Shown here: positions 1 through 64,000 of the stretch, piece by piece
Layout of the letters: every line of letters begins with the position of its first letter
How positions within the stretch are numbered: position 1 is the first letter of the stretch
Assembly (NCBI GenBank): GCA_036012755.1
Contig: DASCPX010000190.1
Span: 32,001-96,000 of the forward strand
DNA: 64,000 nt
Direction of reading: 5' to 3'
Origin: Myxococcota bacterium
GTDB lineage: Bacteria > Myxococcota_A > UBA796 > CAJQPC01
Translations under genes and position numbers: made by a program
Notes under the pieces: generated by a model
Database searches by the model: none
The model's input: the letters and a program-made list of their open reading frames with translations, nothing else
Told to the model about the DNA's origin: nothing

Positions 1-2
1 GG

Positions 3-1535
3 GGACGCTGCGGGCTGGAGCACGCCGGCTTCACCTACCACAACAGCTTCCTCGTCGCGGACCCGACCGGCGCCTTCGTCCTGGAGACAGCAGGCCGAAA
101 GACCGCCGTCGAGCGAGTCGAGGGCGCCCGGAGCATCTCCAACGGGCTGACCATCGAGGGCTTCGCGGAGCAGCACTCCAAGAAGCTGGAGACCTGGGCC
201 AGCGACTGCCGGACTCGACGGCACCGGACAGAGACGCTGGCCTCCGAGGCACGCACCGCCGGGGACATGATGGCCCTGCTCAGGGACCACGGAGAGCAGG
301 GATCACGTCCCCGGTACTCCTGCTTCAACGGCACCCTGCATGCCCCCTGCATGCACGGCGGCGGCATCGTCGCCAACTCGGTGACGACCGCCTCCTGGGT
401 GGCCGAGTTGAGCCCCGAAGGCATCCGCCACTGGGCGACCGGGACCTCCTCCCCCTGCCTCGGCCTGTTCAAGCCCGTCGAGGTCCTCTGTCCGGTCGAC
501 ACCGGCCCCGACGCCACCGAAACAGACGACGGCCAGAGCTTGTGGTGGCGACACGAGCGCCTCCACCGGGCAGCACTCCGAGACCCTGGGGACCTCGCCT
601 TCCTAGCCGAGCGAGACGAGGTCGAGGCGCGCTGGCTGGCCGAGCCACCGGAGACGGAGGCAGCCTTCGCAGAGGCCGAGGGCCTGTTGTCCAGGTGGCT
701 CGAGGAGCTCGTCGCGCCCCCAGAGGTCAGGCCTCTCTGGGCGCGCTGGTACTGGAGTCGGCGCGAGGACACCGCGCGGCTACCCGAACAGCCCCACGAG
801 CGCGTCCTCGCCGCCTCTGTCGCCTGCGTCTGGCTGGCCACGGCGCTGTTGGTGCTCCATCCCACCTACCGCGACATCGGCGAGAGCTGGCTGGAGCCCT
901 TGTCCCTGCCGGGCTGGCTGATGTACCCGGTCTGCTTCGCCGAGCTGCTGCTCGGGCTGCGGCTCCTCATCGGCCGCATGCACACCTGGCTGGCCGGACT
1001 CCAGGTGGCGATGGTCGTCGCGTTCACCGTCATCCTGGGGGTGCTCGACCCGTGGCTCCTGGTCCACCCCTTCGGAGTGCTCACCAAGAACCTGCCCCTG
1101 CTCGCGGTGGTCGGCTGCGCCTGGTTCCTGTGGCAGGAGGGCTGGAGCCCCCGCGCCCACTGGCTGCTCCGGATCGGCGTCGCCGTCATCTGGCTGACAG
1201 AGGGGCTCTTCCCGAAGATCCTCTTCCAGCAGCCCCTGGAGCTGGAGATGGTGGCCGCCGCCGCCCCTGCGGTCGGTCTGCCCGTGGAACCCAGCCACTT
1301 CCTGGTCGCGATGGGCCTGGCACAGATCGCCTCCGGCCTCGGCGTGCTGCTGCTGAGGGGCCGGGCGCTGAAGCTCCTGCTCCTCCTCCAGGCAGCCGCC
1401 CTGGTCCTCCTCCCCTTGATGGTGACCTGGCAGGATCCCTCTGTCTGGCTCCATCCCTTCGGGCCGCTGACCAAGAACATCCCCATCCTGGTGGGGACCC
1501 TCGTCCTGGCGAGTCGTTGCTCTACCTCGCGCTGA
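3..1535 (+). CDS. 5'-truncated secernin/peptidase C69-family domain fused to two DoxX-like membrane repeats
   Basis: Frame is open from nt 3 and reads FTYHNSFLVADPTGAFVLETAG..ISNGLTI, then CMHGGG..TTASWV..WATGTSSPC..LWWRHERLHR (secernin-like). The C-terminal hydrophobic half contains HPFGxLTKNxP twice. Confidence 0.75.
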   Translation, partial: GRCGLEHAGFTYHNSFLVADPTGAFVLETAGRKTAVERVEGARSISNGLTIEGFAEQHSKKLETWASDCRTRRHRTETLASEARTAGDMMALLRDHGEQGSRPRYSCFNGTLHAPCMHGGGIVANSVTTASWVAELSPEGIRHWATGTSSPCLGLFKPVEVLCPVDTGPDATETDDGQSLWWRHERLHRAALRDPGDLAFLAERDEVEARWLAEPPETEAAFAEAEGLLSRWLEELVAPPEVRPLWARWYWSRREDTARLPEQPHERVLAASVACVWLATALLVLHPTYRDIGESWLEPLSLPGWLMYPVCFAELLLGLRLLIGRMHTWLAGLQVAMVVAFTVILGVLDPWLLVHPFGVLTKNLPLLAVVGCAWFLWQEGWSPRAHWLLRIGVAVIWLTEGLFPKILFQQPLELEMVAAAAPAVGLPVEPSHFLVAMGLAQIASGLGVLLLRGRALKLLLLLQAAALVLLPLMVTWQDPSVWLHPFGPLTKNIPILVGTLVLASRCSTSR

Positions 1536-1984
1536 AGTCCCTGCACGTCCTCTCTGTCGTGGTCTTCCTCGGCACCGGGGCGGGCTCGGCCTGGTACAAG
1601 TTCCGCGCGGACCGCTCCGGTGACGTCGCCGTCGTCGTCTGGTGCCAGCGCGAGATCGTCCGGGCCGACTGGATCTTCACCGTGCCCTCGGGCGTCCTGC
1701 TTCCGCTGACCGGCATCGCCCTGGTGGAGATCGGACCCTGGACCTACGGGATGCCCTGGGTCAGCCTCGGCATCGTCCTCTTCGCCATCGCCGGGCTGAC
1801 CTGGCTGCCCGCGGCATTCCTCCAACTCCGCATGCGCCGCCTCGCAGAAGAGGCGCTGTCCGCCGGGACGGAGCTGCCAGCGGCCTTTCACCGCGACCGC
1901 CGGATCTGGATGGCCCTGGGCTTCCCCTCCTTCCTGGCAGCGATCGCCACCGTCTGGTTGATGACCGCCAAGTACATGGGCTGA
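1517..1984 (+). CDS. DUF2269-family integral membrane protein
   Basis: TTG start overlapping the upstream gene; LKSLHVLS..FLGTG, ADWIFTVP, WLMTAK motifs; 4 TM-like segments. This is the usual partner of DoxX-like proteins. Confidence 0.8.
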   Translation: MLYLALKSLHVLSVVVFLGTGAGSAWYKFRADRSGDVAVVVWCQREIVRADWIFTVPSGVLLPLTGIALVEIGPWTYGMPWVSLGIVLFAIAGLTWLPAAFLQLRMRRLAEEALSAGTELPAAFHRDRRIWMALGFPSFLAAIATVWLMTAKYMG

Positions 1985-1988
1985 GCCC

Positions 1989-2040
1989 TTGACCTTCTTC
2001 GACCTCTGTCATAAAACATGCCGGCCAGCCGGTTTCTTTT
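1989..2040 (+). promoter_or_regulatory. Putative sigma70 promoter and TetR operator
   Basis: TTGACC(1989)-17 bp-TAAAAC(2012); imperfect dyad AAAACATGCCGGC-CA-GCCGGTTTCTTTT directly before the tetR ATG. Confidence 0.4.
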
Positions 2041-2640
2041 ATGACCCTCCCCCGCCGCACCCAGGCAGAGCGCAGCGCGACCACACGGTCGGCCCTGTTG
2101 AAGGCGACCGTGGAGACCCTCGTGCACAGCGGTCACCGGGGGGCCACCAACGCCGAGATCTGCAGGCGGGCCCGGGTCTCGAGGGGAGCCCTGCTCCACC
2201 ACTACGCGACCAAGGCAGAGCTCTTCACGGCGGCTGTCGAGCACCTCTTCGAGCTCCGCCACGCGGAGCTGAGGCGGCTCGATGAAGAGGTCCCCCCGAG
2301 CCAGCGGGTCGACGAGGCCTTTCGTCGTCTCTGGGCGATCTACGCAGGCCCCACCAGCGTCGCCTGGATGGAGTTGGTCATCGCCGCCCGCTCGGATCCG
2401 GAGCTCCGGGCCCGGCTCCAGGAGGTCAGCCTTCGCCTCGAAGAGCGCGCCGAAGACACCCTGAGCCGGCTCTTCGGCCTGTCGAGCAGCGTGCCCGCCC
2501 GACCCGGCATCCGCATGGTCCTGGCCCAGCTCGACGGGCTGGCCTTTCACCACCTGCTCCACGGTGACGAGCAGGCGGCGACCGAAGCCCTGGCGCTCTT
2601 CAAGGCGCTGGTCGAGCCCTTCGTCCAGGAGGCCCGGTGA
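2041..2640 (+). CDS. TetR/AcrR-family transcriptional regulator
   Basis: RRTQAERSATTR..ICRRARVSRGALLHHYATKAELF N-terminal HTH. Confidence 0.92.
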   Translation: MTLPRRTQAERSATTRSALLKATVETLVHSGHRGATNAEICRRARVSRGALLHHYATKAELFTAAVEHLFELRHAELRRLDEEVPPSQRVDEAFRRLWAIYAGPTSVAWMELVIAARSDPELRARLQEVSLRLEERAEDTLSRLFGLSSSVPARPGIRMVLAQLDGLAFHHLLHGDEQAATEALALFKALVEPFVQEAR

Positions 2641-3815
2641 TCCTGCTGTTGTCCTGTACGAACACACAGTGGGCCCCCGACGCGGTGCTCCCCCTGCTGG
2701 CACTGCCCGGCTGCAATGCGGTCAGCGTGGTCGAGGGCGCCTTCGTCCCGCAGGGGAGCGAGCTCACGGCCAGCCCGGAGCCCTGCACCGCCCCCTTCCA
2801 CGCCACCGCGGGGGCCCGGGACAGCACGCTGCTCATCGAGTCCGACGCCGAGCTCCGCATCGAGGATCTCGCCGGCGGGTCCCTGTCCAACCCCGTCGTC
2901 CTGCAGCGCAGCGGCGAGGTCCTCGTCCACGTCGACGCCACGGACACCTACTGGCTGAGCGTCACCTGCCTGGAGGGCTGCGAGGCCGAGTACACGCGCT
3001 ACCCCGTGGTCCTCATGCACGGCATGGGCGGCTCGGACGCCTTCGGCGGCGTGCCCTACTTCTTCCGGGTCGAGGAGACCCTGGAAGAGCTCGGCTTCGA
3101 GATCCAGGCACCTCCAGTCACGCCCTTCGCCACCGCCGCCCAGCGCGCTCCAGAGTGGGAAGTGCACCTCGAGCTGCTCCGAGCAGAGGGAGTCGGCCGC
3201 AAGTTCAACCTGCTCGGCCACTCACAGGGCGGGCTGGACGCTCGCTACCTCGTCGGCGGCCTCGGTCGCGCCGATCTCGTCGCCTCGATCACCACGGTCG
3301 GCTCCCCACACCAGGGAACCCGCACCGCGGACTTGATCTACGGCGTGGTCGAGGACGGCACGGTCGATGCCGCCTGGGTGGACGTCGGGGCAGAGGTCTT
3401 TGCGGCCTTGTTCGGCCTCGAGGGCGACGACAACAGCCTCGTCGAGGCCATGGAAGGGCTCACGACCGAGGCGATGGCCGAATTCAACGAGACCGTGCCC
3501 GACGACCCCGAGATCCCGCTGTGGTCCTGGGCCGGCGGGACCTGCGGCGCCCTCGAGTTCGACTGCCAGCAAGCTCGCGACGGAGAGATCGTCGATCCCC
3601 TCCTAGCTCCCACCTGGCTGATCCTCTGGCTCGACGGCCAGGACAGCGACGGCATGGTGCCCATCGACTCGGCGACCTGGGGCACCTTCCTGGGAGAGCT
3701 GAACGCGGATCACGCTGATTTGGCCGGCATCTTCGAGGACGAGGCCACCGACGCCTTCGACCACCTCGCCTTCTACACCGACGAGACCCGGCGCCTCCAC
3801 GCCCAGGGACTGTGA
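2637..3815 (+). CDS. Lipoprotein triacylglycerol lipase/esterase (alpha/beta hydrolase)
   Basis: MILLLSC signal; TRYPVVLMHG, GHSQGG nucleophile elbow, SPHQGT, SDGMVP, DHADL. Confidence 0.88.
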   Translation: MILLLSCTNTQWAPDAVLPLLALPGCNAVSVVEGAFVPQGSELTASPEPCTAPFHATAGARDSTLLIESDAELRIEDLAGGSLSNPVVLQRSGEVLVHVDATDTYWLSVTCLEGCEAEYTRYPVVLMHGMGGSDAFGGVPYFFRVEETLEELGFEIQAPPVTPFATAAQRAPEWEVHLELLRAEGVGRKFNLLGHSQGGLDARYLVGGLGRADLVASITTVGSPHQGTRTADLIYGVVEDGTVDAAWVDVGAEVFAALFGLEGDDNSLVEAMEGLTTEAMAEFNETVPDDPEIPLWSWAGGTCGALEFDCQQARDGEIVDPLLAPTWLILWLDGQDSDGMVPIDSATWGTFLGELNADHADLAGIFEDEATDAFDHLAFYTDETRRLHAQGL

Positions 3816-4222
3816 TGAACACGGACGACGTCCTCCAGCAGACCTTCCAGGCCTGCCCCTTCCACCGCTACCTCCGCGCCGAACTCCGCGTCCTCGAGCC
3901 GGGTCTCGTCGAGGTCGAGATCCCCTGGTTCGAGGATCTGGACCAGGCCATGGGCAGGCTGCATGGCGGCGTCTACGCGGCCTTGCTCCACGCCTCCAGC
4001 TACTACGCGGCCCTGAGCGCCTAGGCGTCGCTGAGCCAGCTGCCCCTGACCCAGGAGTACAAGATCAACCTCTTGCGCTCCGTGGAGAAGGAGCCGCTGG
4101 TGGGCCGAAGCCGCGTACTCCAGGCCGGACGCCGGGTCGCGGTGGTGGAGACCCGCATCTCCAGCCCCAGCGTGGAGCTCGCCGCGATCGGCCTCAGCAG
4201 CCTGGTGATCCGCACACGCTGA
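3812..4222 (+). pseudogene. PaaI-family hotdog thioesterase interrupted by in-frame TAG (4022-4024)
   Basis: GRLHGGVYAALL before the TAG; the same frame continues TQEYKINLLRSVEKEPLVGRSRVLQAGRRVAVVETRI to TGA at 4220-4222. Confidence 0.8.
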
Positions 4223-4226
4223 GGGC

Positions 4227-5030
4227 CTACAGGGGGCCCGAGCCGGGACCCTTGCCGCAGTCCGCGCCGCCCTCGTAGGGCTCCGTGTTCACCTGTCCCC
4301 CGCCCAGGAGACTGCCGACGACGAGCGCGCCGGTGACCAGGCCAGGGGTGAAGGTGGTGTCGGCAAAGGGGGCCAGGATGGAGACGTGGTGGTTGCCGCC
4401 CGAGAGCTCGAGGGTCTCTGCGGCGTGGAGGTTCAAGAGCGTCGTCTTCGCCGAGGTGCCGCCGGAATAGGTCCAGACCAGCGAGTCGGACTCCACGTAC
4501 GTATCGGCGACGTTGATGATCAGCTCGGCGTCGGCCGGGCCGTCGATGTGAAGGCCCCAGGAGTCCCGAAGGTCGTCACCGGAGAGCTCGACGACGTTTT
4601 CCCCCGAGGAGAGCTCGATCTGGATCTCGCCGTAGACGATGTTCGAAGACGCCGTGGGCGCCAGGGCGGCAGCAGTGGCCGAGACGAGCTCGAAGTGAAC
4701 GCCCAGGTCCTCGAGATCCAAGGTGGGCTCGAAGGCCGCGCCCTCGGACAGGCTGCCGATGATCGAGAGCATCGAGTTGTCGACGCCGACGAGGGCGACG
4801 TCGCCGTCCACCGTGCCGTAGGTGCCCTCGAGGGAGCTGCCGCTGTCGATGTCCCCGCCGACGTAGCCCGAGCTGATGGACACGTGCCCGCCGGACTCGA
4901 CGCCGCCGTTGTCGATCGAGCCGCTGGTCAGGACCGCGTCACCACCGGTGTAGAGGCTCTTCGGCAGCTTGGCTTCGGCGATGGCGTTGAGGCTGAAGGC
5001 CTCGACATAGAAGGAGCCCAGCGAGGCTCC
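4227..5030 (-). pseudogene. Choice-of-anchor-A/ice-binding-like beta-solenoid domain, lacking its own N-terminus
   Basis: LYTGGDAVL..GGHVSISSG..ENVVELSG..LIINV..TLLNLHAAETLELSG..SILAPFADTTF..G.LVVG. There is no credible start or signal peptide upstream of about 5030 in this frame. Confidence 0.55.
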
Positions 5031-5180
5031 TCGGACAACAGCGCCGCCGCCAGCTCCTCCGCGTCGAGCTTCCAGTCCTCTTGCTGATCCTCCGTGTAGC
5101 CGTCGCCGACGAGCACGATGTCCAGCCGCTGTGCGGAGGGACCCGTCGAGTGCAGCGTCTCCCAGACGCTCCAGGCCCGG
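5025..5180 (-). pseudogene. Fragment of peptidase M64 (IgA protease-like) N-terminal region
   Basis: ETLHSTGPSAQRLDIVLVGDGYTEDQQEDWKLDAEELAAALLSEEP, in a different frame from the downstream domain and with no start codon. Confidence 0.6.
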
Positions 5181-5209
5181 CGAGCGGCCGCTGCGGTTAT
5201 CGGCGGACA

Positions 5210-6208
5210 ATGCTGACCATCCTCCTGGCCTGTACACCGAGCGCGACCCCGGACTCGGACCCGGCGACCGACGACTCTGTCGCCTCGATCCCGGACAACT
5301 GCGACCTGCAGCCCACGGGCGAGGTCAGCCTGCCCGCGGACGAGGCCCCTCACGGCGAGGACGTCGAGTGGTGGTACTGGACCGCCCACGTCCAGGACGA
5401 AGAGGGCCGCTGGTACGGCATCGAGGAGACCTTCTTCCTCATGCAGATGGGCACCTACACCGCCACCAGCGCGCACGTGGCCGTGGCGGACATCTCGGCG
5501 GGCACCTTCACCTACGACGTGAACTTCGTCATGGAGGGCCAGGAGAGCACCACCGATGGCTTCGACCTCGTCTCGGAGCAGCAGACCGCCACCGGCAGCG
5601 ACGGCCAGGAGACCCTCCACGGCGAGATCGATGGCTACACCCTGGACCTCGAGCTGAGCGCTTCGAAGCCCCCCGTCTTCCAGCACGGCGACGGCTACCA
5701 CGACTACGAAGTCGGCGGCTACACCTGGTACTACAGCCGCGAGCGCATCGACACGACCGGCACGCTGCTGGTGGGGGAAGAGAGCCGCGCCGTGGAGGGG
5801 CTGGCCTGGATGGACCACCAGTGGGGGGACCTCGGGGACATCTCCACGTCGGGCTGGGACTGGTTCGCGCTGCAGCTCGACGATGGCAGCGAGGTGATGC
5901 TCTTCCTCACGCGGGGCTCGGACACCCTGGTCGGCGGGTCCTTCACGGACTCTGGCTGCAACACCACCGAGCTGGGGCCAGAGGACTTCCAGGTAGAGGC
6001 CCTCGGCGAGTGGACCAGCCCAGCCACGGACTGCACCTACCCACAGGGATGGAGGCTCGAGGTCCTCGGCAAGGATCTGACCGTCACCCCCGAGCTGGCC
6101 GACCAGGAGGTGGACAACGTCATGAACACCTACTGGGAGGGGGCCTCGGTGGTGAGCGGCGATCTCTCAGGTCGCGCCTACGTCGAGCTCGCTGGCTACT
6201 GTCTCTGA
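5210..6208 (+). CDS. Lipoprotein, AttH/CrtC-like lipocalin-fold hydrolase
   Basis: MLTILLAC; PH..VEWWYWT, YYS, G.AWMDHQWG, GWDWFALQLDDG, YWEG, GRAYVELAGY. Confidence 0.85.
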   Translation: MLTILLACTPSATPDSDPATDDSVASIPDNCDLQPTGEVSLPADEAPHGEDVEWWYWTAHVQDEEGRWYGIEETFFLMQMGTYTATSAHVAVADISAGTFTYDVNFVMEGQESTTDGFDLVSEQQTATGSDGQETLHGEIDGYTLDLELSASKPPVFQHGDGYHDYEVGGYTWYYSRERIDTTGTLLVGEESRAVEGLAWMDHQWGDLGDISTSGWDWFALQLDDGSEVMLFLTRGSDTLVGGSFTDSGCNTTELGPEDFQVEALGEWTSPATDCTYPQGWRLEVLGKDLTVTPELADQEVDNVMNTYWEGASVVSGDLSGRAYVELAGYCL

Positions 6209-6940
6209 GAGGGAAAAGGGCGCCATCACCGTGAGCACGCCCACGGGGACCAGGGCGTCCCGGCCTCTGGCCACCTCCTCGCGGCGAGAGCGCTGAGCGA
6301 ACTGGGAGACCACGTCGCGCAGAGCCTGCTTGAACTCCCGCACGGTCTCCGGCGCCAGGTCCATCTGGCCGAAGCCACACTCGGTGGCACCGGGCAGGTC
6401 GTGGTCATCCTTGCGGCGGATCCGGTCGCGGGCGTGCTCGAGCAGGGCGTCCTGAAGGGGGGCGACCACCGCATCACCCATGGCCGGACCGGTCTGCCAG
6501 GACCTCCCCGAGGCGGCCAGGGGCTGGACCCTGCCTCCGGGCGTGCGGCGGATGACCTCGCGCCTCTCGAGCTTCACCAGCCAGGTCTCGACCTGCTCCT
6601 CGGACAAGGGGTGCCTGCGCATCACCGCGGCCGGATCCCAGCGCTCCTTTGCGAGCACCCTCAGGAACCACCAGCACCTGGGCTCGCCCACGAACAGGGC
6701 CTCTTGCGCCTCGGTCAGTCTCCAAGGTGGGCTGGCGTCCACCAGCGCCAGCACGTCCTCGAGATCGAGTCCGAGCACCTCGCAGATCCGGACCACGCGG
6801 TCGAAGGAGCCGTCAGGACCCCGGAAGACCTTCTTGACCCCGGACTCGGACATGCCGAGCTCCTCGGCGAGCCGTGAGTATGTCCACCCGCGGGACTTGA
6901 GCACTCCCTTGAGCACCAGGATGATGTCTTCGTACCTCAT
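6167..6940 (-). CDS. XRE-family HTH transcriptional regulator
   Basis: LKGVLKSRGWTYSRLAEELGMSESGVKKVF..RICEVLG; GGAGG SD upstream of ATG 6940. Confidence 0.85.
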   Translation of the reverse strand: MRYEDIILVLKGVLKSRGWTYSRLAEELGMSESGVKKVFRGPDGSFDRVVRICEVLGLDLEDVLALVDASPPWRLTEAQEALFVGEPRCWWFLRVLAKERWDPAAVMRRHPLSEEQVETWLVKLERREVIRRTPGGRVQPLAASGRSWQTGPAMGDAVVAPLQDALLEHARDRIRRKDDHDLPGATECGFGQMDLAPETVREFKQALRDVVSQFAQRSRREEVARGRDALVPVGVLTVMAPFSLSETVASELDVGAT

Positions 6941-7068
6941 CGATACCTCCTGCCCACAAGGTGCCCACATCCGGGCCCTGCATCGCTACGAAACCGAATA
7001 AGTACCCGATTCCGGTCCTCCTTCGTGGCCTCAGGACCTAAACGACTACAGATTGCCCGGAGGAAGGC

Positions 7069-8133
7069 ATGCCCGACGTCGATCACCGAGGAGCCGCGCC
7101 AGCTGCAGACAACCGGGTCGGTCCAGACCTGTCGGAGTACGAGAGCGCAGCCTTCGCCGGGGCGCTCCGGTCTGCTCGCAGCTGGTTCGGCGCCCCCAGG
7201 CTGGACTCGACGATGGGCGCCTGGCTGCCCTTCTTGACCCTTGGGCTCGCCGCGACGATCGGGTCGGTGGTGGGCGCGGTGATGCTGGGGGGCTGGTACG
7301 CCCTCGGCCTGGGACTCCTGGCGGCATTCGTTGCCTTCATCACCGGAGCCCAGCTCGTTCTCGCGGCCGCGGTCAGCGCGACCCGACCGCCTCCGCCGTG
7401 CCCCGGGTGTCAGGCGGAGGACTCACCCTTTTCGCCCTATGACCGCACCACCGGCCTGCTCCAGCACAGCCTAGAGCTGTGGGTGGCCCAGGAGCCGCTG
7501 CAGTTCATGGGCCTGCCCTTCGGCGCCCGCATGGCCCTGGTCCGCATGGGGGACGACCTCTTCGTCTACTCGCCGATCGGCCTGTCGGACTCGCTCCGAG
7601 AAGCGGTCGAGGAGCTCGGCACGGTTCGCTGGATCCTGGCCCCGAACATGCTCCATCACCTCTACGTGGCCGAGTGGACAGAGGCCTTCCCGGAGGCCGA
7701 GGTGTGGGCCGCGCCGAAGCTGGCCGAGCGCCGCCCGGACATCGCCTGGACCGGGACCCTGAGCGAACCCGAGCAGGCCACCTGGGACCGCGGAGAGCTC
7801 GACGTCGCGGTTGCCCACGGCCACGCGATGCACGTCGAGGTGGCGCTCTTCCACCAGACCTCCAAGACCCTGTTGTTGTGCGATCTGCTGGAGAACCTCG
7901 GCCACGCGCCGGAGACCTCGCTGGCGTTGCGCACGATGCTCGGCCTGGGCGGAATGGCTGGTCGGCCGACCCCGCCCACGGACTGGAAGTGGACCATCGA
8001 GGACCCCGCGGTCATGCGCGCAGCGATCGACCGAGTCCTGGCCTGGCCCTTCGATCGCATCGTCCTGGCCCACGGGAGGCTCGTGGACCAGGACGCGAAG
8101 GAGGCGCTGCGGAGGGCCTTCGCCTTCCTCTGA
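7069..8133 (+). CDS. DUF4336-family (metallo-beta-lactamase-like) protein with N-terminal membrane extension
   Basis: RMALVRM..LFVYSPI, ILAPNMLHHLY, EVALFH..SKTLLLCDL, WPFDRIVLAHG; two TM segments and a CPGC motif upstream. Confidence 0.82.
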   Translation: MPDVDHRGAAPAADNRVGPDLSEYESAAFAGALRSARSWFGAPRLDSTMGAWLPFLTLGLAATIGSVVGAVMLGGWYALGLGLLAAFVAFITGAQLVLAAAVSATRPPPPCPGCQAEDSPFSPYDRTTGLLQHSLELWVAQEPLQFMGLPFGARMALVRMGDDLFVYSPIGLSDSLREAVEELGTVRWILAPNMLHHLYVAEWTEAFPEAEVWAAPKLAERRPDIAWTGTLSEPEQATWDRGELDVAVAHGHAMHVEVALFHQTSKTLLLCDLLENLGHAPETSLALRTMLGLGGMAGRPTPPTDWKWTIEDPAVMRAAIDRVLAWPFDRIVLAHGRLVDQDAKEALRRAFAFL

Positions 8134-8308
8134 GATCAGCGACCGCGCGCCTTCGTGGTCATCGCAGAGGTCCGAGCCGACGAGACCTACACGAGCACCT
8201 TCGTCTGGACCTGCGGCGACGGAAGCTCCTGAACCAGGTGCCGCACATCGGAGGCAGCGACGACCTCGCCGCATGGCTGGATCGACGGGGCTGAGCCTCC
8301 TCGCGGGG

Positions 8309-9568
8309 TCAGTCCGCGGGCCGACGGGACAGCACCGCGATCAGCCACAGCCCGATCCACGCTCCCGTCAGGACCAGCAGGCCGCCGGCGACGCGAGCGA
8401 GCAGGCCGCTCCCGGTCCCGATCGCCGCGGCCCCGACCACGACTGCACCCGCGTGGAGGGCCAGTCCGATCAGCACCCGGCGGTCCGGCAGGAGGTCCTT
8501 CATCGAGGGCACCGGAGCCAGCCCTGCCAGCGCCGAGAAGCGGTGGAACCAGACCAGGAAAGGCACGACCCGCGAGAGCATGCCGTGCACGATGAGACCG
8601 CCCCAGCCGGCGATTGAGAGCCAGCCCAGCAGCAGGGCCCAGCGAGGATCCGCCAGGGCGTGGGCGGGCCAGCACAAGGCCGCGCAGACCAAGGCCACGA
8701 CGAGCCCACCCTGCCAGGCTCTCAGGCTGGCGTCCGAGCGGCGACGGCGACGCCGATGGATCGAGCGCAGAGCCAGGACCGGGTGAAGGACGAAGACGGC
8801 GAGGGCCGCCGGAGCAGCGCCCAGGGCGACGTGGTGCACGGAGCCGCTCCAGAGGCCAACCCACGGAGCCAGGACCCCAGCGATCACCCCAGCGAGCACC
8901 AGGCGCTGGCCGAGCTTCGGGACCGGCTCGGCGAGGTAGAACATCGGCACCACCTGCCAGGACACGGCGGTGAGCAGGCCGCCGACCCAGCCCAGGAGCC
9001 CGAGGGCGACGTGGATGCGCAAGGTGACCGGGCGCTCTCCCACCCAGCCGAGGCCCGCGTGTCCGGCGGCCATCACGAGTCCCAGCCCGGCCACGCCGAG
9101 CAGGGCCAACAGCGCCACGCGCATGCCCTGGACGGTCGGGCCGGTCCCCGGCGCTCGGAGGAGTGCCAGGCCCACCGGCGGGACGAACAGCGCCAGCGCC
9201 GCCCCCAAGAGCCCCATGCCGACCCGGGTCGCCAGCGGCGAGCCCATGAGACCGAAGACCAGGGCCGCGACACCAAGGGCCCAGGAGATCTGGACCACGT
9301 GAGCGAGCCGCGCCCGTGGGACCGGAGCGCCAGCCACCACAGGGATCATCTGGTAGAGGGCCCCGAGCATGGCCGCACCCAGCACTCCGAGGGTGCCGAG
9401 ATGGGCCAGTCCGAGGGTCTGGGTCGACCAGCCGGTAGCGAGAGCGGCCTCTCCCAGGGCGAGGAGCACGATCCCAGCCGCGGCGAAGCCAGCAGGGACG
9501 AGGGCGAAGAACCCCGCCGGCACCGTGATCGGCGGCGCCTGGTCGAGGGACAGACCCCGGGTGTTCAC
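8309..9568 (-). CDS. Polytopic membrane protein with conserved His (NnrS/heme-copper-oxidase-subunit-like, DUF2249-associated)
   Basis: About 12 hydrophobic segments; LAHLGTLG..GALYQMIPV, HVALGLLGW..VVPMF, GMLSRVVPFLVWFHRF. Confidence 0.7.
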   Translation of the reverse strand: MNTRGLSLDQAPPITVPAGFFALVPAGFAAAGIVLLALGEAALATGWSTQTLGLAHLGTLGVLGAAMLGALYQMIPVVAGAPVPRARLAHVVQISWALGVAALVFGLMGSPLATRVGMGLLGAALALFVPPVGLALLRAPGTGPTVQGMRVALLALLGVAGLGLVMAAGHAGLGWVGERPVTLRIHVALGLLGWVGGLLTAVSWQVVPMFYLAEPVPKLGQRLVLAGVIAGVLAPWVGLWSGSVHHVALGAAPAALAVFVLHPVLALRSIHRRRRRRSDASLRAWQGGLVVALVCAALCWPAHALADPRWALLLGWLSIAGWGGLIVHGMLSRVVPFLVWFHRFSALAGLAPVPSMKDLLPDRRVLIGLALHAGAVVVGAAAIGTGSGLLARVAGGLLVLTGAWIGLWLIAVLSRRPAD

Positions 9569-10626
9569 GCGGGCCTGCGTAGGTGCAACAGGGCGCCGTC
9601 GTCAGCCTCGACGTGCACGGCGAAGGCCAGACCGCGTTCCCGAAGGTGGGGAATGAGCACGACCGGCATGCGAGGCACCCGCGCGAGCAGCGCCTCACCC
9701 GGCGCGAGCCCAGCCGACAGCTCGAGGACCCGCTCCATCGGCTCGGGCGCCTCGAGGTCCCGGAGGTCCAGGATCTCGGGCGCTTCCGGCCCGCGGATCT
9801 CCACCTCCCACCGTCTCCCCTGGCCCTCGCAGCGCAGCTGGTAGCCACGGCCGCCCAGCAGCACCAACAAGGGCCTGGGCTCGAAGGGGGCGGTGAGCCG
9901 CAGGAGCCCGTCCGGATCGAGCGTCCCGAGCGCTCGAAGGATGGCCTCCAGCGGGTCCCTGCCCGCGGCCAGGATGGGCCGAACGTCCAGGGCCACCAGC
10001 GGCCGCTTCGGGTCCGAGCCCCCCCGCCCAGAGTCAGCGCCCTCGGGCTGCCCGGCTCGAACCCCGGCGAGCCAGAGCGCGATCGCCGGGTCCAGGTCCG
10101 GAGGCTCGGAGCGGCCCCCCATCTGCCACTGCAGCAGGCTGCCCTGTACCAGCGCCACGAAGGCCCGGCCCGCCGCTCGGGGATCGACGGTCGGGGGCAC
10201 GTCGCCAGCCGCCTGTGCCTCTCGCACGAGCTCACCGACGAGCGCGAGTTGGCTGGCGACCATGGCTGAGACGCCGGCGTGGTAGCGCTCATCGGGGCGG
10301 TGCATTGCGTAGAGAAGCAGGCGGAGCAGGCCCGGCGTGTCCTCGACCTGCCGGCAGAGGGCCTGGGCGAGGACGAGCACCCGCTCCAGCCCGCAGCCCT
10401 CGAGGAGCTCCGCGGCGGAGGTGGCCAGGGCTGTGCGGAGGTGCTCGACGACCGCCAGGAGGATGGCGTCCCTGCTCCGGAAGTGGCGGAAGAGACCGGG
10501 CTGCGAGATGCCCACCCGCTTCGCGATCAGCCGGGTCGTGAGCTCCTCGACGGGGACGTCCGCCAGGAGCTCCAGGGCTGCGAGGACGATCTGCTCTCGC
10601 CGCTCTGCGTGGGGAAGACGGGCCAG
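9565..10626 (-). CDS. TetR-family regulator fused to two C-terminal DUF2249 domains; probable CTG start
   Basis: Frame extends upstream to CTG GCC CGT.. (MARLPHAERREQIVLAALELL..TTRLIAKRVGISQPGLFRHF), with AGAGGAG SD and in-frame stops just before; LDVR..PFEPRPL and LDLRDLEAPEPMERVL repeats. Confidence 0.85.
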   Translation of the reverse strand: MARLPHAERREQIVLAALELLADVPVEELTTRLIAKRVGISQPGLFRHFRSRDAILLAVVEHLRTALATSAAELLEGCGLERVLVLAQALCRQVEDTPGLLRLLLYAMHRPDERYHAGVSAMVASQLALVGELVREAQAAGDVPPTVDPRAAGRAFVALVQGSLLQWQMGGRSEPPDLDPAIALWLAGVRAGQPEGADSGRGGSDPKRPLVALDVRPILAAGRDPLEAILRALGTLDPDGLLRLTAPFEPRPLLVLLGGRGYQLRCEGQGRRWEVEIRGPEAPEILDLRDLEAPEPMERVLELSAGLAPGEALLARVPRMPVVLIPHLRERGLAFAVHVEADDGALLHLRRPA

Positions 10627-10639
10627 GTCGCGCTCCTCT

Positions 10640-10657
10640 TGTTATCAGTTGATAACA
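10640..10657. promoter_or_regulatory. Perfect palindromic operator TGTTATCA-GT-TGATAACA
   Basis: AT-rich 8-2-8 inverted repeat in the 51-bp gap between divergent tetR-DUF2249 and hemerythrin genes; overlaps a -10-like TAACAT. Confidence 0.8.
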
Positions 10658-10677
10658 TCCTTCGACGCGGAGATCCC

Positions 10678-11109
10678 ATGGCTGATCTGTTCGACTACTT
10701 CAAGCGGGACCACGAGCGCTGCGACGCGCTCTGGGTGGCGGTCGAGTCGGCAGAGGACGCAGACGTGGCCAGCACCTTCGAGGCCTTCAGCGGGACGATG
10801 CTCCGGCACCTCGCCATGGAGGAGGAGGTGATGTTCCCGGCCTTCGAGCAGGCCACGGGCATGGTGGGGGGGGGACCGACAGCGGTGATGCGCATGGAGC
10901 ACGAGCAGATGCGCGGCCTGCTCGGGGGCATGAAGGAGGCGGCCGCCCAGGGGGACACCGAAGCGGTGCTGAACCTCGGCGACACGCTGCTGATGCTCAT
11001 CCAGCAGCACAACATGAAGGAGGAGCAGATCCTCTACCCGATGGCTGACCGGGTCCTGAGCGGTCACTGGCCGGCGCTGGCCGCGGAGCTGGAGGGCTTC
11101 GGTCGGTGA
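10678..11109 (+). CDS. Hemerythrin-like (HHE) domain protein
   Basis: DHERCD, HLAMEEEVMFP, GPTAVMRMEHEQMR, QHNMKEEQILYP. Confidence 0.92.
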   Translation: MADLFDYFKRDHERCDALWVAVESAEDADVASTFEAFSGTMLRHLAMEEEVMFPAFEQATGMVGGGPTAVMRMEHEQMRGLLGGMKEAAAQGDTEAVLNLGDTLLMLIQQHNMKEEQILYPMADRVLSGHWPALAAELEGFGR

Positions 11110-11151
11110 CATCTGTGGGCGCGGTCGCTCCTGTCTGCAAAAGGAGCACCG

Positions 11152-11763
11152 ATGTCTACCCTCATGGCCCTCGCCCCCCTCGTCCTGCCCTACCACCGAG
11201 TCACCCCCGTCCCAGATGCGGCGGCGGAGGTGTTGCTGGCGGCGGACCCGGGCCCCCACGACTGCATCGTCAGCGTGCTCGTGGACCCCTACGGCAGCAT
11301 CCTGGATGCGGAGCCCATCGACTGCCCTGTGGAGCTGCGGTCCTCTGCGGCAGAGGCCGCCTGGCGCTGGGGCTTCCACCCGCCGATCGTCGAGGACCGG
11401 GCGACCACCGGGCGCATGGACCTGCACTTCGTCTACGCCTCGCAGGTCGGGGTCGTCGAGACCATCTCCCCCGAGGTCGACGTCTTCGTCGCTCCGGTGG
11501 CCATGCCGGGCTGGCCGAGGGAACCCCAGCTCCGCGGGATGCTGCGCGATGAGCTCCTGGCGACGGATCGCTCGGGGGTGCGCTGCACGCTGGAGCTGGA
11601 GGTCGACTCACGCTCCCGACCAGCCGCCATCGAGGTCATCGACTGCCCAGCCGAGGCGGCCCTCGTCGTCACGCGCTCCCTGAAGCGCTACGGCCTCGAC
11701 GTGGTGGGAGCGGAGCCGGGAGACGGCACGCGCTACGGCATGGAGATCTGGCTCACTCCCTGA
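11152..11763 (+). CDS. Exported protein with two TonB C-terminal-like repeats
   Basis: CIVSVLVDPYG..DCP..AAEAAWRWGFHP and CTLELEVDSRSRP..DCP; AAGGAG SD. Confidence 0.55.
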   Translation: MSTLMALAPLVLPYHRVTPVPDAAAEVLLAADPGPHDCIVSVLVDPYGSILDAEPIDCPVELRSSAAEAAWRWGFHPPIVEDRATTGRMDLHFVYASQVGVVETISPEVDVFVAPVAMPGWPREPQLRGMLRDELLATDRSGVRCTLELEVDSRSRPAAIEVIDCPAEAALVVTRSLKRYGLDVVGAEPGDGTRYGMEIWLTP

Positions 11764-11765
11764 GC

Positions 11766-13061
11766 TCAGTCCGCGGGTACGGCCAGCACGACGTTCAGGT
11801 TGGCGGTGCTGGTCGTGCCCGTCGGGAGCTTGCCGTCCTGGTGGGTGCCACCGCTGGAGACGTGCTCCTCCGACTCGTTGACGACGCCGTCGCCGTCCTC
11901 GTCGGCGTAGGCCCACAGGTACGCGATGCTGTTCCCTGGCACCCGCAGGCTGTAGCTCACCGAGGACTGACCGCTGAGATCCGCCCAGGAGAAGGTCTGC
12001 ACGTCGTAGGAGTTGTCCTCCAGGGTAGAGATCGCCACGTCACCGCTGGGCCGGTACTTCAGGGCCATGACGTAGACCTCGGAGCCGGTGGGGAGGTCGT
12101 CGAAGACACCGTCGTAGACGCTCACCTCGCCACTCCAGCTGACGAAGGGCACGATGTTGATGCCGGACTCGTCGCCCAGCGGGACCTGGATGTCCATGCC
12201 CGTGAGATCCGCATCACCGACGGTGATGGGGTTGCCGTCCACGTCAGGCTCGGAGACGTAGGCCCCCCACCTGTCGAGGGGGTCGGCCATCTCGTTGCCG
12301 TTGCTGTCCCACGCGGCGATGAGCGCCATCGGGCCCCAGTCCACGCAGCTGGACAGCGTGTAAGCCGCCTCTGCGCCCCCGCCGGTGGAGACGGGATCGA
12401 TCCAGACCTCGTGGTAGGGGCCCAGCCCTTCCTGGTCGCGCAGCATCGCCATCGCCTCGCCCCCGGCGTAGCTGGCGGTGATGATCACGTCCCCCGAGAT
12501 GGTCATGACGTCGCCGGGGCAGCCCCCGGGCGTGTAGCACTCCGGTACGAAGATCGTGATGTCGGCGCCCTCGTGCTCGCCGTCCGCTACGACCTCGATG
12601 GTCTGAGGGTATGCCCCCACGTAGTCGTCGGTCCCGATGACCCGGTCTCCCCAGTAGTCCACGACCGCGTAGACCTGCACCGGCCCCGCGTGCTCCATGG
12701 AGAGCGCGAGGGAGAAGTCGTTCTCGCCGGTGGTGGGCTCGCGGATGACCTGCTCGGCCAGGTGGTGCTTGCCATCAGGGCTCTCGTCCTCTTCGTAGGC
12801 GGTGACGAAGATCCAGCCGAAGGGGTACTCGTCCCCGCAGGTCGAGTCCGCCCACTCCACGCTCTCCCTGGTGCCGTCGGCGCCCGTGCGGGTGACCACC
12901 ACCGACACCGTTCCCTCCACGGTGGCTTCGATGGGACCCGACTCGGAGTCGTCGCCGCCCTGCTCGGAGTCGGGCTCGGAGTCCGGGCTCGCCTCGCTGT
13001 CGTCAGCGGGTGGGGTCCAGCCGCAGCCAACGACCAACAAGGACAACAAGAAACCGGGCAT
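11766..13061 (-). CDS. Acidic lipoprotein with three internal beta-rich repeats
   Basis: LLVVGC lipobox; repeats AVVDYWGD / AAWDSNGN / AYADEDGD; TATACT -10 and GGAGG SD upstream. Confidence 0.75.
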   Translation of the reverse strand: MPGFLLSLLVVGCGWTPPADDSEASPDSEPDSEQGGDDSESGPIEATVEGTVSVVVTRTGADGTRESVEWADSTCGDEYPFGWIFVTAYEEDESPDGKHHLAEQVIREPTTGENDFSLALSMEHAGPVQVYAVVDYWGDRVIGTDDYVGAYPQTIEVVADGEHEGADITIFVPECYTPGGCPGDVMTISGDVIITASYAGGEAMAMLRDQEGLGPYHEVWIDPVSTGGGAEAAYTLSSCVDWGPMALIAAWDSNGNEMADPLDRWGAYVSEPDVDGNPITVGDADLTGMDIQVPLGDESGINIVPFVSWSGEVSVYDGVFDDLPTGSEVYVMALKYRPSGDVAISTLEDNSYDVQTFSWADLSGQSSVSYSLRVPGNSIAYLWAYADEDGDGVVNESEEHVSSGGTHQDGKLPTGTTSTANLNVVLAVPAD

Positions 13062-13127
13062 GCTCCCTCCAAGGAAGAGAGCAGTATAGCGCCTGAGAGG
13101 CGCATTCTGCGGGCGTTGTCACCCCCT

Positions 13128-16100
13128 TCAGTCCACAACCACCCTGTCGGTCCCGCTGCGGCCGAAGGTCTCCGGGTGGTACATCTCCTCCGCCTTCGCG
13201 GGAGGCACGACGAACTCGCCCGGCGTGGTGGCGACGGCCACGTAGCTGTAGTCGTAGACCCCGGCGTACAAGAGCGTCGTGAAGGCCTCGGCCCGCTCGT
13301 CCCGAAGGTTCTGGTGCTGGTACCAGGTGCCCCACCACCACCAGTTGCCGCTCTCGGCGCTGGGGTCCTCTGGCAGCGTGCCGGTCACGGCCAGCTCCGG
13401 GTTCTGAGCCTCGAGGCCTGCAGGGAGCGGATCCACCAAGGCCACGTAGGTCCGTCGGCCCTCGCTGACCATGCTCACCCGGACCCTCACACGCGCACCA
13501 GCGGCGATGTGCCAGACACCGTCGTCGTCCAGGGTCACGTCACCCTCGTCGTCGATGGGCTCGTACACCCGGGTCACGACGAAGCCACGGTCAGCGGGCT
13601 CGAGGTCGAGGTCCTTTGGCGCGTAGCGCATGCCGATGCGGTAGTAGAGCCGCCCCTCGCCGTCCTTCTGCAGGACGAGGTCGTCGTCGCGGAGCTCGGA
13701 CATGGGGATGTCGATCCGCGCTCGATCGGGGCTGTAGCCCTCGAACTGGCGTGATCCGGCGTAGTCCTCGCCCAGCCAGGCCCGAGCCACGAAGTCCGGC
13801 TCGGTGGACTCGTAGGTGCGGAAGTAGCGGTTCATCGCCAAGAGCACGAAGGAGTTCTCCTGCGTGGTGGACCAGCGCCCGGCTACGCGGTGCCCGAGCA
13901 GGCTGCGAACCACCTTCGGCACCAGATCGTGCTCGGGTCGCACCTCGATGAGGGACTCCAGCACCACCGCGTCGGTGCGGCGGCTGGAGTGCAGGAGCAC
14001 GTAGTCGTTGGTGTCGCCGTAGGAGGTGACGAAGTGGGCCGCCCCAGCGGTCTCGGAGACCTTGTTCTCCAGGTTGCGGATGATGAGCGCGACGGACTCG
14101 GTCTGGCCCTTGGCCTCTAGCGTCGGGAGGATCCAGGCCTGGGCCTCCAGGCTGAGCTCGGACAGCGGGACCTTCGCCAGCTTCCTGGCGCGGCCTGCGT
14201 CGTCGTCGCCATCGAGGTGCCGGACATAGACGCTGTAGGCGATGATGTTCCGCCTGGCGCGCTCGCTGTAGTAGTGCGGGATGTGGCTCTCGATCTTGCG
14301 GAGGTAGCCCATCGCCGCATCGAGGGTGCTGTCGCTGACCGGGTACCCGGCCTCCTTCGCCCTCACCAGGCTGTGGGTGACGTGCACGGTCAGGTAGGGC
14401 TCGTCTGACATGTCGGACCAGAAGGACCAGCCGCCGTTGCCCTTCTGACGCTTCTCCAGACGCTGGAGGTCCCGGCTCACGGCCGACTCCAGCTCCGCCT
14501 GCGAGGGCAGCTCTTCTGCCTCGAAGGCCTCGAGGACATCGCGCAGGGCTGCCACCGCCATGACCCTCGAGCCGATCTGCTCGCTGCAGTCGTAGGGGTA
14601 GTTGGCCAGGTAGATCACAGCGTCGGTGAGCGCCGACAGAGCGGTGCTCGAGGTCGTGATCTCCAGCCCGCCGAACTGCTCCCAGACGTCATCCGGACGT
14701 GCCACCGGCTGAAGGATGGCCCCCTCGTCGATCTCGCCGTAGGTGGCGAAGGCCTCGCTGGTCGCTGGGGTCCAGACCGGGAGGGTGAAGCGCGCGGCGT
14801 CGCTCATCCCACCGCTCTGTGCGACCACCTGGAAGCGAGCGGTGCCCGCGGCGTCTGCGTCGAGGGGAAGGCGGACCTCGCGACGGTCGTTTGCAGGCAC
14901 CGTGAAGCGGCGTCCGCGGTTGTCGGCCGAGATCACGATGTTCGTGGTCTCCACGGCGAGCTCCACCACCATGTCCTCGTCCGTCTGGTTCTGGACGACC
15001 AGCGGCAGCTCGACGTGGTCGCCGAAGTTGAGGAAGCGCGGGGGCGAGGGCCGCAGCATCAGCGGCTTGCGTGCCACGACAGTGGCCTCTCCGTGGCCGA
15101 AGGAGATGTCGTCGGCAGCCACCGCCATGATGCGGTAGCGGGTGAGGCTGTCGGGCAGCTCCAGGGTGAGGGTGGCCGTTCCGTCGGCTTCGGTCTGCTC
15201 CCGCGGGGCGAACAGCGCGATCGCGCTGAAGTCCTCTCGCACGGTGATGGGCGAGGCCTGGCTGTGGCCCGAGGCCTTGTCCTTGCTTCGCGACTTCTTC
15301 TCGGGCTTGGCCGCCGACATGGGTTCCATCGGTGGCGAGGCGATCTTCGAGCTCGTCCTGATCTCCTCCTCCTCCATGGCGTACCCGATCCCATCGAGCA
15401 TGTCGAAGTCGTCGCTCTCTCCGGCGCTCCCGGTCGGTTGGGCGACCACGGCGTTCGGATCACCCAACACGACCAGTCCGCGGAGGTGGGTCTCGGCCAC
15501 TCCCGCCGCGCGGCTCATGTAGAAGATCTCGAGGGGATCGGGCAGCTGGTAGGCGCTCAGCGCGAGCACTGCCTCGTCCACGGCGATCAGGGCGACCTCG
15601 GCGCCTTCAACGGGCTTGCCTTCGCTGTCGTTGACCTGGACGGTCACGGTGGTCGACCCCCCTGGGCCGAGGTGGGTCTCGGCGGGGACCGGCTCGACGG
15701 ACAGAGCGCGGGAAAGCGGCGGCACCTTCAAGTCCAGCATGCCGCTGGCATAGGCGACCCGGTTCGACCGGTCGGGCATGGGGTTGCCCTCGTCGTCGGT
15801 TCGTTCCCGCGAGCCGACGAGGTCGACCTCGACCACGATGTTCGGCACAGAGGCCTCTGTGATCGGGACCTCCAGCACCTTCGAGGCAGAGTCCATGGAG
15901 AAGGCCCGGGTCTCGACCAGGCCATCCCGCCGCAGGGTCAACAGCCCATGTGCGGGGGCGAAGGGCGAGAGCACGAGGACCTCGGCCACGTCGCCAGGGG
16001 CGTAGATCTCGGCGTTCGGGACCAGGGTCACCTCTTCCATGGCGACGGACCGGTCGGGGGCCTGCTCACCACCGGTGATCCACACGGTGAAGCTGGTTGT

Positions 16101-19073
16101 GTTCGGCCTCCCCTCCTCGTCCACGACCGTCGCGCTGATGCGGTGGTTTCCACCCTGCTCCGGCTCGAAGACGCAGGTGTCCGCCTTGTCCTTCAGCTCG
16201 AGGGTGCAGTCGACCGGGTCCTCCTCGATCTCGGCCCAGGCTCCGTCGAGATTGCCCCACCTCAGGCGGGACAGCGTCAGGGTCGCCTCGGCGGCGACCG
16301 GCTCACCGTCGATGTCGACGACGATGACCTCTGCCCGGATGGGCTCGTCCTTCTCATAGAAGGGCTTGTCGGGCTTCACTCCGACATAGAGGCTGGAGGG
16401 GTGGACCAGGAAGGTCTCCTGGCGGCTCCAGCGCTGGCGGTTGACGTCCACGACCGTGGCCTGTGCGCTGACGGTCATCGGACGAGCCGGGTTCACCGCG
16501 AGGAAGTCGATCTGCAGGTAGTGGTTGCCCGCGGCGTCCGTGCTCCCCTCGAGGGACTCCACGCTGGACTGCCCCCAGCTCCCGCCCCAGTGGTACCAGC
16601 TCCACCAGGGAGTCCAGCTCCCGAAGCGCCAGTCGCTCCAACCCTGGGGCTGGAAGCTGCCCTCGCTGGCAGAGACCGTCCAGGTGACCGGTGCGTCCGG
16701 GAGCGCGCCGCCGGAGTAGTAGGCGGCGTTGACCGAGACCACGGCGCTCTCGCCCAGCACGTAGCTCTGGGGGTCCAGGCTGGTCGTGACCTCGAACTCG
16801 GGGCGGCGGAACTCCTGCACCTGGAAGGAGTGGTAGTGACTGCCTCGGCTGGAGTTCAGCTCCAGGCTCGCGTAGCCCAGCGCGGGGGTGTCGGGCAGCT
16901 CCAGCTCGAGGTCGAAGCCACCGTGCTCGCTGAGGTCGGTCTTGCCCTTGCTCATCTCGTTGCCGTAGGCATCCCGCGCGACCCAGGTCACCTCCTCGGG
17001 TGCTCCTGCGAAGGACTGCAAGGCGCTGCCAGGCTCGATGACGAAGGGGCGCACCCAGCCCTTGACGTAGACGGTCTCGCCGGGCCGATACATCTTGCGG
17101 TCGTCGATGACGTACCAGACCAGGCTGTCGATCGGTCCGCTGTGGGTCCAGCCGCCGTACTCGTTCCACCAGTGGGGGTACTCGGGCAACAGGGCCACGT
17201 CGTCGCCGAGCTCGGCGACCAGGGCGTGGGGGCCAGTCGAGCTGTCGTAGCCCTTCAGCACCGCCACTCCGTCGGCGTCGGTCTCGCCGCTGGAGTCGCC
17301 GCCGAGGAGGCTCAGCTTCACACCGGCGAGGGGCTCGCCGCTGCCGAGGTCCGTGGCCCAGCCCATCACAGACGGCTGGTCGGCGAAGGCGGTCAGGCCG
17401 ATGTCGGTCGCCTGGACCCATGCCATGACCCGAGTGGGGTACTCCTCGCGCACGGTCGGCTCGACCCACACGAAGAGGTGGCCCTTGCCGCCCTCGAGGT
17501 AGGGGCCCAGGTCGATGGAGGTCTCGACGAGTTCGTTCTCGACGTAGTCCTCTACCTCGACGCTGCCGTCGAAGACCTTCTCCCCCGGGGGCATGCCGCG
17601 GAGGTAGCCGTCGTAGACGACGTCCCGCATCCAGTCGCTCACCGCCTCGTAGTCGGAGACCTCGACCCTGGTGACGCGCACGCGGAGCCTCTCGTAGTTC
17701 GTGCTCCAGACAGAGAACGCGGGCGGCGCCGCGGGGTCCAGCGCGAGCACGGCGGTGTTCGGGCCCTGGAGCTTCGGCCATGCGGGGCCGACCTTGAACT
17801 TGCGGGTCTGCTCCTTGGCCAGCCTCTGGCCGAAGGCGTCCGGGAGCCCCGCCTCGACCGTCACGGTGTAGGTCGTGTCCGAGACCGTCTCACCGTAGAT
17901 GGTCAGGGTGCTCCAGCTGGCCGTGACCTGCATGTGCTCGATGGCGGGCTCGACGCTGACCATGGAAGGGTCCAGCGGCTGATCGAGCTCATTGTTGAAG
18001 TACAGCCAGAAGGGGGAGTCGGGGGAGCAGTGCTTGGGTCCCTCGCTGCAGTCCTGGCTCTCGAGCTTCAGCGGGTCATAGGTGCGGAAGCCGCTGACCT
18101 GGCGCTCGGTGGTGGTGCGCGGCCCCTCCGCCGAGGGGGCCCCCTTGTCCAGGACCCAGCTGTAGTCGGTGGCTGCCTTCAGCGGCGTCATCGGGCGCAG
18201 GAGGAAGGCTCGGCCCTCCTCGAACTGGCGGTTCTCCAGGTAGGGATCTGCTGCGATCTCCTCTTGTCTGGCCTTTCGCAGGGGCACGACGGCGCCGTCA
18301 CCCTCGAGGGTGAGGTGCGAAAGCACGCCGTCGTCCACCCGCTGATCGAAGGCGACCAGGAGGACGGGGGTGAGGCCCACCTGGGAGTACTGCTGGGGGT
18401 ACCACTCGGTGACGCTCACCGGGGGCGTGGAGAAGCTGAAGGAGTCTCCGGTCTCCGGAATGGTGACCTCGTAGTCCGTGGCCATCGGGAAGCGAGGATC
18501 GGGATCGAAGACGATGGTGCGCGTACCCAGCCAGCGCCACTGGCCGTCCGGCTCGGGGCTCAGCGTCACGGGGATGGTCTGGGCGGCTTCGTCCTGGGTG
18601 GTCACGGCCACCATCGGCTGGTTGAAGGTGACGCTCATCGACGGCGCCAGGCCCACGTCACCCTCTGGCGAGGTTCGAACCACCTTCACCGGGCCGGGAT
18701 CGACCTCGACGGCTTCGAGGTCCGTGGGCGGTGGCGGCCAGCCCAACAGCTCGGTGGCGCCCGTGCGCGGAGGAGGGACCGTCTCCTCTCGTCGAGCGAA
18801 GGCGCGCCGATCGCCCTCTGGCTCTTCGAGCCGCTCGGCGCGGGCCAGCAGGGCCTCGACCTCGGCAGCTGTGAGGGCCTCCACCTCTGGTTCGGGGCCG
18901 CTCTCCATGGCTCGCGGAGCCGTCGGGCGTTCCGCCTCGGACAGCCGCATCTCCAGGCCGACGAGATCCTCTGCCGCGGGGTGGAAGTCGATCTGCGGCA
19001 CCGGCTCGGGCGTGACGATCGGGCTGTCGGGCTCGACCCTGTTCTGGCAGGAGAGAGCAACGAGAAGGAGCAT
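13128..19073 (-). CDS. Bacterial alpha-2-macroglobulin lipoprotein with N-terminal Ig-like (Big_5) domains
   Basis: 1981 aa; DRKMYRPGETV, FRRPEFEV, LPDSLTRYRIMAVA, thioester YPYDCSEQ, DPLPAGLE, PAKAEEMYHPE. Confidence 0.93.
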   Translation of the reverse strand: MLLLVALSCQNRVEPDSPIVTPEPVPQIDFHPAAEDLVGLEMRLSEAERPTAPRAMESGPEPEVEALTAAEVEALLARAERLEEPEGDRRAFARREETVPPPRTGATELLGWPPPPTDLEAVEVDPGPVKVVRTSPEGDVGLAPSMSVTFNQPMVAVTTQDEAAQTIPVTLSPEPDGQWRWLGTRTIVFDPDPRFPMATDYEVTIPETGDSFSFSTPPVSVTEWYPQQYSQVGLTPVLLVAFDQRVDDGVLSHLTLEGDGAVVPLRKARQEEIAADPYLENRQFEEGRAFLLRPMTPLKAATDYSWVLDKGAPSAEGPRTTTERQVSGFRTYDPLKLESQDCSEGPKHCSPDSPFWLYFNNELDQPLDPSMVSVEPAIEHMQVTASWSTLTIYGETVSDTTYTVTVEAGLPDAFGQRLAKEQTRKFKVGPAWPKLQGPNTAVLALDPAAPPAFSVWSTNYERLRVRVTRVEVSDYEAVSDWMRDVVYDGYLRGMPPGEKVFDGSVEVEDYVENELVETSIDLGPYLEGGKGHLFVWVEPTVREEYPTRVMAWVQATDIGLTAFADQPSVMGWATDLGSGEPLAGVKLSLLGGDSSGETDADGVAVLKGYDSSTGPHALVAELGDDVALLPEYPHWWNEYGGWTHSGPIDSLVWYVIDDRKMYRPGETVYVKGWVRPFVIEPGSALQSFAGAPEEVTWVARDAYGNEMSKGKTDLSEHGGFDLELELPDTPALGYASLELNSSRGSHYHSFQVQEFRRPEFEVTTSLDPQSYVLGESAVVSVNAAYYSGGALPDAPVTWTVSASEGSFQPQGWSDWRFGSWTPWWSWYHWGGSWGQSSVESLEGSTDAAGNHYLQIDFLAVNPARPMTVSAQATVVDVNRQRWSRQETFLVHPSSLYVGVKPDKPFYEKDEPIRAEVIVVDIDGEPVAAEATLTLSRLRWGNLDGAWAEIEEDPVDCTLELKDKADTCVFEPEQGGNHRISATVVDEEGRPNTTSFTVWITGGEQAPDRSVAMEEVTLVPNAEIYAPGDVAEVLVLSPFAPAHGLLTLRRDGLVETRAFSMDSASKVLEVPITEASVPNIVVEVDLVGSRERTDDEGNPMPDRSNRVAYASGMLDLKVPPLSRALSVEPVPAETHLGPGGSTTVTVQVNDSEGKPVEGAEVALIAVDEAVLALSAYQLPDPLEIFYMSRAAGVAETHLRGLVVLGDPNAVVAQPTGSAGESDDFDMLDGIGYAMEEEEIRTSSKIASPPMEPMSAAKPEKKSRSKDKASGHSQASPITVREDFSAIALFAPREQTEADGTATLTLELPDSLTRYRIMAVAADDISFGHGEATVVARKPLMLRPSPPRFLNFGDHVELPLVVQNQTDEDMVVELAVETTNIVISADNRGRRFTVPANDRREVRLPLDADAAGTARFQVVAQSGGMSDAARFTLPVWTPATSEAFATYGEIDEGAILQPVARPDDVWEQFGGLEITTSSTALSALTDAVIYLANYPYDCSEQIGSRVMAVAALRDVLEAFEAEELPSQAELESAVSRDLQRLEKRQKGNGGWSFWSDMSDEPYLTVHVTHSLVRAKEAGYPVSDSTLDAAMGYLRKIESHIPHYYSERARRNIIAYSVYVRHLDGDDDAGRARKLAKVPLSELSLEAQAWILPTLEAKGQTESVALIIRNLENKVSETAGAAHFVTSYGDTNDYVLLHSSRRTDAVVLESLIEVRPEHDLVPKVVRSLLGHRVAGRWSTTQENSFVLLAMNRYFRTYESTEPDFVARAWLGEDYAGSRQFEGYSPDRARIDIPMSELRDDDLVLQKDGEGRLYYRIGMRYAPKDLDLEPADRGFVVTRVYEPIDDEGDVTLDDDGVWHIAAGARVRVRVSMVSEGRRTYVALVDPLPAGLEAQNPELAVTGTLPEDPSAESGNWWWWGTWYQHQNLRDERAEAFTTLLYAGVYDYSYVAVATTPGEFVVPPAKAEEMYHPETFGRSGTDRVVVD

Positions 19074-19148
19074 GTCGGTGATCCTGGAGACTGGGTGCCA
19101 CGACGCGTCCGCCCCCGTTCGAAACGGGCGGCGAAGGCGGAGCTTACG

Positions 19149-20279
19149 TCAGCGCGTCAGGCGGCCGAGGATCTCCAGTGCGCGTCGAAGGTCTTCGTCC
19201 TTCGCGGCGAAGCTCAGGCGGAAGTGGGTCGTGTGCTGGGAGAAGGCACGCCCGGGGACGACCAGCAGATCCCGCTCGAGGGCGGCCCTCGTGAAGGAGA
19301 GATCGTCGCCGAAGGGGACCTCTGGAAAGATGTAGAAGGAACCCGTGGGCTTCGAGACGCGGTAGCCGGCGTCGATCAGGCCTTCGTAGAGCAGGTCTCG
19401 CTTGCGGCGATAGCGCTCCACCTGGTGGCTCATGTCCACGCCGAAGGCCTGCAGCGCTCCGTGCTGAGCGGGGGTCGAAGCGCAGGTGAAGGTGAACTGC
19501 TGAAGCACGAGCAGCTTCTCGATGAGCGCTGGGTCGCCGGCCACCCAGCCCAGGCGCCAGCCCGCCATGCCGTAGGTCTTGGACACGCCTCCGACCAGAA
19601 GAGCGTGGGCTCCCATGTGGCGCTTGATGCCGGCGTGCTCGCCCTCGTAGAGGAAGAGTCCGTAGAGCTCGTCGCTGACCACGACGATGCCTCGCTCTCT
19701 GCAGATCTCGGCCACCGCGGCGACCTCGTCGTCCCGAAAACAGACACCGGTGGGGTTGGCCGGGGAGTTCAGGATCAGGACGCGGGTGCGATCGGTGATG
19801 GCCGCCTCGATGCGCTCCGGGTGCAGCCTGAAGTCCGGGTAGAGGTCGTAGAAGGTGGGCGTCGCGCCGGTGATGTGGGCCAGGTTTCGGTAGATGACGA
19901 AGAAGGGGTCCGGCATGAGGACCTCGTCTCCGGGGCCCGTCAGCGCCAGCAGCGCCAGGGTGAGAGCGCCGCTGGCGCCGCTGGTGAGCATCACCCGATC
20001 GCCCTCGGGGAGGTCGAAGTGCTCCACGAGGTGGCGGTGGGTGGCCTCGACGAGCTCCGGGTAGCCCTGAGAGGAGCTGTAGCGCCCGCAGCCTTCGCGG
20101 ATCCCGCGGATGCTGGCTTCCCTGATGGGCTCCGGCACCTCGAAGTCGGCCTGGCCGATGGACAGGTCCACGCAGTGGGGGCGCCGGCGCCCTTCATCGA
20201 AGAGCTCACGGATGGCAGATGCCCGCAGGTTCTGCATGCGGTCAGCGAAGCGGAACTCGGGCAACTCGGAGGGGGCCAT
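19149..20279 (-). CDS. PLP-dependent class I/II aminotransferase (aspartate/aromatic type)
   Basis: LSIGQADF, NSPANPTG, SDELY, SKTYGMAGWRLG, FRLSFA. Confidence 0.92.
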   Translation of the reverse strand: MAPSELPEFRFADRMQNLRASAIRELFDEGRRRPHCVDLSIGQADFEVPEPIREASIRGIREGCGRYSSSQGYPELVEATHRHLVEHFDLPEGDRVMLTSGASGALTLALLALTGPGDEVLMPDPFFVIYRNLAHITGATPTFYDLYPDFRLHPERIEAAITDRTRVLILNSPANPTGVCFRDDEVAAVAEICRERGIVVVSDELYGLFLYEGEHAGIKRHMGAHALLVGGVSKTYGMAGWRLGWVAGDPALIEKLLVLQQFTFTCASTPAQHGALQAFGVDMSHQVERYRRKRDLLYEGLIDAGYRVSKPTGSFYIFPEVPFGDDLSFTRAALERDLLVVPGRAFSQHTTHFRLSFAAKDEDLRRALEILGRLTR

Positions 20280-20301
20280 GGGACGTGCTATCGAGTGAGC
20301 C

Positions 20302-20784
20302 ATGGCCGATCTACAACATCGCTTCCGGATCCTCTGCCAGATCACCCGAGCGCAGCACTTTGCGTGGCGCCAGGCGGTGGTCCGCTGCTGCCCGGACGCC
20401 GACCCCGCCAAGGTCACGGACGTCATGTGGGAGATCACCGGCGAGAGCACCGGCGCCGCCTATGCGCGGAGGCTGGATGTGGCGGAGCCCCTGTCCGCGC
20501 AGATCGCCCAGAGCATCGTGTGGTCGTCCAAGTGCATGGGCGAGGACGCCGAGGTCGAGCCCGGCGAGGGCGACGAGGCCTTCGTCCGCCACGCCGCCTG
20601 CCCATGGTTCGACTGGCACAAGCGCCTGGGCGTGCTCGAAGAGGATCGCCCCGGCTGCGACGCCTGGTTCCAGTCCACGGTCGCCGTGGTCAACCGCGAG
20701 CTGGGCACAAAGCTCCGCTGCGAGACCCTCGAGGCCCTCCCAGACGGCGACTCCTGCTGCCTGCGACGCTTCTGGGTGGAGTAG
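20302..20784 (+). CDS. Cys-rich small protein, ATC-hydrolase/DUF6125/V4R-like fold
   Basis: CPW..C..W, LPDGDSCC pattern; good codon bias. Confidence 0.65.
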   Translation: MADLQHRFRILCQITRAQHFAWRQAVVRCCPDADPAKVTDVMWEITGESTGAAYARRLDVAEPLSAQIAQSIVWSSKCMGEDAEVEPGEGDEAFVRHAACPWFDWHKRLGVLEEDRPGCDAWFQSTVAVVNRELGTKLRCETLEALPDGDSCCLRRFWVE

Positions 20785-20827
20785 TGAATCGGTGAATCGG
20801 TGAATCACCGCCGGAGCCCCGAGCGGC

Positions 20828-20916
20828 TGCAGAAACCGGGACCCTGCCGCGCACCCTCGACCAGATGGCACACAAGCGTGCAGATTCCCCGACCCTGACG
20901 CGCACCCTCGACCAGA
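20828..20916. repeat. Two 38-bp direct repeats (51-bp period) in a convergent intergenic region
   Basis: TGCAGAAACCGGGACCCTGCCGCGCACCCTCGACCAGA (20828-20865) vs TGCAGATTCCCCGACCCTGACGCGCACCCTCGACCAGA (20879-20916), 33/38 identical. Confidence 0.85.
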
Positions 20917-21070
20917 ATGCACGGGTACCACCAACCTGCTGGTGTCACTCGAGCTCGCTCGCTTGCCGTGAGCGACGGGATGTTGCGTATCGGCCTCGGT
21001 TCTCCGGAACCCTCGGAGATGTGCAACAAGACGTGCTTCCAAGGGGTGCCCCCCTCGGAGACACCGCCCC

Positions 21071-23425
21071 CTACGAGGAGCGCAGCGCCGCGAGCACCTT
21101 CTCGGGGGTGATCGGCAGGTCGCGGATGCGCACTCCGATGGCGTCGTAGATGGCGTTGGCGATGGCCGGGGCCGTGGGGGTCAGGCCGGGCTCGCCGACA
21201 CCCTTCACGCCGTAGGGGCCGGTGGGCTCGTCGGTCTCGATGAACTCGAGCTCGATGGGGAAGTCCATCTCCACCGCGGTGGGGATCTTGTAGTCGGTGA
21301 AGTTGGGGTTCAGGATGCGGCCGCCTCGGGTCTGCACCTGCTCGTAGAGGGCGTAGCCGACCCCCTGGGCGAGGGCGCCGTAGGTCTGGCCGCGCAGGGT
21401 CTGCTGGTTGATGACCTTGCCCACGTCGGTGACCGCCACCAGCTTCAAGATGCGCACGTCGCCGGTCTCGGTGTCGACCTCGACCTCGGCGCCCTGGGTG
21501 GCGTAGGAGTAGCAGGCCGACATGTTGCCGATGCCGCGGGTCCAGTCGGGGAGCTCGCTGGGCGGGTCGTAGAAGGCCTCGACCGTGAACATCTCGCCGC
21601 CGCCGTCCCGGAAGTGGGCCGCGCGCACCAGCCGCCCGAGGTCCACCCGCAGCCAAGGCTCGGTGCGGTCCTTCAGGAACACGAAGCCGTCCCGGAGCTC
21701 GAAGGCCCCTGGCCCGATGGCTCCCCTCCAGTCGCTGGGCTCGGTGAGCTCGGTCTTGCGCAGGTTGCGCTCGACCTGGCCGGCGTAGAGCTGCTCGGCG
21801 GCCTCGAAGATCCGGGCGCGCAGCTTGTCCGCGGCCATCAGCATGGCGTTGCAGGCGGTGAAGGCCCCCCGGCTCGCGTGGGTGCCCACATCCCAGGGGC
21901 AGGTGGCCGTGTCGGTCTGGTTGATGAAGATGCGCTCCGGCGGGATGCCGACGGCGTCAGAGCCGACGATCTGCAAGCTGGAGTGCAGGCCCTGGCCCAT
22001 CTCGACCCCGCCCGAGTAGACGTAGAGGTTCCCGAAGTCGTCCAGCCGCAAGATGATGCCGCTGGCGTCGCTCTTGTAGATGCGCCCCGAGCCGCCGACG
22101 TGGATCAGCGAGGCCATGCCCACTCCACGGGCCACGCCCTGACCGCGCTTGTCCTTCCAGTCCAGCCGGCGCCTGGTCGACTCGAGACACTCCCGCAGGC
22201 CGCAGGTCGTGATCTTCAGGGCCATGGGCGTGGTCTCGCCAGGCTCGTTGCAGTTCAACAGCCGCAGCTCGGCAGCGTCGATGCCGGCGGCCTCTGCGAG
22301 CTCGTCCAGGTTGCTCTCGAGCGCCCAGGTGAGCTCCGGGTTGCCGTAGCCACGCATGGCCTGGCAGTAGGTGTTGTTCGTGTAGACCAGGTCGCAGTCG
22401 AAGTGAACGGCGGGGACGCGGTAGAGCGAGGTGGCCGGCAGCAGCATCACGCTCGGGTAGGTCGCGCCCCAGGAGGCGTAGGCCCCGTTGTCCTGCACGA
22501 CGTGCAGCTTTCGGAAGGTCAGGCGACCGTCCCCGTCACAGCCCTGCTCGATGTGCACCCGAGACGACTGCCGAGGCGAGAGGTAGGCGAACTCCTGGTC
22601 CCGGTCGTAGAGCACCTTCACCGGGCGCCCGGTCTTCCAGGCCAGCAGGATGGCGATGTACTCGTAGCAGTGGGTGTCGAGCCCGGTCCCGAAACCGCCG
22701 CCAAGGGCCGGAACGGTCACCCGCGCGTTGCGGCCGGCGAGCCCCATCTGTGCGAGCGCCGAGTTGAAGTCCTTCTGGGCCAAGAAAGGGATCTGAGTCT
22801 TCGCCCAGATCCTCAGGTTCATGGAGTCGTCGAACTCGGCGATGGCGCCCGCGGTGCCCATGCAGCTCTGCTGGATGAGCGGGGTCGAGAAGTCGCCGGA
22901 CACGGTGAACGCCGAGGCCGCCCGCGCAGCGTCGAGGTCGCCAGAGATGTGGCGGAAGGTCAGGGGCAGGCGGTTGCCGCTCAGGGGCCGGCCGCGGGGG
23001 TCGACCTCGTGGACCAGGGGGGCGTCCTCGCGCAGGGCCTCGATGGGATCGAAGACACCCGGCAGGGGCTCGTACTCGACGACGACGGCGGCGGCGGCTC
23101 GGGCGGCGATGTCGGGGTCGATGGCGGCCACCGCGGCGACCTCGTCCCGGAACTGCCGCACCTTCCCGCCCTTGAGCGCGAAGTTGTCGCGCAAGAAGCC
23201 GATGCGCACCTCTGGCGTGTTGTCTGCAGTGATGACGGCGCGGACCCCCGGGATGCGCTCGGCCGCGGAGGTGTCGATGCTCAGGATGCGCGCGTGGGCG
23301 TGCTCGCTGTGGACGACAGCCCCATAGAGCATGCCCGGACGGGACAGGTCGTGGATGTAGCGGGTCTTCCCGGTGGCCTTTGCTGCCACGTCGGGGCGAA
23401 CGCTGTCCTTGCCGAGCAGGCTCAT
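21071..23425 (-). CDS. Xanthine dehydrogenase-family molybdopterin-binding subunit (putative indoleacetate 2-hydroxylase large subunit)
   Basis: KATG..Y..D, GGGFG, AMRGYG, EMGQG, HASR, GPYGVKGVGEP, LPITPEKVL. Confidence 0.92.
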   Translation of the reverse strand: MSLLGKDSVRPDVAAKATGKTRYIHDLSRPGMLYGAVVHSEHAHARILSIDTSAAERIPGVRAVITADNTPEVRIGFLRDNFALKGGKVRQFRDEVAAVAAIDPDIAARAAAAVVVEYEPLPGVFDPIEALREDAPLVHEVDPRGRPLSGNRLPLTFRHISGDLDAARAASAFTVSGDFSTPLIQQSCMGTAGAIAEFDDSMNLRIWAKTQIPFLAQKDFNSALAQMGLAGRNARVTVPALGGGFGTGLDTHCYEYIAILLAWKTGRPVKVLYDRDQEFAYLSPRQSSRVHIEQGCDGDGRLTFRKLHVVQDNGAYASWGATYPSVMLLPATSLYRVPAVHFDCDLVYTNNTYCQAMRGYGNPELTWALESNLDELAEAAGIDAAELRLLNCNEPGETTPMALKITTCGLRECLESTRRRLDWKDKRGQGVARGVGMASLIHVGGSGRIYKSDASGIILRLDDFGNLYVYSGGVEMGQGLHSSLQIVGSDAVGIPPERIFINQTDTATCPWDVGTHASRGAFTACNAMLMAADKLRARIFEAAEQLYAGQVERNLRKTELTEPSDWRGAIGPGAFELRDGFVFLKDRTEPWLRVDLGRLVRAAHFRDGGGEMFTVEAFYDPPSELPDWTRGIGNMSACYSYATQGAEVEVDTETGDVRILKLVAVTDVGKVINQQTLRGQTYGALAQGVGYALYEQVQTRGGRILNPNFTDYKIPTAVEMDFPIELEFIETDEPTGPYGVKGVGEPGLTPTAPAIANAIYDAIGVRIRDLPITPEKVLAALRSS

Positions 23426-23892
23426 GACCCACCTCGAAGCTCAGAGGCTCGCCGCACGCTCTCGACGATCTGGGCGTAGCCGGTGCAGCGGCAGAGGTTG
23501 CCCACCAGCGCCCGACGGATCTGGCGGTCTGTCGGCTCGGGCTCTCGGTCCAAGAGCGCCGTGCTCGCCATGATCATGCCCGGCGTGCAGAAGCCGCACT
23601 GGATGCCCCCCTTGTCCACGAAGGCCTGCTGCACGGCCGAGAGCTCCCCCTGGGAAGAGGCGAGCCCCTCGATGGTCGTGACCTTGCAGCCGGCCACCTC
23701 GGCGGCGGGGGTGAGACAGGCGTTCACAGCTCGGCCATCAACCAGCACGGTGCAGGCGCCGCACTCGCCCTTGCCGCAGCCTTCCTTGGTCCCGAGCTCC
23801 TGGAGCGGTCCCCTCAGCACGTCCAGCAGGAGCTCGGAGCCCCGCAGGGTGCAGGCGACCTCGAAGCCGTTGAGTTCGAAGGACAGCTCCAT
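23422..23892 (-). CDS. 2x[2Fe-2S] small subunit of the Mo hydroxylase
   Basis: GCGKGECGACTV..C, QCGFCTPG, NLCRCTGY. Confidence 0.95.
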   Translation of the reverse strand: MELSFELNGFEVACTLRGSELLLDVLRGPLQELGTKEGCGKGECGACTVLVDGRAVNACLTPAAEVAGCKVTTIEGLASSQGELSAVQQAFVDKGGIQCGFCTPGMIMASTALLDREPEPTDRQIRRALVGNLCRCTGYAQIVESVRRASELRGGS

Positions 23893-24740
23893 CAGGCCTC
23901 CCGAACGAGCGAGGCCAGAGCTCGCTTCACGAAGACGCCCACGATGGCCCGCCGGTACTCGGCGCTGCCCCTGACGTCGCTGATCGGTCTCACCTCTGCC
24001 TGGGCCGCGGCGGCCGCTCGGGCGATGAGCTCTGGGCTCGCACCCTGGCCGAGCAGCAAGGCCTCCGCCTCCCGAAGGCGCATGGCGCGAGGGCCCACCG
24101 AGCCAGCCGCCAGCCGCACCTCTGCGATGACGCCCGCCTCCATCCGAAGGGTGGCGCCGAGGTTGACGATGGCCAGGTCCATCGCCACCCGGGTCTTCTT
24201 GAAAAAGACGCTGCGCTCGCCAGGTCCTGGCTCGTCCAGCTCGATGGCGACGAGGATCTCGCCCTCTGTGAGCGCGGTCCGACCTGGTCCGACGAGGAAG
24301 GCGTCGAGATCCATCGTGCGCCTTCCGCCAGGTCCGGCCAGCCGCACCCGCGCTCCCAGGCTCAGCAGGATGGGCGTCGAGTCCGCGGCTGGGGAGGCGT
24401 TGCAGAGGTTGCCTCCGAGCGTGGCGCTGTTCTGGATCTGCACCGAGCCGATCTCTCGGAGGGCATCGGCCAGCGCAGGCCAGCGGCCGACCAGCTCGGG
24501 GCTCTCCAGGAGCTCCGAGACAGGCACCGCGGCGCCGATGCGAGCGCCCTGATCCAGCTCCAGGACCCGGAGCTCGGGGACCGCGCGCAAGGAGATGAGC
24601 GCATCTGGCTCGTGGCGGTGGTCCTTCATCTGCACGAGCAGATCCGTGCCGCCAGCGATGTAGCGAGCACCGCCGAGCCGCTGGACCAGCCGCAGCGCGC
24701 CCTCGAGGCTGGAGGGGCGGTGGTAGGGGATCGGGGTCAC
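23892..24740 (-). CDS. FAD-binding medium subunit of the Mo hydroxylase
   Basis: GTG start; YHRPSSL, AGGTDL, ATLGGNLCNASPAAD, PISDVRGSAEYR. Confidence 0.93.
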   Translation of the reverse strand: MTPIPYHRPSSLEGALRLVQRLGGARYIAGGTDLLVQMKDHRHEPDALISLRAVPELRVLELDQGARIGAAVPVSELLESPELVGRWPALADALREIGSVQIQNSATLGGNLCNASPAADSTPILLSLGARVRLAGPGGRRTMDLDAFLVGPGRTALTEGEILVAIELDEPGPGERSVFFKKTRVAMDLAIVNLGATLRMEAGVIAEVRLAAGSVGPRAMRLREAEALLLGQGASPELIARAAAAAQAEVRPISDVRGSAEYRRAIVGVFVKRALASLVREA

Positions 24741-24747
24741 GGAGGCC

Positions 24748-25953
24748 TCATGCGACGACGCCCGAGCTGCGCAGGGCTGCGGTCTCTTCGGGCCCGAGGC
24801 CGGCCTCTGCGAGGAGCGCGTCGCTGTGCTCCCCGTATGCCGGACAGAAGGGCAGGTTGCCCGAGATCGAGCTGAGGTGCTCGGTGTCGACCGCGGCTGG
24901 AGGAAGGCGCACGACGCGGCCGTCGGGGGCGACGGTGCGGAGACCGTCCCGAGCGACGAAGGGCAGGTCCATGACCCGGTCCACCGGAGTGATCGGGGCA
25001 TGGGGGACCGCCGCCCGGCGCAAGGACTCGGCGACGCGCCCGGCGGGGTGGGACCGGGTCAGCCCGCCGATGAGGGCGTGGAGCTCGGCCTTGTCCGCCC
25101 GACGGCCCTCGTTGCTGGAGAAGCGTCCCTGGTCCAGCGAAGAGAACAGCGGCTCCGCCACCAGGCGAGCCCACTGGGCGTCGCTGCCGATGGCCATGTA
25201 GATGTGGCCGTCAGCGGTCGGGTAGGCGTTCACCGGGATGAACTGGCGGTGCTCGTTGCCCGAGCGACGCAGCTCCTCGGGCGGGCTGTCCATGTCGAGC
25301 ATGGGCAGGAAGGTGTGGAGCCAGGACACGGCCGCCCGGCCCATGGACACGTCGATGCAGGCCCCCTCGCCGGTGCGCTCACGCTGCCAGAGGGCCAGCG
25401 CCACCTGGGTGAAGGCCTCGTCCCCGGCCTTCAGGTCGATCAGCGGCGGCCCGCACTGAGTCGGCGGCCCGTCCGCGGGCCCCGTGAGGTCCATGTAGCC
25501 GCAGAGGGCCTGGAGCACGGGGTCGTAGCCAGGCGTGTCGGGCTCCGCGAGCCCCATCGCAGAGATGCAGCACCAGACGAGGTCCTCGCGCGCCTGGCGC
25601 AGGGTCGCGTAGTCGATGCCCAGCTTCTGGTGGCGCGAGGGCATCGTGTTGGTGCAGAAGACGTCGACGCCGAGCTCGGTGATCAGCCGCTGCAGCACAG
25701 CCTGGCCCTCTGCGCTCTTGAGATCGATGGCGATGGCCTCCTTCCCGGCGTTGGGGGCGACGAAGTAGCTGTGGCGGTCAGCCCCGGCGACCGGCCGGCC
25801 GATGGAGCGGTTGGGGTCGCCCATCGAGCGACGTCCTGGGACCGGGGTGGGCTCGACCCGGATGACCCGCCAGCCCATGTGCACCATGCGCAGGGTGGCG
25901 TAGGACATCGACAGGGCCTGCTCGAGGCTCAGGACGACGGGGCGCTCGCTCAT
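24748..25953 (-). CDS. Class III (CaiB/BaiF) CoA transferase (IaaL-like)
   Basis: VIRVEP, NAGKEAIAIDLKS, PGYD, PLID (catalytic Asp position), PAYGEHS. Confidence 0.92.
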   Translation of the reverse strand: MSERPVVLSLEQALSMSYATLRMVHMGWRVIRVEPTPVPGRRSMGDPNRSIGRPVAGADRHSYFVAPNAGKEAIAIDLKSAEGQAVLQRLITELGVDVFCTNTMPSRHQKLGIDYATLRQAREDLVWCCISAMGLAEPDTPGYDPVLQALCGYMDLTGPADGPPTQCGPPLIDLKAGDEAFTQVALALWQRERTGEGACIDVSMGRAAVSWLHTFLPMLDMDSPPEELRRSGNEHRQFIPVNAYPTADGHIYMAIGSDAQWARLVAEPLFSSLDQGRFSSNEGRRADKAELHALIGGLTRSHPAGRVAESLRRAAVPHAPITPVDRVMDLPFVARDGLRTVAPDGRVVRLPPAAVDTEHLSSISGNLPFCPAYGEHSDALLAEAGLGPEETAALRSSGVVA

Positions 25954-27551
25954 CAAAACCTGACCGGTTCTCGGTACTTGCCGAAGACCGACTGGAGCGC
26001 TCCGCAGACCTCGCCCACGGTGGCGTAGGCCTCGACCGCGTCGATGATGGCGGGCATGGTGTTGGCTCCGGAGGAGGCGGCCTCTTCCACGGCGGCGAGC
26101 CTGCGCGCCACGGCCTCGTCGTCTCGCTCGCTGCGGACCTTGGCCAGCCGGGACCGCTGCTTGTCGGCCTCTTCCTCGCGGTAGGGGTGGAACTCGACCT
26201 CTGGCTCGTCCTCGACCTCCTGGTGGCAGTTGACGCCGACCTTCTTGAGCTCGCCGGTGCCGAACTGGAGCTCGCGCTGGTAGGCGCTGGCGTTGACGGC
26301 GGCCTGGACCTCGCCGCTGGCCACGCCGGCGACGATGCCGCCAGCGGCCTCGAGCTCGTCGATGTGGCGCAGGATCAGCGCCTCCATCTGGTTCGTGGTG
26401 GTCTCGACGAACCAGGATCCAGCGAGGGGATCGACCGTGTCGCAGAGGCCGATCTCGTTGATCAGGATCTGCTGGGTGCGCAGGGACAGCCGGGCGGCCT
26501 GTTCGGAGGGGATGGTGTAGGCCTCGTCGTAGCTGCACAGGGCCATGGTCTGGGTGCCGGACAGGGCGCTGGTCATGGCGTAGTAGGCGCCGCGGACGAT
26601 GTTGTTGTGAGGCTGCTGGATGGTCAGGCCACCGCCGCCACCGCCAGCGATCATGCGCAGCCGCATGGCCTTCGGATCCGTGACGCCGTAGCGCTCGCGC
26701 AAGAGCCGGGCCCAGAGGCGACGACCCGCGCGGAACTTCGCCACCTGCTCCCAGAGGTTGCCGAAGATGTCGAAGTTGAAGGTCAGGCCGCCAGCGCAGC
26801 GGTTCGCGTCCAGCCCCCGGTCGAGCGCTCGCTGGAGGTAGGCGCAAGCGATCGACAGGCCGTAGGCCATCTCCTGGGCGGCGTTCGCCCCGGACTCACG
26901 GATGTGGTAGCCGCAGACGCTGACCGGGCTGTACTTGGGGGCGTTGTCCGCGCAGAACTCCATGGTGTCGACCACCAGCCGGACCGAGTCCTCGACAGGG
27001 AAGATCCAGGTCCCGCGGCCGATGAACTCCTTGAGGATGTCGTTCTGGGCGGTGCCGCGCAGCCTGGCGAGGTCGTAGCCGCGCTTGCGGGCCATCGCGA
27101 AGTACATCGCCATGATGGCGCTGGCCGAGCCGTTGATGGTCAACGACACCGTGATCGCGTCCAGATCGATGCCGGCGAAGGCCTCTTCCATGTCGGCGAG
27201 GGTGTCCACCGCCATGCCTACGCGGCCGACCTCGCCCCGAGCCATGGGGTGATCCGAGTCCAACCCGCACTGGGTGGGCAGGTCGAAGGCGACGTTGAGG
27301 CCCGTGTTGCCGTGCTCGAGCAGGTAGAGGAAGCGCTCGTGGGTCTCTGCGGCGGTGCCGAAGCCGGAGTACTGGCGGATGGTCCAGGGACGGGCCCGGT
27401 ACATGTGGCGGTGGATGCCGCGGGTGAAGGGGTACTCGCCAGGTTCGCCGACACCCTCGAAGCCGCCGCTGTCCTCGACATCCGAGGCGTCGTAGATGGG
27501 CTGGATCTCCAGGCCGCACTCCCACTTCAGGGGCTCGATCTTCTTGCTCAC
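25953..27551 (-). CDS. B12-dependent acyl-CoA mutase, substrate-binding subunit (IaaH-like)
   Basis: GTG start; [52 protein letters not shown]. Confidence 0.93.
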
Positions 27552-27946
27552 GAGGCCACCTCCTCGAGGATGAAGGCCACTATCTGCTCGAAGTCGGAGC
27601 CGGTCGGGAAGACCCCTGCGACACCCAGCGCCTCCAGCGCCGCGAAGTCCCGGCGGGGCACGTTGCCGCCGACGATCCAGACCAGCTCGCCCAACAGTCC
27701 CCTGGCCTGGAGCTCCTGGCGCACCCCCTCGCAGAGCGGCAGGTGAGCCCCCGACAGCACCGACAGCCCGAGCACGTGCACCCTCTGCTGTGCGGCCGCA
27801 GCCGCGATGTCCTGGGGGGACTGGCGGAGACCGCTGTAGGTGACCTCCATGCCGGCGTCCATCAGGGCCCGGCAGAGCACCTTCGCGCCAACGTCGTGGC
27901 CGTCGAGGCCAGGCTTGGCGATGAGGACGCGGATGGACTCGCTCAT
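27548..27946 (-). CDS. Cobalamin-binding subunit of acyl-CoA mutase (IaaG-like)
   Basis: AKPGLDGHDVGAK (DxHxxG), GLSVLSGAH, VGG. Confidence 0.95.
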   Translation of the reverse strand: MSESIRVLIAKPGLDGHDVGAKVLCRALMDAGMEVTYSGLRQSPQDIAAAAAQQRVHVLGLSVLSGAHLPLCEGVRQELQARGLLGELVWIVGGNVPRRDFAALEALGVAGVFPTGSDFEQIVAFILEEVAS

Positions 27947-29061
27947 TTTCCCAGTCCCTTGGCGATGTTGACCCGAAGGATCTCGGAGGTGCCGCCCCCG
28001 ATGAGGGTGAAGCGGATGTCCCGCAGGTAGCGCTCAACCGGGTATTCCGTCGCGTAGCCGTAGGAGGCCATGACCCGCGCGGCCTTGTCGCAGACCCGCA
28101 GGGCGGCCTCGGAGACGAAGAGCTTGGCCATGGAGGCCTCCTGGGCGTTTTGCAGGCCCTGGTCGCTGCGCCACGCGGCCCAGCGCACCATCTGGCGAGC
28201 GGCCGCGAGGTCGACGGCCATGTCCGCGAGGTGAGCCTGCACCGCCTGGAAGCGGTTGATTGGGCGCCCGAACTGCTGGCGCTCGGAGGCATAGCGGCGC
28301 GCCGCGTCGAAGGCGGCCTGCCCACAGCCCAGGGCCAGAGCAGCGGTCATCACGCGGACCTCGGCGAGCAGATCCCGCAGGTAGGTCGTGCCCTTGTCCT
28401 GCTCTCCGAGCATGCAGGTGGCGGGGGTCTCGGAGAAGCAGACCTCTGAGGTGACCGACGCGCGCACACCCATCTTGTCGATGCTGCGCCCGACCTGGAG
28501 TCCGGGGGCCCCCTTCTCGACGAGGAAGATGCTCAGCGAGCGCTCCCCAGTGCGCGCGAAGACGGTGAAGAGGTCAGCGACCGGGGCCGAGGTGATCCAC
28601 GTCTTCTGACCGTCGAGCACCCAGGTGTCGCCTCGCAGCTCGGCCGAGGTCTTCATCGAGAAGAGATCGCTGCCCGAGTCCGGCTCGGTCATGCAGACGG
28701 TGCCGAGGAGATCCCCCGCCACGCAGCCCGGAACGAGCCGCTCGCGCAGCTCGCCGGTGGTGAAGCGATGGACGAAGGTGGTGCCCATCAGCGACTGCAT
28801 CGCGCATGCAGCGGCCACGGCCAGGCTGCCCCGAGCGAGCTCCTCGGTCGCCAGGGCATAGGACAGCACGTCCATGCCGGTGCCATCCGGCTCCGGGTAG
28901 CGCATGCCGAAGTAGCCCAGCTCGCCGACCTCGCGCATCAGATCCCGGGGGAAGTCGGCCTTCTTGTCCAGCTCCTCGGCGATGGGGGCGATGCGGGCAT
29001 CAGAGAACCCGGCGAAGGTCTCCTGGACGGCCTGCTGGATCTCGCTCAGCTCGAAGTTCAT
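27943..29061 (-). CDS. Acyl-CoA dehydrogenase (IaaF-like)
   Basis: MTEPDSGSD, GQKTWITS, RQQFG, IGGGTSEI. Confidence 0.95.
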   Translation of the reverse strand: MNFELSEIQQAVQETFAGFSDARIAPIAEELDKKADFPRDLMREVGELGYFGMRYPEPDGTGMDVLSYALATEELARGSLAVAAACAMQSLMGTTFVHRFTTGELRERLVPGCVAGDLLGTVCMTEPDSGSDLFSMKTSAELRGDTWVLDGQKTWITSAPVADLFTVFARTGERSLSIFLVEKGAPGLQVGRSIDKMGVRASVTSEVCFSETPATCMLGEQDKGTTYLRDLLAEVRVMTAALALGCGQAAFDAARRYASERQQFGRPINRFQAVQAHLADMAVDLAAARQMVRWAAWRSDQGLQNAQEASMAKLFVSEAALRVCDKAARVMASYGYATEYPVERYLRDIRFTLIGGGTSEILRVNIAKGLGK

Positions 29062-30794
29062 CGCGACCTCAGCTCATGAGTCTCGGCGTCGTCGAGCGAC
29101 AGCGACTCCGGGTCGATGACCACGCCGTAGTGCTCGCGGGCAGCCTCCACCGAGATGATGCCGTCGAGCACCTCCTGGTGGACACGGGCAGCGGGCCGCA
29201 GTCGCGGGTCCCCGTAGCCGCCTCCGCCTCCGGCCTCCTGCACGTACAGCGTGTCCTTCGGGATGCCGGTCAGCAGATCCTTGCTGGTGGGCACGAGCAG
29301 GCTGCCGTCGGGCAGGTGGAGCTCGATCGAATTCAGCGTGCCCTCCCCACCCCCGTAGAGCCCGAAGGCCGGCTCGACGTCCCCGTCTCCGAAGGTGACG
29401 ATCTGGGTGTCGTCGCTGCCCACGAGGTAGCGGGTCTTGACCCCGAGGCCGCCCCGGAACTGGCCCGGGCCCGCCGAGTCCTGCAGGTACTCGTGCTCGA
29501 GCAGCCGGTGGGGCGTCATCTGCTCGAACATCTCGTAGTCCTGGTCCAAGATGCCGCCGGAGGCGTCGATCATGCCGATGTGGTCGTAGCCGTCGGTGTC
29601 GTCGGTGGCGCCGCTGCCACCCTTGAGCCCCATGAAGAGGATGTCGACGTAGGCGTCGTCTCGGTGGGGGTGGTGACCCGTGGAGAGCGAGCAGAGCAGG
29701 TTGTTCCACCCGGCGGTGACCCGGTGGGGGATGACCGGCGCCAGCGCTCGGATGATGGCGTCGGCGTTGGGCGGACAGAGGTGGTTCCCGAAGGTCGTCG
29801 CGGCCGGGTAGGCGGCGTTGAGGATGGTGCCCTCCGGGATGATCATCTCGATGGGCTGGACCATGCCGTCGTTGTGGGGGATGTCCGGGTTCACCATCTG
29901 GAGAAAGGTCAGGATCGTCGCGGAGGCCGACGAGGTGAAGGTGCCGTTGACGAAGCCGTTGGTCTGGCCGTCCGTGTCGCTGTAGTCGAAGGTGATGCGC
30001 TCGTCCTCGACCCGCACCTCGACCCGGATCGTGTACTCGGAGCCAGGGTTCTTGCCGTCGAAGTAGACCTTGCCCTCGCCCCGGTAGCTGCCGTTGGGGA
30101 TGCTCCGGATCTCGGCCTGCATCATCTTGCGAGCCGCAGTGAACAGCGCCAGCTTGTGGGACTCGAAGACCTCGAGCCCGTACTTGTCGATCAGCGAGAT
30201 CAGGCGTCGCTCGCCGACCGTGCAGGCACCGATCTCGGCCCGCATGTCCTCTTGCACGATGTCCAGGCGGATGTTGGCGAAGATGAGGTCCCAGACGTCC
30301 TCGCGCAGCTCTCCGCGCTCGTAGACCTTCACCGCGGGGATGCGCAGAGCCTCCTGCCAGACCTCTGTGGCGTTGGGGTTGTAGCCCCCACGCACGTTGC
30401 CGCCGATGTCGGCCATGTGGCCCTTCGCCGCCGACCAGCCCACCAGGGTGTCGCCGCGGAATATGGGCTTGAAGCAGGCGACGTCGTTGTTCTGGTTGCC
30501 CAGCGTGAAGACGTCGTTGTGGAAGAAGACGTCTCCCGGGTAGATGCGGCCGGCGAACTTCTTCGCGATGAACTGGCAGACCGGGGACAGGGAGAAGCTC
30601 AGGATGGGCAGGTTCTCGGTCTGCTCCAGCATGCGGCCTTCGGCGTCGTAGAGCCCGGTCACGAAGTCCTTTGCTTCGCAGAGGATCGGCGAGCGGGTCG
30701 TCTTCTGCATCGTCAGGCTCATCTCGTCGGTGATGGCCTTCAGGGCTCGACCCAGGATGGCGACGAGGATCTTGTCGATGACGGGCTCAGGCAT
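29058..30794 (-). CDS. Hydantoinase B/oxoprolinase-family subunit (IaaE-like)
   Basis: RSPIL.EAKDF, GHMADIGG, DSAGPGQFRGG, GGGGGYGDP. Confidence 0.93.
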   Translation of the reverse strand: MPEPVIDKILVAILGRALKAITDEMSLTMQKTTRSPILCEAKDFVTGLYDAEGRMLEQTENLPILSFSLSPVCQFIAKKFAGRIYPGDVFFHNDVFTLGNQNNDVACFKPIFRGDTLVGWSAAKGHMADIGGNVRGGYNPNATEVWQEALRIPAVKVYERGELREDVWDLIFANIRLDIVQEDMRAEIGACTVGERRLISLIDKYGLEVFESHKLALFTAARKMMQAEIRSIPNGSYRGEGKVYFDGKNPGSEYTIRVEVRVEDERITFDYSDTDGQTNGFVNGTFTSSASATILTFLQMVNPDIPHNDGMVQPIEMIIPEGTILNAAYPAATTFGNHLCPPNADAIIRALAPVIPHRVTAGWNNLLCSLSTGHHPHRDDAYVDILFMGLKGGSGATDDTDGYDHIGMIDASGGILDQDYEMFEQMTPHRLLEHEYLQDSAGPGQFRGGLGVKTRYLVGSDDTQIVTFGDGDVEPAFGLYGGGEGTLNSIELHLPDGSLLVPTSKDLLTGIPKDTLYVQEAGGGGGYGDPRLRPAARVHQEVLDGIISVEAAREHYGVVIDPESLSLDDAETHELRSR

Positions 30795-32865
30795 GGTCCG
30801 CCTCCCGGAGTGTGAGCACCACGCTGCCGAGGGTATCGACCCGGGCGTCGTAGGCGGCGCTGACGAAGATGGTGGTGTCGACCCGCTCGATGAGAGCCGG
30901 CCCTTCCAGGGCGTTGCCTGCCTTCAGGGCGTGACCGTCGTAGACCGGCACTGGCTCGAAGGCAGAGCGCTCGGGCACCCAGGCTCGGCGGCGGGTCTTC
31001 AGGGCCGAGCTGGCGTCCGGGCCCCCTCGTGACAGCCGAGGCAGGTCGATTCGCTGGGTGCGACCGATGCAGCGCACGCGCAGGTTGATGAGCTCCAGCG
31101 GCGTGCCGGCGTCGGCGAGGTCGTAGCCGTAGAGGCGGTCGTGGGCGGCATGGAAGGCCCCGGCCATCGCCGCAGTGTCCCCCGCCGCGAGCGCCTGCCG
31201 AGCGATGCCGACGGAGACCTCGTGGTACTGCTTGAGGTAGCGCACGTCCAGGCTCACCTGGTGCTCGATCTGCTCGGCGCCTTCGAGCCGGAGCTGGGCC
31301 TCTCCTTCTGCGGCGAGCTCCTCGACCATGCCGGCGAGCACGCCCGGCTCGAAGCCCTCGAGGGGGCCCACGCAGGAGCGCACGAAGTCGTGCTGCAGGT
31401 CGGACAGCAACATGCCGGTGGCGCACAACGTCGAGGCCGTGCGCGGCACGATGAGGGTGGGGATCTCGAGCTCGGCGGCGATGGCGCAGGCGTGGAGCGC
31501 GCCGGCCCCGCCAGCCACGACCATCGGGAACTCCCGGGGGTCGAGGCCGCGCTTGATGGTGATCTCGCGCACGCCGTGGGCCATGTTCGAGTTGATGACG
31601 GCGTACATGCCGGCGGCGGCCTGCTCGACGTCGAGGCCGAGGGGGTCGGCCACGTGCTCGGCGATGGCGGCGCGGGCTTTGTCCACGTCCAGGGGCAGCT
31701 TGCCGCCGGCGAACCAGGCGGGGTCGAGGTAGCCGAGCACGAGGTCGGCGTCGGTGCAGGCGGGGCGCGTGCCACCGCGGCCGTAGCAGGCCGGTCCTGG
31801 CAGGGCTCCGGCAGACTCCGGGCCCATGCGCATGAGGCCGCCGGCGTCGATCCAGCCGACAGAGCCTCCACCAGCGCCGATGGTGGCGATCTCGAGCATC
31901 GGCAGGGCGATGCGCAGGCGGTCGATCTGACCTTCGCTGCTCAGGGAGGCGGCGCCGTCGCGCACCAGCGAGGCGTCGAAGCTCGTGCCGCCCATGTCCA
32001 CCAGCAGGCAGTCGTCGTGTCCCAGGGCCGAGGCGTACGCGGCGGCGGCTCGGGGGCCGGCGGCAGGGCCGCTCAGCAAGGTGGTGGCTGGGCGGGAGCG
32101 CACGACCTCTGGCAGGGCGACGCCCCCGTTGGACTGCATGATCAAGAGCACGCCGCCGAAGCCGGTCTCCTGGAGGCGGGCCGAGAGGTTCTCGAGGTAG
32201 TCCCGCAGGACCGGGCCGATGTAGGCGTTCAGGGCGGTGGTGGAGACGCGCTCGTAGAAGCGGATCGTCGGCAGGATCTCCGAGGACACGCTGAGCCACA
32301 CATCGGGCAGCTCCTCTCTCAGGAGCTCGGCCACCGCGCGCTCGTGAGCGTCGCTGGCGTAGGCGTGCATGAAGCAGATGGCGATGGCGTCCACGCCCTG
32401 GTCCCGGAAGGTGGCGGCGGCCTCCCTCACCTGCTCGAGCGAGACGGCCTCGATCTCCTCGCCGCGGAAGTCCAGGCGGCCATCGACGGCCAGGCGCCGC
32501 CTGCGAGGAACCAGCGGCACGACGTTGGTGGTGCGGTTGTCGTACTGGCGCTCTCGGATGCCGCGCCGCATCTCCAGGGCGTCACGCACCCCCCGGGTGG
32601 TGAGCAGCCCCGTGCGAGCGCCTCCACGGGTGAGGGTGGCGTTGGTGGTCACGGTCGTGCCGTGGACGACCTGGCTGGCGCGACCGACGAACTCCTCGGT
32701 GCTCAGCCCCTTCGACTCCGCCATGGTGCGGATGCCCTCGAGCACGCCACGAGAGGGATCCCGCGGGGTGGAGAGCACCTTGAAGGTCTCGGCGCCGTCC
32801 TCGGGCGACCACAGGAAGAGGTCGGTGAAGGTGCCGCCGACATCGATGCCGATTCGAAAACTCAC
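30787..32865 (-). CDS. Hydantoinase A/oxoprolinase-family ATP-binding subunit (IaaC-like)
   Basis: GIDVGGTFTD, HGTTVTTN, SGPAAG, DMGGTSFD, IGAGGGS, GPESAGALPGPACYGRGG. Confidence 0.95.
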   Translation of the reverse strand: MSFRIGIDVGGTFTDLFLWSPEDGAETFKVLSTPRDPSRGVLEGIRTMAESKGLSTEEFVGRASQVVHGTTVTTNATLTRGGARTGLLTTRGVRDALEMRRGIRERQYDNRTTNVVPLVPRRRRLAVDGRLDFRGEEIEAVSLEQVREAAATFRDQGVDAIAICFMHAYASDAHERAVAELLREELPDVWLSVSSEILPTIRFYERVSTTALNAYIGPVLRDYLENLSARLQETGFGGVLLIMQSNGGVALPEVVRSRPATTLLSGPAAGPRAAAAYASALGHDDCLLVDMGGTSFDASLVRDGAASLSSEGQIDRLRIALPMLEIATIGAGGGSVGWIDAGGLMRMGPESAGALPGPACYGRGGTRPACTDADLVLGYLDPAWFAGGKLPLDVDKARAAIAEHVADPLGLDVEQAAAGMYAVINSNMAHGVREITIKRGLDPREFPMVVAGGAGALHACAIAAELEIPTLIVPRTASTLCATGMLLSDLQHDFVRSCVGPLEGFEPGVLAGMVEELAAEGEAQLRLEGAEQIEHQVSLDVRYLKQYHEVSVGIARQALAAGDTAAMAGAFHAAHDRLYGYDLADAGTPLELINLRVRCIGRTQRIDLPRLSRGGPDASSALKTRRRAWVPERSAFEPVPVYDGHALKAGNALEGPALIERVDTTIFVSAAYDARVDTLGSVVLTLREADHA

Positions 32866-33166
32866 GCTGTTGCCCTCGGGTTCGACCGTCGCTCAGGCGA
32901 CCCGCGCTCGGCCTGGAGACGCAGCCAGTGCCCGAGGGGGAGCCAGGACGCGCAGGCCCCGTATCAGGCTGGGGGCCTCTCTTCGACCAGGATCCTGAGG
33001 TTGAACTCGAGCACGAGACGCCTCATCGGCATGGCGGGCGCGGGCGCGGGCACGCCGTGCACCGGTCAGGGACTGTCCGACCCCACGGGCGTCGGTGGAT
33101 CAACACGGCCTTCGATCTTGCAGGAGCGCGGTCGTACAAGTCCGCGCGGCAAGGAAACGCCGACGC

Positions 33167-34086
33167 TCAAGGGTGATCGAGCTGGCCCATACCGTTGTCA
33201 CCCCAGCACTCGATCTGACCCTCCGAGTCGAGCGCGCAGCCGAACCATACCCCTGGATGGACGTCGAGCCATGAGCCAGTGGTGGGGGTGTCCGTAACCT
33301 GCCCGTAGTCGCTGTCGTCAGCGCGGTCGTAGCCCCAACAGCGGAGCTCGGCGTCTGTCGTCACGCCACAGGAGTGCGCGGTGGCCAAGGCCACCTGCTG
33401 GAACCGGGCGTCGGGGGGTTCTGACTGGCCGTAGTCGTTCCTCCCCCAGCACTCGAGGCTGCCGTCCGCCGACATCCCGCAGGCGTGGCGCCAGCCGGCG
33501 GCGACATTCACGAAGGGTCCCGCCGGCATGTCCGTCACCTGGCCATAGTCGCTGGACGAGCCATTCTGTTGCCCCCAGCAGGTCGGAGCGCCGCTCGCGT
33601 CGAGCACGCAGCAGACCGTCTCACCGCAGCTCACCAGCTCGTAGGTTCCGGTCGGATGGCCGGCGACGAGGTTTTGGTTGTTGTCGCCCCAGCAGACCAA
33701 CCCGCCGGCAGGCGTGAGCCCACAGGCGTGGTGGCGTCCGGCGCTGATGGACGTGAGCTCGATGTCGGGCGTGTCGCTCACGCTGCCCTGATAGTCCAGG
33801 CCCCAGCAGGCGGGCGTGCCGTCGGACTGGAGGCCGCAGGCGTGGCCGCCACCCACGGCGATGGCCATGAACCTCACCTCCGGAGGGGTGTAGTCCTCGT
33901 CGTAGGCGTAGCCCCAGCAGTGGGCCTGGCCCTCGGTGTCGAGCGCGCAGGCGAAGGCGTCGTTCGCCCCGACGTCGACGAAGCGCAGCACGTCGGTGTC
34001 GGTGTCGGTGTCGGTGTCGTGTCGCCCTTCGAGCACCCCAGGCCCGCGACGAGCAAGCAACCCATTGTGAGTGATGTGAGCGCCAT
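33167..34086 (-). pseudogene. RCC1/BLIP-II-like beta-propeller lipoprotein with a 1-nt frameshift in a (GACACC)n tract
   Basis: ATG 34086 gives MALTSLTMGCLLVAGLGCSKGD; the other frame gives DTDTDTDTDV followed by about 7 repeats of G..HACGL...G...CWG. Confidence 0.8.
33995..34023 (-). repeat. Hexamer microsatellite (GACACC)4 plus one truncated 5-nt unit (Asp-Thr linker)
   Basis: + strand GGTGTC x4 (33995-34018) followed by GTGTC. Confidence 0.9.
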
Positions 34087-35444
34087 CAGACGGTCGTCCA
34101 GGTGCCGCTCGAGTTGAGCGCGACCCAGCTGCTCCCGCTCGTCCCGACGACGCCGAGGACCTGCCCCTTCGTGCTCTCGGTGCACTCTGCGTACCCGGCA
34201 CCGCCGGAGACATCGTCCCCGACCTGGATCGTGTCGCCGGAGGCGCACTGGACCTTCAGGTTCTCGGCCACCACGCGCAGGAAGGTGTACGTGGTCCCGA
34301 TGGACGCCGCTGGCAGGTTGATCGTCAAGGCGCCGGTAGCGATCCCGTTGGTGAGCACCTTGCCCAGGTCGCCCGTGCCGATGGAGTAGGGCGAGCTGCC
34401 GCCGACGTCCTCGACCCGCGCGAGGGTGTTTCCCACCGGGTTCCCGTCGCCAGACCCGGGAAGGCTGCTGCCAAAGCGCAGCCGTCCGTCGTCGTCGACG
34501 AAGAAGTAGTGATCGGTGCCCGACTCGTCCTGGAGCTGGAGGCAGCCGCGCAGCGCCGCGGTGGGGCTCACCGCCTGGACCACGCCGCGCCGATTGACAC
34601 CCACGTCGCCTACCGTCAGCGTGGCGCTGTCGGGAGTGAAGTTCAGCAGGAGCAGCTCGTTGCCCCCGGTGAACCAGGTGTGCGTGCCTGCCTCGTCCGC
34701 CCGGTAGGTGAGCCCGCCCCCGGAGTCACGGATGCCGAAGGCGTGTCCTGACTGTTCGAGATCGACCCAGACCCGACGGTCTCCCCCGAGCGCCGTGCGC
34801 AGGATGAGATCGGTGCCTGTGGGATACATGCGCATCCAACCGGCGGTGGGGTCGCAGTCGAGGGTGAGCCGGTCACCCGCTCCGAGGGCCAGGACGAGGA
34901 TGTCGTCCGCCGTCGGCTTGTGGTTGCGGATTCGGACTCGGCCGTTCGCCGCGTTCAGGCCCAGGGTCGGGCTGGCCCAGAGCTCCAGTGTCTCTCTCGA
35001 CTCCGTGAAGCCCTTCGGCGCGCGGATGACGCCCTGGAGAACGCCGGCGCTGATGAAGCGCAGCAGCTCCCGATCTACCGCGCCGACTGGCGACGGGACC
35101 TCGATCTTCATGACCTCGCAGTCGACGCGGTAGGCGTCGCTGGAGCTCGTGGTGACCTTCACCTGGCCGGGGTCGTACTCCCAGGTGACGTCCGCGCCGC
35201 CGTTGAAGTCGAACTCCACGGCAGTGCCGGAGCTGAGCCTGGACCTCAGCGTGAGCTTGTCGGCCAACAGCTTCATGTCGTCGCTGGCAGCCGGCGCGCT
35301 GAGCATCACCTCGCCAGTCTCCGTGATCCGGAAGCGGTTGATCGGCGAGCCGCCGTTGTCGTCCTGCACAGTGAACTGGCCGCTGGTAGTGCTGCCTGAG
35401 TTCAGCTTGATGTGGAAGCTCGGGGCCCCATCAATGGTCGACAT
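34086..35444 (-). CDS. Hypothetical beta-rich protein resembling a phage tail fibre/structural protein
   Basis: 452 aa, Gly/Ser/Thr-rich, no signal peptide; RFRITETGEV, YFFVDDDGRLRF, C-terminal LTINLPAASIGTTYTF..GTWT. Confidence 0.55.
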   Translation of the reverse strand: MSTIDGAPSFHIKLNSGSTTSGQFTVQDDNGGSPINRFRITETGEVMLSAPAASDDMKLLADKLTLRSRLSSGTAVEFDFNGGADVTWEYDPGQVKVTTSSSDAYRVDCEVMKIEVPSPVGAVDRELLRFISAGVLQGVIRAPKGFTESRETLELWASPTLGLNAANGRVRIRNHKPTADDILVLALGAGDRLTLDCDPTAGWMRMYPTGTDLILRTALGGDRRVWVDLEQSGHAFGIRDSGGGLTYRADEAGTHTWFTGGNELLLLNFTPDSATLTVGDVGVNRRGVVQAVSPTAALRGCLQLQDESGTDHYFFVDDDGRLRFGSSLPGSGDGNPVGNTLARVEDVGGSSPYSIGTGDLGKVLTNGIATGALTINLPAASIGTTYTFLRVVAENLKVQCASGDTIQVGDDVSGGAGYAECTESTKGQVLGVVGTSGSSWVALNSSGTWTTV

Positions 35445-35673
35445 GATGGTCTCCCGACTCGGGCAGGATGAGGCCTCGGGCGAGATCGAGCTCGAAGGTC
35501 CCGGTGACGCCGAGCCGACGACAGGTCGCGGTCAGGTCGGTCTGGAAGGCTTGCTGCGCGATCTGGGCGCGGGCTGCCGCCAGCTCCCACTCGGCGCGAA
35601 GTCGGCCGAGGCGCTCGATGTCGATGGGTTCGAGGACCACGGGCTCCGCCGCTGACTGTTCTTCTCCGGGCAT
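35431..35673 (-). CDS. Small helical hypothetical protein (80 aa)
   Basis: ATG 35673; amphipathic helix LRAEWELAAARAQIAQQAFQ; overlaps the next gene. Confidence 0.6.
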   Translation of the reverse strand: MPGEEQSAAEPVVLEPIDIERLGRLRAEWELAAARAQIAQQAFQTDLTATCRRLGVTGTFELDLARGLILPESGDHHVDH

Positions 35674-35800
35674 GCTGCCCCCCACCCGAGCCTCCTGTGG
35701 CCACCCCCAATGGCAACCCCCCTTGCTTGGTGAATGCAAGCTACCGCGATCTTCTCGACCACTCGTCGCCGTCACCAATCCTGCGGTCACCGTGGAGACC

Positions 35801-36370
35801 TCACCGCTGGGTCGTCTTCCGTCCCGCCTCGAAGACCCGCCGGTTCGACTCCCGGTGCGCGCCGAAGGCCTCGAGAGCGCCCACGATGGCCTCGGCCCCG
35901 AATGGGAGCCAGCCCCGATCCGCCAGGACGCCCAACAACGCCACGTTCAGGCCGCGAGAGCCGCCGGCCAAGGCCGGGCCGTCGACCACGACGAGCTCCG
36001 CGATCTGTGGGCGGAGCTCTTCGAAGAAGCCCTCGATGTCCGGATAGTCCCTGCCGCTCTGGGCCAGGGAGCTGGGCGCGATGCGGCCCGAGCTCACCAC
36101 CACCCGGCTCCCGGCGTGCAGGCTGTCGCGGCAGCGCATCAGCTCCAGGGGCTCCAGGGCGATGACGACGTCCGCCCCGCGACCGGGCAGGAAAGCCCCC
36201 TGCCCCGGCCCGAGGAGCACGGTTCCCCGCACGCTCCCGCCTCGCTGGGACATGCCGTGGAGCTGGCCCAGGCGCACCGGCAGGCCCGCGGCGTGGGCGG
36301 CCTCGCCGAGGATGCGCGCAGCGGTCAGGGTGCCCTGGCCCCCGACACCCACCAGGAGCACGCCGATCAC
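35801..36370 (-). CDS. iorB: Indolepyruvate oxidoreductase beta subunit
   Basis: GTG start coupled to iorA; GVGGQG, HGMSQRGGSV, ALEPLE, NVALLG, NRRVFEAG. Confidence 0.92.
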   Translation of the reverse strand: MIGVLLVGVGGQGTLTAARILGEAAHAAGLPVRLGQLHGMSQRGGSVRGTVLLGPGQGAFLPGRGADVVIALEPLELMRCRDSLHAGSRVVVSSGRIAPSSLAQSGRDYPDIEGFFEELRPQIAELVVVDGPALAGGSRGLNVALLGVLADRGWLPFGAEAIVGALEAFGAHRESNRRVFEAGRKTTQR

Positions 36371-39300
36371 GAGGCGCCGTCCTCGACGCGGAAGATGGCG
36401 CCGTTGGGGCAGAAGTCCGCGCAGACACCGCAGCCCACGCAGATGGCCGGGTCGATGGCGATGACCCCTGCCTCGACGACGAAGGCGGGGCAGCCGAAGG
36501 TGTCGACGCAGGCCCGGCAGATCCCACAGCTCCCGCAGAGCATGCAGCGCTGGGCCTCGGCCCTGGCGCTGGCTTCGTCCACCACCTTCCCCCGGGGCAG
36601 GGCCTCTGCCCCCGAGAGCTGCAGTTCGCTGAGCCGGGTCCATGCTCCTGACAGCGGCGGCGGCGCTCGACGGTCGGCAGCCTCCTTGCCGCGCAGCTGG
36701 ACGTCGATGCCCCAGGCGGCCCGCTGGCCCTCGGCCATGGCCTGGGTGACCGTGCGCGGACCGGGCACCATGTCGCCAGCAGCGAAGAGATGCGGGTGGC
36801 TGGTCCGGCCCGTGTTCGGGTCCACCGACACGCAGCCGTCGTCCATCACCAGGTCCTGGCCGAAGTCCTGGAGCTGTTGTCCGACAGCGGTGACGACCAG
36901 GCTGCAAGGCAGGACCTGGCCACCCTCCAGCACCAGCCCCTCGGGACAGAGCCCCACCGAGCGCCGGCCCGGCATCATCACCACGCCCTCCTCACGGGCA
37001 GCCTCCACCTCGTGGAAGCGCGCGGTGAGCTCGGGCTGGAGCTCTACGACCGTGACCTTGTCGGCCCCTCGGCGCAGAGCCGTGCGAGCGACGTCCATGC
37101 CGGCGTTGCCCCCGCCGATGACGACCACCTCGCCCTCGATCTCGCCGCCCCCTCGCAAGAACGCGAGGCTCTCAGCCCGCTCCGGACCCGAGCCGGGCAG
37201 CTCCAGCTCCACCGGCCGGTAGGCACCCAGGGCGATGAAGACCGCGTCGTGCTCGCCGAGCAGGTCGGACAGGGACAGGTCCACCCCAAGCTCGCGCCCA
37301 CCCTCGAAGCGCACGCCGAGGGCCAGCACGCGCTGGATGTCTCGCTCGAGGGCCTCCAGCGGCAGGCGGAAGCGAGGAATGCCCGTCCGCAGCAGGCCGC
37401 CGGGCTCTGCTTCCCGGTCGAACAAGGTGACCTCGTAGCCGCGGAGACGCAGCTCGTGAGCCGCCGACAGACCCGCCGGCCCGGCTCCGACCACCGCCAC
37501 CGCCGCGCCGTGGGGGTCCTCGACCGAGGGCTGGTAGTCGGGCTGCCCCTGAGCCCAGTCCATCAGGAAGTGCTTGAGATCGTTCACCGCGACGGGATCG
37601 TCACCCCGCAGACAAGCGGCCTCGCAGGGTCGATCACAGATGCGACAGACCGAGTCCGGCAGCGCCGTGCGGCTCATGACCAACTCCAGCGCCAGGTCGT
37701 AGTCCCCAGAGGCGATGTAGCTGGCGTAGCCCTGGATGCAGAGCCCCAGCGGACACAGCTCCGCGCATGGAGACACCCCCAGGGCGTCGATGTTGCGCTC
37801 CAGCTCCAGGCTGCGGTTTCGCACCATGTTGCGCTGGGTGGACTGCCTGGGCCCGTGGCCACACTCCATGCCACAGCCCGAGCGCCCGCAGCTGCTGCAG
37901 CGAGCCGGATCGATGGCGAAGGTGCCGCCGTGCACGGGCTGGCCCGTCGCGCGCTCCATGTGGACCGGGCAGGGGCTCTCAGCCACCAGCACGCTCGTCC
38001 CGCTGGCGTCCTTGGCCCGCTGGAAGGCAGCCATGGCCTGCTGGAGGTCCATGGGGTCGAAGGTCTCGACGTGCCGGGCCCCGAGGGCACGGGCCACCCC
38101 GGCGATGTCCACCTTGCGATCTTCCGGGACCAGCGGATCGATGCCCGGGCTCTCTTGGAAGCCCGTCATGGCCGTGACCTGGTTGTCGAGGATGACCGCG
38201 ACGACGTCCGCGTCCTCCTTGATGGCGTCGAGCAAGGGCGGCATGCCGGCGTGGAAGAAGGTGCCGTCCCCCATGAAGCCGATGGTGCGCTTGTTCTCCA
38301 CGCGAGCCACACCCGCCGCCAGGCTGAAGCCCGCGCCCATGCAGATCAGCGCGTCCCCGGCGCCGAGGGGAGGCGCGGCGCCCAGCGTGTAGCAGCCGAT
38401 GTCGTTGAAGGCGAGGTGGTCGTCACCGAAGACGGACCGAGCCGCCAAGAAGGTCGAGCGATGAGGACAGGCCGCGCAGAGCACGGGCGGACGGAGCGGG
38501 ACGGGCTCCGGGGTGACCGGGTCTTTGGGGGGCTCTCCTCGACCCAGAGCCGCGTGCAGCCCACCCTGGATGACGGCGGGGACGTACTCGAACTCCTCGG
38601 GCAGGTGTCCGCTGCGCTTTCCGAGGATCTCCACCTCGACGCCGTGCAGGGAGACCAGCGCCAACAGCGCGTCCTCGACGAAGGGAGAGAGCTCCTCGAC
38701 CACCAGGACCCGGTCCACATCCCGAGCCAGCTGCAGCAGAGCCTGCTCCGGCAGGGGGAACACGCAGGGCAGGCGGGCATGGACGACATCCCCGATGTCC
38801 TGCTCCGCCAGCAGATCCGCCGTCGTGGCAGAGGGCACCCCCGCCGACAGGACCGCATCGCGCCCCTCACCCTCGCGGCAGAAGAGCTGCTCGGAGATGG
38901 CCCGTGCCACCTCCAGGCGCTCTCTGACCTCCACGCGCAGCCGCCTGGCGTGAGCGGGGATCGGGATGAAGCGGGAGGGGTCGCGACGGAAACCTCGGAC
39001 CTTCGGGCGGCGCAGCGAGCCCAGCTCGACCGGGGCCCGGCAGTGGGCCACCCGGGTCGTGATGCGCAGCAGCACCGGGAGCTTGCTGCGCTCGGAGAGC
39101 TCGAAGGCCAGCCGGCTGAGCTCCAGGGCCTCCGCCGGGGTGGAGGGATCCAGCACCGGCACGTGCAGCATCCGGCCCAGGTGGCGCTGGTCCTGCTCGT
39201 TGGGGCTCGTGAGACAGGAGGGATCCCCGGCGGAGACCACCACCATGCCCGCCTCTACCCCCATGTAGGGGATGGTGGACATCGGGTCCCCGGCGACCAT

Positions 39301-39576
39301 CAGCCCCAGGTGCTTCATGGCGCAGATGGAGCGAGCACCCGCCAGCGAAGCGGCGTAGCAGAGCTCCACCGCGATCTTCTCGTTCACCGCGTACTCGAAG
39401 GGAATGCCGTAGTCCCCGGCGAGCCGGGCGAAGGCGTCGGTCACCTCTGAGGACGGGGTCCCCGGATAGCCGGTCGCGAAGCCGACGCCGGACTCCAGCG
39501 CCCCCCGCACGATGGCCTCGTTTCCCAACAACAGCGGGGTGGAGCCAGGCGAGTCTCGGAGCAGCGGGTGAGGCAC
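36367..39576 (-). CDS. iorA: Indolepyruvate oxidoreductase alpha subunit fused to GltD/DPD-like FeS-flavin NAD(P)H module
   Basis: LLGNEAIVRG, YPGTPSSE, NEK, MKHLGL, RPPVLCAACPH, DIGCY, GDGTFFH..LDN..AMTG; then SPC..CP..CRICDRPCE..C, GAGPAG, GGGNAG and a C-terminal ferredoxin CVGCGVCADFCP. Confidence 0.92.
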   Translation of the reverse strand: MPHPLLRDSPGSTPLLLGNEAIVRGALESGVGFATGYPGTPSSEVTDAFARLAGDYGIPFEYAVNEKIAVELCYAASLAGARSICAMKHLGLMVAGDPMSTIPYMGVEAGMVVVSAGDPSCLTSPNEQDQRHLGRMLHVPVLDPSTPAEALELSRLAFELSERSKLPVLLRITTRVAHCRAPVELGSLRRPKVRGFRRDPSRFIPIPAHARRLRVEVRERLEVARAISEQLFCREGEGRDAVLSAGVPSATTADLLAEQDIGDVVHARLPCVFPLPEQALLQLARDVDRVLVVEELSPFVEDALLALVSLHGVEVEILGKRSGHLPEEFEYVPAVIQGGLHAALGRGEPPKDPVTPEPVPLRPPVLCAACPHRSTFLAARSVFGDDHLAFNDIGCYTLGAAPPLGAGDALICMGAGFSLAAGVARVENKRTIGFMGDGTFFHAGMPPLLDAIKEDADVVAVILDNQVTAMTGFQESPGIDPLVPEDRKVDIAGVARALGARHVETFDPMDLQQAMAAFQRAKDASGTSVLVAESPCPVHMERATGQPVHGGTFAIDPARCSSCGRSGCGMECGHGPRQSTQRNMVRNRSLELERNIDALGVSPCAELCPLGLCIQGYASYIASGDYDLALELVMSRTALPDSVCRICDRPCEAACLRGDDPVAVNDLKHFLMDWAQGQPDYQPSVEDPHGAAVAVVGAGPAGLSAAHELRLRGYEVTLFDREAEPGGLLRTGIPRFRLPLEALERDIQRVLALGVRFEGGRELGVDLSLSDLLGEHDAVFIALGAYRPVELELPGSGPERAESLAFLRGGGEIEGEVVVIGGGNAGMDVARTALRRGADKVTVVELQPELTARFHEVEAAREEGVVMMPGRRSVGLCPEGLVLEGGQVLPCSLVVTAVGQQLQDFGQDLVMDDGCVSVDPNTGRTSHPHLFAAGDMVPGPRTVTQAMAEGQRAAWGIDVQLRGKEAADRRAPPPLSGAWTRLSELQLSGAEALPRGKVVDEASARAEAQRCMLCGSCGICRACVDTFGCPAFVVEAGVIAIDPAICVGCGVCADFCPNGAIFRVEDGAS

Positions 39577-39585
39577 TCCCTGGTG

Positions 39586-40770
<1,185 letters not shown>

Positions 40771-40795
40771 TTGGGACTCCGTGTCGAAGGTGTGC

Positions 40796-42820
40796 TCAGC
40801 CGGTCTTGGAGAAGTCGGGGCGCTTGCGGCCCAGGAAGCAGGTCACGCCCTCTGTCGCGGCGGCGGTGCAGGCGCTGTCACCGAAGGCGGCGTAGCCCAG
40901 CTCCAGGGCCTCATCGAGGGTGGGCGCGGCGGCGGCGGCGCTGATCGCCCTGCCGATGATGCCGATGACCTCTACGCTCAACAGCTGCTTGCCGGCCATG
41001 GGCTCGACGGCGGGCAGCTCGCCGAGCTCGACCGGGCCTTCCTGGATGCGCGGCAGGTCAGAGGCCAGCTCACCGACCCGGGCCGCGGCCAGCTGGACCA
41101 GCCCGAGGTAGTCGTCAGCGATGCCGTCGAGGATGCCCAGCTCCAGGGCGTTGTTGGCCTTCAGCCTCGTCGCGGTGCGCAGCATCTCGTTGAAGACGGA
41201 GGCTGCCTGCGGCCAGCGACGGTAGGGCACCACCATGCCGCCGATGCCGGGGGCGATGCCGAGGGTGATCTCGGGGAACTGGAGGAAGGCCCTCTTGGAG
41301 GCGACGATGCCGTGGCAGCGCAGCGCGAGCTCGAGTCCTCCTCCCAGGGCCATGCCGTTGAGCGCGGCGACGACGGGCTTGTCCATGCCGTCGAGGTGGC
41401 GCAGCAGGTGGCTGCAGTCCCGGGCGTACTGGACGGAGAGCTCCTTGTCGCCGAGGCACTTCGGGAAGCGCCCGATGTCCGCACCAGCGCAGAAGGCCTT
41501 TTCGCCGTAGCCGACGATGACGAAGCCCTTCACCGCGGGGTCGTTCTCGTGGGTCTTGATGGCGGCCAGGAGCTCGTTGGTGACTGTGTCGTCCAGGGCG
41601 TTCATGGCCTGGGGCCGACGCATGGTCAGCACCTTCACGTCGCCGAGATCATCCACCAGCACGTGCTGGGAGAACTCGGTGTACTCGGCCAGCGCTTTTT
41701 CGGGCCCCGGACCACCGGGGCGCTGCTCGGCGAAGCCGGCGTTGATCGCGGCCACGTCTTCGTCGCCCAGGCGAGCCATCAGGCCGAGGGGGCCCTGCTT
41801 GAAGCCCAACGCCAGGGTGCAGCCCAGCTCGAGGTCGGCCTGGGAGCCGATGCCCCGGTCGAGGATGTCGTAGCTCTGGGAGAACAGCGAGCCCAGGATG
41901 CGGGTGCGCACCATCGAGGTCGTCTCGTCGCTGACCTCGATCCGCTGCCCCGGCTTCAGGGTCACCCAGGTGTCGACGGAGCGGAAGAGGGAGGCCGGAC
42001 GGTAGTGCTCGCCCTCCTGCATCTGCAGGGTGTTGGTGTGCCAGATGATCGGGTTGCCCCGGGCCAGGTTCAGGACGAAGAAGGGCCCGGCGTGCACGTA
42101 GTCGTGGGCGACGCTGTCGACCTCCAGCGTGGTGGCGCCCTCGTCGAGGCAGAGCACCGCCTCGTTGCACCAGTTGTCGAAGACCCGGTCGAGCATGAAG
42201 CAGAGGGCGTCGTCCGTGATCAGCGGCACCTTTCCGGTGGTGGCGAAGAGCCAGCGCAGCCAGGAGACGACCTCCTCGTCGCCCTTGTCCCAGGCGATGA
42301 CCTCGACCGCCGGGTTGCGCCAGGCCGGAGCGAAGAAGTGGGTGACCGTCGTGCGGCCGGGGTGCTGCAGCTCGCAGAAGAGCTCGGAGGCCGGCAGCGA
42401 GCTGGTGTTGGAGGTGATGACGCAGTCCTGATCCACCACAGCCTCGATCATCGAGAAGATCTTGCGCTTGAGCGGGAGATCCTCCGTCGCGGCCTCGATG
42501 ACCCAGTCGCAACCTGCCATGTCGGCGTAGTCGGTGGTCGTCGTGATGTTCTGCTGGACCTCCTCTGCCTGCTCGGGGCTCATCTTGCGGCGGGCCACCC
42601 CCTTCGCGGCGTACTTGCCATAGCGGCCGACGGCGGCCTGCAGGGCCTGCTCGTTGATGTCCACGAGCACGAGCTCGAGGCCCGGGATGGCGCTCTTGAG
42701 GTAGTACCCGATGTCAGGGCCGATGGTCCCTGCACCCACGATGGCGACCCGCTTGGGCAGGGGCCGGGAGGGCTCGATGAGGAGGGGATTCAGAGGAAGG
42801 GCAGCTGTTCCAATGGCCAT
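40796..42820 (-). CDS. 3-hydroxyacyl-CoA dehydrogenase / enoyl-CoA hydratase fusion (IaaP-like)
   Basis: GAGTIG, EAATEDL, SNTSSL, HFFAP; then AFCAGADI, GGGLEL, FPEITLG. Confidence 0.93.
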   Translation of the reverse strand: MAIGTAALPLNPLLIEPSRPLPKRVAIVGAGTIGPDIGYYLKSAIPGLELVLVDINEQALQAAVGRYGKYAAKGVARRKMSPEQAEEVQQNITTTTDYADMAGCDWVIEAATEDLPLKRKIFSMIEAVVDQDCVITSNTSSLPASELFCELQHPGRTTVTHFFAPAWRNPAVEVIAWDKGDEEVVSWLRWLFATTGKVPLITDDALCFMLDRVFDNWCNEAVLCLDEGATTLEVDSVAHDYVHAGPFFVLNLARGNPIIWHTNTLQMQEGEHYRPASLFRSVDTWVTLKPGQRIEVSDETTSMVRTRILGSLFSQSYDILDRGIGSQADLELGCTLALGFKQGPLGLMARLGDEDVAAINAGFAEQRPGGPGPEKALAEYTEFSQHVLVDDLGDVKVLTMRRPQAMNALDDTVTNELLAAIKTHENDPAVKGFVIVGYGEKAFCAGADIGRFPKCLGDKELSVQYARDCSHLLRHLDGMDKPVVAALNGMALGGGLELALRCHGIVASKRAFLQFPEITLGIAPGIGGMVVPYRRWPQAASVFNEMLRTATRLKANNALELGILDGIADDYLGLVQLAAARVGELASDLPRIQEGPVELGELPAVEPMAGKQLLSVEVIGIIGRAISAAAAAPTLDEALELGYAAFGDSACTAAATEGVTCFLGRKRPDFSKTG

Positions 42821-43087
42821 GCGGGCACCTGTGCCTGAGGGGGGGGGCTGGAGGCTTATCCCTTGCGGCCGCTGTCGTCCCTGGGGCCGGATCAGGCTCC
42901 GGCGAGCACTTCCTCGAGCGTGGCCATCTCCTCCATCAGGGCACACGACGCCCGCAGCATGGGCAGGGCAGCGCCGCTGGCCTGCTCGTAGGGGCGGGTG
43001 TCGGTCATCGAAAGTTCTCGGCGTGTGAGCGATCGAGCTTGGCGGCGAACAAGCGCTGCCGTACCTTTCACGTGGCCCCTTCTTCGC

Positions 43088-43975
43088 ATGTTCGTCGCCC
43101 TGCTCGCCTGCACCCCCGATCCCGAGCCCCTCGAGGGGGACGACTCCGCTTCGATCGAGACTCCGGCGCGGGCGCTGTGGGTCTGGGACACCTCGATTCC
43201 AGGCGACGACACACCGACGACCGAGCTCCTCGACTTCGCTGCGGAGCACCACGTCACGACCCTGATCGTGCCCTGCGACCCGGTCGGCAACAGCAAGCCA
43301 GGTTCGGTGGAGGCCTACTCGAGCTTCGTCGGCTCCGCGCACGCAGCGGGTCTCGAGGTCCTCGCCATGAGCAGCCATGGATGGTTCACGGTCGCCTGCG
43401 GAGCCGATCTGCTCGGACAGCAAGCCTGCTGGGAGGACGGGTGGAGCGTCTACGAGGCCTGCACGAGCTCGGGGATCGGCTTCGACGGCGTCATGGACGC
43501 CTCCCAGCCCTACAGCATCGCCCCCAACCACTGGGAGAACTTCTTCCCACAGCGCGGCCGCTGGACCGTGCGCTACCTCCAGGGCATACGCACCCGCGTC
43601 GGTGATCTGCCCGTCTACCACTCCATGCCCGCCTGGTACGACGACCTCGAGCCCTTCTCGCTGAACGACGGCACAGAGGAGCTGACCCTGAATGCCTGGA
43701 TCGCCTTCAACGTCACCGCCACCGGCGTGATGTCCTACCGGGACGATCACGAGGAGGTGCTCGACATCGCCTCGGCGGAGCTGCAGAACGGATCAGCCTG
43801 GCTCGGTCTGGAGATCTGCGACTCCGGCGAGGGCGACAGCGTGGACTTCCATAAAGAGGGCGCAGCGGCGATGATCCAGGAAGCAGAGGCCATCGAGGCC
43901 GCGCTTGCCGAGGAGCCTCACTTCCTCGGTGTCATGCTGCACAGCTACGCCTGCTGGAAGGAGTCCGGACAATGA
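43088..43975 (+). CDS. Lipoprotein, possible glycoside-hydrolase-like TIM barrel
   Basis: MFVALLAC; ALWVWD, AHAAGLEV, FDGVMD..PY, MSYRD. Confidence 0.65.
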   Translation: MFVALLACTPDPEPLEGDDSASIETPARALWVWDTSIPGDDTPTTELLDFAAEHHVTTLIVPCDPVGNSKPGSVEAYSSFVGSAHAAGLEVLAMSSHGWFTVACGADLLGQQACWEDGWSVYEACTSSGIGFDGVMDASQPYSIAPNHWENFFPQRGRWTVRYLQGIRTRVGDLPVYHSMPAWYDDLEPFSLNDGTEELTLNAWIAFNVTATGVMSYRDDHEEVLDIASAELQNGSAWLGLEICDSGEGDSVDFHKEGAAAMIQEAEAIEAALAEEPHFLGVMLHSYACWKESGQ

Positions 43976-46254
43976 TCCTCGTCGCCCTGCTCGCCTGCAG
44001 GAACAAGGACTACATCGTCGACAGCGCCCCCCTCGAGGAGGCAGAGATCGACGACGACGGCGACGGCTTCCTCGTCGACGACGACTGCGACGACTCCAAC
44101 CCCGCCGTCCACCCTGACGCGGACGAGGTCTGCAACGGCATCGACGACGACTGTGACGATGACATCGACGAGGACGCCACCGACGCCACGAGCTGGTATG
44201 GCGACGCGGACTCCGACGGCTGGGGCGCCGGGGACCCCACCCTGGCCTGCGAGGCTCCCGACGGCCACGTCGATCAAGACGGGGACTGCGACGACGAGGA
44301 CGCGGCCTGGCACCCCGGCGCCGACGAGGACGACTGCAGCGACCCCAACGACTACAACTGCGACGGCTCGGTCGGCTACGCAGATGCCGACGGCGACGGC
44401 TGGGCGGCTTGTGAAGACTGCGACGACGGCGACGCTGCCGTGAACCCGGACGCCACAGAGGTCTGCGACGACATCGACAACGACTGCGACGGGGAGTGGG
44501 ACGAGGACGACGCCGCGGACGCGTCCACCTTCTACGCCGACGAAGACGGGGACGGCTACGGCGACCCCGACGCCACCACGGTGGCTTGCGACCAGCCCGA
44601 GAGCACCGTCGAGGACTCCACCGACTGCGACGACACCAGCGCCGACACCCACCCTGGCGCCGATGAATACTGCGACGGCGTCGACACCGACTGCGACGGC
44701 ACCCTCGACGAGGACGACGCCCTCGACGCCAACACCTGGTACGCCGACAGCGACTCCGATGGCTTCGGCGACGCGAGCACCTCCACCGTCACCTGCGATC
44801 AGCCCACCGGGATGGTCGAGGACGACACGGACTGCGACGACACCGACGCGGACGTCAACCCCGGCGCGACCGAGACCTGCAACGACAAGGACGACGACTG
44901 CGACGCCAGCATCGACGAGGGGGTGGAGACCACCTACTACGCCGACAGCGACAGCGATGGCTTCGGGGACGCCTCGACCACCGCCGACGACTGCAGTACA
45001 CCCTCCGGCTACGTCGAGGACGACACCGACTGCGACGACACCGACGCGGACGTGAACCCCGACGCCATCGAGCTCTGCGACGGGATCGACAACGACTGCG
45101 ACGGGGACACCGACCCCGACGACAGCTGGTGGGACGAGTCCTGGGACTACCGGGTCCCGGTGACCGTCACGGCGTCGAGCTACGACGTGGACGGGCCCCC
45201 TGTCCTGGTCGAGGTCGACTTCGCCGCCCACCTCTCCACCCTGGGCGACAGCGGCACCTTCTCAGAGGACTCCTTGCGCGTCGTGCTGCAGGACTGCAGC
45301 CTCGGCCTGCCGGAGCTGCCGAGCCAGTTCCTCGACGATATCGCAGGCTTGGAGGACGCCAGCGATCACTCCGACGCCTCCAGCGACGGCTACGGGACGG
45401 TCGCGTTCCTCTATGACGAGGACGGTGACCTCAGCTCCCTGGAGACCCTGGCGGGTGGTGACTCCTTCGACGTCGCGCTCTACTTCGGCACTCGCGGCTC
45501 CGCTACGAGCTACTCCACCAGCCTCTCCGCCTCCACGACGACACTGTCCAACTCACTGACATCGGTGGCCTTTTCGTCTTCTGAAGGTGGCCTGGTCGAC
45601 ACCCTCACGTATGGCGGCACGTCGGTGACGAGCCAGACCAACAGCTGCTGCGGCAACGGCATCTACTCCAACGCGACGTGGACCAACACGCCGATGTACG
45701 CCACGGGCACCAACGCCGTCGATGCTTCCGGGGACCTGCTGTCGCTTGTGAGCGCGACGGGGTCGCTCACCGACTACGACTACACCTACTGGTACTGGAT
45801 GTGGGCGGCCCGTCCGGAGCTCTGGGTGAAGACCGTCCACGAGGCCACCGGCAGCCTCTCGATGGACCACGCGACCTCCTGGACCAGCGGCGTCCGTCCC
45901 TGGGAGAGCCGGCAGGACAACATCAGCTCGGGCGCGACATTCACGAGCGATACGAGCGGGTTGTACGCTGACGTGACCAACAGCGGGGCCACCCTGGGGG
46001 TCTCCTTCGCCTACGTGATCGAGCCCGCCTACAGCATCGAGCTGTCCAACTACGACCCCTACATCATCTCGATCGGAAACGACTACAGCAGCTCCAGCGG
46101 AGGCTCCACGACGGCCGCGAGCGGCTCGGTGCTCATCGACCACCCGGTCATGGTGGTGATGCCCCACAGCGGCGCCTTCACCTCCAGCCAGGACGAGCTC
46201 TTCGGTCTCGTGGAAGGTGTGACCACCAGCGAGGGGAGCCCGGAGACGCCTTGA
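43972..46254 (+). CDS. Lipoprotein with six putative metal-binding (MopE-type, DCDD...P.A.E.C.G.D.DCDG) repeats and a C-terminal domain
   Basis: MILVALLAC; Asp/Cys repeats with WYxDxDxDGxG linkers; WWDESWDYRVPVTV (DUF2341-like start). Confidence 0.85.
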   Translation: MILVALLACRNKDYIVDSAPLEEAEIDDDGDGFLVDDDCDDSNPAVHPDADEVCNGIDDDCDDDIDEDATDATSWYGDADSDGWGAGDPTLACEAPDGHVDQDGDCDDEDAAWHPGADEDDCSDPNDYNCDGSVGYADADGDGWAACEDCDDGDAAVNPDATEVCDDIDNDCDGEWDEDDAADASTFYADEDGDGYGDPDATTVACDQPESTVEDSTDCDDTSADTHPGADEYCDGVDTDCDGTLDEDDALDANTWYADSDSDGFGDASTSTVTCDQPTGMVEDDTDCDDTDADVNPGATETCNDKDDDCDASIDEGVETTYYADSDSDGFGDASTTADDCSTPSGYVEDDTDCDDTDADVNPDAIELCDGIDNDCDGDTDPDDSWWDESWDYRVPVTVTASSYDVDGPPVLVEVDFAAHLSTLGDSGTFSEDSLRVVLQDCSLGLPELPSQFLDDIAGLEDASDHSDASSDGYGTVAFLYDEDGDLSSLETLAGGDSFDVALYFGTRGSATSYSTSLSASTTTLSNSLTSVAFSSSEGGLVDTLTYGGTSVTSQTNSCCGNGIYSNATWTNTPMYATGTNAVDASGDLLSLVSATGSLTDYDYTYWYWMWAARPELWVKTVHEATGSLSMDHATSWTSGVRPWESRQDNISSGATFTSDTSGLYADVTNSGATLGVSFAYVIEPAYSIELSNYDPYIISIGNDYSSSSGGSTTAASGSVLIDHPVMVVMPHSGAFTSSQDELFGLVEGVTTSEGSPETP

Positions 46255-46301
46255 TGCAGGATCCGGATGTTCGCGCCCCGCCGCTGAGATAGGTCACAGC
46301 C

Positions 46302-46658
46302 ATGGAAACAGACGAGATCTACGACCTGGTGGTCGACGCGGTTCGCCAGGGCATCCGAGAGGAAGCCGGCGGAAACGACACTCGCATCTCGCGGCGCATG
46401 CTCGAGGGCCGTGTCATCTTCGAAGATGGCGATGGTCGGGTCGTCAAGGAGGTGCAGGCAGAGGCGCTCTTCAAGAAGGTCACCGGTGTCCGCGAGAAGC
46501 TCCGCGTGCTCGAGCAGAAGATCAACAACAACAGCAGCTTGAGCGCCGCCGACAAGGCCGATCTCCAGGCCTACATCACGCGCTCATATGGCTCGCTGAC
46601 GACCTTCAACTTCCTCTTCCGCGAGGCAGGGGACAGCTTCAAGGGGACCGGCGGATGA
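46302..46658 (+). CDS. Conserved hypothetical protein
   Basis: VREKLRVLEQKIN..LQAYITRSYGSLTTFNFLF; good codon bias. Confidence 0.75.
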   Translation: METDEIYDLVVDAVRQGIREEAGGNDTRISRRMLEGRVIFEDGDGRVVKEVQAEALFKKVTGVREKLRVLEQKINNNSSLSAADKADLQAYITRSYGSLTTFNFLFREAGDSFKGTGG

Positions 46659-46727
46659 GCGAGATCGAGAGCTGGTGGAACGAACACTGAGGGCCGCGCG
46701 GGCTCGGGGCATGATCGAGGCAGGAAC

Positions 46728-47570
46728 ATGGCTCCCTTTCTGGTCCTGATCGCCTGCACCGACGAACCTCCGCCCGAGCTGGTGGTGGCCACCCAGAACG
46801 CTGGGACCACGCCCTATCTGGACCTCGTCGAGGAGTCCTCGCTGCGAAAGACCTGCGAGGACTCCTACGAGAACAACCTCTGCACCCTGCCGGCGGAGAT
46901 GGCGCTCGCGGATGCCCTCGCCGACGATCCGCCGGATGTCCTCTTCCTCCAGGAGATCTGGCACCCCGAGTGGTGCGAGGGACTCGACGCAGACGCGATG
47001 GTCGAGCCCTTCGCTTGCGCCGGAGAGGGGCACCCGCTGGACCGGGTCCTGCCACCCGGCATGACCTGGCAGTGTTCCCCCGCCTACCCGGACAACTGCA
47101 TCGCCACGAGCGACCGCTTCGACGCCGACACCTGGACCGACCTGGGCGCGGACTGCAGCGGCCCTGGCCGCACGGCCTTGTTCACCGGGCTGCTGGACGA
47201 GGTGCCCACGACGCTGGTGGTCGTCCACACCAACGCCGGCTTCGGCCAGGACGACGTCGACTGCCGCGTCGAGGAGTTCGCCGACATCGAGGAACACCTC
47301 GTGGGCCTCGACGACGTCCTGATCCTCGGCGGAGACGTGAACCACGACCCGAGCGTGGATCGAGAGGACAGCGCTGCCTTCGCCCAGCTCCTGGACGCTG
47401 CCGGCATGATCCGCCTCGAAGACGACGGGCCCACGGCGCGGCTCCTGGACCAGGACCTCGACGTGGTCGCCACGCGCCACGCCCTGCCCTACGGCGACTG
47501 CACCGTCGTCTTCGTCGACGCGGGCACCAGCCCCCTGATGTTCGACCACGGCCTGCTGACCTGCCGGTGA
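46728..47570 (+). CDS. Endonuclease/exonuclease/phosphatase-family lipoprotein
   Basis: VATQN, PDVLFLQE, VVH, GGDVN, LDVV, FDH. Confidence 0.8.
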   Translation: MAPFLVLIACTDEPPPELVVATQNAGTTPYLDLVEESSLRKTCEDSYENNLCTLPAEMALADALADDPPDVLFLQEIWHPEWCEGLDADAMVEPFACAGEGHPLDRVLPPGMTWQCSPAYPDNCIATSDRFDADTWTDLGADCSGPGRTALFTGLLDEVPTTLVVVHTNAGFGQDDVDCRVEEFADIEEHLVGLDDVLILGGDVNHDPSVDREDSAAFAQLLDAAGMIRLEDDGPTARLLDQDLDVVATRHALPYGDCTVVFVDAGTSPLMFDHGLLTCR

Positions 47571-47571
47571 C

Positions 47572-48045
47572 TCACTCCACCCGGACGATGTAGGCCAGGG
47601 CGTACCAGGGCGGGGCGACATCGGTGATCTCCACCGCCTCCAGCGGGTTCTCCTCCGAGGTGCAGCCGTTGCAGCGCAGCACCGAGGTGGTCTCCACGCT
47701 GACGGTCGCGCCCCCCTCCCCCGAAGAGCCGACGAGGGCGTCCTCGTCCGCCCCGACCACGAAGCGACCGGTCAGATCCGGCGTGTCGTCCTCGCCGTCG
47801 CACAGCGCCCACCCGTCCGGGATCTCGTCGAGCTCGCCCGACCACATCAGGACCACTCCGACCGGGAGCGACGCGTCGCCATCATGTTCGTGGTCCGGGA
47901 CGGTGTCGTGATCGTGGTCTGGCACCTCGTGGTCGGGGACGTCGTCGTGATCGTGGTCAGGAGCACTCTCGTGCTCGTGATCCGCCGCAGCCCAGTCGCT
48001 GTCCGTGTCCTTGTCTCCGCAAGCCAGCAGCATGAAGAACGTCAT
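47572..48045 (-). CDS. Lipoprotein with His/Asp repeats and a phage tail-collar-like domain
   Basis: MTFFMLLAC; PDHDHD repeats; PVGVVLMWSG..IPDGWALCDG..TPDLTGRFVVGA..PPWYALAYI. Confidence 0.8.
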   Translation of the reverse strand: MTFFMLLACGDKDTDSDWAAADHEHESAPDHDHDDVPDHEVPDHDHDTVPDHEHDGDASLPVGVVLMWSGELDEIPDGWALCDGEDDTPDLTGRFVVGADEDALVGSSGEGGATVSVETTSVLRCNGCTSEENPLEAVEITDVAPPWYALAYIVRVE

Positions 48046-48073
48046 TCCTTTCACCTTGATTCGAGTGCGCATC

Positions 48074-48103
48074 TTGACATGCCAAGGCCCGCCTGGGCAT
48101 TGT
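48074..48103 (+). promoter_or_regulatory. Putative sigma70 promoter with a dyad in the spacer
   Basis: TTGACA(48074)-18 bp-CATTGT; ATGCCAAGGC-CC-GCCTGGGCAT (9/10 inverted repeat, 48079-48100). Confidence 0.5.
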
Positions 48104-48118
48104 TGTGTTGGAGGCAGC

Positions 48119-48343
48119 ATGAAGCTGGAAGATCTGTCGATCGGCGACTTGAAGACCCTTCAGAACGCGGCCACCGGCCTCTCCGGCGTGGACCGCGAGC
48201 GGCTGCGCCAGAGAGGAGCCGGGCAGTGGAGCCAGGTCTTCCACAAGCCCCTGCCGCTGGACGACGACGGCACCCTGCCCGAGGACGAGGGCTACCAGCG
48301 TGAGTACGTGCGGCTGGACTTCGAGGAGAGCCAAGCCAGCTGA
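48119..48343 (+). CDS. Small hypothetical protein (74 aa)
   Basis: GGAGG SD plus ATG, upstream promoter, typical codon bias. Confidence 0.65.
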   Translation: MKLEDLSIGDLKTLQNAATGLSGVDRERLRQRGAGQWSQVFHKPLPLDDDGTLPEDEGYQREYVRLDFEESQAS

Positions 48344-48428
48344 CCGATCGGGGGGCGCTGAGGGGGACGACGGCGTCATGGCCGCAGATCGCACCGCGCT
48401 CGCGGGCGTGCAGAATCGTGGACCCTGA

Positions 48429-48557
48429 GGCGCACCCCCCTCCGGCCCCATCTCGGGGCCCAAGGAGCCAAAGCGTATCCTTGGCAACCGAGAACCCCGG
48501 GGTTCTCGAGGCTCAACGATACGTTTTGGATCCTTGAGGCCAGAGGGGGGGTGCGCC
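48429..48557. repeat. About 130-bp imperfect palindrome (REP/MITE-like)
   Basis: Perfect centre CGAGAACCCCGGGGTTCTCG (48489-48508); arms GGCGCACCCCCC..CAAGGAGCCAAAGCGTATC pair with GATACGTTTTGGATCCTTG..GGGGGGTGCGCC. Confidence 0.85.
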
Positions 48558-48596
48558 GCTCGACGGCGACGACGCGCAAGAAACGCGGAGGTCGCG

Positions 48597-48823
48597 CTAC
48601 TCGACGGGTGGCTCCACCGGCTCGTCGAAGAGCGCCAACAGCTCGGTGGCGCGGGTGCGGACGACCGCCAGCTCGTCGTTTTCGGCCAGCCAGGTCAAGG
48701 CGCCCGCCGGGTCGGGGTGGGCCATCAGCAGGCTGCGGATCGGGGCAACCTCCGGGGGCACCTCCGTCAGGGCGGGCGTGCTGGTGACGGGCGTCCGGTG
48801 CAGACGAGCAACAAGAGGGTCAT
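48597..48823 (-). pseudogene. Probable frameshifted small lipoprotein remnant
   Basis: ATGA-coupled MTLLLLVC start terminates after 18 codons; another frame carries protein-like HPDPAGALTWLAENDELAVVRTRATELL. Confidence 0.4.
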
Positions 48824-50118
48824 CGGGTCTGCCTCCGCCAGAGTCCGAGCAGCGCCAACAGCGCCAGGAACACTCCGTGGGGACCGCCTCCGCAGCCGCA
48901 GCGACCCTCTGAGGTGTCGGACAGGTCCTTTGGCTGACGGTCGTCATCACCCTCCGAGGTGTCCGAGTCCGTCGGCTCCGGATCGCCGGAGTCGAGGGGA
49001 TCGACCACGGTGCCCGGAAGCTCGAAGCGCAGAGCGTCGAAGGCCAGCTGCCGCCCGAGCTCGCCTTCCTGCTCGTAGGTGTCGCCGACCCGGACCCAGG
49101 ACTCGCCGGAGAAGGTGAACGATCCCAGGAAGTTCCAGGACTCCACGCCGTGGTCGAGGTGGGCCTTTTCGGAGCCGGAGGCGTGGCTCACCTTGTAGAT
49201 GGCGTCGCGGGTGGGGGCCGACAGCCCCTCGGGCACGAAGACCCAGACATCGAAGGTGTCGCTGGCCTCGAAGGTCCAGATGACGCCATCGGCGTAGTCC
49301 GGCGACGGCACGTCGATCTCGCTCCACCAGGCATGCCCGGGTTGGCCGTCGATGTCCCGGTAGTCCTCGCCGGTGAGCGTCACGCAGTCCCCGTCCTCCT
49401 GCAGGATCGAGCCAGCAACCACCTGGCAGAGCTCCGGGTCGGGGTCAGGGTCCTCGACCTCTCCGCCGTTGCTGGACACGAAGTCGTCTCCGAGCGAGAT
49501 GTCGGACTCCCCGTCGATCGGCTCGGCGATGACCGCCCGTCCCCCGTAGGAACCGCCCGCCCCGCTCCCGCCGAAGCCCGCGTCTCGGTGCATGGAGAAG
49601 TGGACGTGCGGCGTAGAGAACGAGGAGCACTCGTCGGACTCCATGCACGACCGACCGAGGGTGCCGATCTCGTCGCCCTGCTTCACGCTGGCCCCTTCGG
49701 AGACCCCGATGCTGTCGAGGTGGGCGTACATCGTCGTGTAGACATGCCCATCACCCGGCTCGTGGCGGATGTAGACGCGCGGTCCGTAGTTGGCCCAGCC
49801 CTCTGTGGCCCAGTCCGCCTCGAGCACCGTGCCGTCGGCGACCGCCAACACAGGCTGGCCGCGGCCGGAGTCCGAGTGGTCGGGGAGGTTGAGATCCAAG
49901 GCGTAGTAGTCGTTGGCGCAGGTGGAGTCCTGGGCCCGACAGTGGAGGGACGAGCCCGCTGAGGGTCCGTAGCCGGCGATCACCCGCTCCTTCTCCCCCT
50001 CCTCGAAGGGAAGACGCACGTCCCACCCAGAGGGCAGGGAGACCGCACCGCTGGAGTGGCGCTCGTCGTATTCACACGACCAGGCGACTCCTGTGGAGAG
50101 GAGCATCACGGCGAACAC
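48820..50118 (-). CDS. M23-family metallopeptidase with C-terminal MYXO-CTERM-like anchor
   Basis: YALD, PVLAVADG, YAHL, PHVHF; ends GRCGCGG..VFLALLALLGLWRR; start approximate. Confidence 0.85.
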   Translation of the reverse strand: MFAVMLLSTGVAWSCEYDERHSSGAVSLPSGWDVRLPFEEGEKERVIAGYGPSAGSSLHCRAQDSTCANDYYALDLNLPDHSDSGRGQPVLAVADGTVLEADWATEGWANYGPRVYIRHEPGDGHVYTTMYAHLDSIGVSEGASVKQGDEIGTLGRSCMESDECSSFSTPHVHFSMHRDAGFGGSGAGGSYGGRAVIAEPIDGESDISLGDDFVSSNGGEVEDPDPDPELCQVVAGSILQEDGDCVTLTGEDYRDIDGQPGHAWWSEIDVPSPDYADGVIWTFEASDTFDVWVFVPEGLSAPTRDAIYKVSHASGSEKAHLDHGVESWNFLGSFTFSGESWVRVGDTYEQEGELGRQLAFDALRFELPGTVVDPLDSGDPEPTDSDTSEGDDDRQPKDLSDTSEGRCGCGGGPHGVFLALLALLGLWRRQTR

Positions 50119-50178
50119 GGACAGGCGGACAGCCTCGGGCCCCGAACCATAGAACAGCCGGGCTGGCTGCACCATCGA

Positions 50179-50877
50179 CTACCGAGCGAGCCAGCCCACG
50201 TACATCGCGTGGAGCTCATCCGCGGCGCTGGACGGATCGTCCGGAGGCGGGAGGGGGGCCTTGATGTCGACCAGGATCCGTCCGGGCCGGATCGTCCAGC
50301 TCCCCTTGGGCAAGCTGTCGGCGGCGCCGCGCACCACCACCGGCAGGATCTCGGCCCCCGCCGCCCGCGCGAGGTGAAAGGGCCCGCGCTTGAAGGGCTG
50401 AAGCCGGCCATCGGGAGAGCGCGTACCCTCCGGGCTGATGAGCACGGTGAGGGCCTGCTCCCGGATTCGGTCCGCCGCGGCGTCGAGGGAGGCGACGGCC
50501 CTCTGACGATCCCCGCGATGGATGAAGATGCTGCCGGCTGCCCAGAAGGCGAGGTTGATCGGGAATATCCAGCGAAGCTCCGCCTTGGCGACGGGACAGA
50601 TCCGCGAGGCCCCCAGGGCGGCGACGAGCGGCATGTCGAGGGTGGATGTGTGGTTGATGACCAGGAGCCGGGGACCATCGGACTGCAGCCGCTCCGCACC
50701 GTCCACGACGAGCTCGAGGCCGCAGAGCCGAAAGCAGGCACGCCCCCAGATCGGCCCCAACCACGAGGCCAGCTGGTGGCGCCGAAGGCCCAGCGTGAGC
50801 ACCGTCCCGACCACGAGGGCGCACGAGGCGAGGGCAGTCACCGACAAGCACAGCGTCCAGCTCAGGACCGTCCTCAC
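50179..50877 (-). CDS. plsC: 1-acyl-sn-glycerol-3-phosphate acyltransferase
   Basis: NHTSTLD, FIHRG, PEGTRS, FKRG. Confidence 0.92.
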   Translation of the reverse strand: MRTVLSWTLCLSVTALASCALVVGTVLTLGLRRHQLASWLGPIWGRACFRLCGLELVVDGAERLQSDGPRLLVINHTSTLDMPLVAALGASRICPVAKAELRWIFPINLAFWAAGSIFIHRGDRQRAVASLDAAADRIREQALTVLISPEGTRSPDGRLQPFKRGPFHLARAAGAEILPVVVRGAADSLPKGSWTIRPGRILVDIKAPLPPPDDPSSAADELHAMYVGWLAR

Positions 50878-50899
50878 GCGACAACGGTATCGTGCTTTC
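50878..50899. promoter_or_regulatory. Putative bidirectional promoter with overlapping -10 hexamers for two leaderless genes
   Basis: TATCGT (+) and TACCGT (-) share a TA, and each lies 6 nt before a GTG start. Confidence 0.55.
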
Positions 50900-51606
50900 G
50901 TGGATCGCTTCGACTTCAGGAACTCGCTGCTCACGGTCATGGAGCGCAAGCACGACCCCCGTTGGGAGAAGTTCACCTCCGGCGAGGTCCCCGCGGAGCT
51001 CCTGCACCACCACCTCGAGCAGGAGTGGGGGGTCTACGTCCGCGACTTCCCGGTCCTCGTCGGCAGGGCCTACGAGCAGTGCCCCATCCCCGAGGTGCGA
51101 CAGGCCCTGGCTGCGAACCTCTACGAGGAGGACACCGGCGGGATCGTCTCGGGCAAGCCCCACCCGGAGCTCTTCCTCGAGTACCCGAGAGGCCTGGGCA
51201 TGGACCTCTCCCGCTTCGAGGAGGTCGAGCTGGTCCCGGACGCGCGGGCCTACAGGGACGTGCTCGACGAGATGTCCCAGAATCGAGGCTGGGCCGTCGC
51301 GGCCGCGGTCGTCACGATCTTCGTCGAGGGCACCCCCTACGACAGACACGTCCTCGAACAGAGCGCTCCGGCTCGACCCACACCGCCCCTGGATCAACAC
51401 CCGCTGGTGCTCCACTACGGCCTGCCGCTCGAGGCCCTGGCCCGGGCCCACCGCAGCGTAGAGGGCGAACACCGCGTCGCCGCCTGGAAGATCGTGCTGG
51501 ACCACACCCCGGAGCAAGAGCACATCTCGGTCCTCGCCGCGATGGACCGGACCCTCGGCGCCTGGCAGTACTACCGGAACGCCGTCGGGCGTCTCTGCGG
51601 AGCCTG

Positions 51607-51607
<1 letters not shown>
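50900..51607 (+). CDS. Heme-oxygenase-like diiron protein (TenA/PqqC/CADD family)
   Basis: NLYEEDTG..HPELF, VE, HRSVEGEH. Confidence 0.82.
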
Positions 51608-52761
<1,154 letters not shown>

Positions 52762-52791
52762 CGAAGCGTAGTCACACGACTACAGATCCCC

Positions 52792-55023
52792 ATGCTCGCG
52801 CTGCTCGCCCTCCTCACTCCGCAAGCCTCCCACCCCGACAACGACGCAGACATCAAGGTCGAGGGTCTGGACGCGCCGGTGACCATCCATCGCGATCGAT
52901 TCGGTGTGCCCCACATCCGCGCCGAGACCGAGCACGACCTCTGGTTCGCCGTCGGCTTCGTGCACGCCCAGGACCGGCTGTGGCAGATGGACCTCGTGCG
53001 GCGGCTCGGGGCCGGACGCGTGAGCGAGTGGCTGGGCGAGGACGCAGTGGAGTTCGACATCTTCATGCGCTCGCTGGAGCTGGAGGAGCGCTACCAGAGG
53101 CGAACGCCGGCGGTCGATCCGGAGATCATCGCCATCGGAGACGCCTACGCCGCTGGCGTGAACGCTGGTGCGGCCTCGCTGCCTGCCCTGCCGGTCGAAT
53201 ACCGCATCCTGGGCGTCGACTTCGAGCCCTGGGCGAGGACCGACGCGATGTCGGCGAGCGTCATCAACTCGTGGACGCTCTCCGAGAACGCTCCAAAGGA
53301 GCTGATCACCCTGCTCTTGAAGGACAGGCTCGACGCCGAGCGTCTCGACGCCCTGTGGCGCTGGGATCCCGAGAGCCCAGAGGTCGACGCCTACTGGGAC
53401 GAGCTCCGCACCTGGGACATCGCGCCGCTGGATGCCCCCTTCGGCGGCCTCGTCGAGTTCCTGTGGGGGGTACACGACCCCACCGCGTCGAACAACTGGG
53501 CCGTGTCCGGGTCGCGGACGGCGGACGGCGAGCCGATCCTCGCCAACGATCCCCACCTGCCGCAGATGGTGCCGAGCGTCTGGTACGTCCTGGAGGGCTC
53601 GGGCGGAGACGTGCACATCGCCGGTGCGTCGCTGGCAGGCACACCCTTCCTGGCGACCGGGCACAACGAGCGCGTCGCCTGGGGCGTGACCAACGTGATG
53701 GCCGACTACGTGGACCTGGCCATCGTCGAGAGGATCGGAGAGGACCGCTACGTGCTCGAAGGGGTGGAGAAGACCCTGCGGCCCGTCTCCGTACAGGTCG
53801 AGGTGAAGGACGGCGAGCCAGTGGACGGTCTCGTCCATTGGACCGAGATCGGACCGGTCATCTCCACCCTGGAGGGCTCGCATCTCGTCGTGCTGCGCTG
53901 GAGCCTCTTCGAGGTGCCAGACCAGACGGCCCCGATGTGGCTGGAGATCCAGAAATCCAGGTCGGTACAGGACGTCGTCGAGGCTGCGAAGCGGCCCTCG
54001 ATGATGGCCCAGAACCTGGTAGCGGCGGACGTCGAGGGCCACATTGCCTGGCAGGCCTTCGGTGGGGTGCCGCGCCGCAAGAACCACACGGGACGGGTCC
54101 CCTACCCGGCGTCGGATCCGGACAGTGGCTGGGAGGGCTGGATCGAGGATCTGCCAGGCGCCGTCGATCCCGCGGAGGGCATCCTCCGCACGGCGAACTC
54201 GCGCCCGGACCATCCCGACGCATGGGCCATCTCGACGTCCTTCATCCCGGACTGGCGAAGTGACCGCATCGCCGAGGTCCTGCTGTCTCGAGACGACCAC
54301 ACGGTGGCGACGATGGAGGAGCTCCAGCGCGACGAGCTCGACACCCACGCGCCCTTCCTCATCCCAATCCTGCTCGACGGCGCCGAGCTGAACCGCTGCG
54401 GGGAGCTCCTGCGGGACTGGGACGGAGACTCCGACAAGGACCGCATCGAGCCCCTGTTGTGGGCCGTCTTCCAGGGCGAGCTCATCGAGGAGGCGTTGCT
54501 GGACGACCTCGGTCCCGGCGGCTTCCGGCTCTACTCGGCGGCGGCGATCAGCGGGCGCTCGGTCCTCGATGTGGACGTCTCCGCCTGGGTCGACGACCAA
54601 CCTGCCGCTGTGGAGGCCGCCCTGGAGCGGACCTGTGAGCGGGTGCACCTGGAGGACACGTGGGGAGCGAGCCACCGCCTGCACATCCGCCACCTGTTCT
54701 CCGACCAGGCGGCGATCCTCGAAGACTGGAGCATGCCAGCGGCACCCTGGGGGGGCTCTCACAACACGGTGAACCAGGCAGGCTACAGCTGGTTCAACGA
54801 CGAGCTCGACGCGACCTGGATCGCGAGCATCCGCGTCGTCACTCCGCTCTCGGACGTCGGCCGCGCCACCTTCACCTACCCGGGCGGCCAGAGCGGCATG
54901 CCCCACCATCCGCACTACGACGACCTCTTCGCCCCCTACGTCGAGGGGGACTCACACCCGCTCTGGTTCTGGGACGAGGACGTCGAGCGCGAGGCCGTGG
55001 AGACCCTGCGCCTCAGCCGTTGA
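52792..55023 (+). CDS. Penicillin acylase/AHL-acylase family Ntn hydrolase
   Basis: RDRFGVPHI, HAQDRLWQMD, ASNNWAV, LANDPHL, TAN, PGGQSG. Confidence 0.93.
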   Translation: MLALLALLTPQASHPDNDADIKVEGLDAPVTIHRDRFGVPHIRAETEHDLWFAVGFVHAQDRLWQMDLVRRLGAGRVSEWLGEDAVEFDIFMRSLELEERYQRRTPAVDPEIIAIGDAYAAGVNAGAASLPALPVEYRILGVDFEPWARTDAMSASVINSWTLSENAPKELITLLLKDRLDAERLDALWRWDPESPEVDAYWDELRTWDIAPLDAPFGGLVEFLWGVHDPTASNNWAVSGSRTADGEPILANDPHLPQMVPSVWYVLEGSGGDVHIAGASLAGTPFLATGHNERVAWGVTNVMADYVDLAIVERIGEDRYVLEGVEKTLRPVSVQVEVKDGEPVDGLVHWTEIGPVISTLEGSHLVVLRWSLFEVPDQTAPMWLEIQKSRSVQDVVEAAKRPSMMAQNLVAADVEGHIAWQAFGGVPRRKNHTGRVPYPASDPDSGWEGWIEDLPGAVDPAEGILRTANSRPDHPDAWAISTSFIPDWRSDRIAEVLLSRDDHTVATMEELQRDELDTHAPFLIPILLDGAELNRCGELLRDWDGDSDKDRIEPLLWAVFQGELIEEALLDDLGPGGFRLYSAAAISGRSVLDVDVSAWVDDQPAAVEAALERTCERVHLEDTWGASHRLHIRHLFSDQAAILEDWSMPAAPWGGSHNTVNQAGYSWFNDELDATWIASIRVVTPLSDVGRATFTYPGGQSGMPHHPHYDDLFAPYVEGDSHPLWFWDEDVEREAVETLRLSR

Positions 55024-56335
55024 CGCGCCAGACGCTCTGGCCGTGCGTGTTCCACCGCACTCGCTCGCCAGGAGTCATCGCCTCGACACCGTCGAGCACC
55101 GAGAACAACATGCCGTCGGCGTCCTGCTCACCCTGCTGCTCCAGAGAACTCCCGAAGAGTCGCGGCCTCAAGGGAATCACCACGCCGTCGTGCTCCATGG
55201 GCGTCTTGCGCAGGGCGTACTCGGTGCGCTCGCTGAAGAGCCGGGCGCCGGTGACCGGGGTCTCCGGCAGGATCACGATGAGGCGGCCCTGGTCGAAGAT
55301 CCCCGCCGCGTCCGAGCTGCGGAAGCCCGCCTGGAACCGCTCTGCGAGGTGCTCGAGGACGAACCGGGCGTCGATCGGGTAGTCGGACGGCTCCACAGCC
55401 ACGGCCACCAGCGACAGGTGGCGCTTGTACCGGCGTGCCCGGGCGACCTCCATGTGGACGCGCTCGAGGACCTCGCCAGGACCCAGCAGGCCACTGGCCG
55501 AGCTGCCGCTGGCAGCCTCCAGCTCCTCCTTGAGCGCCGCCACATCGGAGCGCAGCGTCTCGATGCGTTCGTCGAGCTGCTCTCGCTCGGCAAGGACCTC
55601 TGCGACTGCGGCGACGACGGCACCCGCGTCCGCTCCACGCACCGCTGGAACCGGACGGACGCGAACACCCAGCATCCTGGCGAGCTCGTGGGCCACCCGG
55701 GGGATGCTCCAGGTCTCGTCGCCCCCAGCCTGCGCGAGCACGGCCTCGACCAGGGCGTGAGCGGCCGAACCCGGGACTGGGCGCAGCAAGGCGCTGAGAT
55801 CGTTTGGTATCGACAGCTCCTGGGTCCAGTGGTGCAGAGCTGAGTCCCGCGTGTCACCGAAGACGACCTCCTCCAACAGGGCGCCACCGCCGCTGGCCTC
55901 GAACAGGCGCAGCACCGCAGCGACGGGTGTCCTCCGTTGGAGCAGCAGGCGCTGTCCGAGGCGGGCAGAGAGTCCCACGCTGAGCCCGCTCCACACATCG
56001 AAGCGATGGGCCTCTGCCGCGATCAGGCCGTGTCCGCCGAGGGCGAGGGCCTCTGAGATGCCGTCCTCGTCGAGCTGATCGAGCACCATGTGCCAGAGCG
56101 CCACGTGCTTCACGCGGTCCTGGCCCAGCAGCATCGCGGCCTGTGCGACGCCGGTGGTGGGCCGCCCGGTGCCGAATCGAGTCGAGCCGGCGACGCTCTC
56201 GATGCGCCGGCTGAGAGTCGGCATCGAGTGAGACAGGTCCGCGAGGTCGGACTCTTGCCAGGAACCTCGGAGGAGCCCGTGGAGCGACACTCCGGCCTGC
56301 AGCAAGTGCATCTCGCCTCCCTGTTGGGGAGACAC
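55013..56335 (-). CDS. Degenerate HDOD-like + coiled coil + degenerate GGDEF protein
   Basis: VAQAAMLLG; EVARARRYKRHLSL..RSSDAAGIFDQGRLIVILPET..GA..FSER. Confidence 0.65.
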   Translation of the reverse strand: MSPQQGGEMHLLQAGVSLHGLLRGSWQESDLADLSHSMPTLSRRIESVAGSTRFGTGRPTTGVAQAAMLLGQDRVKHVALWHMVLDQLDEDGISEALALGGHGLIAAEAHRFDVWSGLSVGLSARLGQRLLLQRRTPVAAVLRLFEASGGGALLEEVVFGDTRDSALHHWTQELSIPNDLSALLRPVPGSAAHALVEAVLAQAGGDETWSIPRVAHELARMLGVRVRPVPAVRGADAGAVVAAVAEVLAEREQLDERIETLRSDVAALKEELEAASGSSASGLLGPGEVLERVHMEVARARRYKRHLSLVAVAVEPSDYPIDARFVLEHLAERFQAGFRSSDAAGIFDQGRLIVILPETPVTGARLFSERTEYALRKTPMEHDGVVIPLRPRLFGSSLEQQGEQDADGMLFSVLDGVEAMTPGERVRWNTHGQSVWRVNG

Positions 56336-56341
56336 ATCGGA

Positions 56342-57283
56342 TCACCGCAGGCGGTGGTTTAGCACCAGCTCCCTGCCGACCACGACCTCGATGGTGACGG
56401 CCTCTGTCGGCGGCCTGAACTCGCGCGCCGTAGCCTCCGCCAAGAGCCGTCCGTCCTCGTCGAAGGCGGACCACTCGCGCAGGGGCTCACCCTCGTCCCA
56501 GCCCTCTGCTGGCGCCCTGAACACCTCTCCGAGCTGGAGCTCCGCGCGGAACTCGGTGGTCGGATGGACAGCGGCGCTGCGTCCGGGCTCGAAGAACGCG
56601 GCCTCGAGCGGATCGTCCCGCCAGTCACAGTGGACGTGGGAATCGTAGTAGCCGACGTAGCCAGCGCCGAGGTCCTCGCAGATCTCGCCGAGGTCGCCGA
56701 GGCTTGCGCTCGAGGACTTCATGTCACAGGCGTCCCCGTACATGTGGCGGCTGTACTCCGCGCCCCCCACCGAGGCGTTGTAGCTGACGTTGCGGTAGCC
56801 CGAGTTGACCGTGACGGCCCCGCCCACCCGGTCGCGGATCTGCTGCATCCTGGCCACCGCGTGGGGTTGGTAGATGGCGAAGCGGCCCTTCCACTCCTGC
56901 ATGAACTCGTCCACCACGAAGTTCGGCGCGAGCGCGAGGTCAGGATCGGCGGCGCTCAGATCGATGAACCGAAGCGGCTTCAGGTACTGCGAGGAGCCGT
57001 TGTAGGGGTCCGGGTAGTCGTAGTCCGAGCCCCACGCGTCGTCCCAGTCGACGACCTCGAGACAGGTGGTCCAGCTCTCGTCCGCCCCGGGGAAGCAGGC
57101 CTCCTGCCCGGAGGGATCCGGCTCGATGGGCTCTCCCGTGTCGCCCGTGTCTCCTGGACCGGTGTCCTCTGGAGGCTCGCGCTGGTCTTCGATCTCCTCC
57201 GTGTCGTCGGGTCCCGGCGGCCCCTGGCGTGGAGGCCGGGTCGTCGTGTCGTCCGAGGCCACACAGGCGAAGAGCAGGATCAC
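56342..57283 (-). CDS. Lipoprotein, peptidase M15A (D-Ala-D-Ala peptidase-like)
   Basis: MILLFAC; NF..DEF, VNSGYR..N..VGGA..SRHMYGDACD, HVHCDWR. Confidence 0.88.
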   Translation of the reverse strand: MILLFACVASDDTTTRPPRQGPPGPDDTEEIEDQREPPEDTGPGDTGDTGEPIEPDPSGQEACFPGADESWTTCLEVVDWDDAWGSDYDYPDPYNGSSQYLKPLRFIDLSAADPDLALAPNFVVDEFMQEWKGRFAIYQPHAVARMQQIRDRVGGAVTVNSGYRNVSYNASVGGAEYSRHMYGDACDMKSSSASLGDLGEICEDLGAGYVGYYDSHVHCDWRDDPLEAAFFEPGRSAAVHPTTEFRAELQLGEVFRAPAEGWDEGEPLREWSAFDEDGRLLAEATAREFRPPTEAVTIEVVVGRELVLNHRLR

Positions 57284-59784
57284 CGCAGACTCCCACCGTC
57301 GTGGGCCAAGGTCGTGCCGTCTTCGTAGAAGAGCCGCTCTTCGACGAAGGAGCCGTCCGGAGCGAAGAAGCGCAGGGCGCCGCTGCCATAGCCGACGACG
57401 GTTGATCCATCGCCACGCTGAACGATATCACTGACTTGGGAGCCATCTCCGGCCAGTCCAGCGAGCACCTCACCTGTCCTGACGTCGACGAGGAAGACAA
57501 AGCCGCTGGAGGTACCGACCGCCGCGACGTTGCCACCAGGAGCGCTGGTGAGGCCGGGGATCTGCGCGCAGCGATGGGCCACCTGGCCGAGCGTGCTCAG
57601 GTCGGACTCGAAGACCCTGCCGGCCGGATCGACGATGAAGAGCGTGGACTCGGAACCCCACCCGTACTCGGCGGCGAGGACGCGCGAGCCGTCCGGACAG
57701 TCGACGATCGGACCGCTGAGCGCCCTCCTCTGGCGCCGCTTCAGCTTCGCGCCGGGCACGTCCATCTCCCACCCGAGCGAGCGGGACTCGTCGACGTCCC
57801 ACGCTGGGGGGCCCTCCTGCCTCTCCCCGGTCGAGAGATCCCAGGCGTAGCGCGGTGCCTCGCCAGACTCGGCGCCCACCCCTGCGAGGCTGCCGTCTGG
57901 CAGGAAGGCGAGCTCCAGCACGCCCTCGTCGGAGAGCACGCGGGTGGCCCCGGTCTGTGGATCGAAGACCCGCACCCCGAAGGCATGGGAGACGGCGATG
58001 CTGCCCTGGTGCTCATCGATGCCCCAGACCTCGGGCAAGGCACCGGTGAGCACATCGAGGCTGTCGCCGTTGGACCACACGACCTGTCCGAGCGTGTTGG
58101 CCAGCAGCAGGCCGCCCCCGCCGTCGACGGCCAGGCTCGTCACGGAGCTCCCCATCGTTCCACCACCCCAGGTGACCTCGCCAAGCGAGGTGCCGTCGAG
58201 GTCGCGTGCCTCGGCCTGTCCCTCCCAGTTCATCAGCGCGACGGCGCGGCCATCTCCGGAGATGGCGCCGAGCACCGGGCTCTCGTAGGCCGTGTCCGCG
58301 TCGTCACCCTCTGGCCGCCAGAGGTGTGCACCGGTCGAGTCGACGACCACGACACCGTCATCGACCACGCGCAGCGCGGTCGGAATGCTGCCCCACACCT
58401 CGACGGGATGGCGCGTGGCCAGGACAACGCCGCTCTCAGCGTCCCAGAAGGTGATGTTGCCGCTCCAGTCAGCGGTCACGAGGCGGGTCCCTCCGTGGCC
58501 GACCGCGAGGAGACCCGGAGGCGTCATGGGGAGCTCCGCGACGAGCTCGCCGTCACTGCTCCAGGTCCGCAGCCAGGAGTCGGAGGCGACCGCATAGCTG
58601 GCGTCAGGGCCCACCGCGACAACCGTCTGGGACGTCGAGCCCGGAACCAGGCCCCCGATGCGCTCGCCGGTAGAGAGGTCGATGCGCTGAGCGGCCCCCT
58701 TGTCGTCGGCGACCAGCACCCAGGACAGCTCCGGTGAGACCGCCACTCGCTGGGTTCCCCAGCCGGCCTGCACGGGCAGGTGGTGCCGACGTCGAATGGC
58801 CCCCGTGTCGAGGTCCCAGACGACGGCGTCGCCATCGCTCCAGACAGCGAGCCCCCGGTCTCCGGGGACATCCACCGCGAGGACGAGGGCCGGGCTGCCA
58901 GGCGCTGCGCCGAGCTCCAGCGGAGGCCGAACCGGGACCTCGTGGACCTGGACGATGCCGTCCATCATCGCGACGGCGATGCGGTCCTCTTCGGGGCTGA
59001 AGGCCATGGACTGGACCATGCCCGTGCCACCTCGAAGCGTGGCTCGAAGCTGGCCGGTCTGGTGTTCCCAGAGCTCGACGCCGGAGCCGCTGGCGTCGAC
59101 GACCGCGACCAGGTCCGCGCTGGTCGCGAAGGTGGCGCTGGAGCCGTTGCCAAAGCCCAGGGTCCGGCGGCTCCCATCCAGGCCGACATACTCGCTGGCC
59201 CGACCGTAGTCGAAGAGCACGAAGCCGTCGCCGGCGGGCTTCACCGCCCAGCCCGCGGCGTTGGTGTGGAGCACCGTCTCGCCGCTGAGTGCATAGATGT
59301 GGAGCCGTCCGTTCTCCCAGAAATACGGAGTGCCGTCGAGGTACCCGAAGGCGTCAGGGCCGTTGGCCCAGAGATCCGTGGCCACGACGCGCTCGGCCCC
59401 GTCCACGTTGCGCTCCAGGAGCCCACCCGCGGAGACCAGGTAGCGCCCGCCCTCTCCCGCGACGACCACGGGGACGGACCAGCGGTCGGGCTTGGGCACC
59501 TTGGCCAGCCGCTTCCCGTCTGTCACGTCGTAGAGGCCAGGGCGCCCTCGCCAGGACTGGGTGGAAAGCAACGCCCCGTCCGCGGACAGCGTGATGTTGC
59601 TGGTGTTGAAGCCAACGTCGAAGCTGCTGATCTCGTTCAACTCTTCGTCATAGACACGGACCAGGCCAGAGGAGCCGAGCGCCGCGATGTGGTCCCCTTC
59701 CCAGTGGAGGATCCAGGTCGGATCGAAGGTGGTCTCGACGACATGCAGCGGCGCCGCGAAGGCCGTGCTCAGCAGCAGGATCAT
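57280..59784 (-). CDS. Exported WD40-repeat beta-propeller protein
   Basis: MILLLSTAFA; repeats VQSMAFSPE..DG.V, DG..VVWDL, G.ITFWD. Confidence 0.8.
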   Translation of the reverse strand: MILLLSTAFAAPLHVVETTFDPTWILHWEGDHIAALGSSGLVRVYDEELNEISSFDVGFNTSNITLSADGALLSTQSWRGRPGLYDVTDGKRLAKVPKPDRWSVPVVVAGEGGRYLVSAGGLLERNVDGAERVVATDLWANGPDAFGYLDGTPYFWENGRLHIYALSGETVLHTNAAGWAVKPAGDGFVLFDYGRASEYVGLDGSRRTLGFGNGSSATFATSADLVAVVDASGSGVELWEHQTGQLRATLRGGTGMVQSMAFSPEEDRIAVAMMDGIVQVHEVPVRPPLELGAAPGSPALVLAVDVPGDRGLAVWSDGDAVVWDLDTGAIRRRHHLPVQAGWGTQRVAVSPELSWVLVADDKGAAQRIDLSTGERIGGLVPGSTSQTVVAVGPDASYAVASDSWLRTWSSDGELVAELPMTPPGLLAVGHGGTRLVTADWSGNITFWDAESGVVLATRHPVEVWGSIPTALRVVDDGVVVVDSTGAHLWRPEGDDADTAYESPVLGAISGDGRAVALMNWEGQAEARDLDGTSLGEVTWGGGTMGSSVTSLAVDGGGGLLLANTLGQVVWSNGDSLDVLTGALPEVWGIDEHQGSIAVSHAFGVRVFDPQTGATRVLSDEGVLELAFLPDGSLAGVGAESGEAPRYAWDLSTGERQEGPPAWDVDESRSLGWEMDVPGAKLKRRQRRALSGPIVDCPDGSRVLAAEYGWGSESTLFIVDPAGRVFESDLSTLGQVAHRCAQIPGLTSAPGGNVAAVGTSSGFVFLVDVRTGEVLAGLAGDGSQVSDIVQRGDGSTVVGYGSGALRFFAPDGSFVEERLFYEDGTTLAHDGGSLR

Positions 59785-59791
59785 GTGAACC

Positions 59792-61630
59792 TCAGACGCT
59801 CTTGATGGTCCCGGTGTAGAAGCCGTCGAGGACCTCCCCGAAGCGGGACTCGATGACCTTGCGCTTGACCTTCAGGCTCGGCGTGAGCTCGCCGGTCTCG
59901 ATTGTCCAGTCTGCCTCGAGGATGGCGAACTTCTTGATGGTCTCGTACCTGGCGAGGCCAGCGTTCAGCTTGTCGACGGCCTTCTGGACCAACGCGATGA
60001 CCTTTGGCTCCTTCGACAGCTGAGCGACGGGACGTCCGCCCAGGTCGTTGTCCTCTGCCCAACCGGGAATGGACTCGGCGTCGAGGGTCACCAGCGCGCT
60101 GCAGAAGTTGCGGGTGTTGCCATGCACCAGCACGTTGCCGAGGTAGGGGCAGAGGGCCTTGAGCTTGGACTCGAGGGCCTGCGGCGCGACGTACTTGCCG
60201 CCAGAGGTCTTGATGAGGTCCTTCTTGCGATCGGTGATCTTGAGGAAGCCGTCCGGGTCGATCTCGCCGATGTCGCCGGTGAGCAGCCAGCCGTCGTCCG
60301 TGAGCGTCTCGGCGGTCTTCTCGGCGAGGCCGTAGTAGCCGCGCATGATGCCGCGGCTCCTGAGCAGGATCTCGCCGTCGTCGGCGATCTTGATCTCGGT
60401 GCCCCCGACCCCCTTTCCGACGGTGCCGAAGCGGAACTCGTCGGGGCGGTTCACCACGCTGGCCGCGCTGGACTCGGTGAGCCCGTAGCCCTCGCAGATG
60501 AGGATGCCCGCGGCGTGGAAGAACTCAGCCATGTCGCGGGACAGGGGCGCGGAGCCGGAGATGAAGTAGCGAATGCGACCGCCGAAGCGCTCGCGCAGCT
60601 TGGAGAAGACGAGCCTGTCCGCGATGCGGCGCTTGAACTCCAGCCAGGGACCCGGCTCTCCCCCCTTCTGCTGGATCGCCGAGACCTCCTTGCCCACGGC
60701 AAGGGCCCACCGGAAGATGCGCAGCTTGGCGCCGCCGGCGTCTTCGGCCCCCGTGACGACCTTGTTGTAGACCTTCTCGAAGATGCGCGGGGCCGCAGCC
60801 ATGAAGGTCGGCCGCACGATGGCGAGGTTGTCGATGATCCTGGGGATCCGCCCGTCGATGGCGGTGGGGATGGGGCCGGCGATGATCGCGACCTCCAGGA
60901 CCTTGCCGAAGCTGTGGCTCATCGGCAGCCACAGAAACTGCTTCTCGTCCTCCTGGAACAGGTCCATCTGCTTGAGCGCCTCGCCCGTGTAGACCCAGCA
61001 GTCGTGCAGGAGCTCGACGCCCTTCGGCGTGCCAGTGGTCCCGGACGTGTAGATCAGCGTCGCCAGGTGCTGGGGTTCGATGGCGTCGATCACCCGGTCG
61101 AAGTCCTCGGGATCGTTCGCGTCGTACTCGCGGCCGCGGACCTCGACGTCCTCCATGCGCAGGACCCAGCCGTCATCGCTCGCGGTGCCGTCCAGTGTCA
61201 ACACGTGTTGGACCTGCGGCATCTCCTCGCGCTTCTGCAGCAGCTTCTCGACCTGCTCGTCGTCCTCTGCAATCACCAGGACCGTGCCGGAGTCGTTGAT
61301 GATGAAGGCGCACTCCTCTGGCGTGTTGCTCGGATAGATGGTCGTGGTCGCTGCGCCCGCGCTCAAGATACCGAGATCGCACAGGATCCAGTCGATCCTG
61401 GTCGTACAGAGGATCGCGCACCGTTGTTCTGGCTTCACCCCGAGGGCCTTCAGACCGGAGGCGATCGAACGGACGCGCTCGCCGACGTCGGCCCACTTCA
61501 TCGTGCGCCAGGCTTCGTTGGCGTCGGGGAAGTAGAAGGCGTCGACGTTCGCGGACTCGCGAACGCGATGGGCCAGCATCGCGGCGACGCTGGCGAAGCC
61601 CTGGGTGGACTTCTGGGGGTCCTCGGCCAT
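59792..61630 (-). CDS. fadD: Long-chain fatty acid-CoA ligase (AMP-dependent)
   Basis: YTSGTTGTPKGV, EGYGLTE, TGDIG, DRKKDLIKTSGGK, ELTPSLKVKR. Confidence 0.93.
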   Translation of the reverse strand: MAEDPQKSTQGFASVAAMLAHRVRESANVDAFYFPDANEAWRTMKWADVGERVRSIASGLKALGVKPEQRCAILCTTRIDWILCDLGILSAGAATTTIYPSNTPEECAFIINDSGTVLVIAEDDEQVEKLLQKREEMPQVQHVLTLDGTASDDGWVLRMEDVEVRGREYDANDPEDFDRVIDAIEPQHLATLIYTSGTTGTPKGVELLHDCWVYTGEALKQMDLFQEDEKQFLWLPMSHSFGKVLEVAIIAGPIPTAIDGRIPRIIDNLAIVRPTFMAAAPRIFEKVYNKVVTGAEDAGGAKLRIFRWALAVGKEVSAIQQKGGEPGPWLEFKRRIADRLVFSKLRERFGGRIRYFISGSAPLSRDMAEFFHAAGILICEGYGLTESSAASVVNRPDEFRFGTVGKGVGGTEIKIADDGEILLRSRGIMRGYYGLAEKTAETLTDDGWLLTGDIGEIDPDGFLKITDRKKDLIKTSGGKYVAPQALESKLKALCPYLGNVLVHGNTRNFCSALVTLDAESIPGWAEDNDLGGRPVAQLSKEPKVIALVQKAVDKLNAGLARYETIKKFAILEADWTIETGELTPSLKVKRKVIESRFGEVLDGFYTGTIKSV

Positions 61631-61735
61631 GGTGACTCCAGGAAAAAGGGGCAAGACGGCCCGTCCCACGTAGCGTGCCAATCACCGCCTCGCCGCAACG
61701 GCGCGGGTCGACCAGAGCCGGGCTAACTTCTGCTC

Positions 61736-62806
61736 ATGCTCGTGCTGCTCCTCGCCTGCAACAAGACCTCACTCGAGCTCGCCTGGCAGGAGGGCCTCGA
61801 GCTGGAGGACCCGGCCATCCTCGCCGACGAGGGCCTCATCATCACGGTCTCCGAGATGACCATGCGCGGCATGGACGCGGCCAGCGGGGGCACCCTGTGG
61901 AGCGCCGAGTTGCCCGAGGGGGTCGGCGGCGCTCCGGTCGTGACCGACGACGACGAGATCCTCCTGTGGAGCGAGATCGGGATCTTCGGCTTCGACACCA
62001 CCGGCGAGGTCGTCTTCTCTCGCAACGCGGAGATGTTCGTCGAGGTCGACCCGGCGGTCACCGCCGACGGCACCATCCTCGTGATGGGCGAGAACCTCGA
62101 CAAGGACGCGGCGGTGCTCACGAAGATGACGACCGACAGCGGCGTGGTCTCCCAGGTCGAGTTCGCCGAAGGTCACCCCCTCACCCAGCCCGCCATCGAC
62201 AGCGAGGGCAACATCTACGTCGTGCTCACCACCGACGGCACGGTCTTCACGCTGGTCTCCCTCGACGCGGAGGGAGAGCTGCGCTGGGAGGTGGAGCTCG
62301 CCGAGGGCATCGACGGCAGCGCCGAGATCATCCCGTACGCCGGACTCTGGCTGGTCTCGGGCGGCGTCCTGCAGGAGCTCGACCCAGCCACCGGCGAGGT
62401 CCTCGACGACGACGAGGGCGTCTACGTCACCTTCGACGACGAGGGGGCCATCATCCGCTCAGAAGCGCAGCTCGAGATCGAGAACCGCGACGAGGCGGCC
62501 ATCGAGTTCCCGAACCTCACCTGCGGCCACACGGCCGTGGACGTCGAGGGACGCATCTACGCCGCCTGCGCGATGCCGAACGACCCGGGGCGCACCATCG
62601 TCATCGACCTGCGCGAGAAGGTCCGCATCGGGGACCCGGCGGAGTGGGCGGGGGAGACCCAGCTCGCCTCTCCGCTGTTGTGGGAAGACCTCGTCATCTT
62701 CCGCCTGGACGCCGGGCTGATCGCCTACAGCGGCGCCGCGCCCCTCGCGGAGGACGCCTGGGCTCGCAGCCGCGGGGGCCTCCGGAACCAGAACCGGGCA
62801 CCTTGA
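61736..62806 (+). CDS. PQQ-like beta-propeller lipoprotein
   Basis: MLVLLLAC; G..LW repeats, PAIDSEGNIYV, W..SRGG..N. Confidence 0.75.
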   Translation: MLVLLLACNKTSLELAWQEGLELEDPAILADEGLIITVSEMTMRGMDAASGGTLWSAELPEGVGGAPVVTDDDEILLWSEIGIFGFDTTGEVVFSRNAEMFVEVDPAVTADGTILVMGENLDKDAAVLTKMTTDSGVVSQVEFAEGHPLTQPAIDSEGNIYVVLTTDGTVFTLVSLDAEGELRWEVELAEGIDGSAEIIPYAGLWLVSGGVLQELDPATGEVLDDDEGVYVTFDDEGAIIRSEAQLEIENRDEAAIEFPNLTCGHTAVDVEGRIYAACAMPNDPGRTIVIDLREKVRIGDPAEWAGETQLASPLLWEDLVIFRLDAGLIAYSGAAPLAEDAWARSRGGLRNQNRAP

Positions 62807-63399
62807 AGCTCGTCCATCTCTGCGAGCGCTGGCTGGTCGTGGACAAGCCGCCAGGGTGGGTCGTGGTGCCCGGTCGAGGCTCCCACCCGGTGCTCCGAGA
62901 GGCGCTCGAAGCCGAGTGCGGTCGGATCTGGGTCGTGCACCGCCTCGACGCTCCGGTCTCCGGGCTGATCCTCTTTGCTCGCACCCGAGACGCCCACCGC
63001 GAAGCGAACCGGGCCTTCGAGGCCCGCGCCGTAGAGAAGACCTACGAGGCCCTGACCGCAGGCACTGGGAGCTCCGCGACCTGGGAGTGGCCGCTGGCCC
63101 AGGGCAAGAAGCGGGTCTTCGTGGCCGATCACGGCAAGGCCTCCAATACCTGCGCGGTCGCCCTGCGACGGGACGAGCGCGGGCAGCTCTGGCGACTGCG
63201 GCCCAGGACAGGGAGGCGTCACCAGCTGCGCGTCCACGCCATGACCGCGGGCCATCCCATTCACGGCGACGCGCTCTATGGCAGCGAGATCAGCTGGAAA
63301 GACGGCATCGCCCTGCGGGCCGTCCGCCTGGCGTTGGAGCTGCCTGGACTGCCGCCGTTGCTGGAGGTCCCGGGCCTCTGTGAGACAATCGGGACATGA
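62803..63399 (+). CDS. RluA-family RNA pseudouridine synthase
   Basis: TTG start; VDKPPG, VHRLD, KTYEAL, TGRRHQLRVH, GDALYG. Confidence 0.92.
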   Translation: MKLVHLCERWLVVDKPPGWVVVPGRGSHPVLREALEAECGRIWVVHRLDAPVSGLILFARTRDAHREANRAFEARAVEKTYEALTAGTGSSATWEWPLAQGKKRVFVADHGKASNTCAVALRRDERGQLWRLRPRTGRRHQLRVHAMTAGHPIHGDALYGSEISWKDGIALRAVRLALELPGLPPLLEVPGLCETIGT

Positions 63400-63896
63400 G
63401 CTCCGAATCCCTGGATCAGCAGAACGCGCAGCTGCAGGAGACCTTGAAGCAGCAGCTCGCCGACCTCGAGAAGGCCCGCGACAAGCTCGCCGTCGCCGAG
63501 GAGCAGCTCGGGCTCGCCGACGAAGAGGTGGCCCGCGCCGAGCTCGAGCTCGACAAGCGCAAGAAAGAAGGCGAGGAGCTCGAGAAGGCCGCGGAAGAGG
63601 CCCAGAAAGAGGTCGAGCGCCGCCGCGCCGAGCGAGACCGCATCAAGGCGGAGATCGAAGCAGAAGAGGTGGAGGAGCAGAAGCGCATCGACGAGCTCAC
63701 AACGAGAGCCGAGGCCGCGGAGCAGAAGCGCAGCGAGCTGGACGCGGAGATCAAGAAGCTCGAAGCCGAGCAGGCCGACCTGGAGAAACAGCTCATCGAC
63801 GCCGACGCCGAGATCGACCGCCTGGATACAGAGGACGAGCGCCTCGCCTCCGAGATCGCGGCTCTCGAGCAGGAGCTCGTCGACCTGGACGCCTGA
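63396..63896 (+). CDS. Coiled-coil protein
   Basis: E/K/A/L-rich heptads throughout. Confidence 0.8.
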   Translation: MSSESLDQQNAQLQETLKQQLADLEKARDKLAVAEEQLGLADEEVARAELELDKRKKEGEELEKAAEEAQKEVERRRAERDRIKAEIEAEEVEEQKRIDELTTRAEAAEQKRSELDAEIKKLEAEQADLEKQLIDADAEIDRLDTEDERLASEIAALEQELVDLDA

Positions 63897-64000
63897 TGCG
63901 GACCCTGGATGTCCTCCTTCGCTACGGCCCCGGGACCCGCCCGGCTCGCCTGGCCTGCGCGGCGCTGCCGGAGCTCATCTGGACCACGGAGAAGCCCGTC
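63896..64000 (+). CDS. Partial CDS running off the window
   Basis: TGATG coupling; MRTLDVLLRYGPG.. open to the end. Confidence 0.55.
   Translation, partial: MRTLDVLLRYGPGTRPARLACAALPELIWTTEKPV

Follow-up and report, generated by a model that had tools for sequence, protein, structure and literature searches.

Ultra-short, uncharged signals before the lipobox in about one gene in eight of a Myxococcota bacterium

About one gene in eight in the genome of this Myxococcota bacterium opens with an uncharged signal of 5–10 residues before a lipobox. In whole-genome gene calls blind to signal sequences, the lipobox Cys stood at residues 6–11 in 720 proteins versus 82 with canonical signals, and such a short lipobox followed 720 of the 5689 called starts versus 85 of 73015 internal ATG or GTG codons. 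A genome-wide histogram of first-Cys positions, the check proposed in the earlier note on this DNA, agreed without any filter: the first Cys fell at residues 7–10 in 849 of 5355 proteins, among which 691 carried Ala, Gly, or Ser before the Cys and 756 had no Lys or Arg before it. Our lipobox filter admits no charged residue at the six positions preceding Cys, and the uncharged character was thus judged on the unfiltered 756 of 849; the count of Lys or Arg in the short signals (6 of 720) is partly set by the filter. Compared with canonical SPase II signals, the short ones lack the positively charged n-region, their h-region overlaps the lipobox, and their median length is 7 residues instead of 16–26 (PMC8689077). 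Short candidates of the SPase I type were also more numerous than canonical-looking ones (376 versus 143), by rough filters and with guessed cleavage sites. Literature searches returned no report of such short signals.

In the window (the whole 64,000-nucleotide stretch of DNA analyzed), the earlier note had read ten ultra-short, uncharged N-termini; all ten are present at the positions and on the strands given there, and a codon-usage gene caller blind to signal peptides picked the same ten starts (Table 1). Seven of them (2637, 19073, 43972, 46728, 57283, 61736, and 59784) have no in-frame ATG, GTG, or TTG upstream. The start/stop overlaps match the earlier description: the GTGA at 2637 overlaps the stop of a TetR gene (2041–2640), the ATGA at 43972 that of the gene starting at 43088, and the GTGA at 57283 that of the gene starting at 59784. 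The in-frame stop upstream of 61736 was likewise seen, with three sense codons between. For 5210 and 43088, other starts lie 20–43 codons upstream across non-hydrophobic sequence (at 20 and 43 codons, both non-hydrophobic, for 5210; GTGs at 21 and 30 codons for 43088). The start at 48045 is less clear: the short signal is there as claimed, but an ATG at 48072, 9 codons upstream, would make a canonical-looking, basic 17-residue signal. Orthologs of the 57283 protein have Cys at residues 7–9 in three relatives (a fourth has several possible starts), the 61736 ortholog of the same genus has Cys8, and relatives of the 59784 gene encode uncharged signals of 14–16 residues, one pinned by a stop. The fold of the 43088 protein resembles domains fused to carbohydrate-binding and dockerin proteins, and an Atlas search gave it no named family. 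Two further genes, the Cys13 gene at 11766..13061 and the SPase-I-like gene at 52792, were missing from the earlier list; the latter has no upstream start and a stop 10 codons up.

Table 1. Window genes with short N-terminal signals
Coordinates	Strand	Product	Signal	Remarks
2637..3815	+	Putative alpha/beta-hydrolase lipoprotein	2637-2657, Cys7	GTG start; no upstream start; Pfam Palm_thioest/Abhydrolase_1
5210..6208	+	Putative CrtC/lipocalin-domain lipoprotein	5210-5233, Cys8	Pfam
11766..13061	-	Putative lipoprotein	Uncharged, 12 residues, Cys13	No Pfam family; no upstream start
13128..19073	-	Putative bacterial alpha-2-macroglobulin lipoprotein	19047-19073, Cys9	Pfam A2M, MG2, bMG10, A2M_BRD
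43088..43975	+	Putative lipoprotein	43088-43111, Cys8	No Pfam family
43972..46254	+	Putative MopE-like metal-binding-repeat lipoprotein	43972-43998, Cys9	PF11617 x5; no upstream start
46728..47570	+	Putative endonuclease/exonuclease/phosphatase-like lipoprotein	46728-46757, Cys10	Pfam match below curated cut-off
47572..48045	-	Putative His/Asp-rich small lipoprotein	48019-48045, Cys9	Start ambiguous
52792..55023	+	Penicillin-amidase-family protein	Uncharged, ~12 residues, SPase-I-like	PF01804
56342..57283	-	Putative M15 peptidase lipoprotein	57263-57283, Cys7	GTG start; PF08291
57280..59784	-	Beta-propeller protein	59755-59784, 10 residues, uncharged, SPase-I-like	
61736..62806	+	Putative PQQ_2/BamB-like propeller lipoprotein	61736-61759, Cys8	PF13360

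The short-signal starts are real. If they were mis-called, normal signals would begin at upstream or unusual start codons, and some features do point that way: the 5′ ends are often atypical in codon use, and 192 of the 720 genes, including 48045, have an upstream start that would place the Cys at residues 12–40, with a basic extension in 89. However, an in-frame stop pins 147 of the 720 starts so that Cys15 is unreachable with any codon, against an expectation of 129 if every start were true and zero if all were really upstream. No upstream start codon exists in 401 of the 720, and the start overlaps an upstream stop in 170. Coding scores are negative before the called start and positive after it, the sequence upstream being non-coding and non-hydrophobic, and a GGAG peak at −9 to −12 is the same as that of cytoplasmic genes. 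Independent database gene calls also agree on the short starts of CpoB homologs. Mis-calling is thus extremely unlikely, and for the class as a whole, stop pinning and ribosome-binding spacing rule out the upstream starts that the earlier note had named as its refutation.

The canonical SPase II lipobox is [LV][ASTVI][GAS]C (E. coli Lpp type). The short signals resemble canonical ones in having a hydrophobic stretch that ends in [A/G/S]-Cys and a polar tether rich in Pro, Asp, and Thr after the Cys; among the 720, the −1 residue is Ala in 518, Gly in 113, and Ser in 89, and −3 is Leu in 456, whereas −2 departs from the consensus, being mostly Leu, Ile, or Phe rather than Ala or Ser. Leu content is 47% in the short signals versus 25% in the canonical signals of the same genome, and the early mature region is strongly acidic, with a net charge of −3.3 in its 20 residues. 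Short signals of every length contain close to five large hydrophobic residues, and all-hydrophobic cores are rarer than expected as length increases (10 seen versus 35 expected at Cys9, 1 versus 9 at Cys10). This constancy suggests a narrow working range.

The mature parts look exported, judging by their acidity, even Cys counts, and envelope families. The Lys plus Arg and Asp plus Glu fractions of short-signal proteins (0.052 and 0.194) are close to those of canonical lipoproteins (0.059 and 0.183) and differ from those of cytoplasmic proteins (0.111 and 0.143). In 70% of 515 proteins, versus 47% of 1569 cytoplasmic controls, the lipobox Cys is followed by an even number of further Cys, a parity that reads as a disulfide signature with the first Cys unpaired. 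A short-signal paralog was found for 21 of 79 canonical lipoproteins versus 62 of 2053 cytoplasmic proteins. Together with the Pfam assignments and CpoB, these features point indirectly to extracytoplasmic mature domains.

CpoB gives the closest comparison. In the source genome its Cys stands at residues 8–9 and its start overlaps the pal stop, whereas orthologs in relatives carry basic signals of 15–28 residues. Among the 66 CpoB homologs scored, the Cys lies at residue 11 or earlier in 37 (34 without Lys or Arg) and at residue 15 or later in 23 (19 with Lys or Arg), and short and long signals precede the same mature start. The Pal signal is canonical and basic in 24 of 24 aligned genomes. 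The trait extends to SPase I substrates: the BamA signal has 13 uncharged residues, with a GTG overlapping an upstream stop, and several proteins of the OmpA family have uncharged signals of 10–14 residues. BamA N-termini were unreadable in several relatives owing to long linkers or contig ends. E. coli SPase I signals have an n-h-c structure with a median of 22 and a minimum of 15–16 residues (PMC5963308). BamA, the OmpA family, 59784, and 52792 share with such signals a hydrophobic core, an A-x-A-like site, and a polar mature start, but at about 7–15 residues they have no n-region, and BamA and the OmpA family lack the tripartite structure of at least 15 residues.

The trait is limited to one order and is graded within it. 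A heavy load (at least 20 pattern matches) was found in 19 of 66 genomes of the order and in 0 of 25 outside, and among the 11 lipobox proteins encoded in 400 kb of outgroup DNA, 1 had a short signal. A strict pattern (Met, six hydrophobic residues, and Ala-Cys) occurred at most twice in each of 341 genomes outside the order and up to 14 times inside; this pattern is too narrow and has low power, matching only 4 times even in the source genome.

The order appears to achieve this with a complete, ordinary machinery. Sec, SRP, Lgt, LspA, Lnt, and LolA are all encoded, as inspection of SecA, SecY, SRP, Lgt, and LspA along the lines of the earlier note established. SecA and SecY are each single-copy in the source genome, which leaves no extra paralog of either; SRP loss was likewise rejected, as the Ffh M domain was found in 30 of 30 genomes and Ffh, FtsY, and SRP RNA in the source genome. 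No SecA column split 14 high-load from 9 low-load genomes, and its six order-wide losses have no recognized meaning. Ffh has three high-versus-low columns, which are unconvincing for so few independent lineages, and by-eye inspection of SecE (found in 24 of 30 genomes) gave no convincing difference between high and low load. A tblastn search with E. coli SecB gave no match, a non-detection that we do not treat as meaningful.

A dedicated route, through a specialized Lgt/LspA paralog pair, YidC, or an unrecognized targeting factor binding the hydrophobic N-terminus, might be read from the five Lgt, two LspA, and three signal-peptidase-I-family genes of the source genome, and from Lgt active sites of a non-E. 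coli type. Asn146, essential in E. coli Lgt, is Cys in 5 of 5 Lgt copies, and His103 is kept in one only. This N146C subtype is widespread in unrelated phyla (PMC13251419), but one of its enzymes is presumed weak. Lgt expansion as a cause was rejected, given 3–6 copies in 41 of 41 relatives whatever the load. The lspA-lspA-lgt-lgt tandem on contig C59 resembles the lspA1-lspA2-lgt operon of Myxococcus xanthus (PMC8689077), and the literature passages on that operon describe no short signals, so the tandem does not explain the trait. In addition, substrates of both SPase I and SPase II are affected, and the same protein grades continuously to canonical signals. A dedicated route is thus unlikely. 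Export, perhaps with lipidation, but without cleavage, so that the short hydrophobic N-terminus is kept in a membrane anchor, is more improbable still. Six to nine residues are indeed too short for a membrane-spanning helix, but the −1 residue fits the LspA requirement for Ala, Gly, or Ser (691 of 849 in the unfiltered count), the genome encodes LspA, Lnt, and LolA, whose roles presuppose a cleaved Cys, and in vitro LspA cuts a lipopeptide in which five residues precede the Cys (PMC6952399).

Among known gating positions, just one carries a change specific to this lineage, and it lies in SecY. At position 187 of the pore ring, all 30 order members have Ala or Ser and all 7 outgroups of the same class have Ile; this is one of only 5 order-wide losses in 182 columns common to the outgroups and E. 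coli. I187 belongs to the isoleucine ring (PMC2171872), and pore-ring changes give a prl phenotype (PMC3164448); I187A/S is thus a prl-type substitution in being one of the pore ring, plug, or lateral gate. As in E. coli prlA suppressors, a pore-ring Ile is replaced by a smaller residue and occurs with minimal signals, but position 187 lies outside the prlA positions named in the excerpted literature (G69, I191, I278, S282, and I408), and here the change is natural and order-fixed, with a putative effect. Those named positions are unchanged or nearly so, S282 being Ala in 6 of 30. The change does not track load, also occurring in low-load order members (e.g., with 0–2 matches), and three out-of-order genomes with GNG[A/S]S in a putative SecY had 0, 0, and 4 short-signal matches; it is therefore not sufficient and, being order-wide, at most permissive. 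Because the trait belongs to one clade, the SecY link rests on a single evolutionary event.

We consider it likely that these signals are minimal but follow the ordinary Sec/Lgt/LspA route, possibly aided by SecY187, and not a new pathway. Met, about five large hydrophobic residues, and [A/G/S]-Cys would act as minimal Sec signals, the precursors being exported by SecA/SecYEG, lipidated by Lgt, and cut by LspA; we infer export, lipidation, and cleavage of the short-signal proteins from sequence. The n-region has disappeared, and the h-region and lipobox are fused into one leucine-dense stretch; orientation would be set by the acidic early mature region instead of a basic n-region. About five hydrophobic residues may suffice for channel opening and be too few for SRP capture or stop-transfer, and the order-wide Ile187 to Ala/Ser change possibly lowers the gating threshold. 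After tolerance arose, shortening may have proceeded gene by gene, to different degrees among genera. The earlier note had suggested a non-canonical export or lipidation mode; short, uncharged signals are indeed found lineage-wide, but a separate mode is at best hinted at, the ordinary machinery being complete.

One alternative account, identical except for the part given to SecY, is plausible, although we lean against it: a leucine-dense 7-residue signal with an acidic mature region would suit any Sec translocon, the clade having drifted or been selected to the short end, and SecY187 would be an unrelated clade marker. Extra hydrophobicity can stand in for n-region charge in E. coli, as older work showed. 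The independence of SecY187 from load, the lack of convincing high-versus-low differences in SecA, Ffh, and SecE, and the few short signals in low-load members and even outgroups all fit this account; against it, the E. coli minimum is 15–16 residues (PMC5963308), and heavy load occurs only within the order having SecY187 Ala/Ser. It is possible, if rather doubtful, that a natural, fixed prl-like translocon (SecY Ile187Ala/Ser) freed the order from the usual demands on n-region and length, with hundreds of lipoproteins and even BamA exported by uncharged signals of 6–13 residues. If so, these would be the shortest natural Sec signals, and the order would offer ready substrates and a single residue for testing the signal-peptide minimum.

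The SecY187 change provides a concrete, cheap mechanistic test, and the CpoB series, in which the same mature protein carries signals of 8 to 28 residues, a direct test of the minimum. Reviews describe bacterial signal peptides as having a basic n-region and at least 15–16 residues. The PROSITE lipoprotein rule places the Cys at residues 15–35, and annotation by rules that require a basic residue as well as a late Cys would overlook most of the order's lipoproteins. An essential outer-membrane protein, BamA, has only a 13-residue signal. If the short signals are functional, a natural signal peptide could dispense with its n-region and with most of its length.

The earlier note had reported ten genes in the window with ultra-short, uncharged N-terminal signals, nine of them with a lipobox. 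All ten N-termini were found in the window sequence, and the same ten starts were picked by a gene caller based on codon usage alone (5908 genes and 91% coding in the source genome, which is 6.73 Mb, 68% GC, and 96% complete). A lipobox Cys at residue 7–10 occurred in nine of the 52 called window genes. Seven of the ten reported genes have no upstream in-frame ATG, GTG, or TTG; for 5210 and 43088 such codons exist, but far off, and for 48045 an alternative ATG nine codons upstream gives a basic, canonical-looking signal, so that this start is ambiguous and, judged from sequence, both the short and the canonical candidate could be in use. Window proteins with a Pfam match are of envelope type: alpha-2-macroglobulin, CrtC lipocalin, MopE-like repeats, M15 peptidase, PQQ_2 propeller, and penicillin amidase. 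Many MopE-like repeat lipoproteins carry C-R-N-K right at the lipobox, a possible sorting motif.

Features in coordinates of the window, G000:C190:32001–96000, unless prefixed (G000, source genome; C, its contigs; L, loci)
Feature	Position	Remark
Short lipobox signal	2637	
Short lipobox signal	5210	
Short lipobox signal	19073	
Short lipobox signal	43088	
Short lipobox signal	43972	
Short lipobox signal	46728	
Short lipobox signal	48045	
Short lipobox signal	57283	
Short lipobox signal	61736	
SPase-I-like signal	59784	
Further short uncharged signal	13061	Cys13
Further short uncharged signal	52792	
MopE-like repeat lipoprotein	43972–46254	Very large family; dozens of DNA-level matches per genome in five relatives
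Small protein (start ambiguous)	47572–48072	His/Asp-rich repeat after lipobox; weak phage-collar-like match
SRP RNA gene, L334	G000:C190:98495–98590	2.5 kb past window end
Pal-like lipoprotein	G000 L055:793–1518	Orthologs L123–L152
Five Lgt copies	L003–L007	On C59, C203, C40, C127

As the note had supposed, the pattern is systematic: among 5397 proteins of the genome, Cys position peaked at residues 7–10 (196, 313, 233, and 173), versus about 75 elsewhere. After lipobox filtering, 720 proteins had Cys at 6–11 (short signals), and 82 had canonical basic signals with Cys at 15–35. Because this filter admits no charged residue at the six positions preceding Cys, the count was repeated unfiltered: the first Cys lay at 7–10 in 849 of 5355 proteins, with A, G, or S preceding it in 691 and no K/R before it in 756, in agreement with the claimed absence of a basic n-region. 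Among internal ATG/GTG codons, used as a control, a short lipobox followed only 85 of 73015. SPase-I-like signals, roughly filtered, were 376 short versus 143 canonical-looking.

If the true starts lay upstream, an in-frame stop less than 15 codons from Cys would be impossible; stops within 15 codons were seen in 147 of the 720 genes, with 129 expected if all called starts were true (reference: cytoplasmic genes). No upstream start codon existed in 401, and the start overlapped the preceding gene's stop in 170. The coding score was negative upstream and positive from the called start, upstream codons were non-hydrophobic, and GGAG peaked between −9 and −12, where it also peaks in other genes. 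Upstream starts for the whole class are ruled out by the in-frame stops, GGAG spacing, and coding-score flip, and the short-signal starts are almost certainly real. An upstream start placing Cys at 12–40 was present in 192 of the 720, with a basic extension in 89 of these; thus, some single start calls may be wrong, but not the class.

After Cys, short-signal proteins resemble the canonical lipoproteins of the genome rather than its cytoplasmic proteins: K+R content was 0.052 in short-signal proteins, 0.059 in canonical lipoproteins, and 0.111 in cytoplasmic proteins (D+E: 0.194, 0.183, and 0.143, respectively). Excluding the lipobox Cys, an even Cys count was seen in 70% of 515 short-signal proteins, versus 77% of 60 canonical lipoproteins and 47% of 1569 proteins from the cytoplasmic set. 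A transmembrane-like segment occurred in only 2% of short-signal proteins, and a short-signal paralog was found for 21 of 79 canonical lipoproteins versus 62 of 2053 cytoplasmic proteins. CpoB has Cys at 8–9 and a start overlapping the pal stop; BamA has 13 uncharged N-terminal residues and a GTG start overlapping the upstream stop, and several OmpA-family and Omp85 proteins have uncharged leaders of 10–14 residues. These signs are indirect; short-signal proteins are very probably exported with lipidation. In BamA orthologs of many relatives (L093–L122), long linkers rich in Pro, Ala, and Glu separate the signal from the first POTRA domain; BamA of the source genome (L054) has no such linker.

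Canonical lipoprotein signals have a basic n-region and a length of 16–26 (PMC8689077), and the E. coli signal minimum is given as 15–16 residues (PMC5963308); short signals depart from all of these. Leu content was 47% in short and 25% in canonical signals, each short signal had about five large hydrophobic residues independent of length, and longer pure hydrophobic runs were avoided (at Cys9, 10 seen vs 35 expected). Net charge over the next 20 residues was −3.3 after short and −3.2 after canonical signals, indicating that the acidic early mature region is a precondition, not a special adaptation. LspA is described as cleaving a substrate with five residues before Cys (PMC6952399), so no special enzyme is needed for cleavage. 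By every indirect sign, short signals appear to behave like canonical ones. The non-canonical export or lipidation mode proposed in the note is doubtful: short signals are best read as a variant of the lipoprotein signal that differs in charge and length, not as a new pathway. Our search of openly accessible literature found no description of such a trait.

The genome encodes SecA, SecY, SecE, SecDF-YajC, YidC, Ffh, FtsY, SRP RNA, three SPase-I-family genes, five Lgt, two LspA, Lnt, LolA, Def, and Fmt; tblastn with the E. coli protein found no SecB. Tandem lspA with lgt is likewise reported in M. xanthus (PMC8689077). No E. coli-type Lgt was found in the genome: all five copies keep R143, R239, R246, and Y235 and have Cys for Asn146, a subtype also noted in unrelated phyla (PMC13251419), with Cys/Asp at Glu151, His103 in only one copy, and the Gly154 region missing in two. 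Each of 41 genomes had 3–6 Lgt copies, whatever its load (number of short signals). In SecY, the E. coli Ile187 position was Ala (18) or Ser (12) in all 30 members of the order and Ile in seven of seven same-class outgroups; Phe192 was mostly Thr in the order, and the other five ring residues were retained. The corresponding codon pattern occurred in 26 of 30 order genomes and three of 191 others; these three, in which the match is only a putative SecY, had 0, 0, and 4 short-signal matches. Substitutions in the pore ring are reported to produce the prl phenotype (PMC3164448). Residue I187 belongs to this ring but does not appear among the prlA positions named in the available part of PMC2171872. 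A lineage-specific change of the kind that the note suggested looking for was present order-wide at SecY 187, but high- and low-load genomes were not convincingly told apart by any feature of SecY, SecA, Ffh, or SecE, and a contribution of the 187 change to short-signal use is a tentative idea that we rather doubt.

A DNA pattern of Met, five hydrophobic residues, and Ala-Cys matched 74 times in the source genome, at least 20 times in 19 of 66 order genomes, and at most three times in all but one of 25 genomes that belong to the class but not to the order (the exception had six, five from one repeat); reversed-pattern controls gave 0–3. Database entries showing the trait or containing close homologs come from MAGs labelled Myxococcota, Deltaproteobacteria, or Pseudomonadota. 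In genes called on 200–400 kb samples, the share of lipobox proteins with Cys at 6–11 graded from 21/26 in the source genome through 19/30 (G033), 8/24 (G024), 6/16 (G004), 5/15 (G006), 3/11 (G145), and 2/10 (G036) among related genomes to 1/11 in four pooled outgroups. Pal kept a basic signal of 19–25 residues in 24 aligned genomes, yet in many order members Lys/Arg precedes its Cys (A-S-K-C, A-A-K-C, A-S-R-C), outside the lipobox consensus. CpoB had a constant mature start across relatives, with signals ranging from an uncharged 8-residue form to a basic 28-residue form; among the 66 of 74 database homologs that were scorable, Cys lay at 11 or earlier in 37 and at 15 or later in 23. In a SecA tree of 31 genomes, whose deep nodes were weakly supported, high-load genomes (families f1, f7, f6, and f4) were interleaved with low-load ones, which suggests that signals were shortened repeatedly or that reversals occurred.

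Follow-up and report, generated by a model that had tools for sequence, protein, structure and literature searches.

Does this locus encode a relative of the oxygen-independent indoleacetate (iaa) pathway, and if so, is it fed with indoleacetate or with tryptophan? The reference system comes from Aromatoleum aromaticum EbN1 and A. evansii KB740, whose iaa genes (iaaA-M, P-R) serve to degrade indoleacetate anaerobically to 2-aminobenzoyl-CoA. Searching the window (the whole 64,000-nucleotide stretch of DNA that was analysed) with Pfam and NCBIfam models identified 13 minus-strand genes and a class I aminotransferase gene, including every gene named in an earlier note on this DNA; none contained an internal stop in an ORF check. 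The features, with the evidence for each, are:

40796..42820, minus strand: HAD/ECH fusion (3-hydroxyacyl-CoA dehydrogenase / enoyl-CoA hydratase), 674 aa, IaaP-like by function (Pfam 3HCDH_N and ECH_1)
39586..40770, minus strand: thiolase, 394 aa, IaaA-like (Pfam; proxy-locus best match)
36367..39576, minus strand: IorA, 1,069 aa, with inserted GltD/Nfn-like Fe-S flavin module (TIGR03336; Fer4_20 and Pyr_redox_2)
35801..36370, minus strand: IorB, 189 aa (Pfam POR; NCBIfam scores, all under the cut-off, are highest for IOR beta models)
32866..35800, minus strand: unrelated 2.9-kb insertion with three ORFs (ORF and family scans)
35431..35673, minus strand: 80-aa ORF in the insertion
34086..35444, minus strand: 452-aa phage-like ORF in the insertion
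33167..34086, minus strand: RCC1-repeat lipoprotein gene in the insertion, frameshifted within a short repeat
30787..32865, minus strand: ATP-dependent lactamase subunit A (HydA), 692 aa, IaaC-like (Pfam; two DxGGT motifs; proxies)
29058..30794, minus strand: lactamase subunit B (HydB), 578 aa, IaaE-like (proxies; tree)
27943..29061, minus strand: IaaF orthologue, predicted decarboxylating (2-amino)benzylmalonyl-CoA dehydrogenase (ACAD), 372 aa, GGG at 355-357 (EbN1 IaaF comparison; tree)
27548..27946, minus strand: B12-binding mutase small subunit (MutS), 132 aa, IaaG-like (TIGR00640; DxHxxG motif; proxies)
25953..27551, minus strand: acyl-CoA mutase large subunit (MutL), 532 aa, IaaH-like (proxies; motif; tree)
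24748..25953, minus strand: class III CoA transferase, 401 aa, IaaL-like (Pfam; proxies)
23892..24740, minus strand: Mo-hydroxylase FAD subunit, 282 aa, IaaI-like (Pfam; proxies)
23422..23892, minus strand: Mo-hydroxylase 2Fe-2S subunit, 156 aa, IaaJ-like (Pfam; proxies)
21071..23425, minus strand: Mo-hydroxylase large subunit, 784 aa, IaaK-like (proxies; motifs; tree)
20302..20784, plus strand: V4R/ATC-hydrolase-like Cys-containing protein, 160 aa (weak PF14196 match; Atlas 0.97)
19149..20279, minus strand: class I PLP aminotransferase, 376 aa if counted from the probable start (Pfam/NCBIfam)

The HAD/ECH fusion, thiolase, IorA, IorB, both hydantoinase-type subunits, ACAD, split mutase, CoA transferase and Mo-hydroxylase genes are intact and, as the earlier note had described, co-oriented. 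The note also called them mostly overlapping; 11 of the 12 junctions span -8 to +25 nt, but the twelfth, from iorB to hydA, measures 2,935 nt. Because of this interruption, and because the encoded route would stop at 2-aminobenzoyl-CoA, calling the locus a complete, one-locus pathway was an overstatement. The association of these genes is not due to chance, since 55 loci centred on hydantoinase B homologues show the same set again (ACAD, MutS and MutL in 48/55 each, CoA transferase in 39/55 and the Mo large subunit in 37/55, many of the loci being truncated where the contig or the 10-kb flank ends). Homologues of the HAD/ECH fusion, whose domains are those expected of a putative IaaP hydratase/dehydrogenase, were found at 65-74% identity in four of the 55.

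EbN1 IaaF was the EbN1 protein used for direct comparison; nine other genes were compared through proxies, namely three loci carrying an ACAD with 79-80% identity to EbN1 IaaF, searched one-way into the host genome. The ACAD of the cluster is 57% identical (211/373) to EbN1 IaaF (P0385 = WP_011236983) and is its best match in the host genome, the next being at 39%; in a tree (quick mode, as for all trees here) it shares one branch with 12 named Thauera/Aromatoleum IaaF proteins, with a support of 100, apart from 10 host paralogues. For IaaF, the iaa assignment thus directly withstood the comparison with Aromatoleum Iaa proteins that the earlier note had proposed. A protein search also returned a named-source IaaF, P0065, at 68%. 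Residues 355-357 keep the GGG that replaces YEG and that defines the IaaF motif in PMC8360864; GGG also occurs in three more distant dehydrogenases from loci without a mutase, so the motif alone is not exclusive.

All nine further genes were the best host-genome matches of their proxy-locus counterparts. Identities to the proxies were 55-56% for the thiolase (next host protein, 28-29%), 58-59% and 73-74% for lactamases A and B, 50-53% for MutS, 62-64% for MutL and 50-53% for the CoA transferase (next host protein, 30-32%), and trees were also run for MutL, HydB and the CoA transferase. By these proxies the assignment also holds for the lactamase, mutase, CoA transferase and thiolase. For the Mo-hydroxylase, a candidate IaaIJK, the margins are thin: 39-44% for the FAD subunit (tied in one of three proxies), 46-47% for the 2Fe-2S subunit and 40-42% for the large subunit against proxy IaaK, with host paralogues at 36-38%. 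The large subunit lies in a joint branch with a support of 93 and has shared motifs, with differences at several motif positions.

Several other identities were considered and rejected. MutL is not a housekeeping methylmalonyl-CoA mutase, as the HxQTSG motif is absent, replaced by a glycine-rich stretch that occurs in all 49 cluster rows, and the protein branches apart from the two other mutases of the host. The lactamase scored 678 (CapA) and 368 (CapB) against an NCBIfam cut-off of 1000 for caprolactamase, and lower still, again under the cut-off, for acetophenone carboxylase (Apc). A second hydantoinase clade, at 55-58%, lacks a nearby mutase and forms a separate branch in the tree. As 4-hydroxybenzoyl-CoA reductase, the Mo enzyme reached 500 of 995 bits, and two host paralogues score higher. 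A primer-pattern scan of metagenomes for EbN1-like iaaF gave 32 matches, none an IaaF (best, 38-39%); no IaaF orthologue was among the best 25 of 522 plasmid records (top, 42%), no Iaa structures were found in the PDB, and the PMC9765128 supplements held no iaaA/B/C/K/P rows. Judged from its proteins, the cluster is a genuine relative of the known oxygen-independent indoleacetate pathway.

In common with the EbN1/KB740 cluster it has a thiolase, an IaaF orthologue, both lactamase subunits, a B12 mutase in two parts and a class III transferase, together with a candidate counterpart of the three-part Mo hydroxylase, and its order hydA-hydB-ACAD-mutS-mutL is that of the proxy loci. It differs in belonging to a sister clade with non-proteobacterial hosts, in having its CoA transferase before rather than after the Mo genes, in adding the aminotransferase and V4R-like genes, and in carrying IorA(GltD)-IorB at the position of the ligase (the ligase slot). 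A Pfam/NCBIfam scan of the ORFs in the cluster showed no ligase (IaaB), binding protein (IaaM), regulator (IaaQR) or ring reductase.

The ligase slot bears directly on the entry substrate. Among the 55 loci, iorB abuts hydA in 21 and a CoA ligase does so in eight, never both; IorA-IorB stands where proteobacterial iaa loci have the CoA ligase. Since the slot types split along two clades, these counts reflect few independent events. IorA of the window type is present in 29/30 clade genomes, and a search with a proteobacterial ligase query at E<=1e-140 found a match in 0/30 of them versus 14/20 others, with matches of 40-45% in 6/30 that could be divergent IaaB. The best ligase match in the host is 37% identical to a ligase-slot proxy. 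Of 19 genomes in the host's family, two have IorA, and these two are also the ones with HydB. There are fused-type IORs near five proteobacterial loci, and in two of the five the ligase is retained next to hydA. TrpB2, which converts indole to tryptophan, is encoded within the cluster in three loci and beside this IorA type in four more genomes. The upstream step that the earlier note assigned to the IOR thus gains good support from genomic context, through the ligase slot and the TrpB2 neighbours in relatives, and continues to be a prediction from sequence. The use of auxin that it also proposed became doubtful, because neither the cluster nor the genome yielded a close IaaB-like ligase.

IorA and IorB have the two-subunit ThDP/Fe-S layout of known IorAB and of gut-acetogen aromatic OFORs. 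Both fall below the family cut-offs, IorA at 596 of 651 bits (TIGR03336) and IorB at 127 of 206 bits (IOR beta, TIGR03334), and these are still their best-matching families. The ThDP motif and Fe-S cysteines of IorA are conserved in an alignment of 22. Its length of 1,069 aa is due to a GltD/Nfn-like module of about 370 residues (about 600-965), unlike known IorAB, inserted within the C-terminal ferredoxin domain and matching NfnA/NfnI/GltD chains; the motifs suggest that it probably reduces NAD+. In the NAD(P)-linked phenylglyoxylate:NAD+ oxidoreductase PadEFGHI of Aromatoleum/Thauera, oxidation of a 2-oxoacid is likewise coupled to pyridine nucleotide through a GltD-like flavoprotein, which is there a separate subunit and here a module within IorA.

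Taken together, we consider it probable that this cluster degrades the indole ring by an iaa-type route and that its feed is tryptophan, not free indoleacetate. In this route the aminotransferase would convert tryptophan to indolepyruvate, which is the weakest step: the enzyme passes no substrate-specific NCBIfam cut-off, and of the earlier proposal for tryptophan entry the class I gene itself is present, but an orthologue (at least 54%) occurs in just 9/30 clade genomes. IorAB would then convert indolepyruvate and CoA to indoleacetyl-CoA and CO2, delivering the thioester directly, with electrons passing within the IorA chain to the flavin module and probably on to NAD+. This reaction is reported for the aromatic OFORs of gut acetogens in bioRxiv 10.64898/2026.01.29.702580, from which the cluster would differ in that the product is degraded further, not excreted. 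The IOR fits the route because indoleacetyl-CoA comes first in PMC8360864, where the Fig. 1 legend gives it as the first intermediate; the free-acid order of the earlier note, with CoA added late, differs from that scheme. The Mo enzyme would hydroxylate C2 of indoleacetyl-CoA in a water-dependent reaction and HydAB would open the lactam at the expense of ATP to give (2-aminophenyl)succinyl-CoA, as is proposed for IaaIJK and IaaCE in the literature. The class III transferase would move the CoA, and B12-dependent rearrangement would yield (2-aminobenzyl)malonyl-CoA, which the IaaF orthologue would oxidatively decarboxylate to 2-aminocinnamoyl-CoA, a reaction shown for EbN1 with a proxy substrate. 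One round of beta-oxidation would give 2-aminobenzoyl-CoA and acetyl-CoA. Aklujkar et al. 2014 reportedly proposed a similar entry, from tryptophan through indolepyruvate and indoleacetyl-CoA into iaa-like genes, for Ferroglobus placidus. Unlike the present host, F. placidus is a strictly anaerobic archaeon, and its operon includes an ETF. According to PMC8360864 it has an IaaF orthologue.

The host genome, which is 96% complete and groups with Myxococcota as the earlier note had suspected, was examined for downstream steps. The benzoyl-CoA-type reductase, MeaB and Moco gene that the note wanted sought were all found, the last as MoaA. The reductase is encoded by bcrCBAD-like genes with bzdR on contig C71, unlinked to the cluster; it comprises two Fe-S subunits and two ATPases, lies below the Bcr and Bzd cut-offs and is closest to 3-methylbenzoyl-CoA reductase (MbdO 9G87, E 1.7e-158; BzdO, 1e-25), so by sequence it is an MBR-type class I benzoyl-CoA reductase. 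It would reduce 2-aminobenzoyl-CoA, followed by had/oah/dch, which are also on contigs other than that of the cluster (had and oah over cut-off). The host encodes the nitrate reductase NarG and an aa3-like oxidase. Ring reduction would most likely occur during nitrate respiration, and "anaerobic" is better replaced by "oxygen-independent" for the chemistry, the host probably being a facultative nitrate reducer. Tryptophan dioxygenase, kynureninase, AbmA and BoxB were not found in the host genome. In the genome G031 the counterpart of this reductase operon, at 75-78% identity, lies immediately ahead of the cluster.

A wider proposal, which we hold tentatively and at slightly less than even odds, is ligase-free, fully CoA-bound, oxygen-independent mineralisation of tryptophan (and of free indole via TrpB2 where attached), with a single-chain NAD+-reducing IOR for which the papers searched gave no counterpart, lateral spread among Myxococcota, Planctomycetota and Gemmatimonadota, and an MBR-type 2-aminobenzoyl-CoA reductase in this lineage.

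The best surviving alternative, itself improbable, is that external indoleacetate is the substrate of the core, once activated either by a ligase encoded elsewhere or by the CoA transferase, and that IorAB converts (2-aminophenyl)glyoxylate to 2-aminobenzoyl-CoA or acts on all aryl-pyruvates, mainly phenylpyruvate. Like this cluster, the aerobic iad loci of Variovorax and Bradyrhizobium hold IOR genes (iadAB = iorAB) within an indoleacetate catabolic locus, where isatinic acid and anthranilate are made; their dioxygenase route runs through isatin/isatinic acid, and the parts of the sources available name neither mutase nor Mo hydroxylase. EbN1 IorAB is described as a phenylpyruvate enzyme, one study could not predict the substrate range of IORs from their sequences, intermolecular transfer is an activity of IaaL, and the host ligase homologues at 37% are candidates for unlinked activation. 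Against this reading, IorAB occupies the ligase slot, the clade genomes lack a close ligase, TrpB2 and aminotransferase genes are recurring neighbours, and the scanned cluster ORFs include no isatin hydrolase or dioxygenase.

Still less probable is that the same chemistry acts on a substituted (halogenated, methylated or hydroxylated) tryptophan or indole, yielding a substituted 2-aminobenzoyl-CoA. The Mo large subunit has diverged far beyond lactamase B and the mutase, a methylbenzoyl-CoA enzyme is the nearest match of the linked reductase, and the extra V4R-like protein is clade-specific (18/30 clade genomes, 0/20 others); the pocket motifs of mutase and dehydrogenase are, however, those of the canonical clade, the window-type reductase occurs in only 9/50 genomes, and TrpB2 linkage points to plain tryptophan.

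The insertion between iorB and hydA may uncouple the two cluster halves. Its composition does not differ from that of the host, a PHROGs search of it gave no real match, and a promoter scan found nothing, being uninformative at 69% GC. Misassembly is an unlikely cause, as contigs of runs X2 (possibly the source run) and X6 (from a study with possible source runs) bridge both junctions, breaking at the short repeat near 33990-34017 so that no piece spans the whole stretch. That the cluster is broken, half expressed or decaying is very unlikely: the 2.9-kb insertion with its frameshifted gene replaces a coupled junction and the V4R-like gene points the opposite way in four close relatives, but all 14 pathway ORFs are intact (51-87% identity to the closest relative), the inserted genes are co-oriented, a weak scan of this GC-rich DNA found no terminator-like site in the insertion, and two other genomes carry insertions at the same junction.

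Few cultured bacteria are known to open the indole ring without oxygen, and this chemistry is usually presented as a way of degrading auxin. Here the pathway type is known and what is new is its rebuilding, most likely to start from tryptophan: an IOR present and a ligase absent suggest protein-derived tryptophan as a main entry point in uncultured lineages of the sea, soil and groundwater. The cluster offers a natural test case for CoA thioesters as substrates of the Mo hydroxylase and the lactamase, as proposed in the literature, and two tractable enzymes, the IOR with its built-in flavin module and the MBR-type reductase physically linked in one relative.

The V4R-like gene, between the Mo large subunit and aminotransferase genes, had been overlooked in the earlier note. 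A low-confidence single-sequence model of its 160-aa product (pLDDT 59) resembles BET3/H-NOX/MopR folds, and the protein is possibly ligand-binding.

GC-frame filtering and family scans of the window (GC 69%) identified 13 minus-strand genes followed by an aminotransferase gene, all of them intact. Eleven of the 12 junctions between the 13 genes span −8 to +25 nt; the iorB-hydA junction is the sole long one at 2,935 nt. The earlier gene list was incomplete, as it overlooked a 160-aa plus-strand gene. The features of the window discussed here are:

43972-59784, upstream of the cluster: MopE-repeat protein, M23 and M15 peptidases and WD40 protein
40796-42820, minus strand: HAD/ECH, first of the 13 genes
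32866-35800: iorB-hydA insertion in the host genome
21071-23425, minus strand: Mo large subunit, last of the 13 genes
20302-20784, plus strand: V4R-like gene (160 aa), flanked by the Mo subunit and aminotransferase genes
13128-19073, same strand as and directly downstream of the aminotransferase: bacterial alpha-2-macroglobulin gene (1,981 aa)

The V4R-like gene is inverted in the window, and some 20 nt separate its start from that of the aminotransferase, so that there is little space for divergent promoters between the two.

Homologous clusters were collected by scanning for the lactamase B subunit (HydB), which yielded 55 loci at 70–87% identity, a pattern-based sample that is thus skewed to close relatives. 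In the acyl-CoA dehydrogenase (ACAD), HydB and Mo-subunit trees these loci split into a mostly proteobacterial clade and that of the window, labeled Myxococcota, Planctomycetota, Gemmatimonadota or mixed; the mutase tree has its proteobacterial rows nested among the remaining ones. The characterized IaaF of Aromatoleum aromaticum EbN1, from the oxygen-independent indoleacetate (iaa) pathway, was retrieved with the help of a protein search and a look-up of clusters; it is P0385, equivalent to CAI07262/WP_011236983, which are the accessions that PMC8360864 gives. The window ACAD shares 211 of 373 residues with it, retains its GGG motif, and is its top match among the host proteins at 403 bits (runner-up 233). 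Twelve named Thauera/Aromatoleum proteins, P0385 itself not among them, fall inside the proteobacterial ACAD clade (support 98), which is sister to the window clade (99; both together 100). The comparison with Aromatoleum Iaa proteins proposed in the earlier note thus identifies the ACAD as the IaaF orthologue.

For the remaining genes, three loci with an ACAD 79–80% identical to EbN1 IaaF were taken as proxies. Each of their other nine genes finds its top host match in the window. The lead over the next host match is large in the case of thiolase, lactamase, mutase and transferase, and small in that of the Mo enzyme. Gene order in the proxies (thiolase, ligase, hydA, hydB, ACAD, mutS, mutL, three Mo genes, transferase) runs along the iaa letters. 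Here B, C, E, F, G, H and L are lettered as in the literature cited, and A, I, J, K and P as is customary for iaa genes. The mutase retains the Tyr and Arg positions of methylmalonyl-CoA mutase (MCM) and carries a glycine-rich stretch in 49 of 49 cluster rows, where the two further mutases of the host read HxQTSG; its pocket is probably larger. The cluster probably works like the iaa pathway, to which its core belongs. It departs from the canonical iaa operon in having no ligase, binding protein or regulator genes among its scanned ORFs. Separately, a second lactamase clade (55–58%) occurs in a sample of one Burkholderiales family (L121, L122, L124–L128); three of these loci have a GGG-type dehydrogenase without a mutase, and two adjoin iaa Mo/transferase genes.

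Directly upstream of hydA, a co-oriented iorB is found in 21 of the 55 loci, a CoA ligase in 8, and both in none. Two further loci have iorB upstream across a 1.9–2.3 kb gap, and in two proteobacterial loci both genes are displaced from hydA. Whole-genome searches covered the host and 49 of the 55 loci (leaving out L042, L045, L047, L048, L052 and L055, most of them fragmentary or nearly identical to others). The resulting set has 30 genomes from the clade and 20 from outside it, each either partial or of unstated completeness. An IorA of the window type (at least 48%) is present in 29 of 30 clade genomes, with 34–44% matches in 9 of the 20 others. Among up to 30 candidates scored per genome, ligase matches at E ≤ 1e-140 occur in 0 of 30 clade versus 14 of 20 other genomes, and 40–45% matches in 6 clade genomes. 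Because the genomes are kin, these counts describe a clade-wide trait and not many independent swaps. Activation that yields indoleacetyl-CoA, carried out by the ligase IaaB, is the first step of the pathway (PMC8360864), and an aromatic OFOR is reported to make this compound from indolepyruvate (bioRxiv 10.64898/2026.01.29.702580). The IOR would deliver the same thioester straight from indolepyruvate, which would explain the swap. A different single-chain IOR family adjoins five proteobacterial iaa loci (L014:1090-4572, L117, L119, L120, L129), some of which retain the ligase.

IorA residues ~600–965 match NfnA, NfnI and GltD chains, and this module splits the IorA ferredoxin domain in 22 of 22 aligned sequences. 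Past its second Rossmann strand lies an acidic residue in 20 sequences and YRR in two. An acidic residue here goes with NAD+ and YRR with NADP+; by this usual rule, the module would use NAD+ in 20/22 and NADP+ in 2/22. A literature search found no IorA with such an inserted flavin module, a weak negative, and a full-text search, with the main iaa papers outside it, found no description of an IOR-containing iaa cluster. A tryptophan-IOR-iaa route was reportedly proposed earlier for Ferroglobus placidus. The window cluster is a variant of the known iaa pathway. The literature drawn on comprises PMC8360864, PMC9613470, PMC12852158, PMC8453981, PMC9765128 and the bioRxiv preprint.

A TrpB2 gene lies inside the cluster at three Polyangiaceae-type loci:

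L037:1460-3361
L031:21074-21712
L038:13843-14529

TrpB2 also adjoins window-type IorA in four genomes (G034, G218, G223, G224); a search of the host genome found none. TrpB2 occurs in 14 and the aminotransferase orthologue in 9 of the 30 clade genomes; no genome has both, though they mark different kin groups. The aminotransferase, a putative source of indolepyruvate in the earlier note, has aspartate and aromatic aminotransferases as its nearest solved structures; its orthologue, confined to those 9 clade genomes, sits beside the cluster in 8 of them. The TrpB2 contexts agree with IOR supplying the pathway from indolepyruvate, and suggest that free indole enters via tryptophan where TrpB2 is inside the cluster.

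The complete one-locus route proposed earlier is an overstatement, as the cluster ends at 2-aminobenzoyl-CoA and candidate genes for later steps lie on other host contigs. On C71, a set of four reductase genes faces bzdR (over cut-off), and Rnf as well as a 2-oxoacid:ferredoxin oxidoreductase are encoded close by; the nearest solved structure to the reductase is 3-methylbenzoyl-CoA reductase (MBR). On C70, both had and oah exceed their cut-offs, and a gene resembling dch falls short of its own. In genome G031, the same MBR-type reductase operon, with bzdR, is directly upstream of the whole cluster (L104:13489-18471, G031:C260), forming a single locus of ~26 kb. The C71-type reductase occurs in only 9 of the 50 genomes, and oah was not found in two of four other genomes tested. 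The proposed genome search for benzoyl-CoA reductase, MeaB and Moco genes was positive, with MeaB and MoaA present, as is TrpD. Upstream of bzdR (G000:C71:92480-94819, L100) are genes for a glycyl-radical activating enzyme and an SDR. Elsewhere in the host are two sets of Mo enzyme genes that resemble 4-hydroxybenzoyl-CoA reductase but score under the cut-off (G000:C137:172948-176747, C112:82066-85691) and a formate-dehydrogenase-like molybdopterin gene (G000:C59:124773-127463, L140) with one in-frame TGA, probably selenocysteine.

Host NarG is over cut-off, and an aa3-type oxidase subunit reaches 599 of 671. Searches of this genome for tryptophan dioxygenase, kynureninase, AbmA and BoxB were negative. 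Tryptophan dioxygenase and BoxB matches occur in 4 of 4 comparison genomes, so the cluster is often alongside aerobic routes; Aromatoleum iaa genes are described as used with or without oxygen. RpoB groups the host with Myxococcota-titled genomes (98), outside Polyangiales, in keeping with the Myxococcota-like host proposed earlier. Among 31 genomes from the host's order, just 2 have the lactamase orthologue, and the ACAD closest to that of the window is in a Gemmatimonadota genome; from such sequence comparisons, sideways transfer of the cluster appears likely. The window DNA occurs in marine metagenomes.

The 2,935-nt gap contains an 80-aa ORF, a 452-aa ORF that resembles phage proteins, and a lipoprotein gene of the RCC1-repeat kind with its signal peptide in one frame and repeats in another. 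Both junctions are spanned with zero differences by contigs from two sequencing runs, whose independence from the source run is not clear and whose contigs all stop at a short repeat. Two other loci have iorB-hydA gaps with a long ORF:

L022:6029-7920
L024:5579-7875

The insertions differ in size in all three genomes, and the junction is possibly an insertion hot spot.
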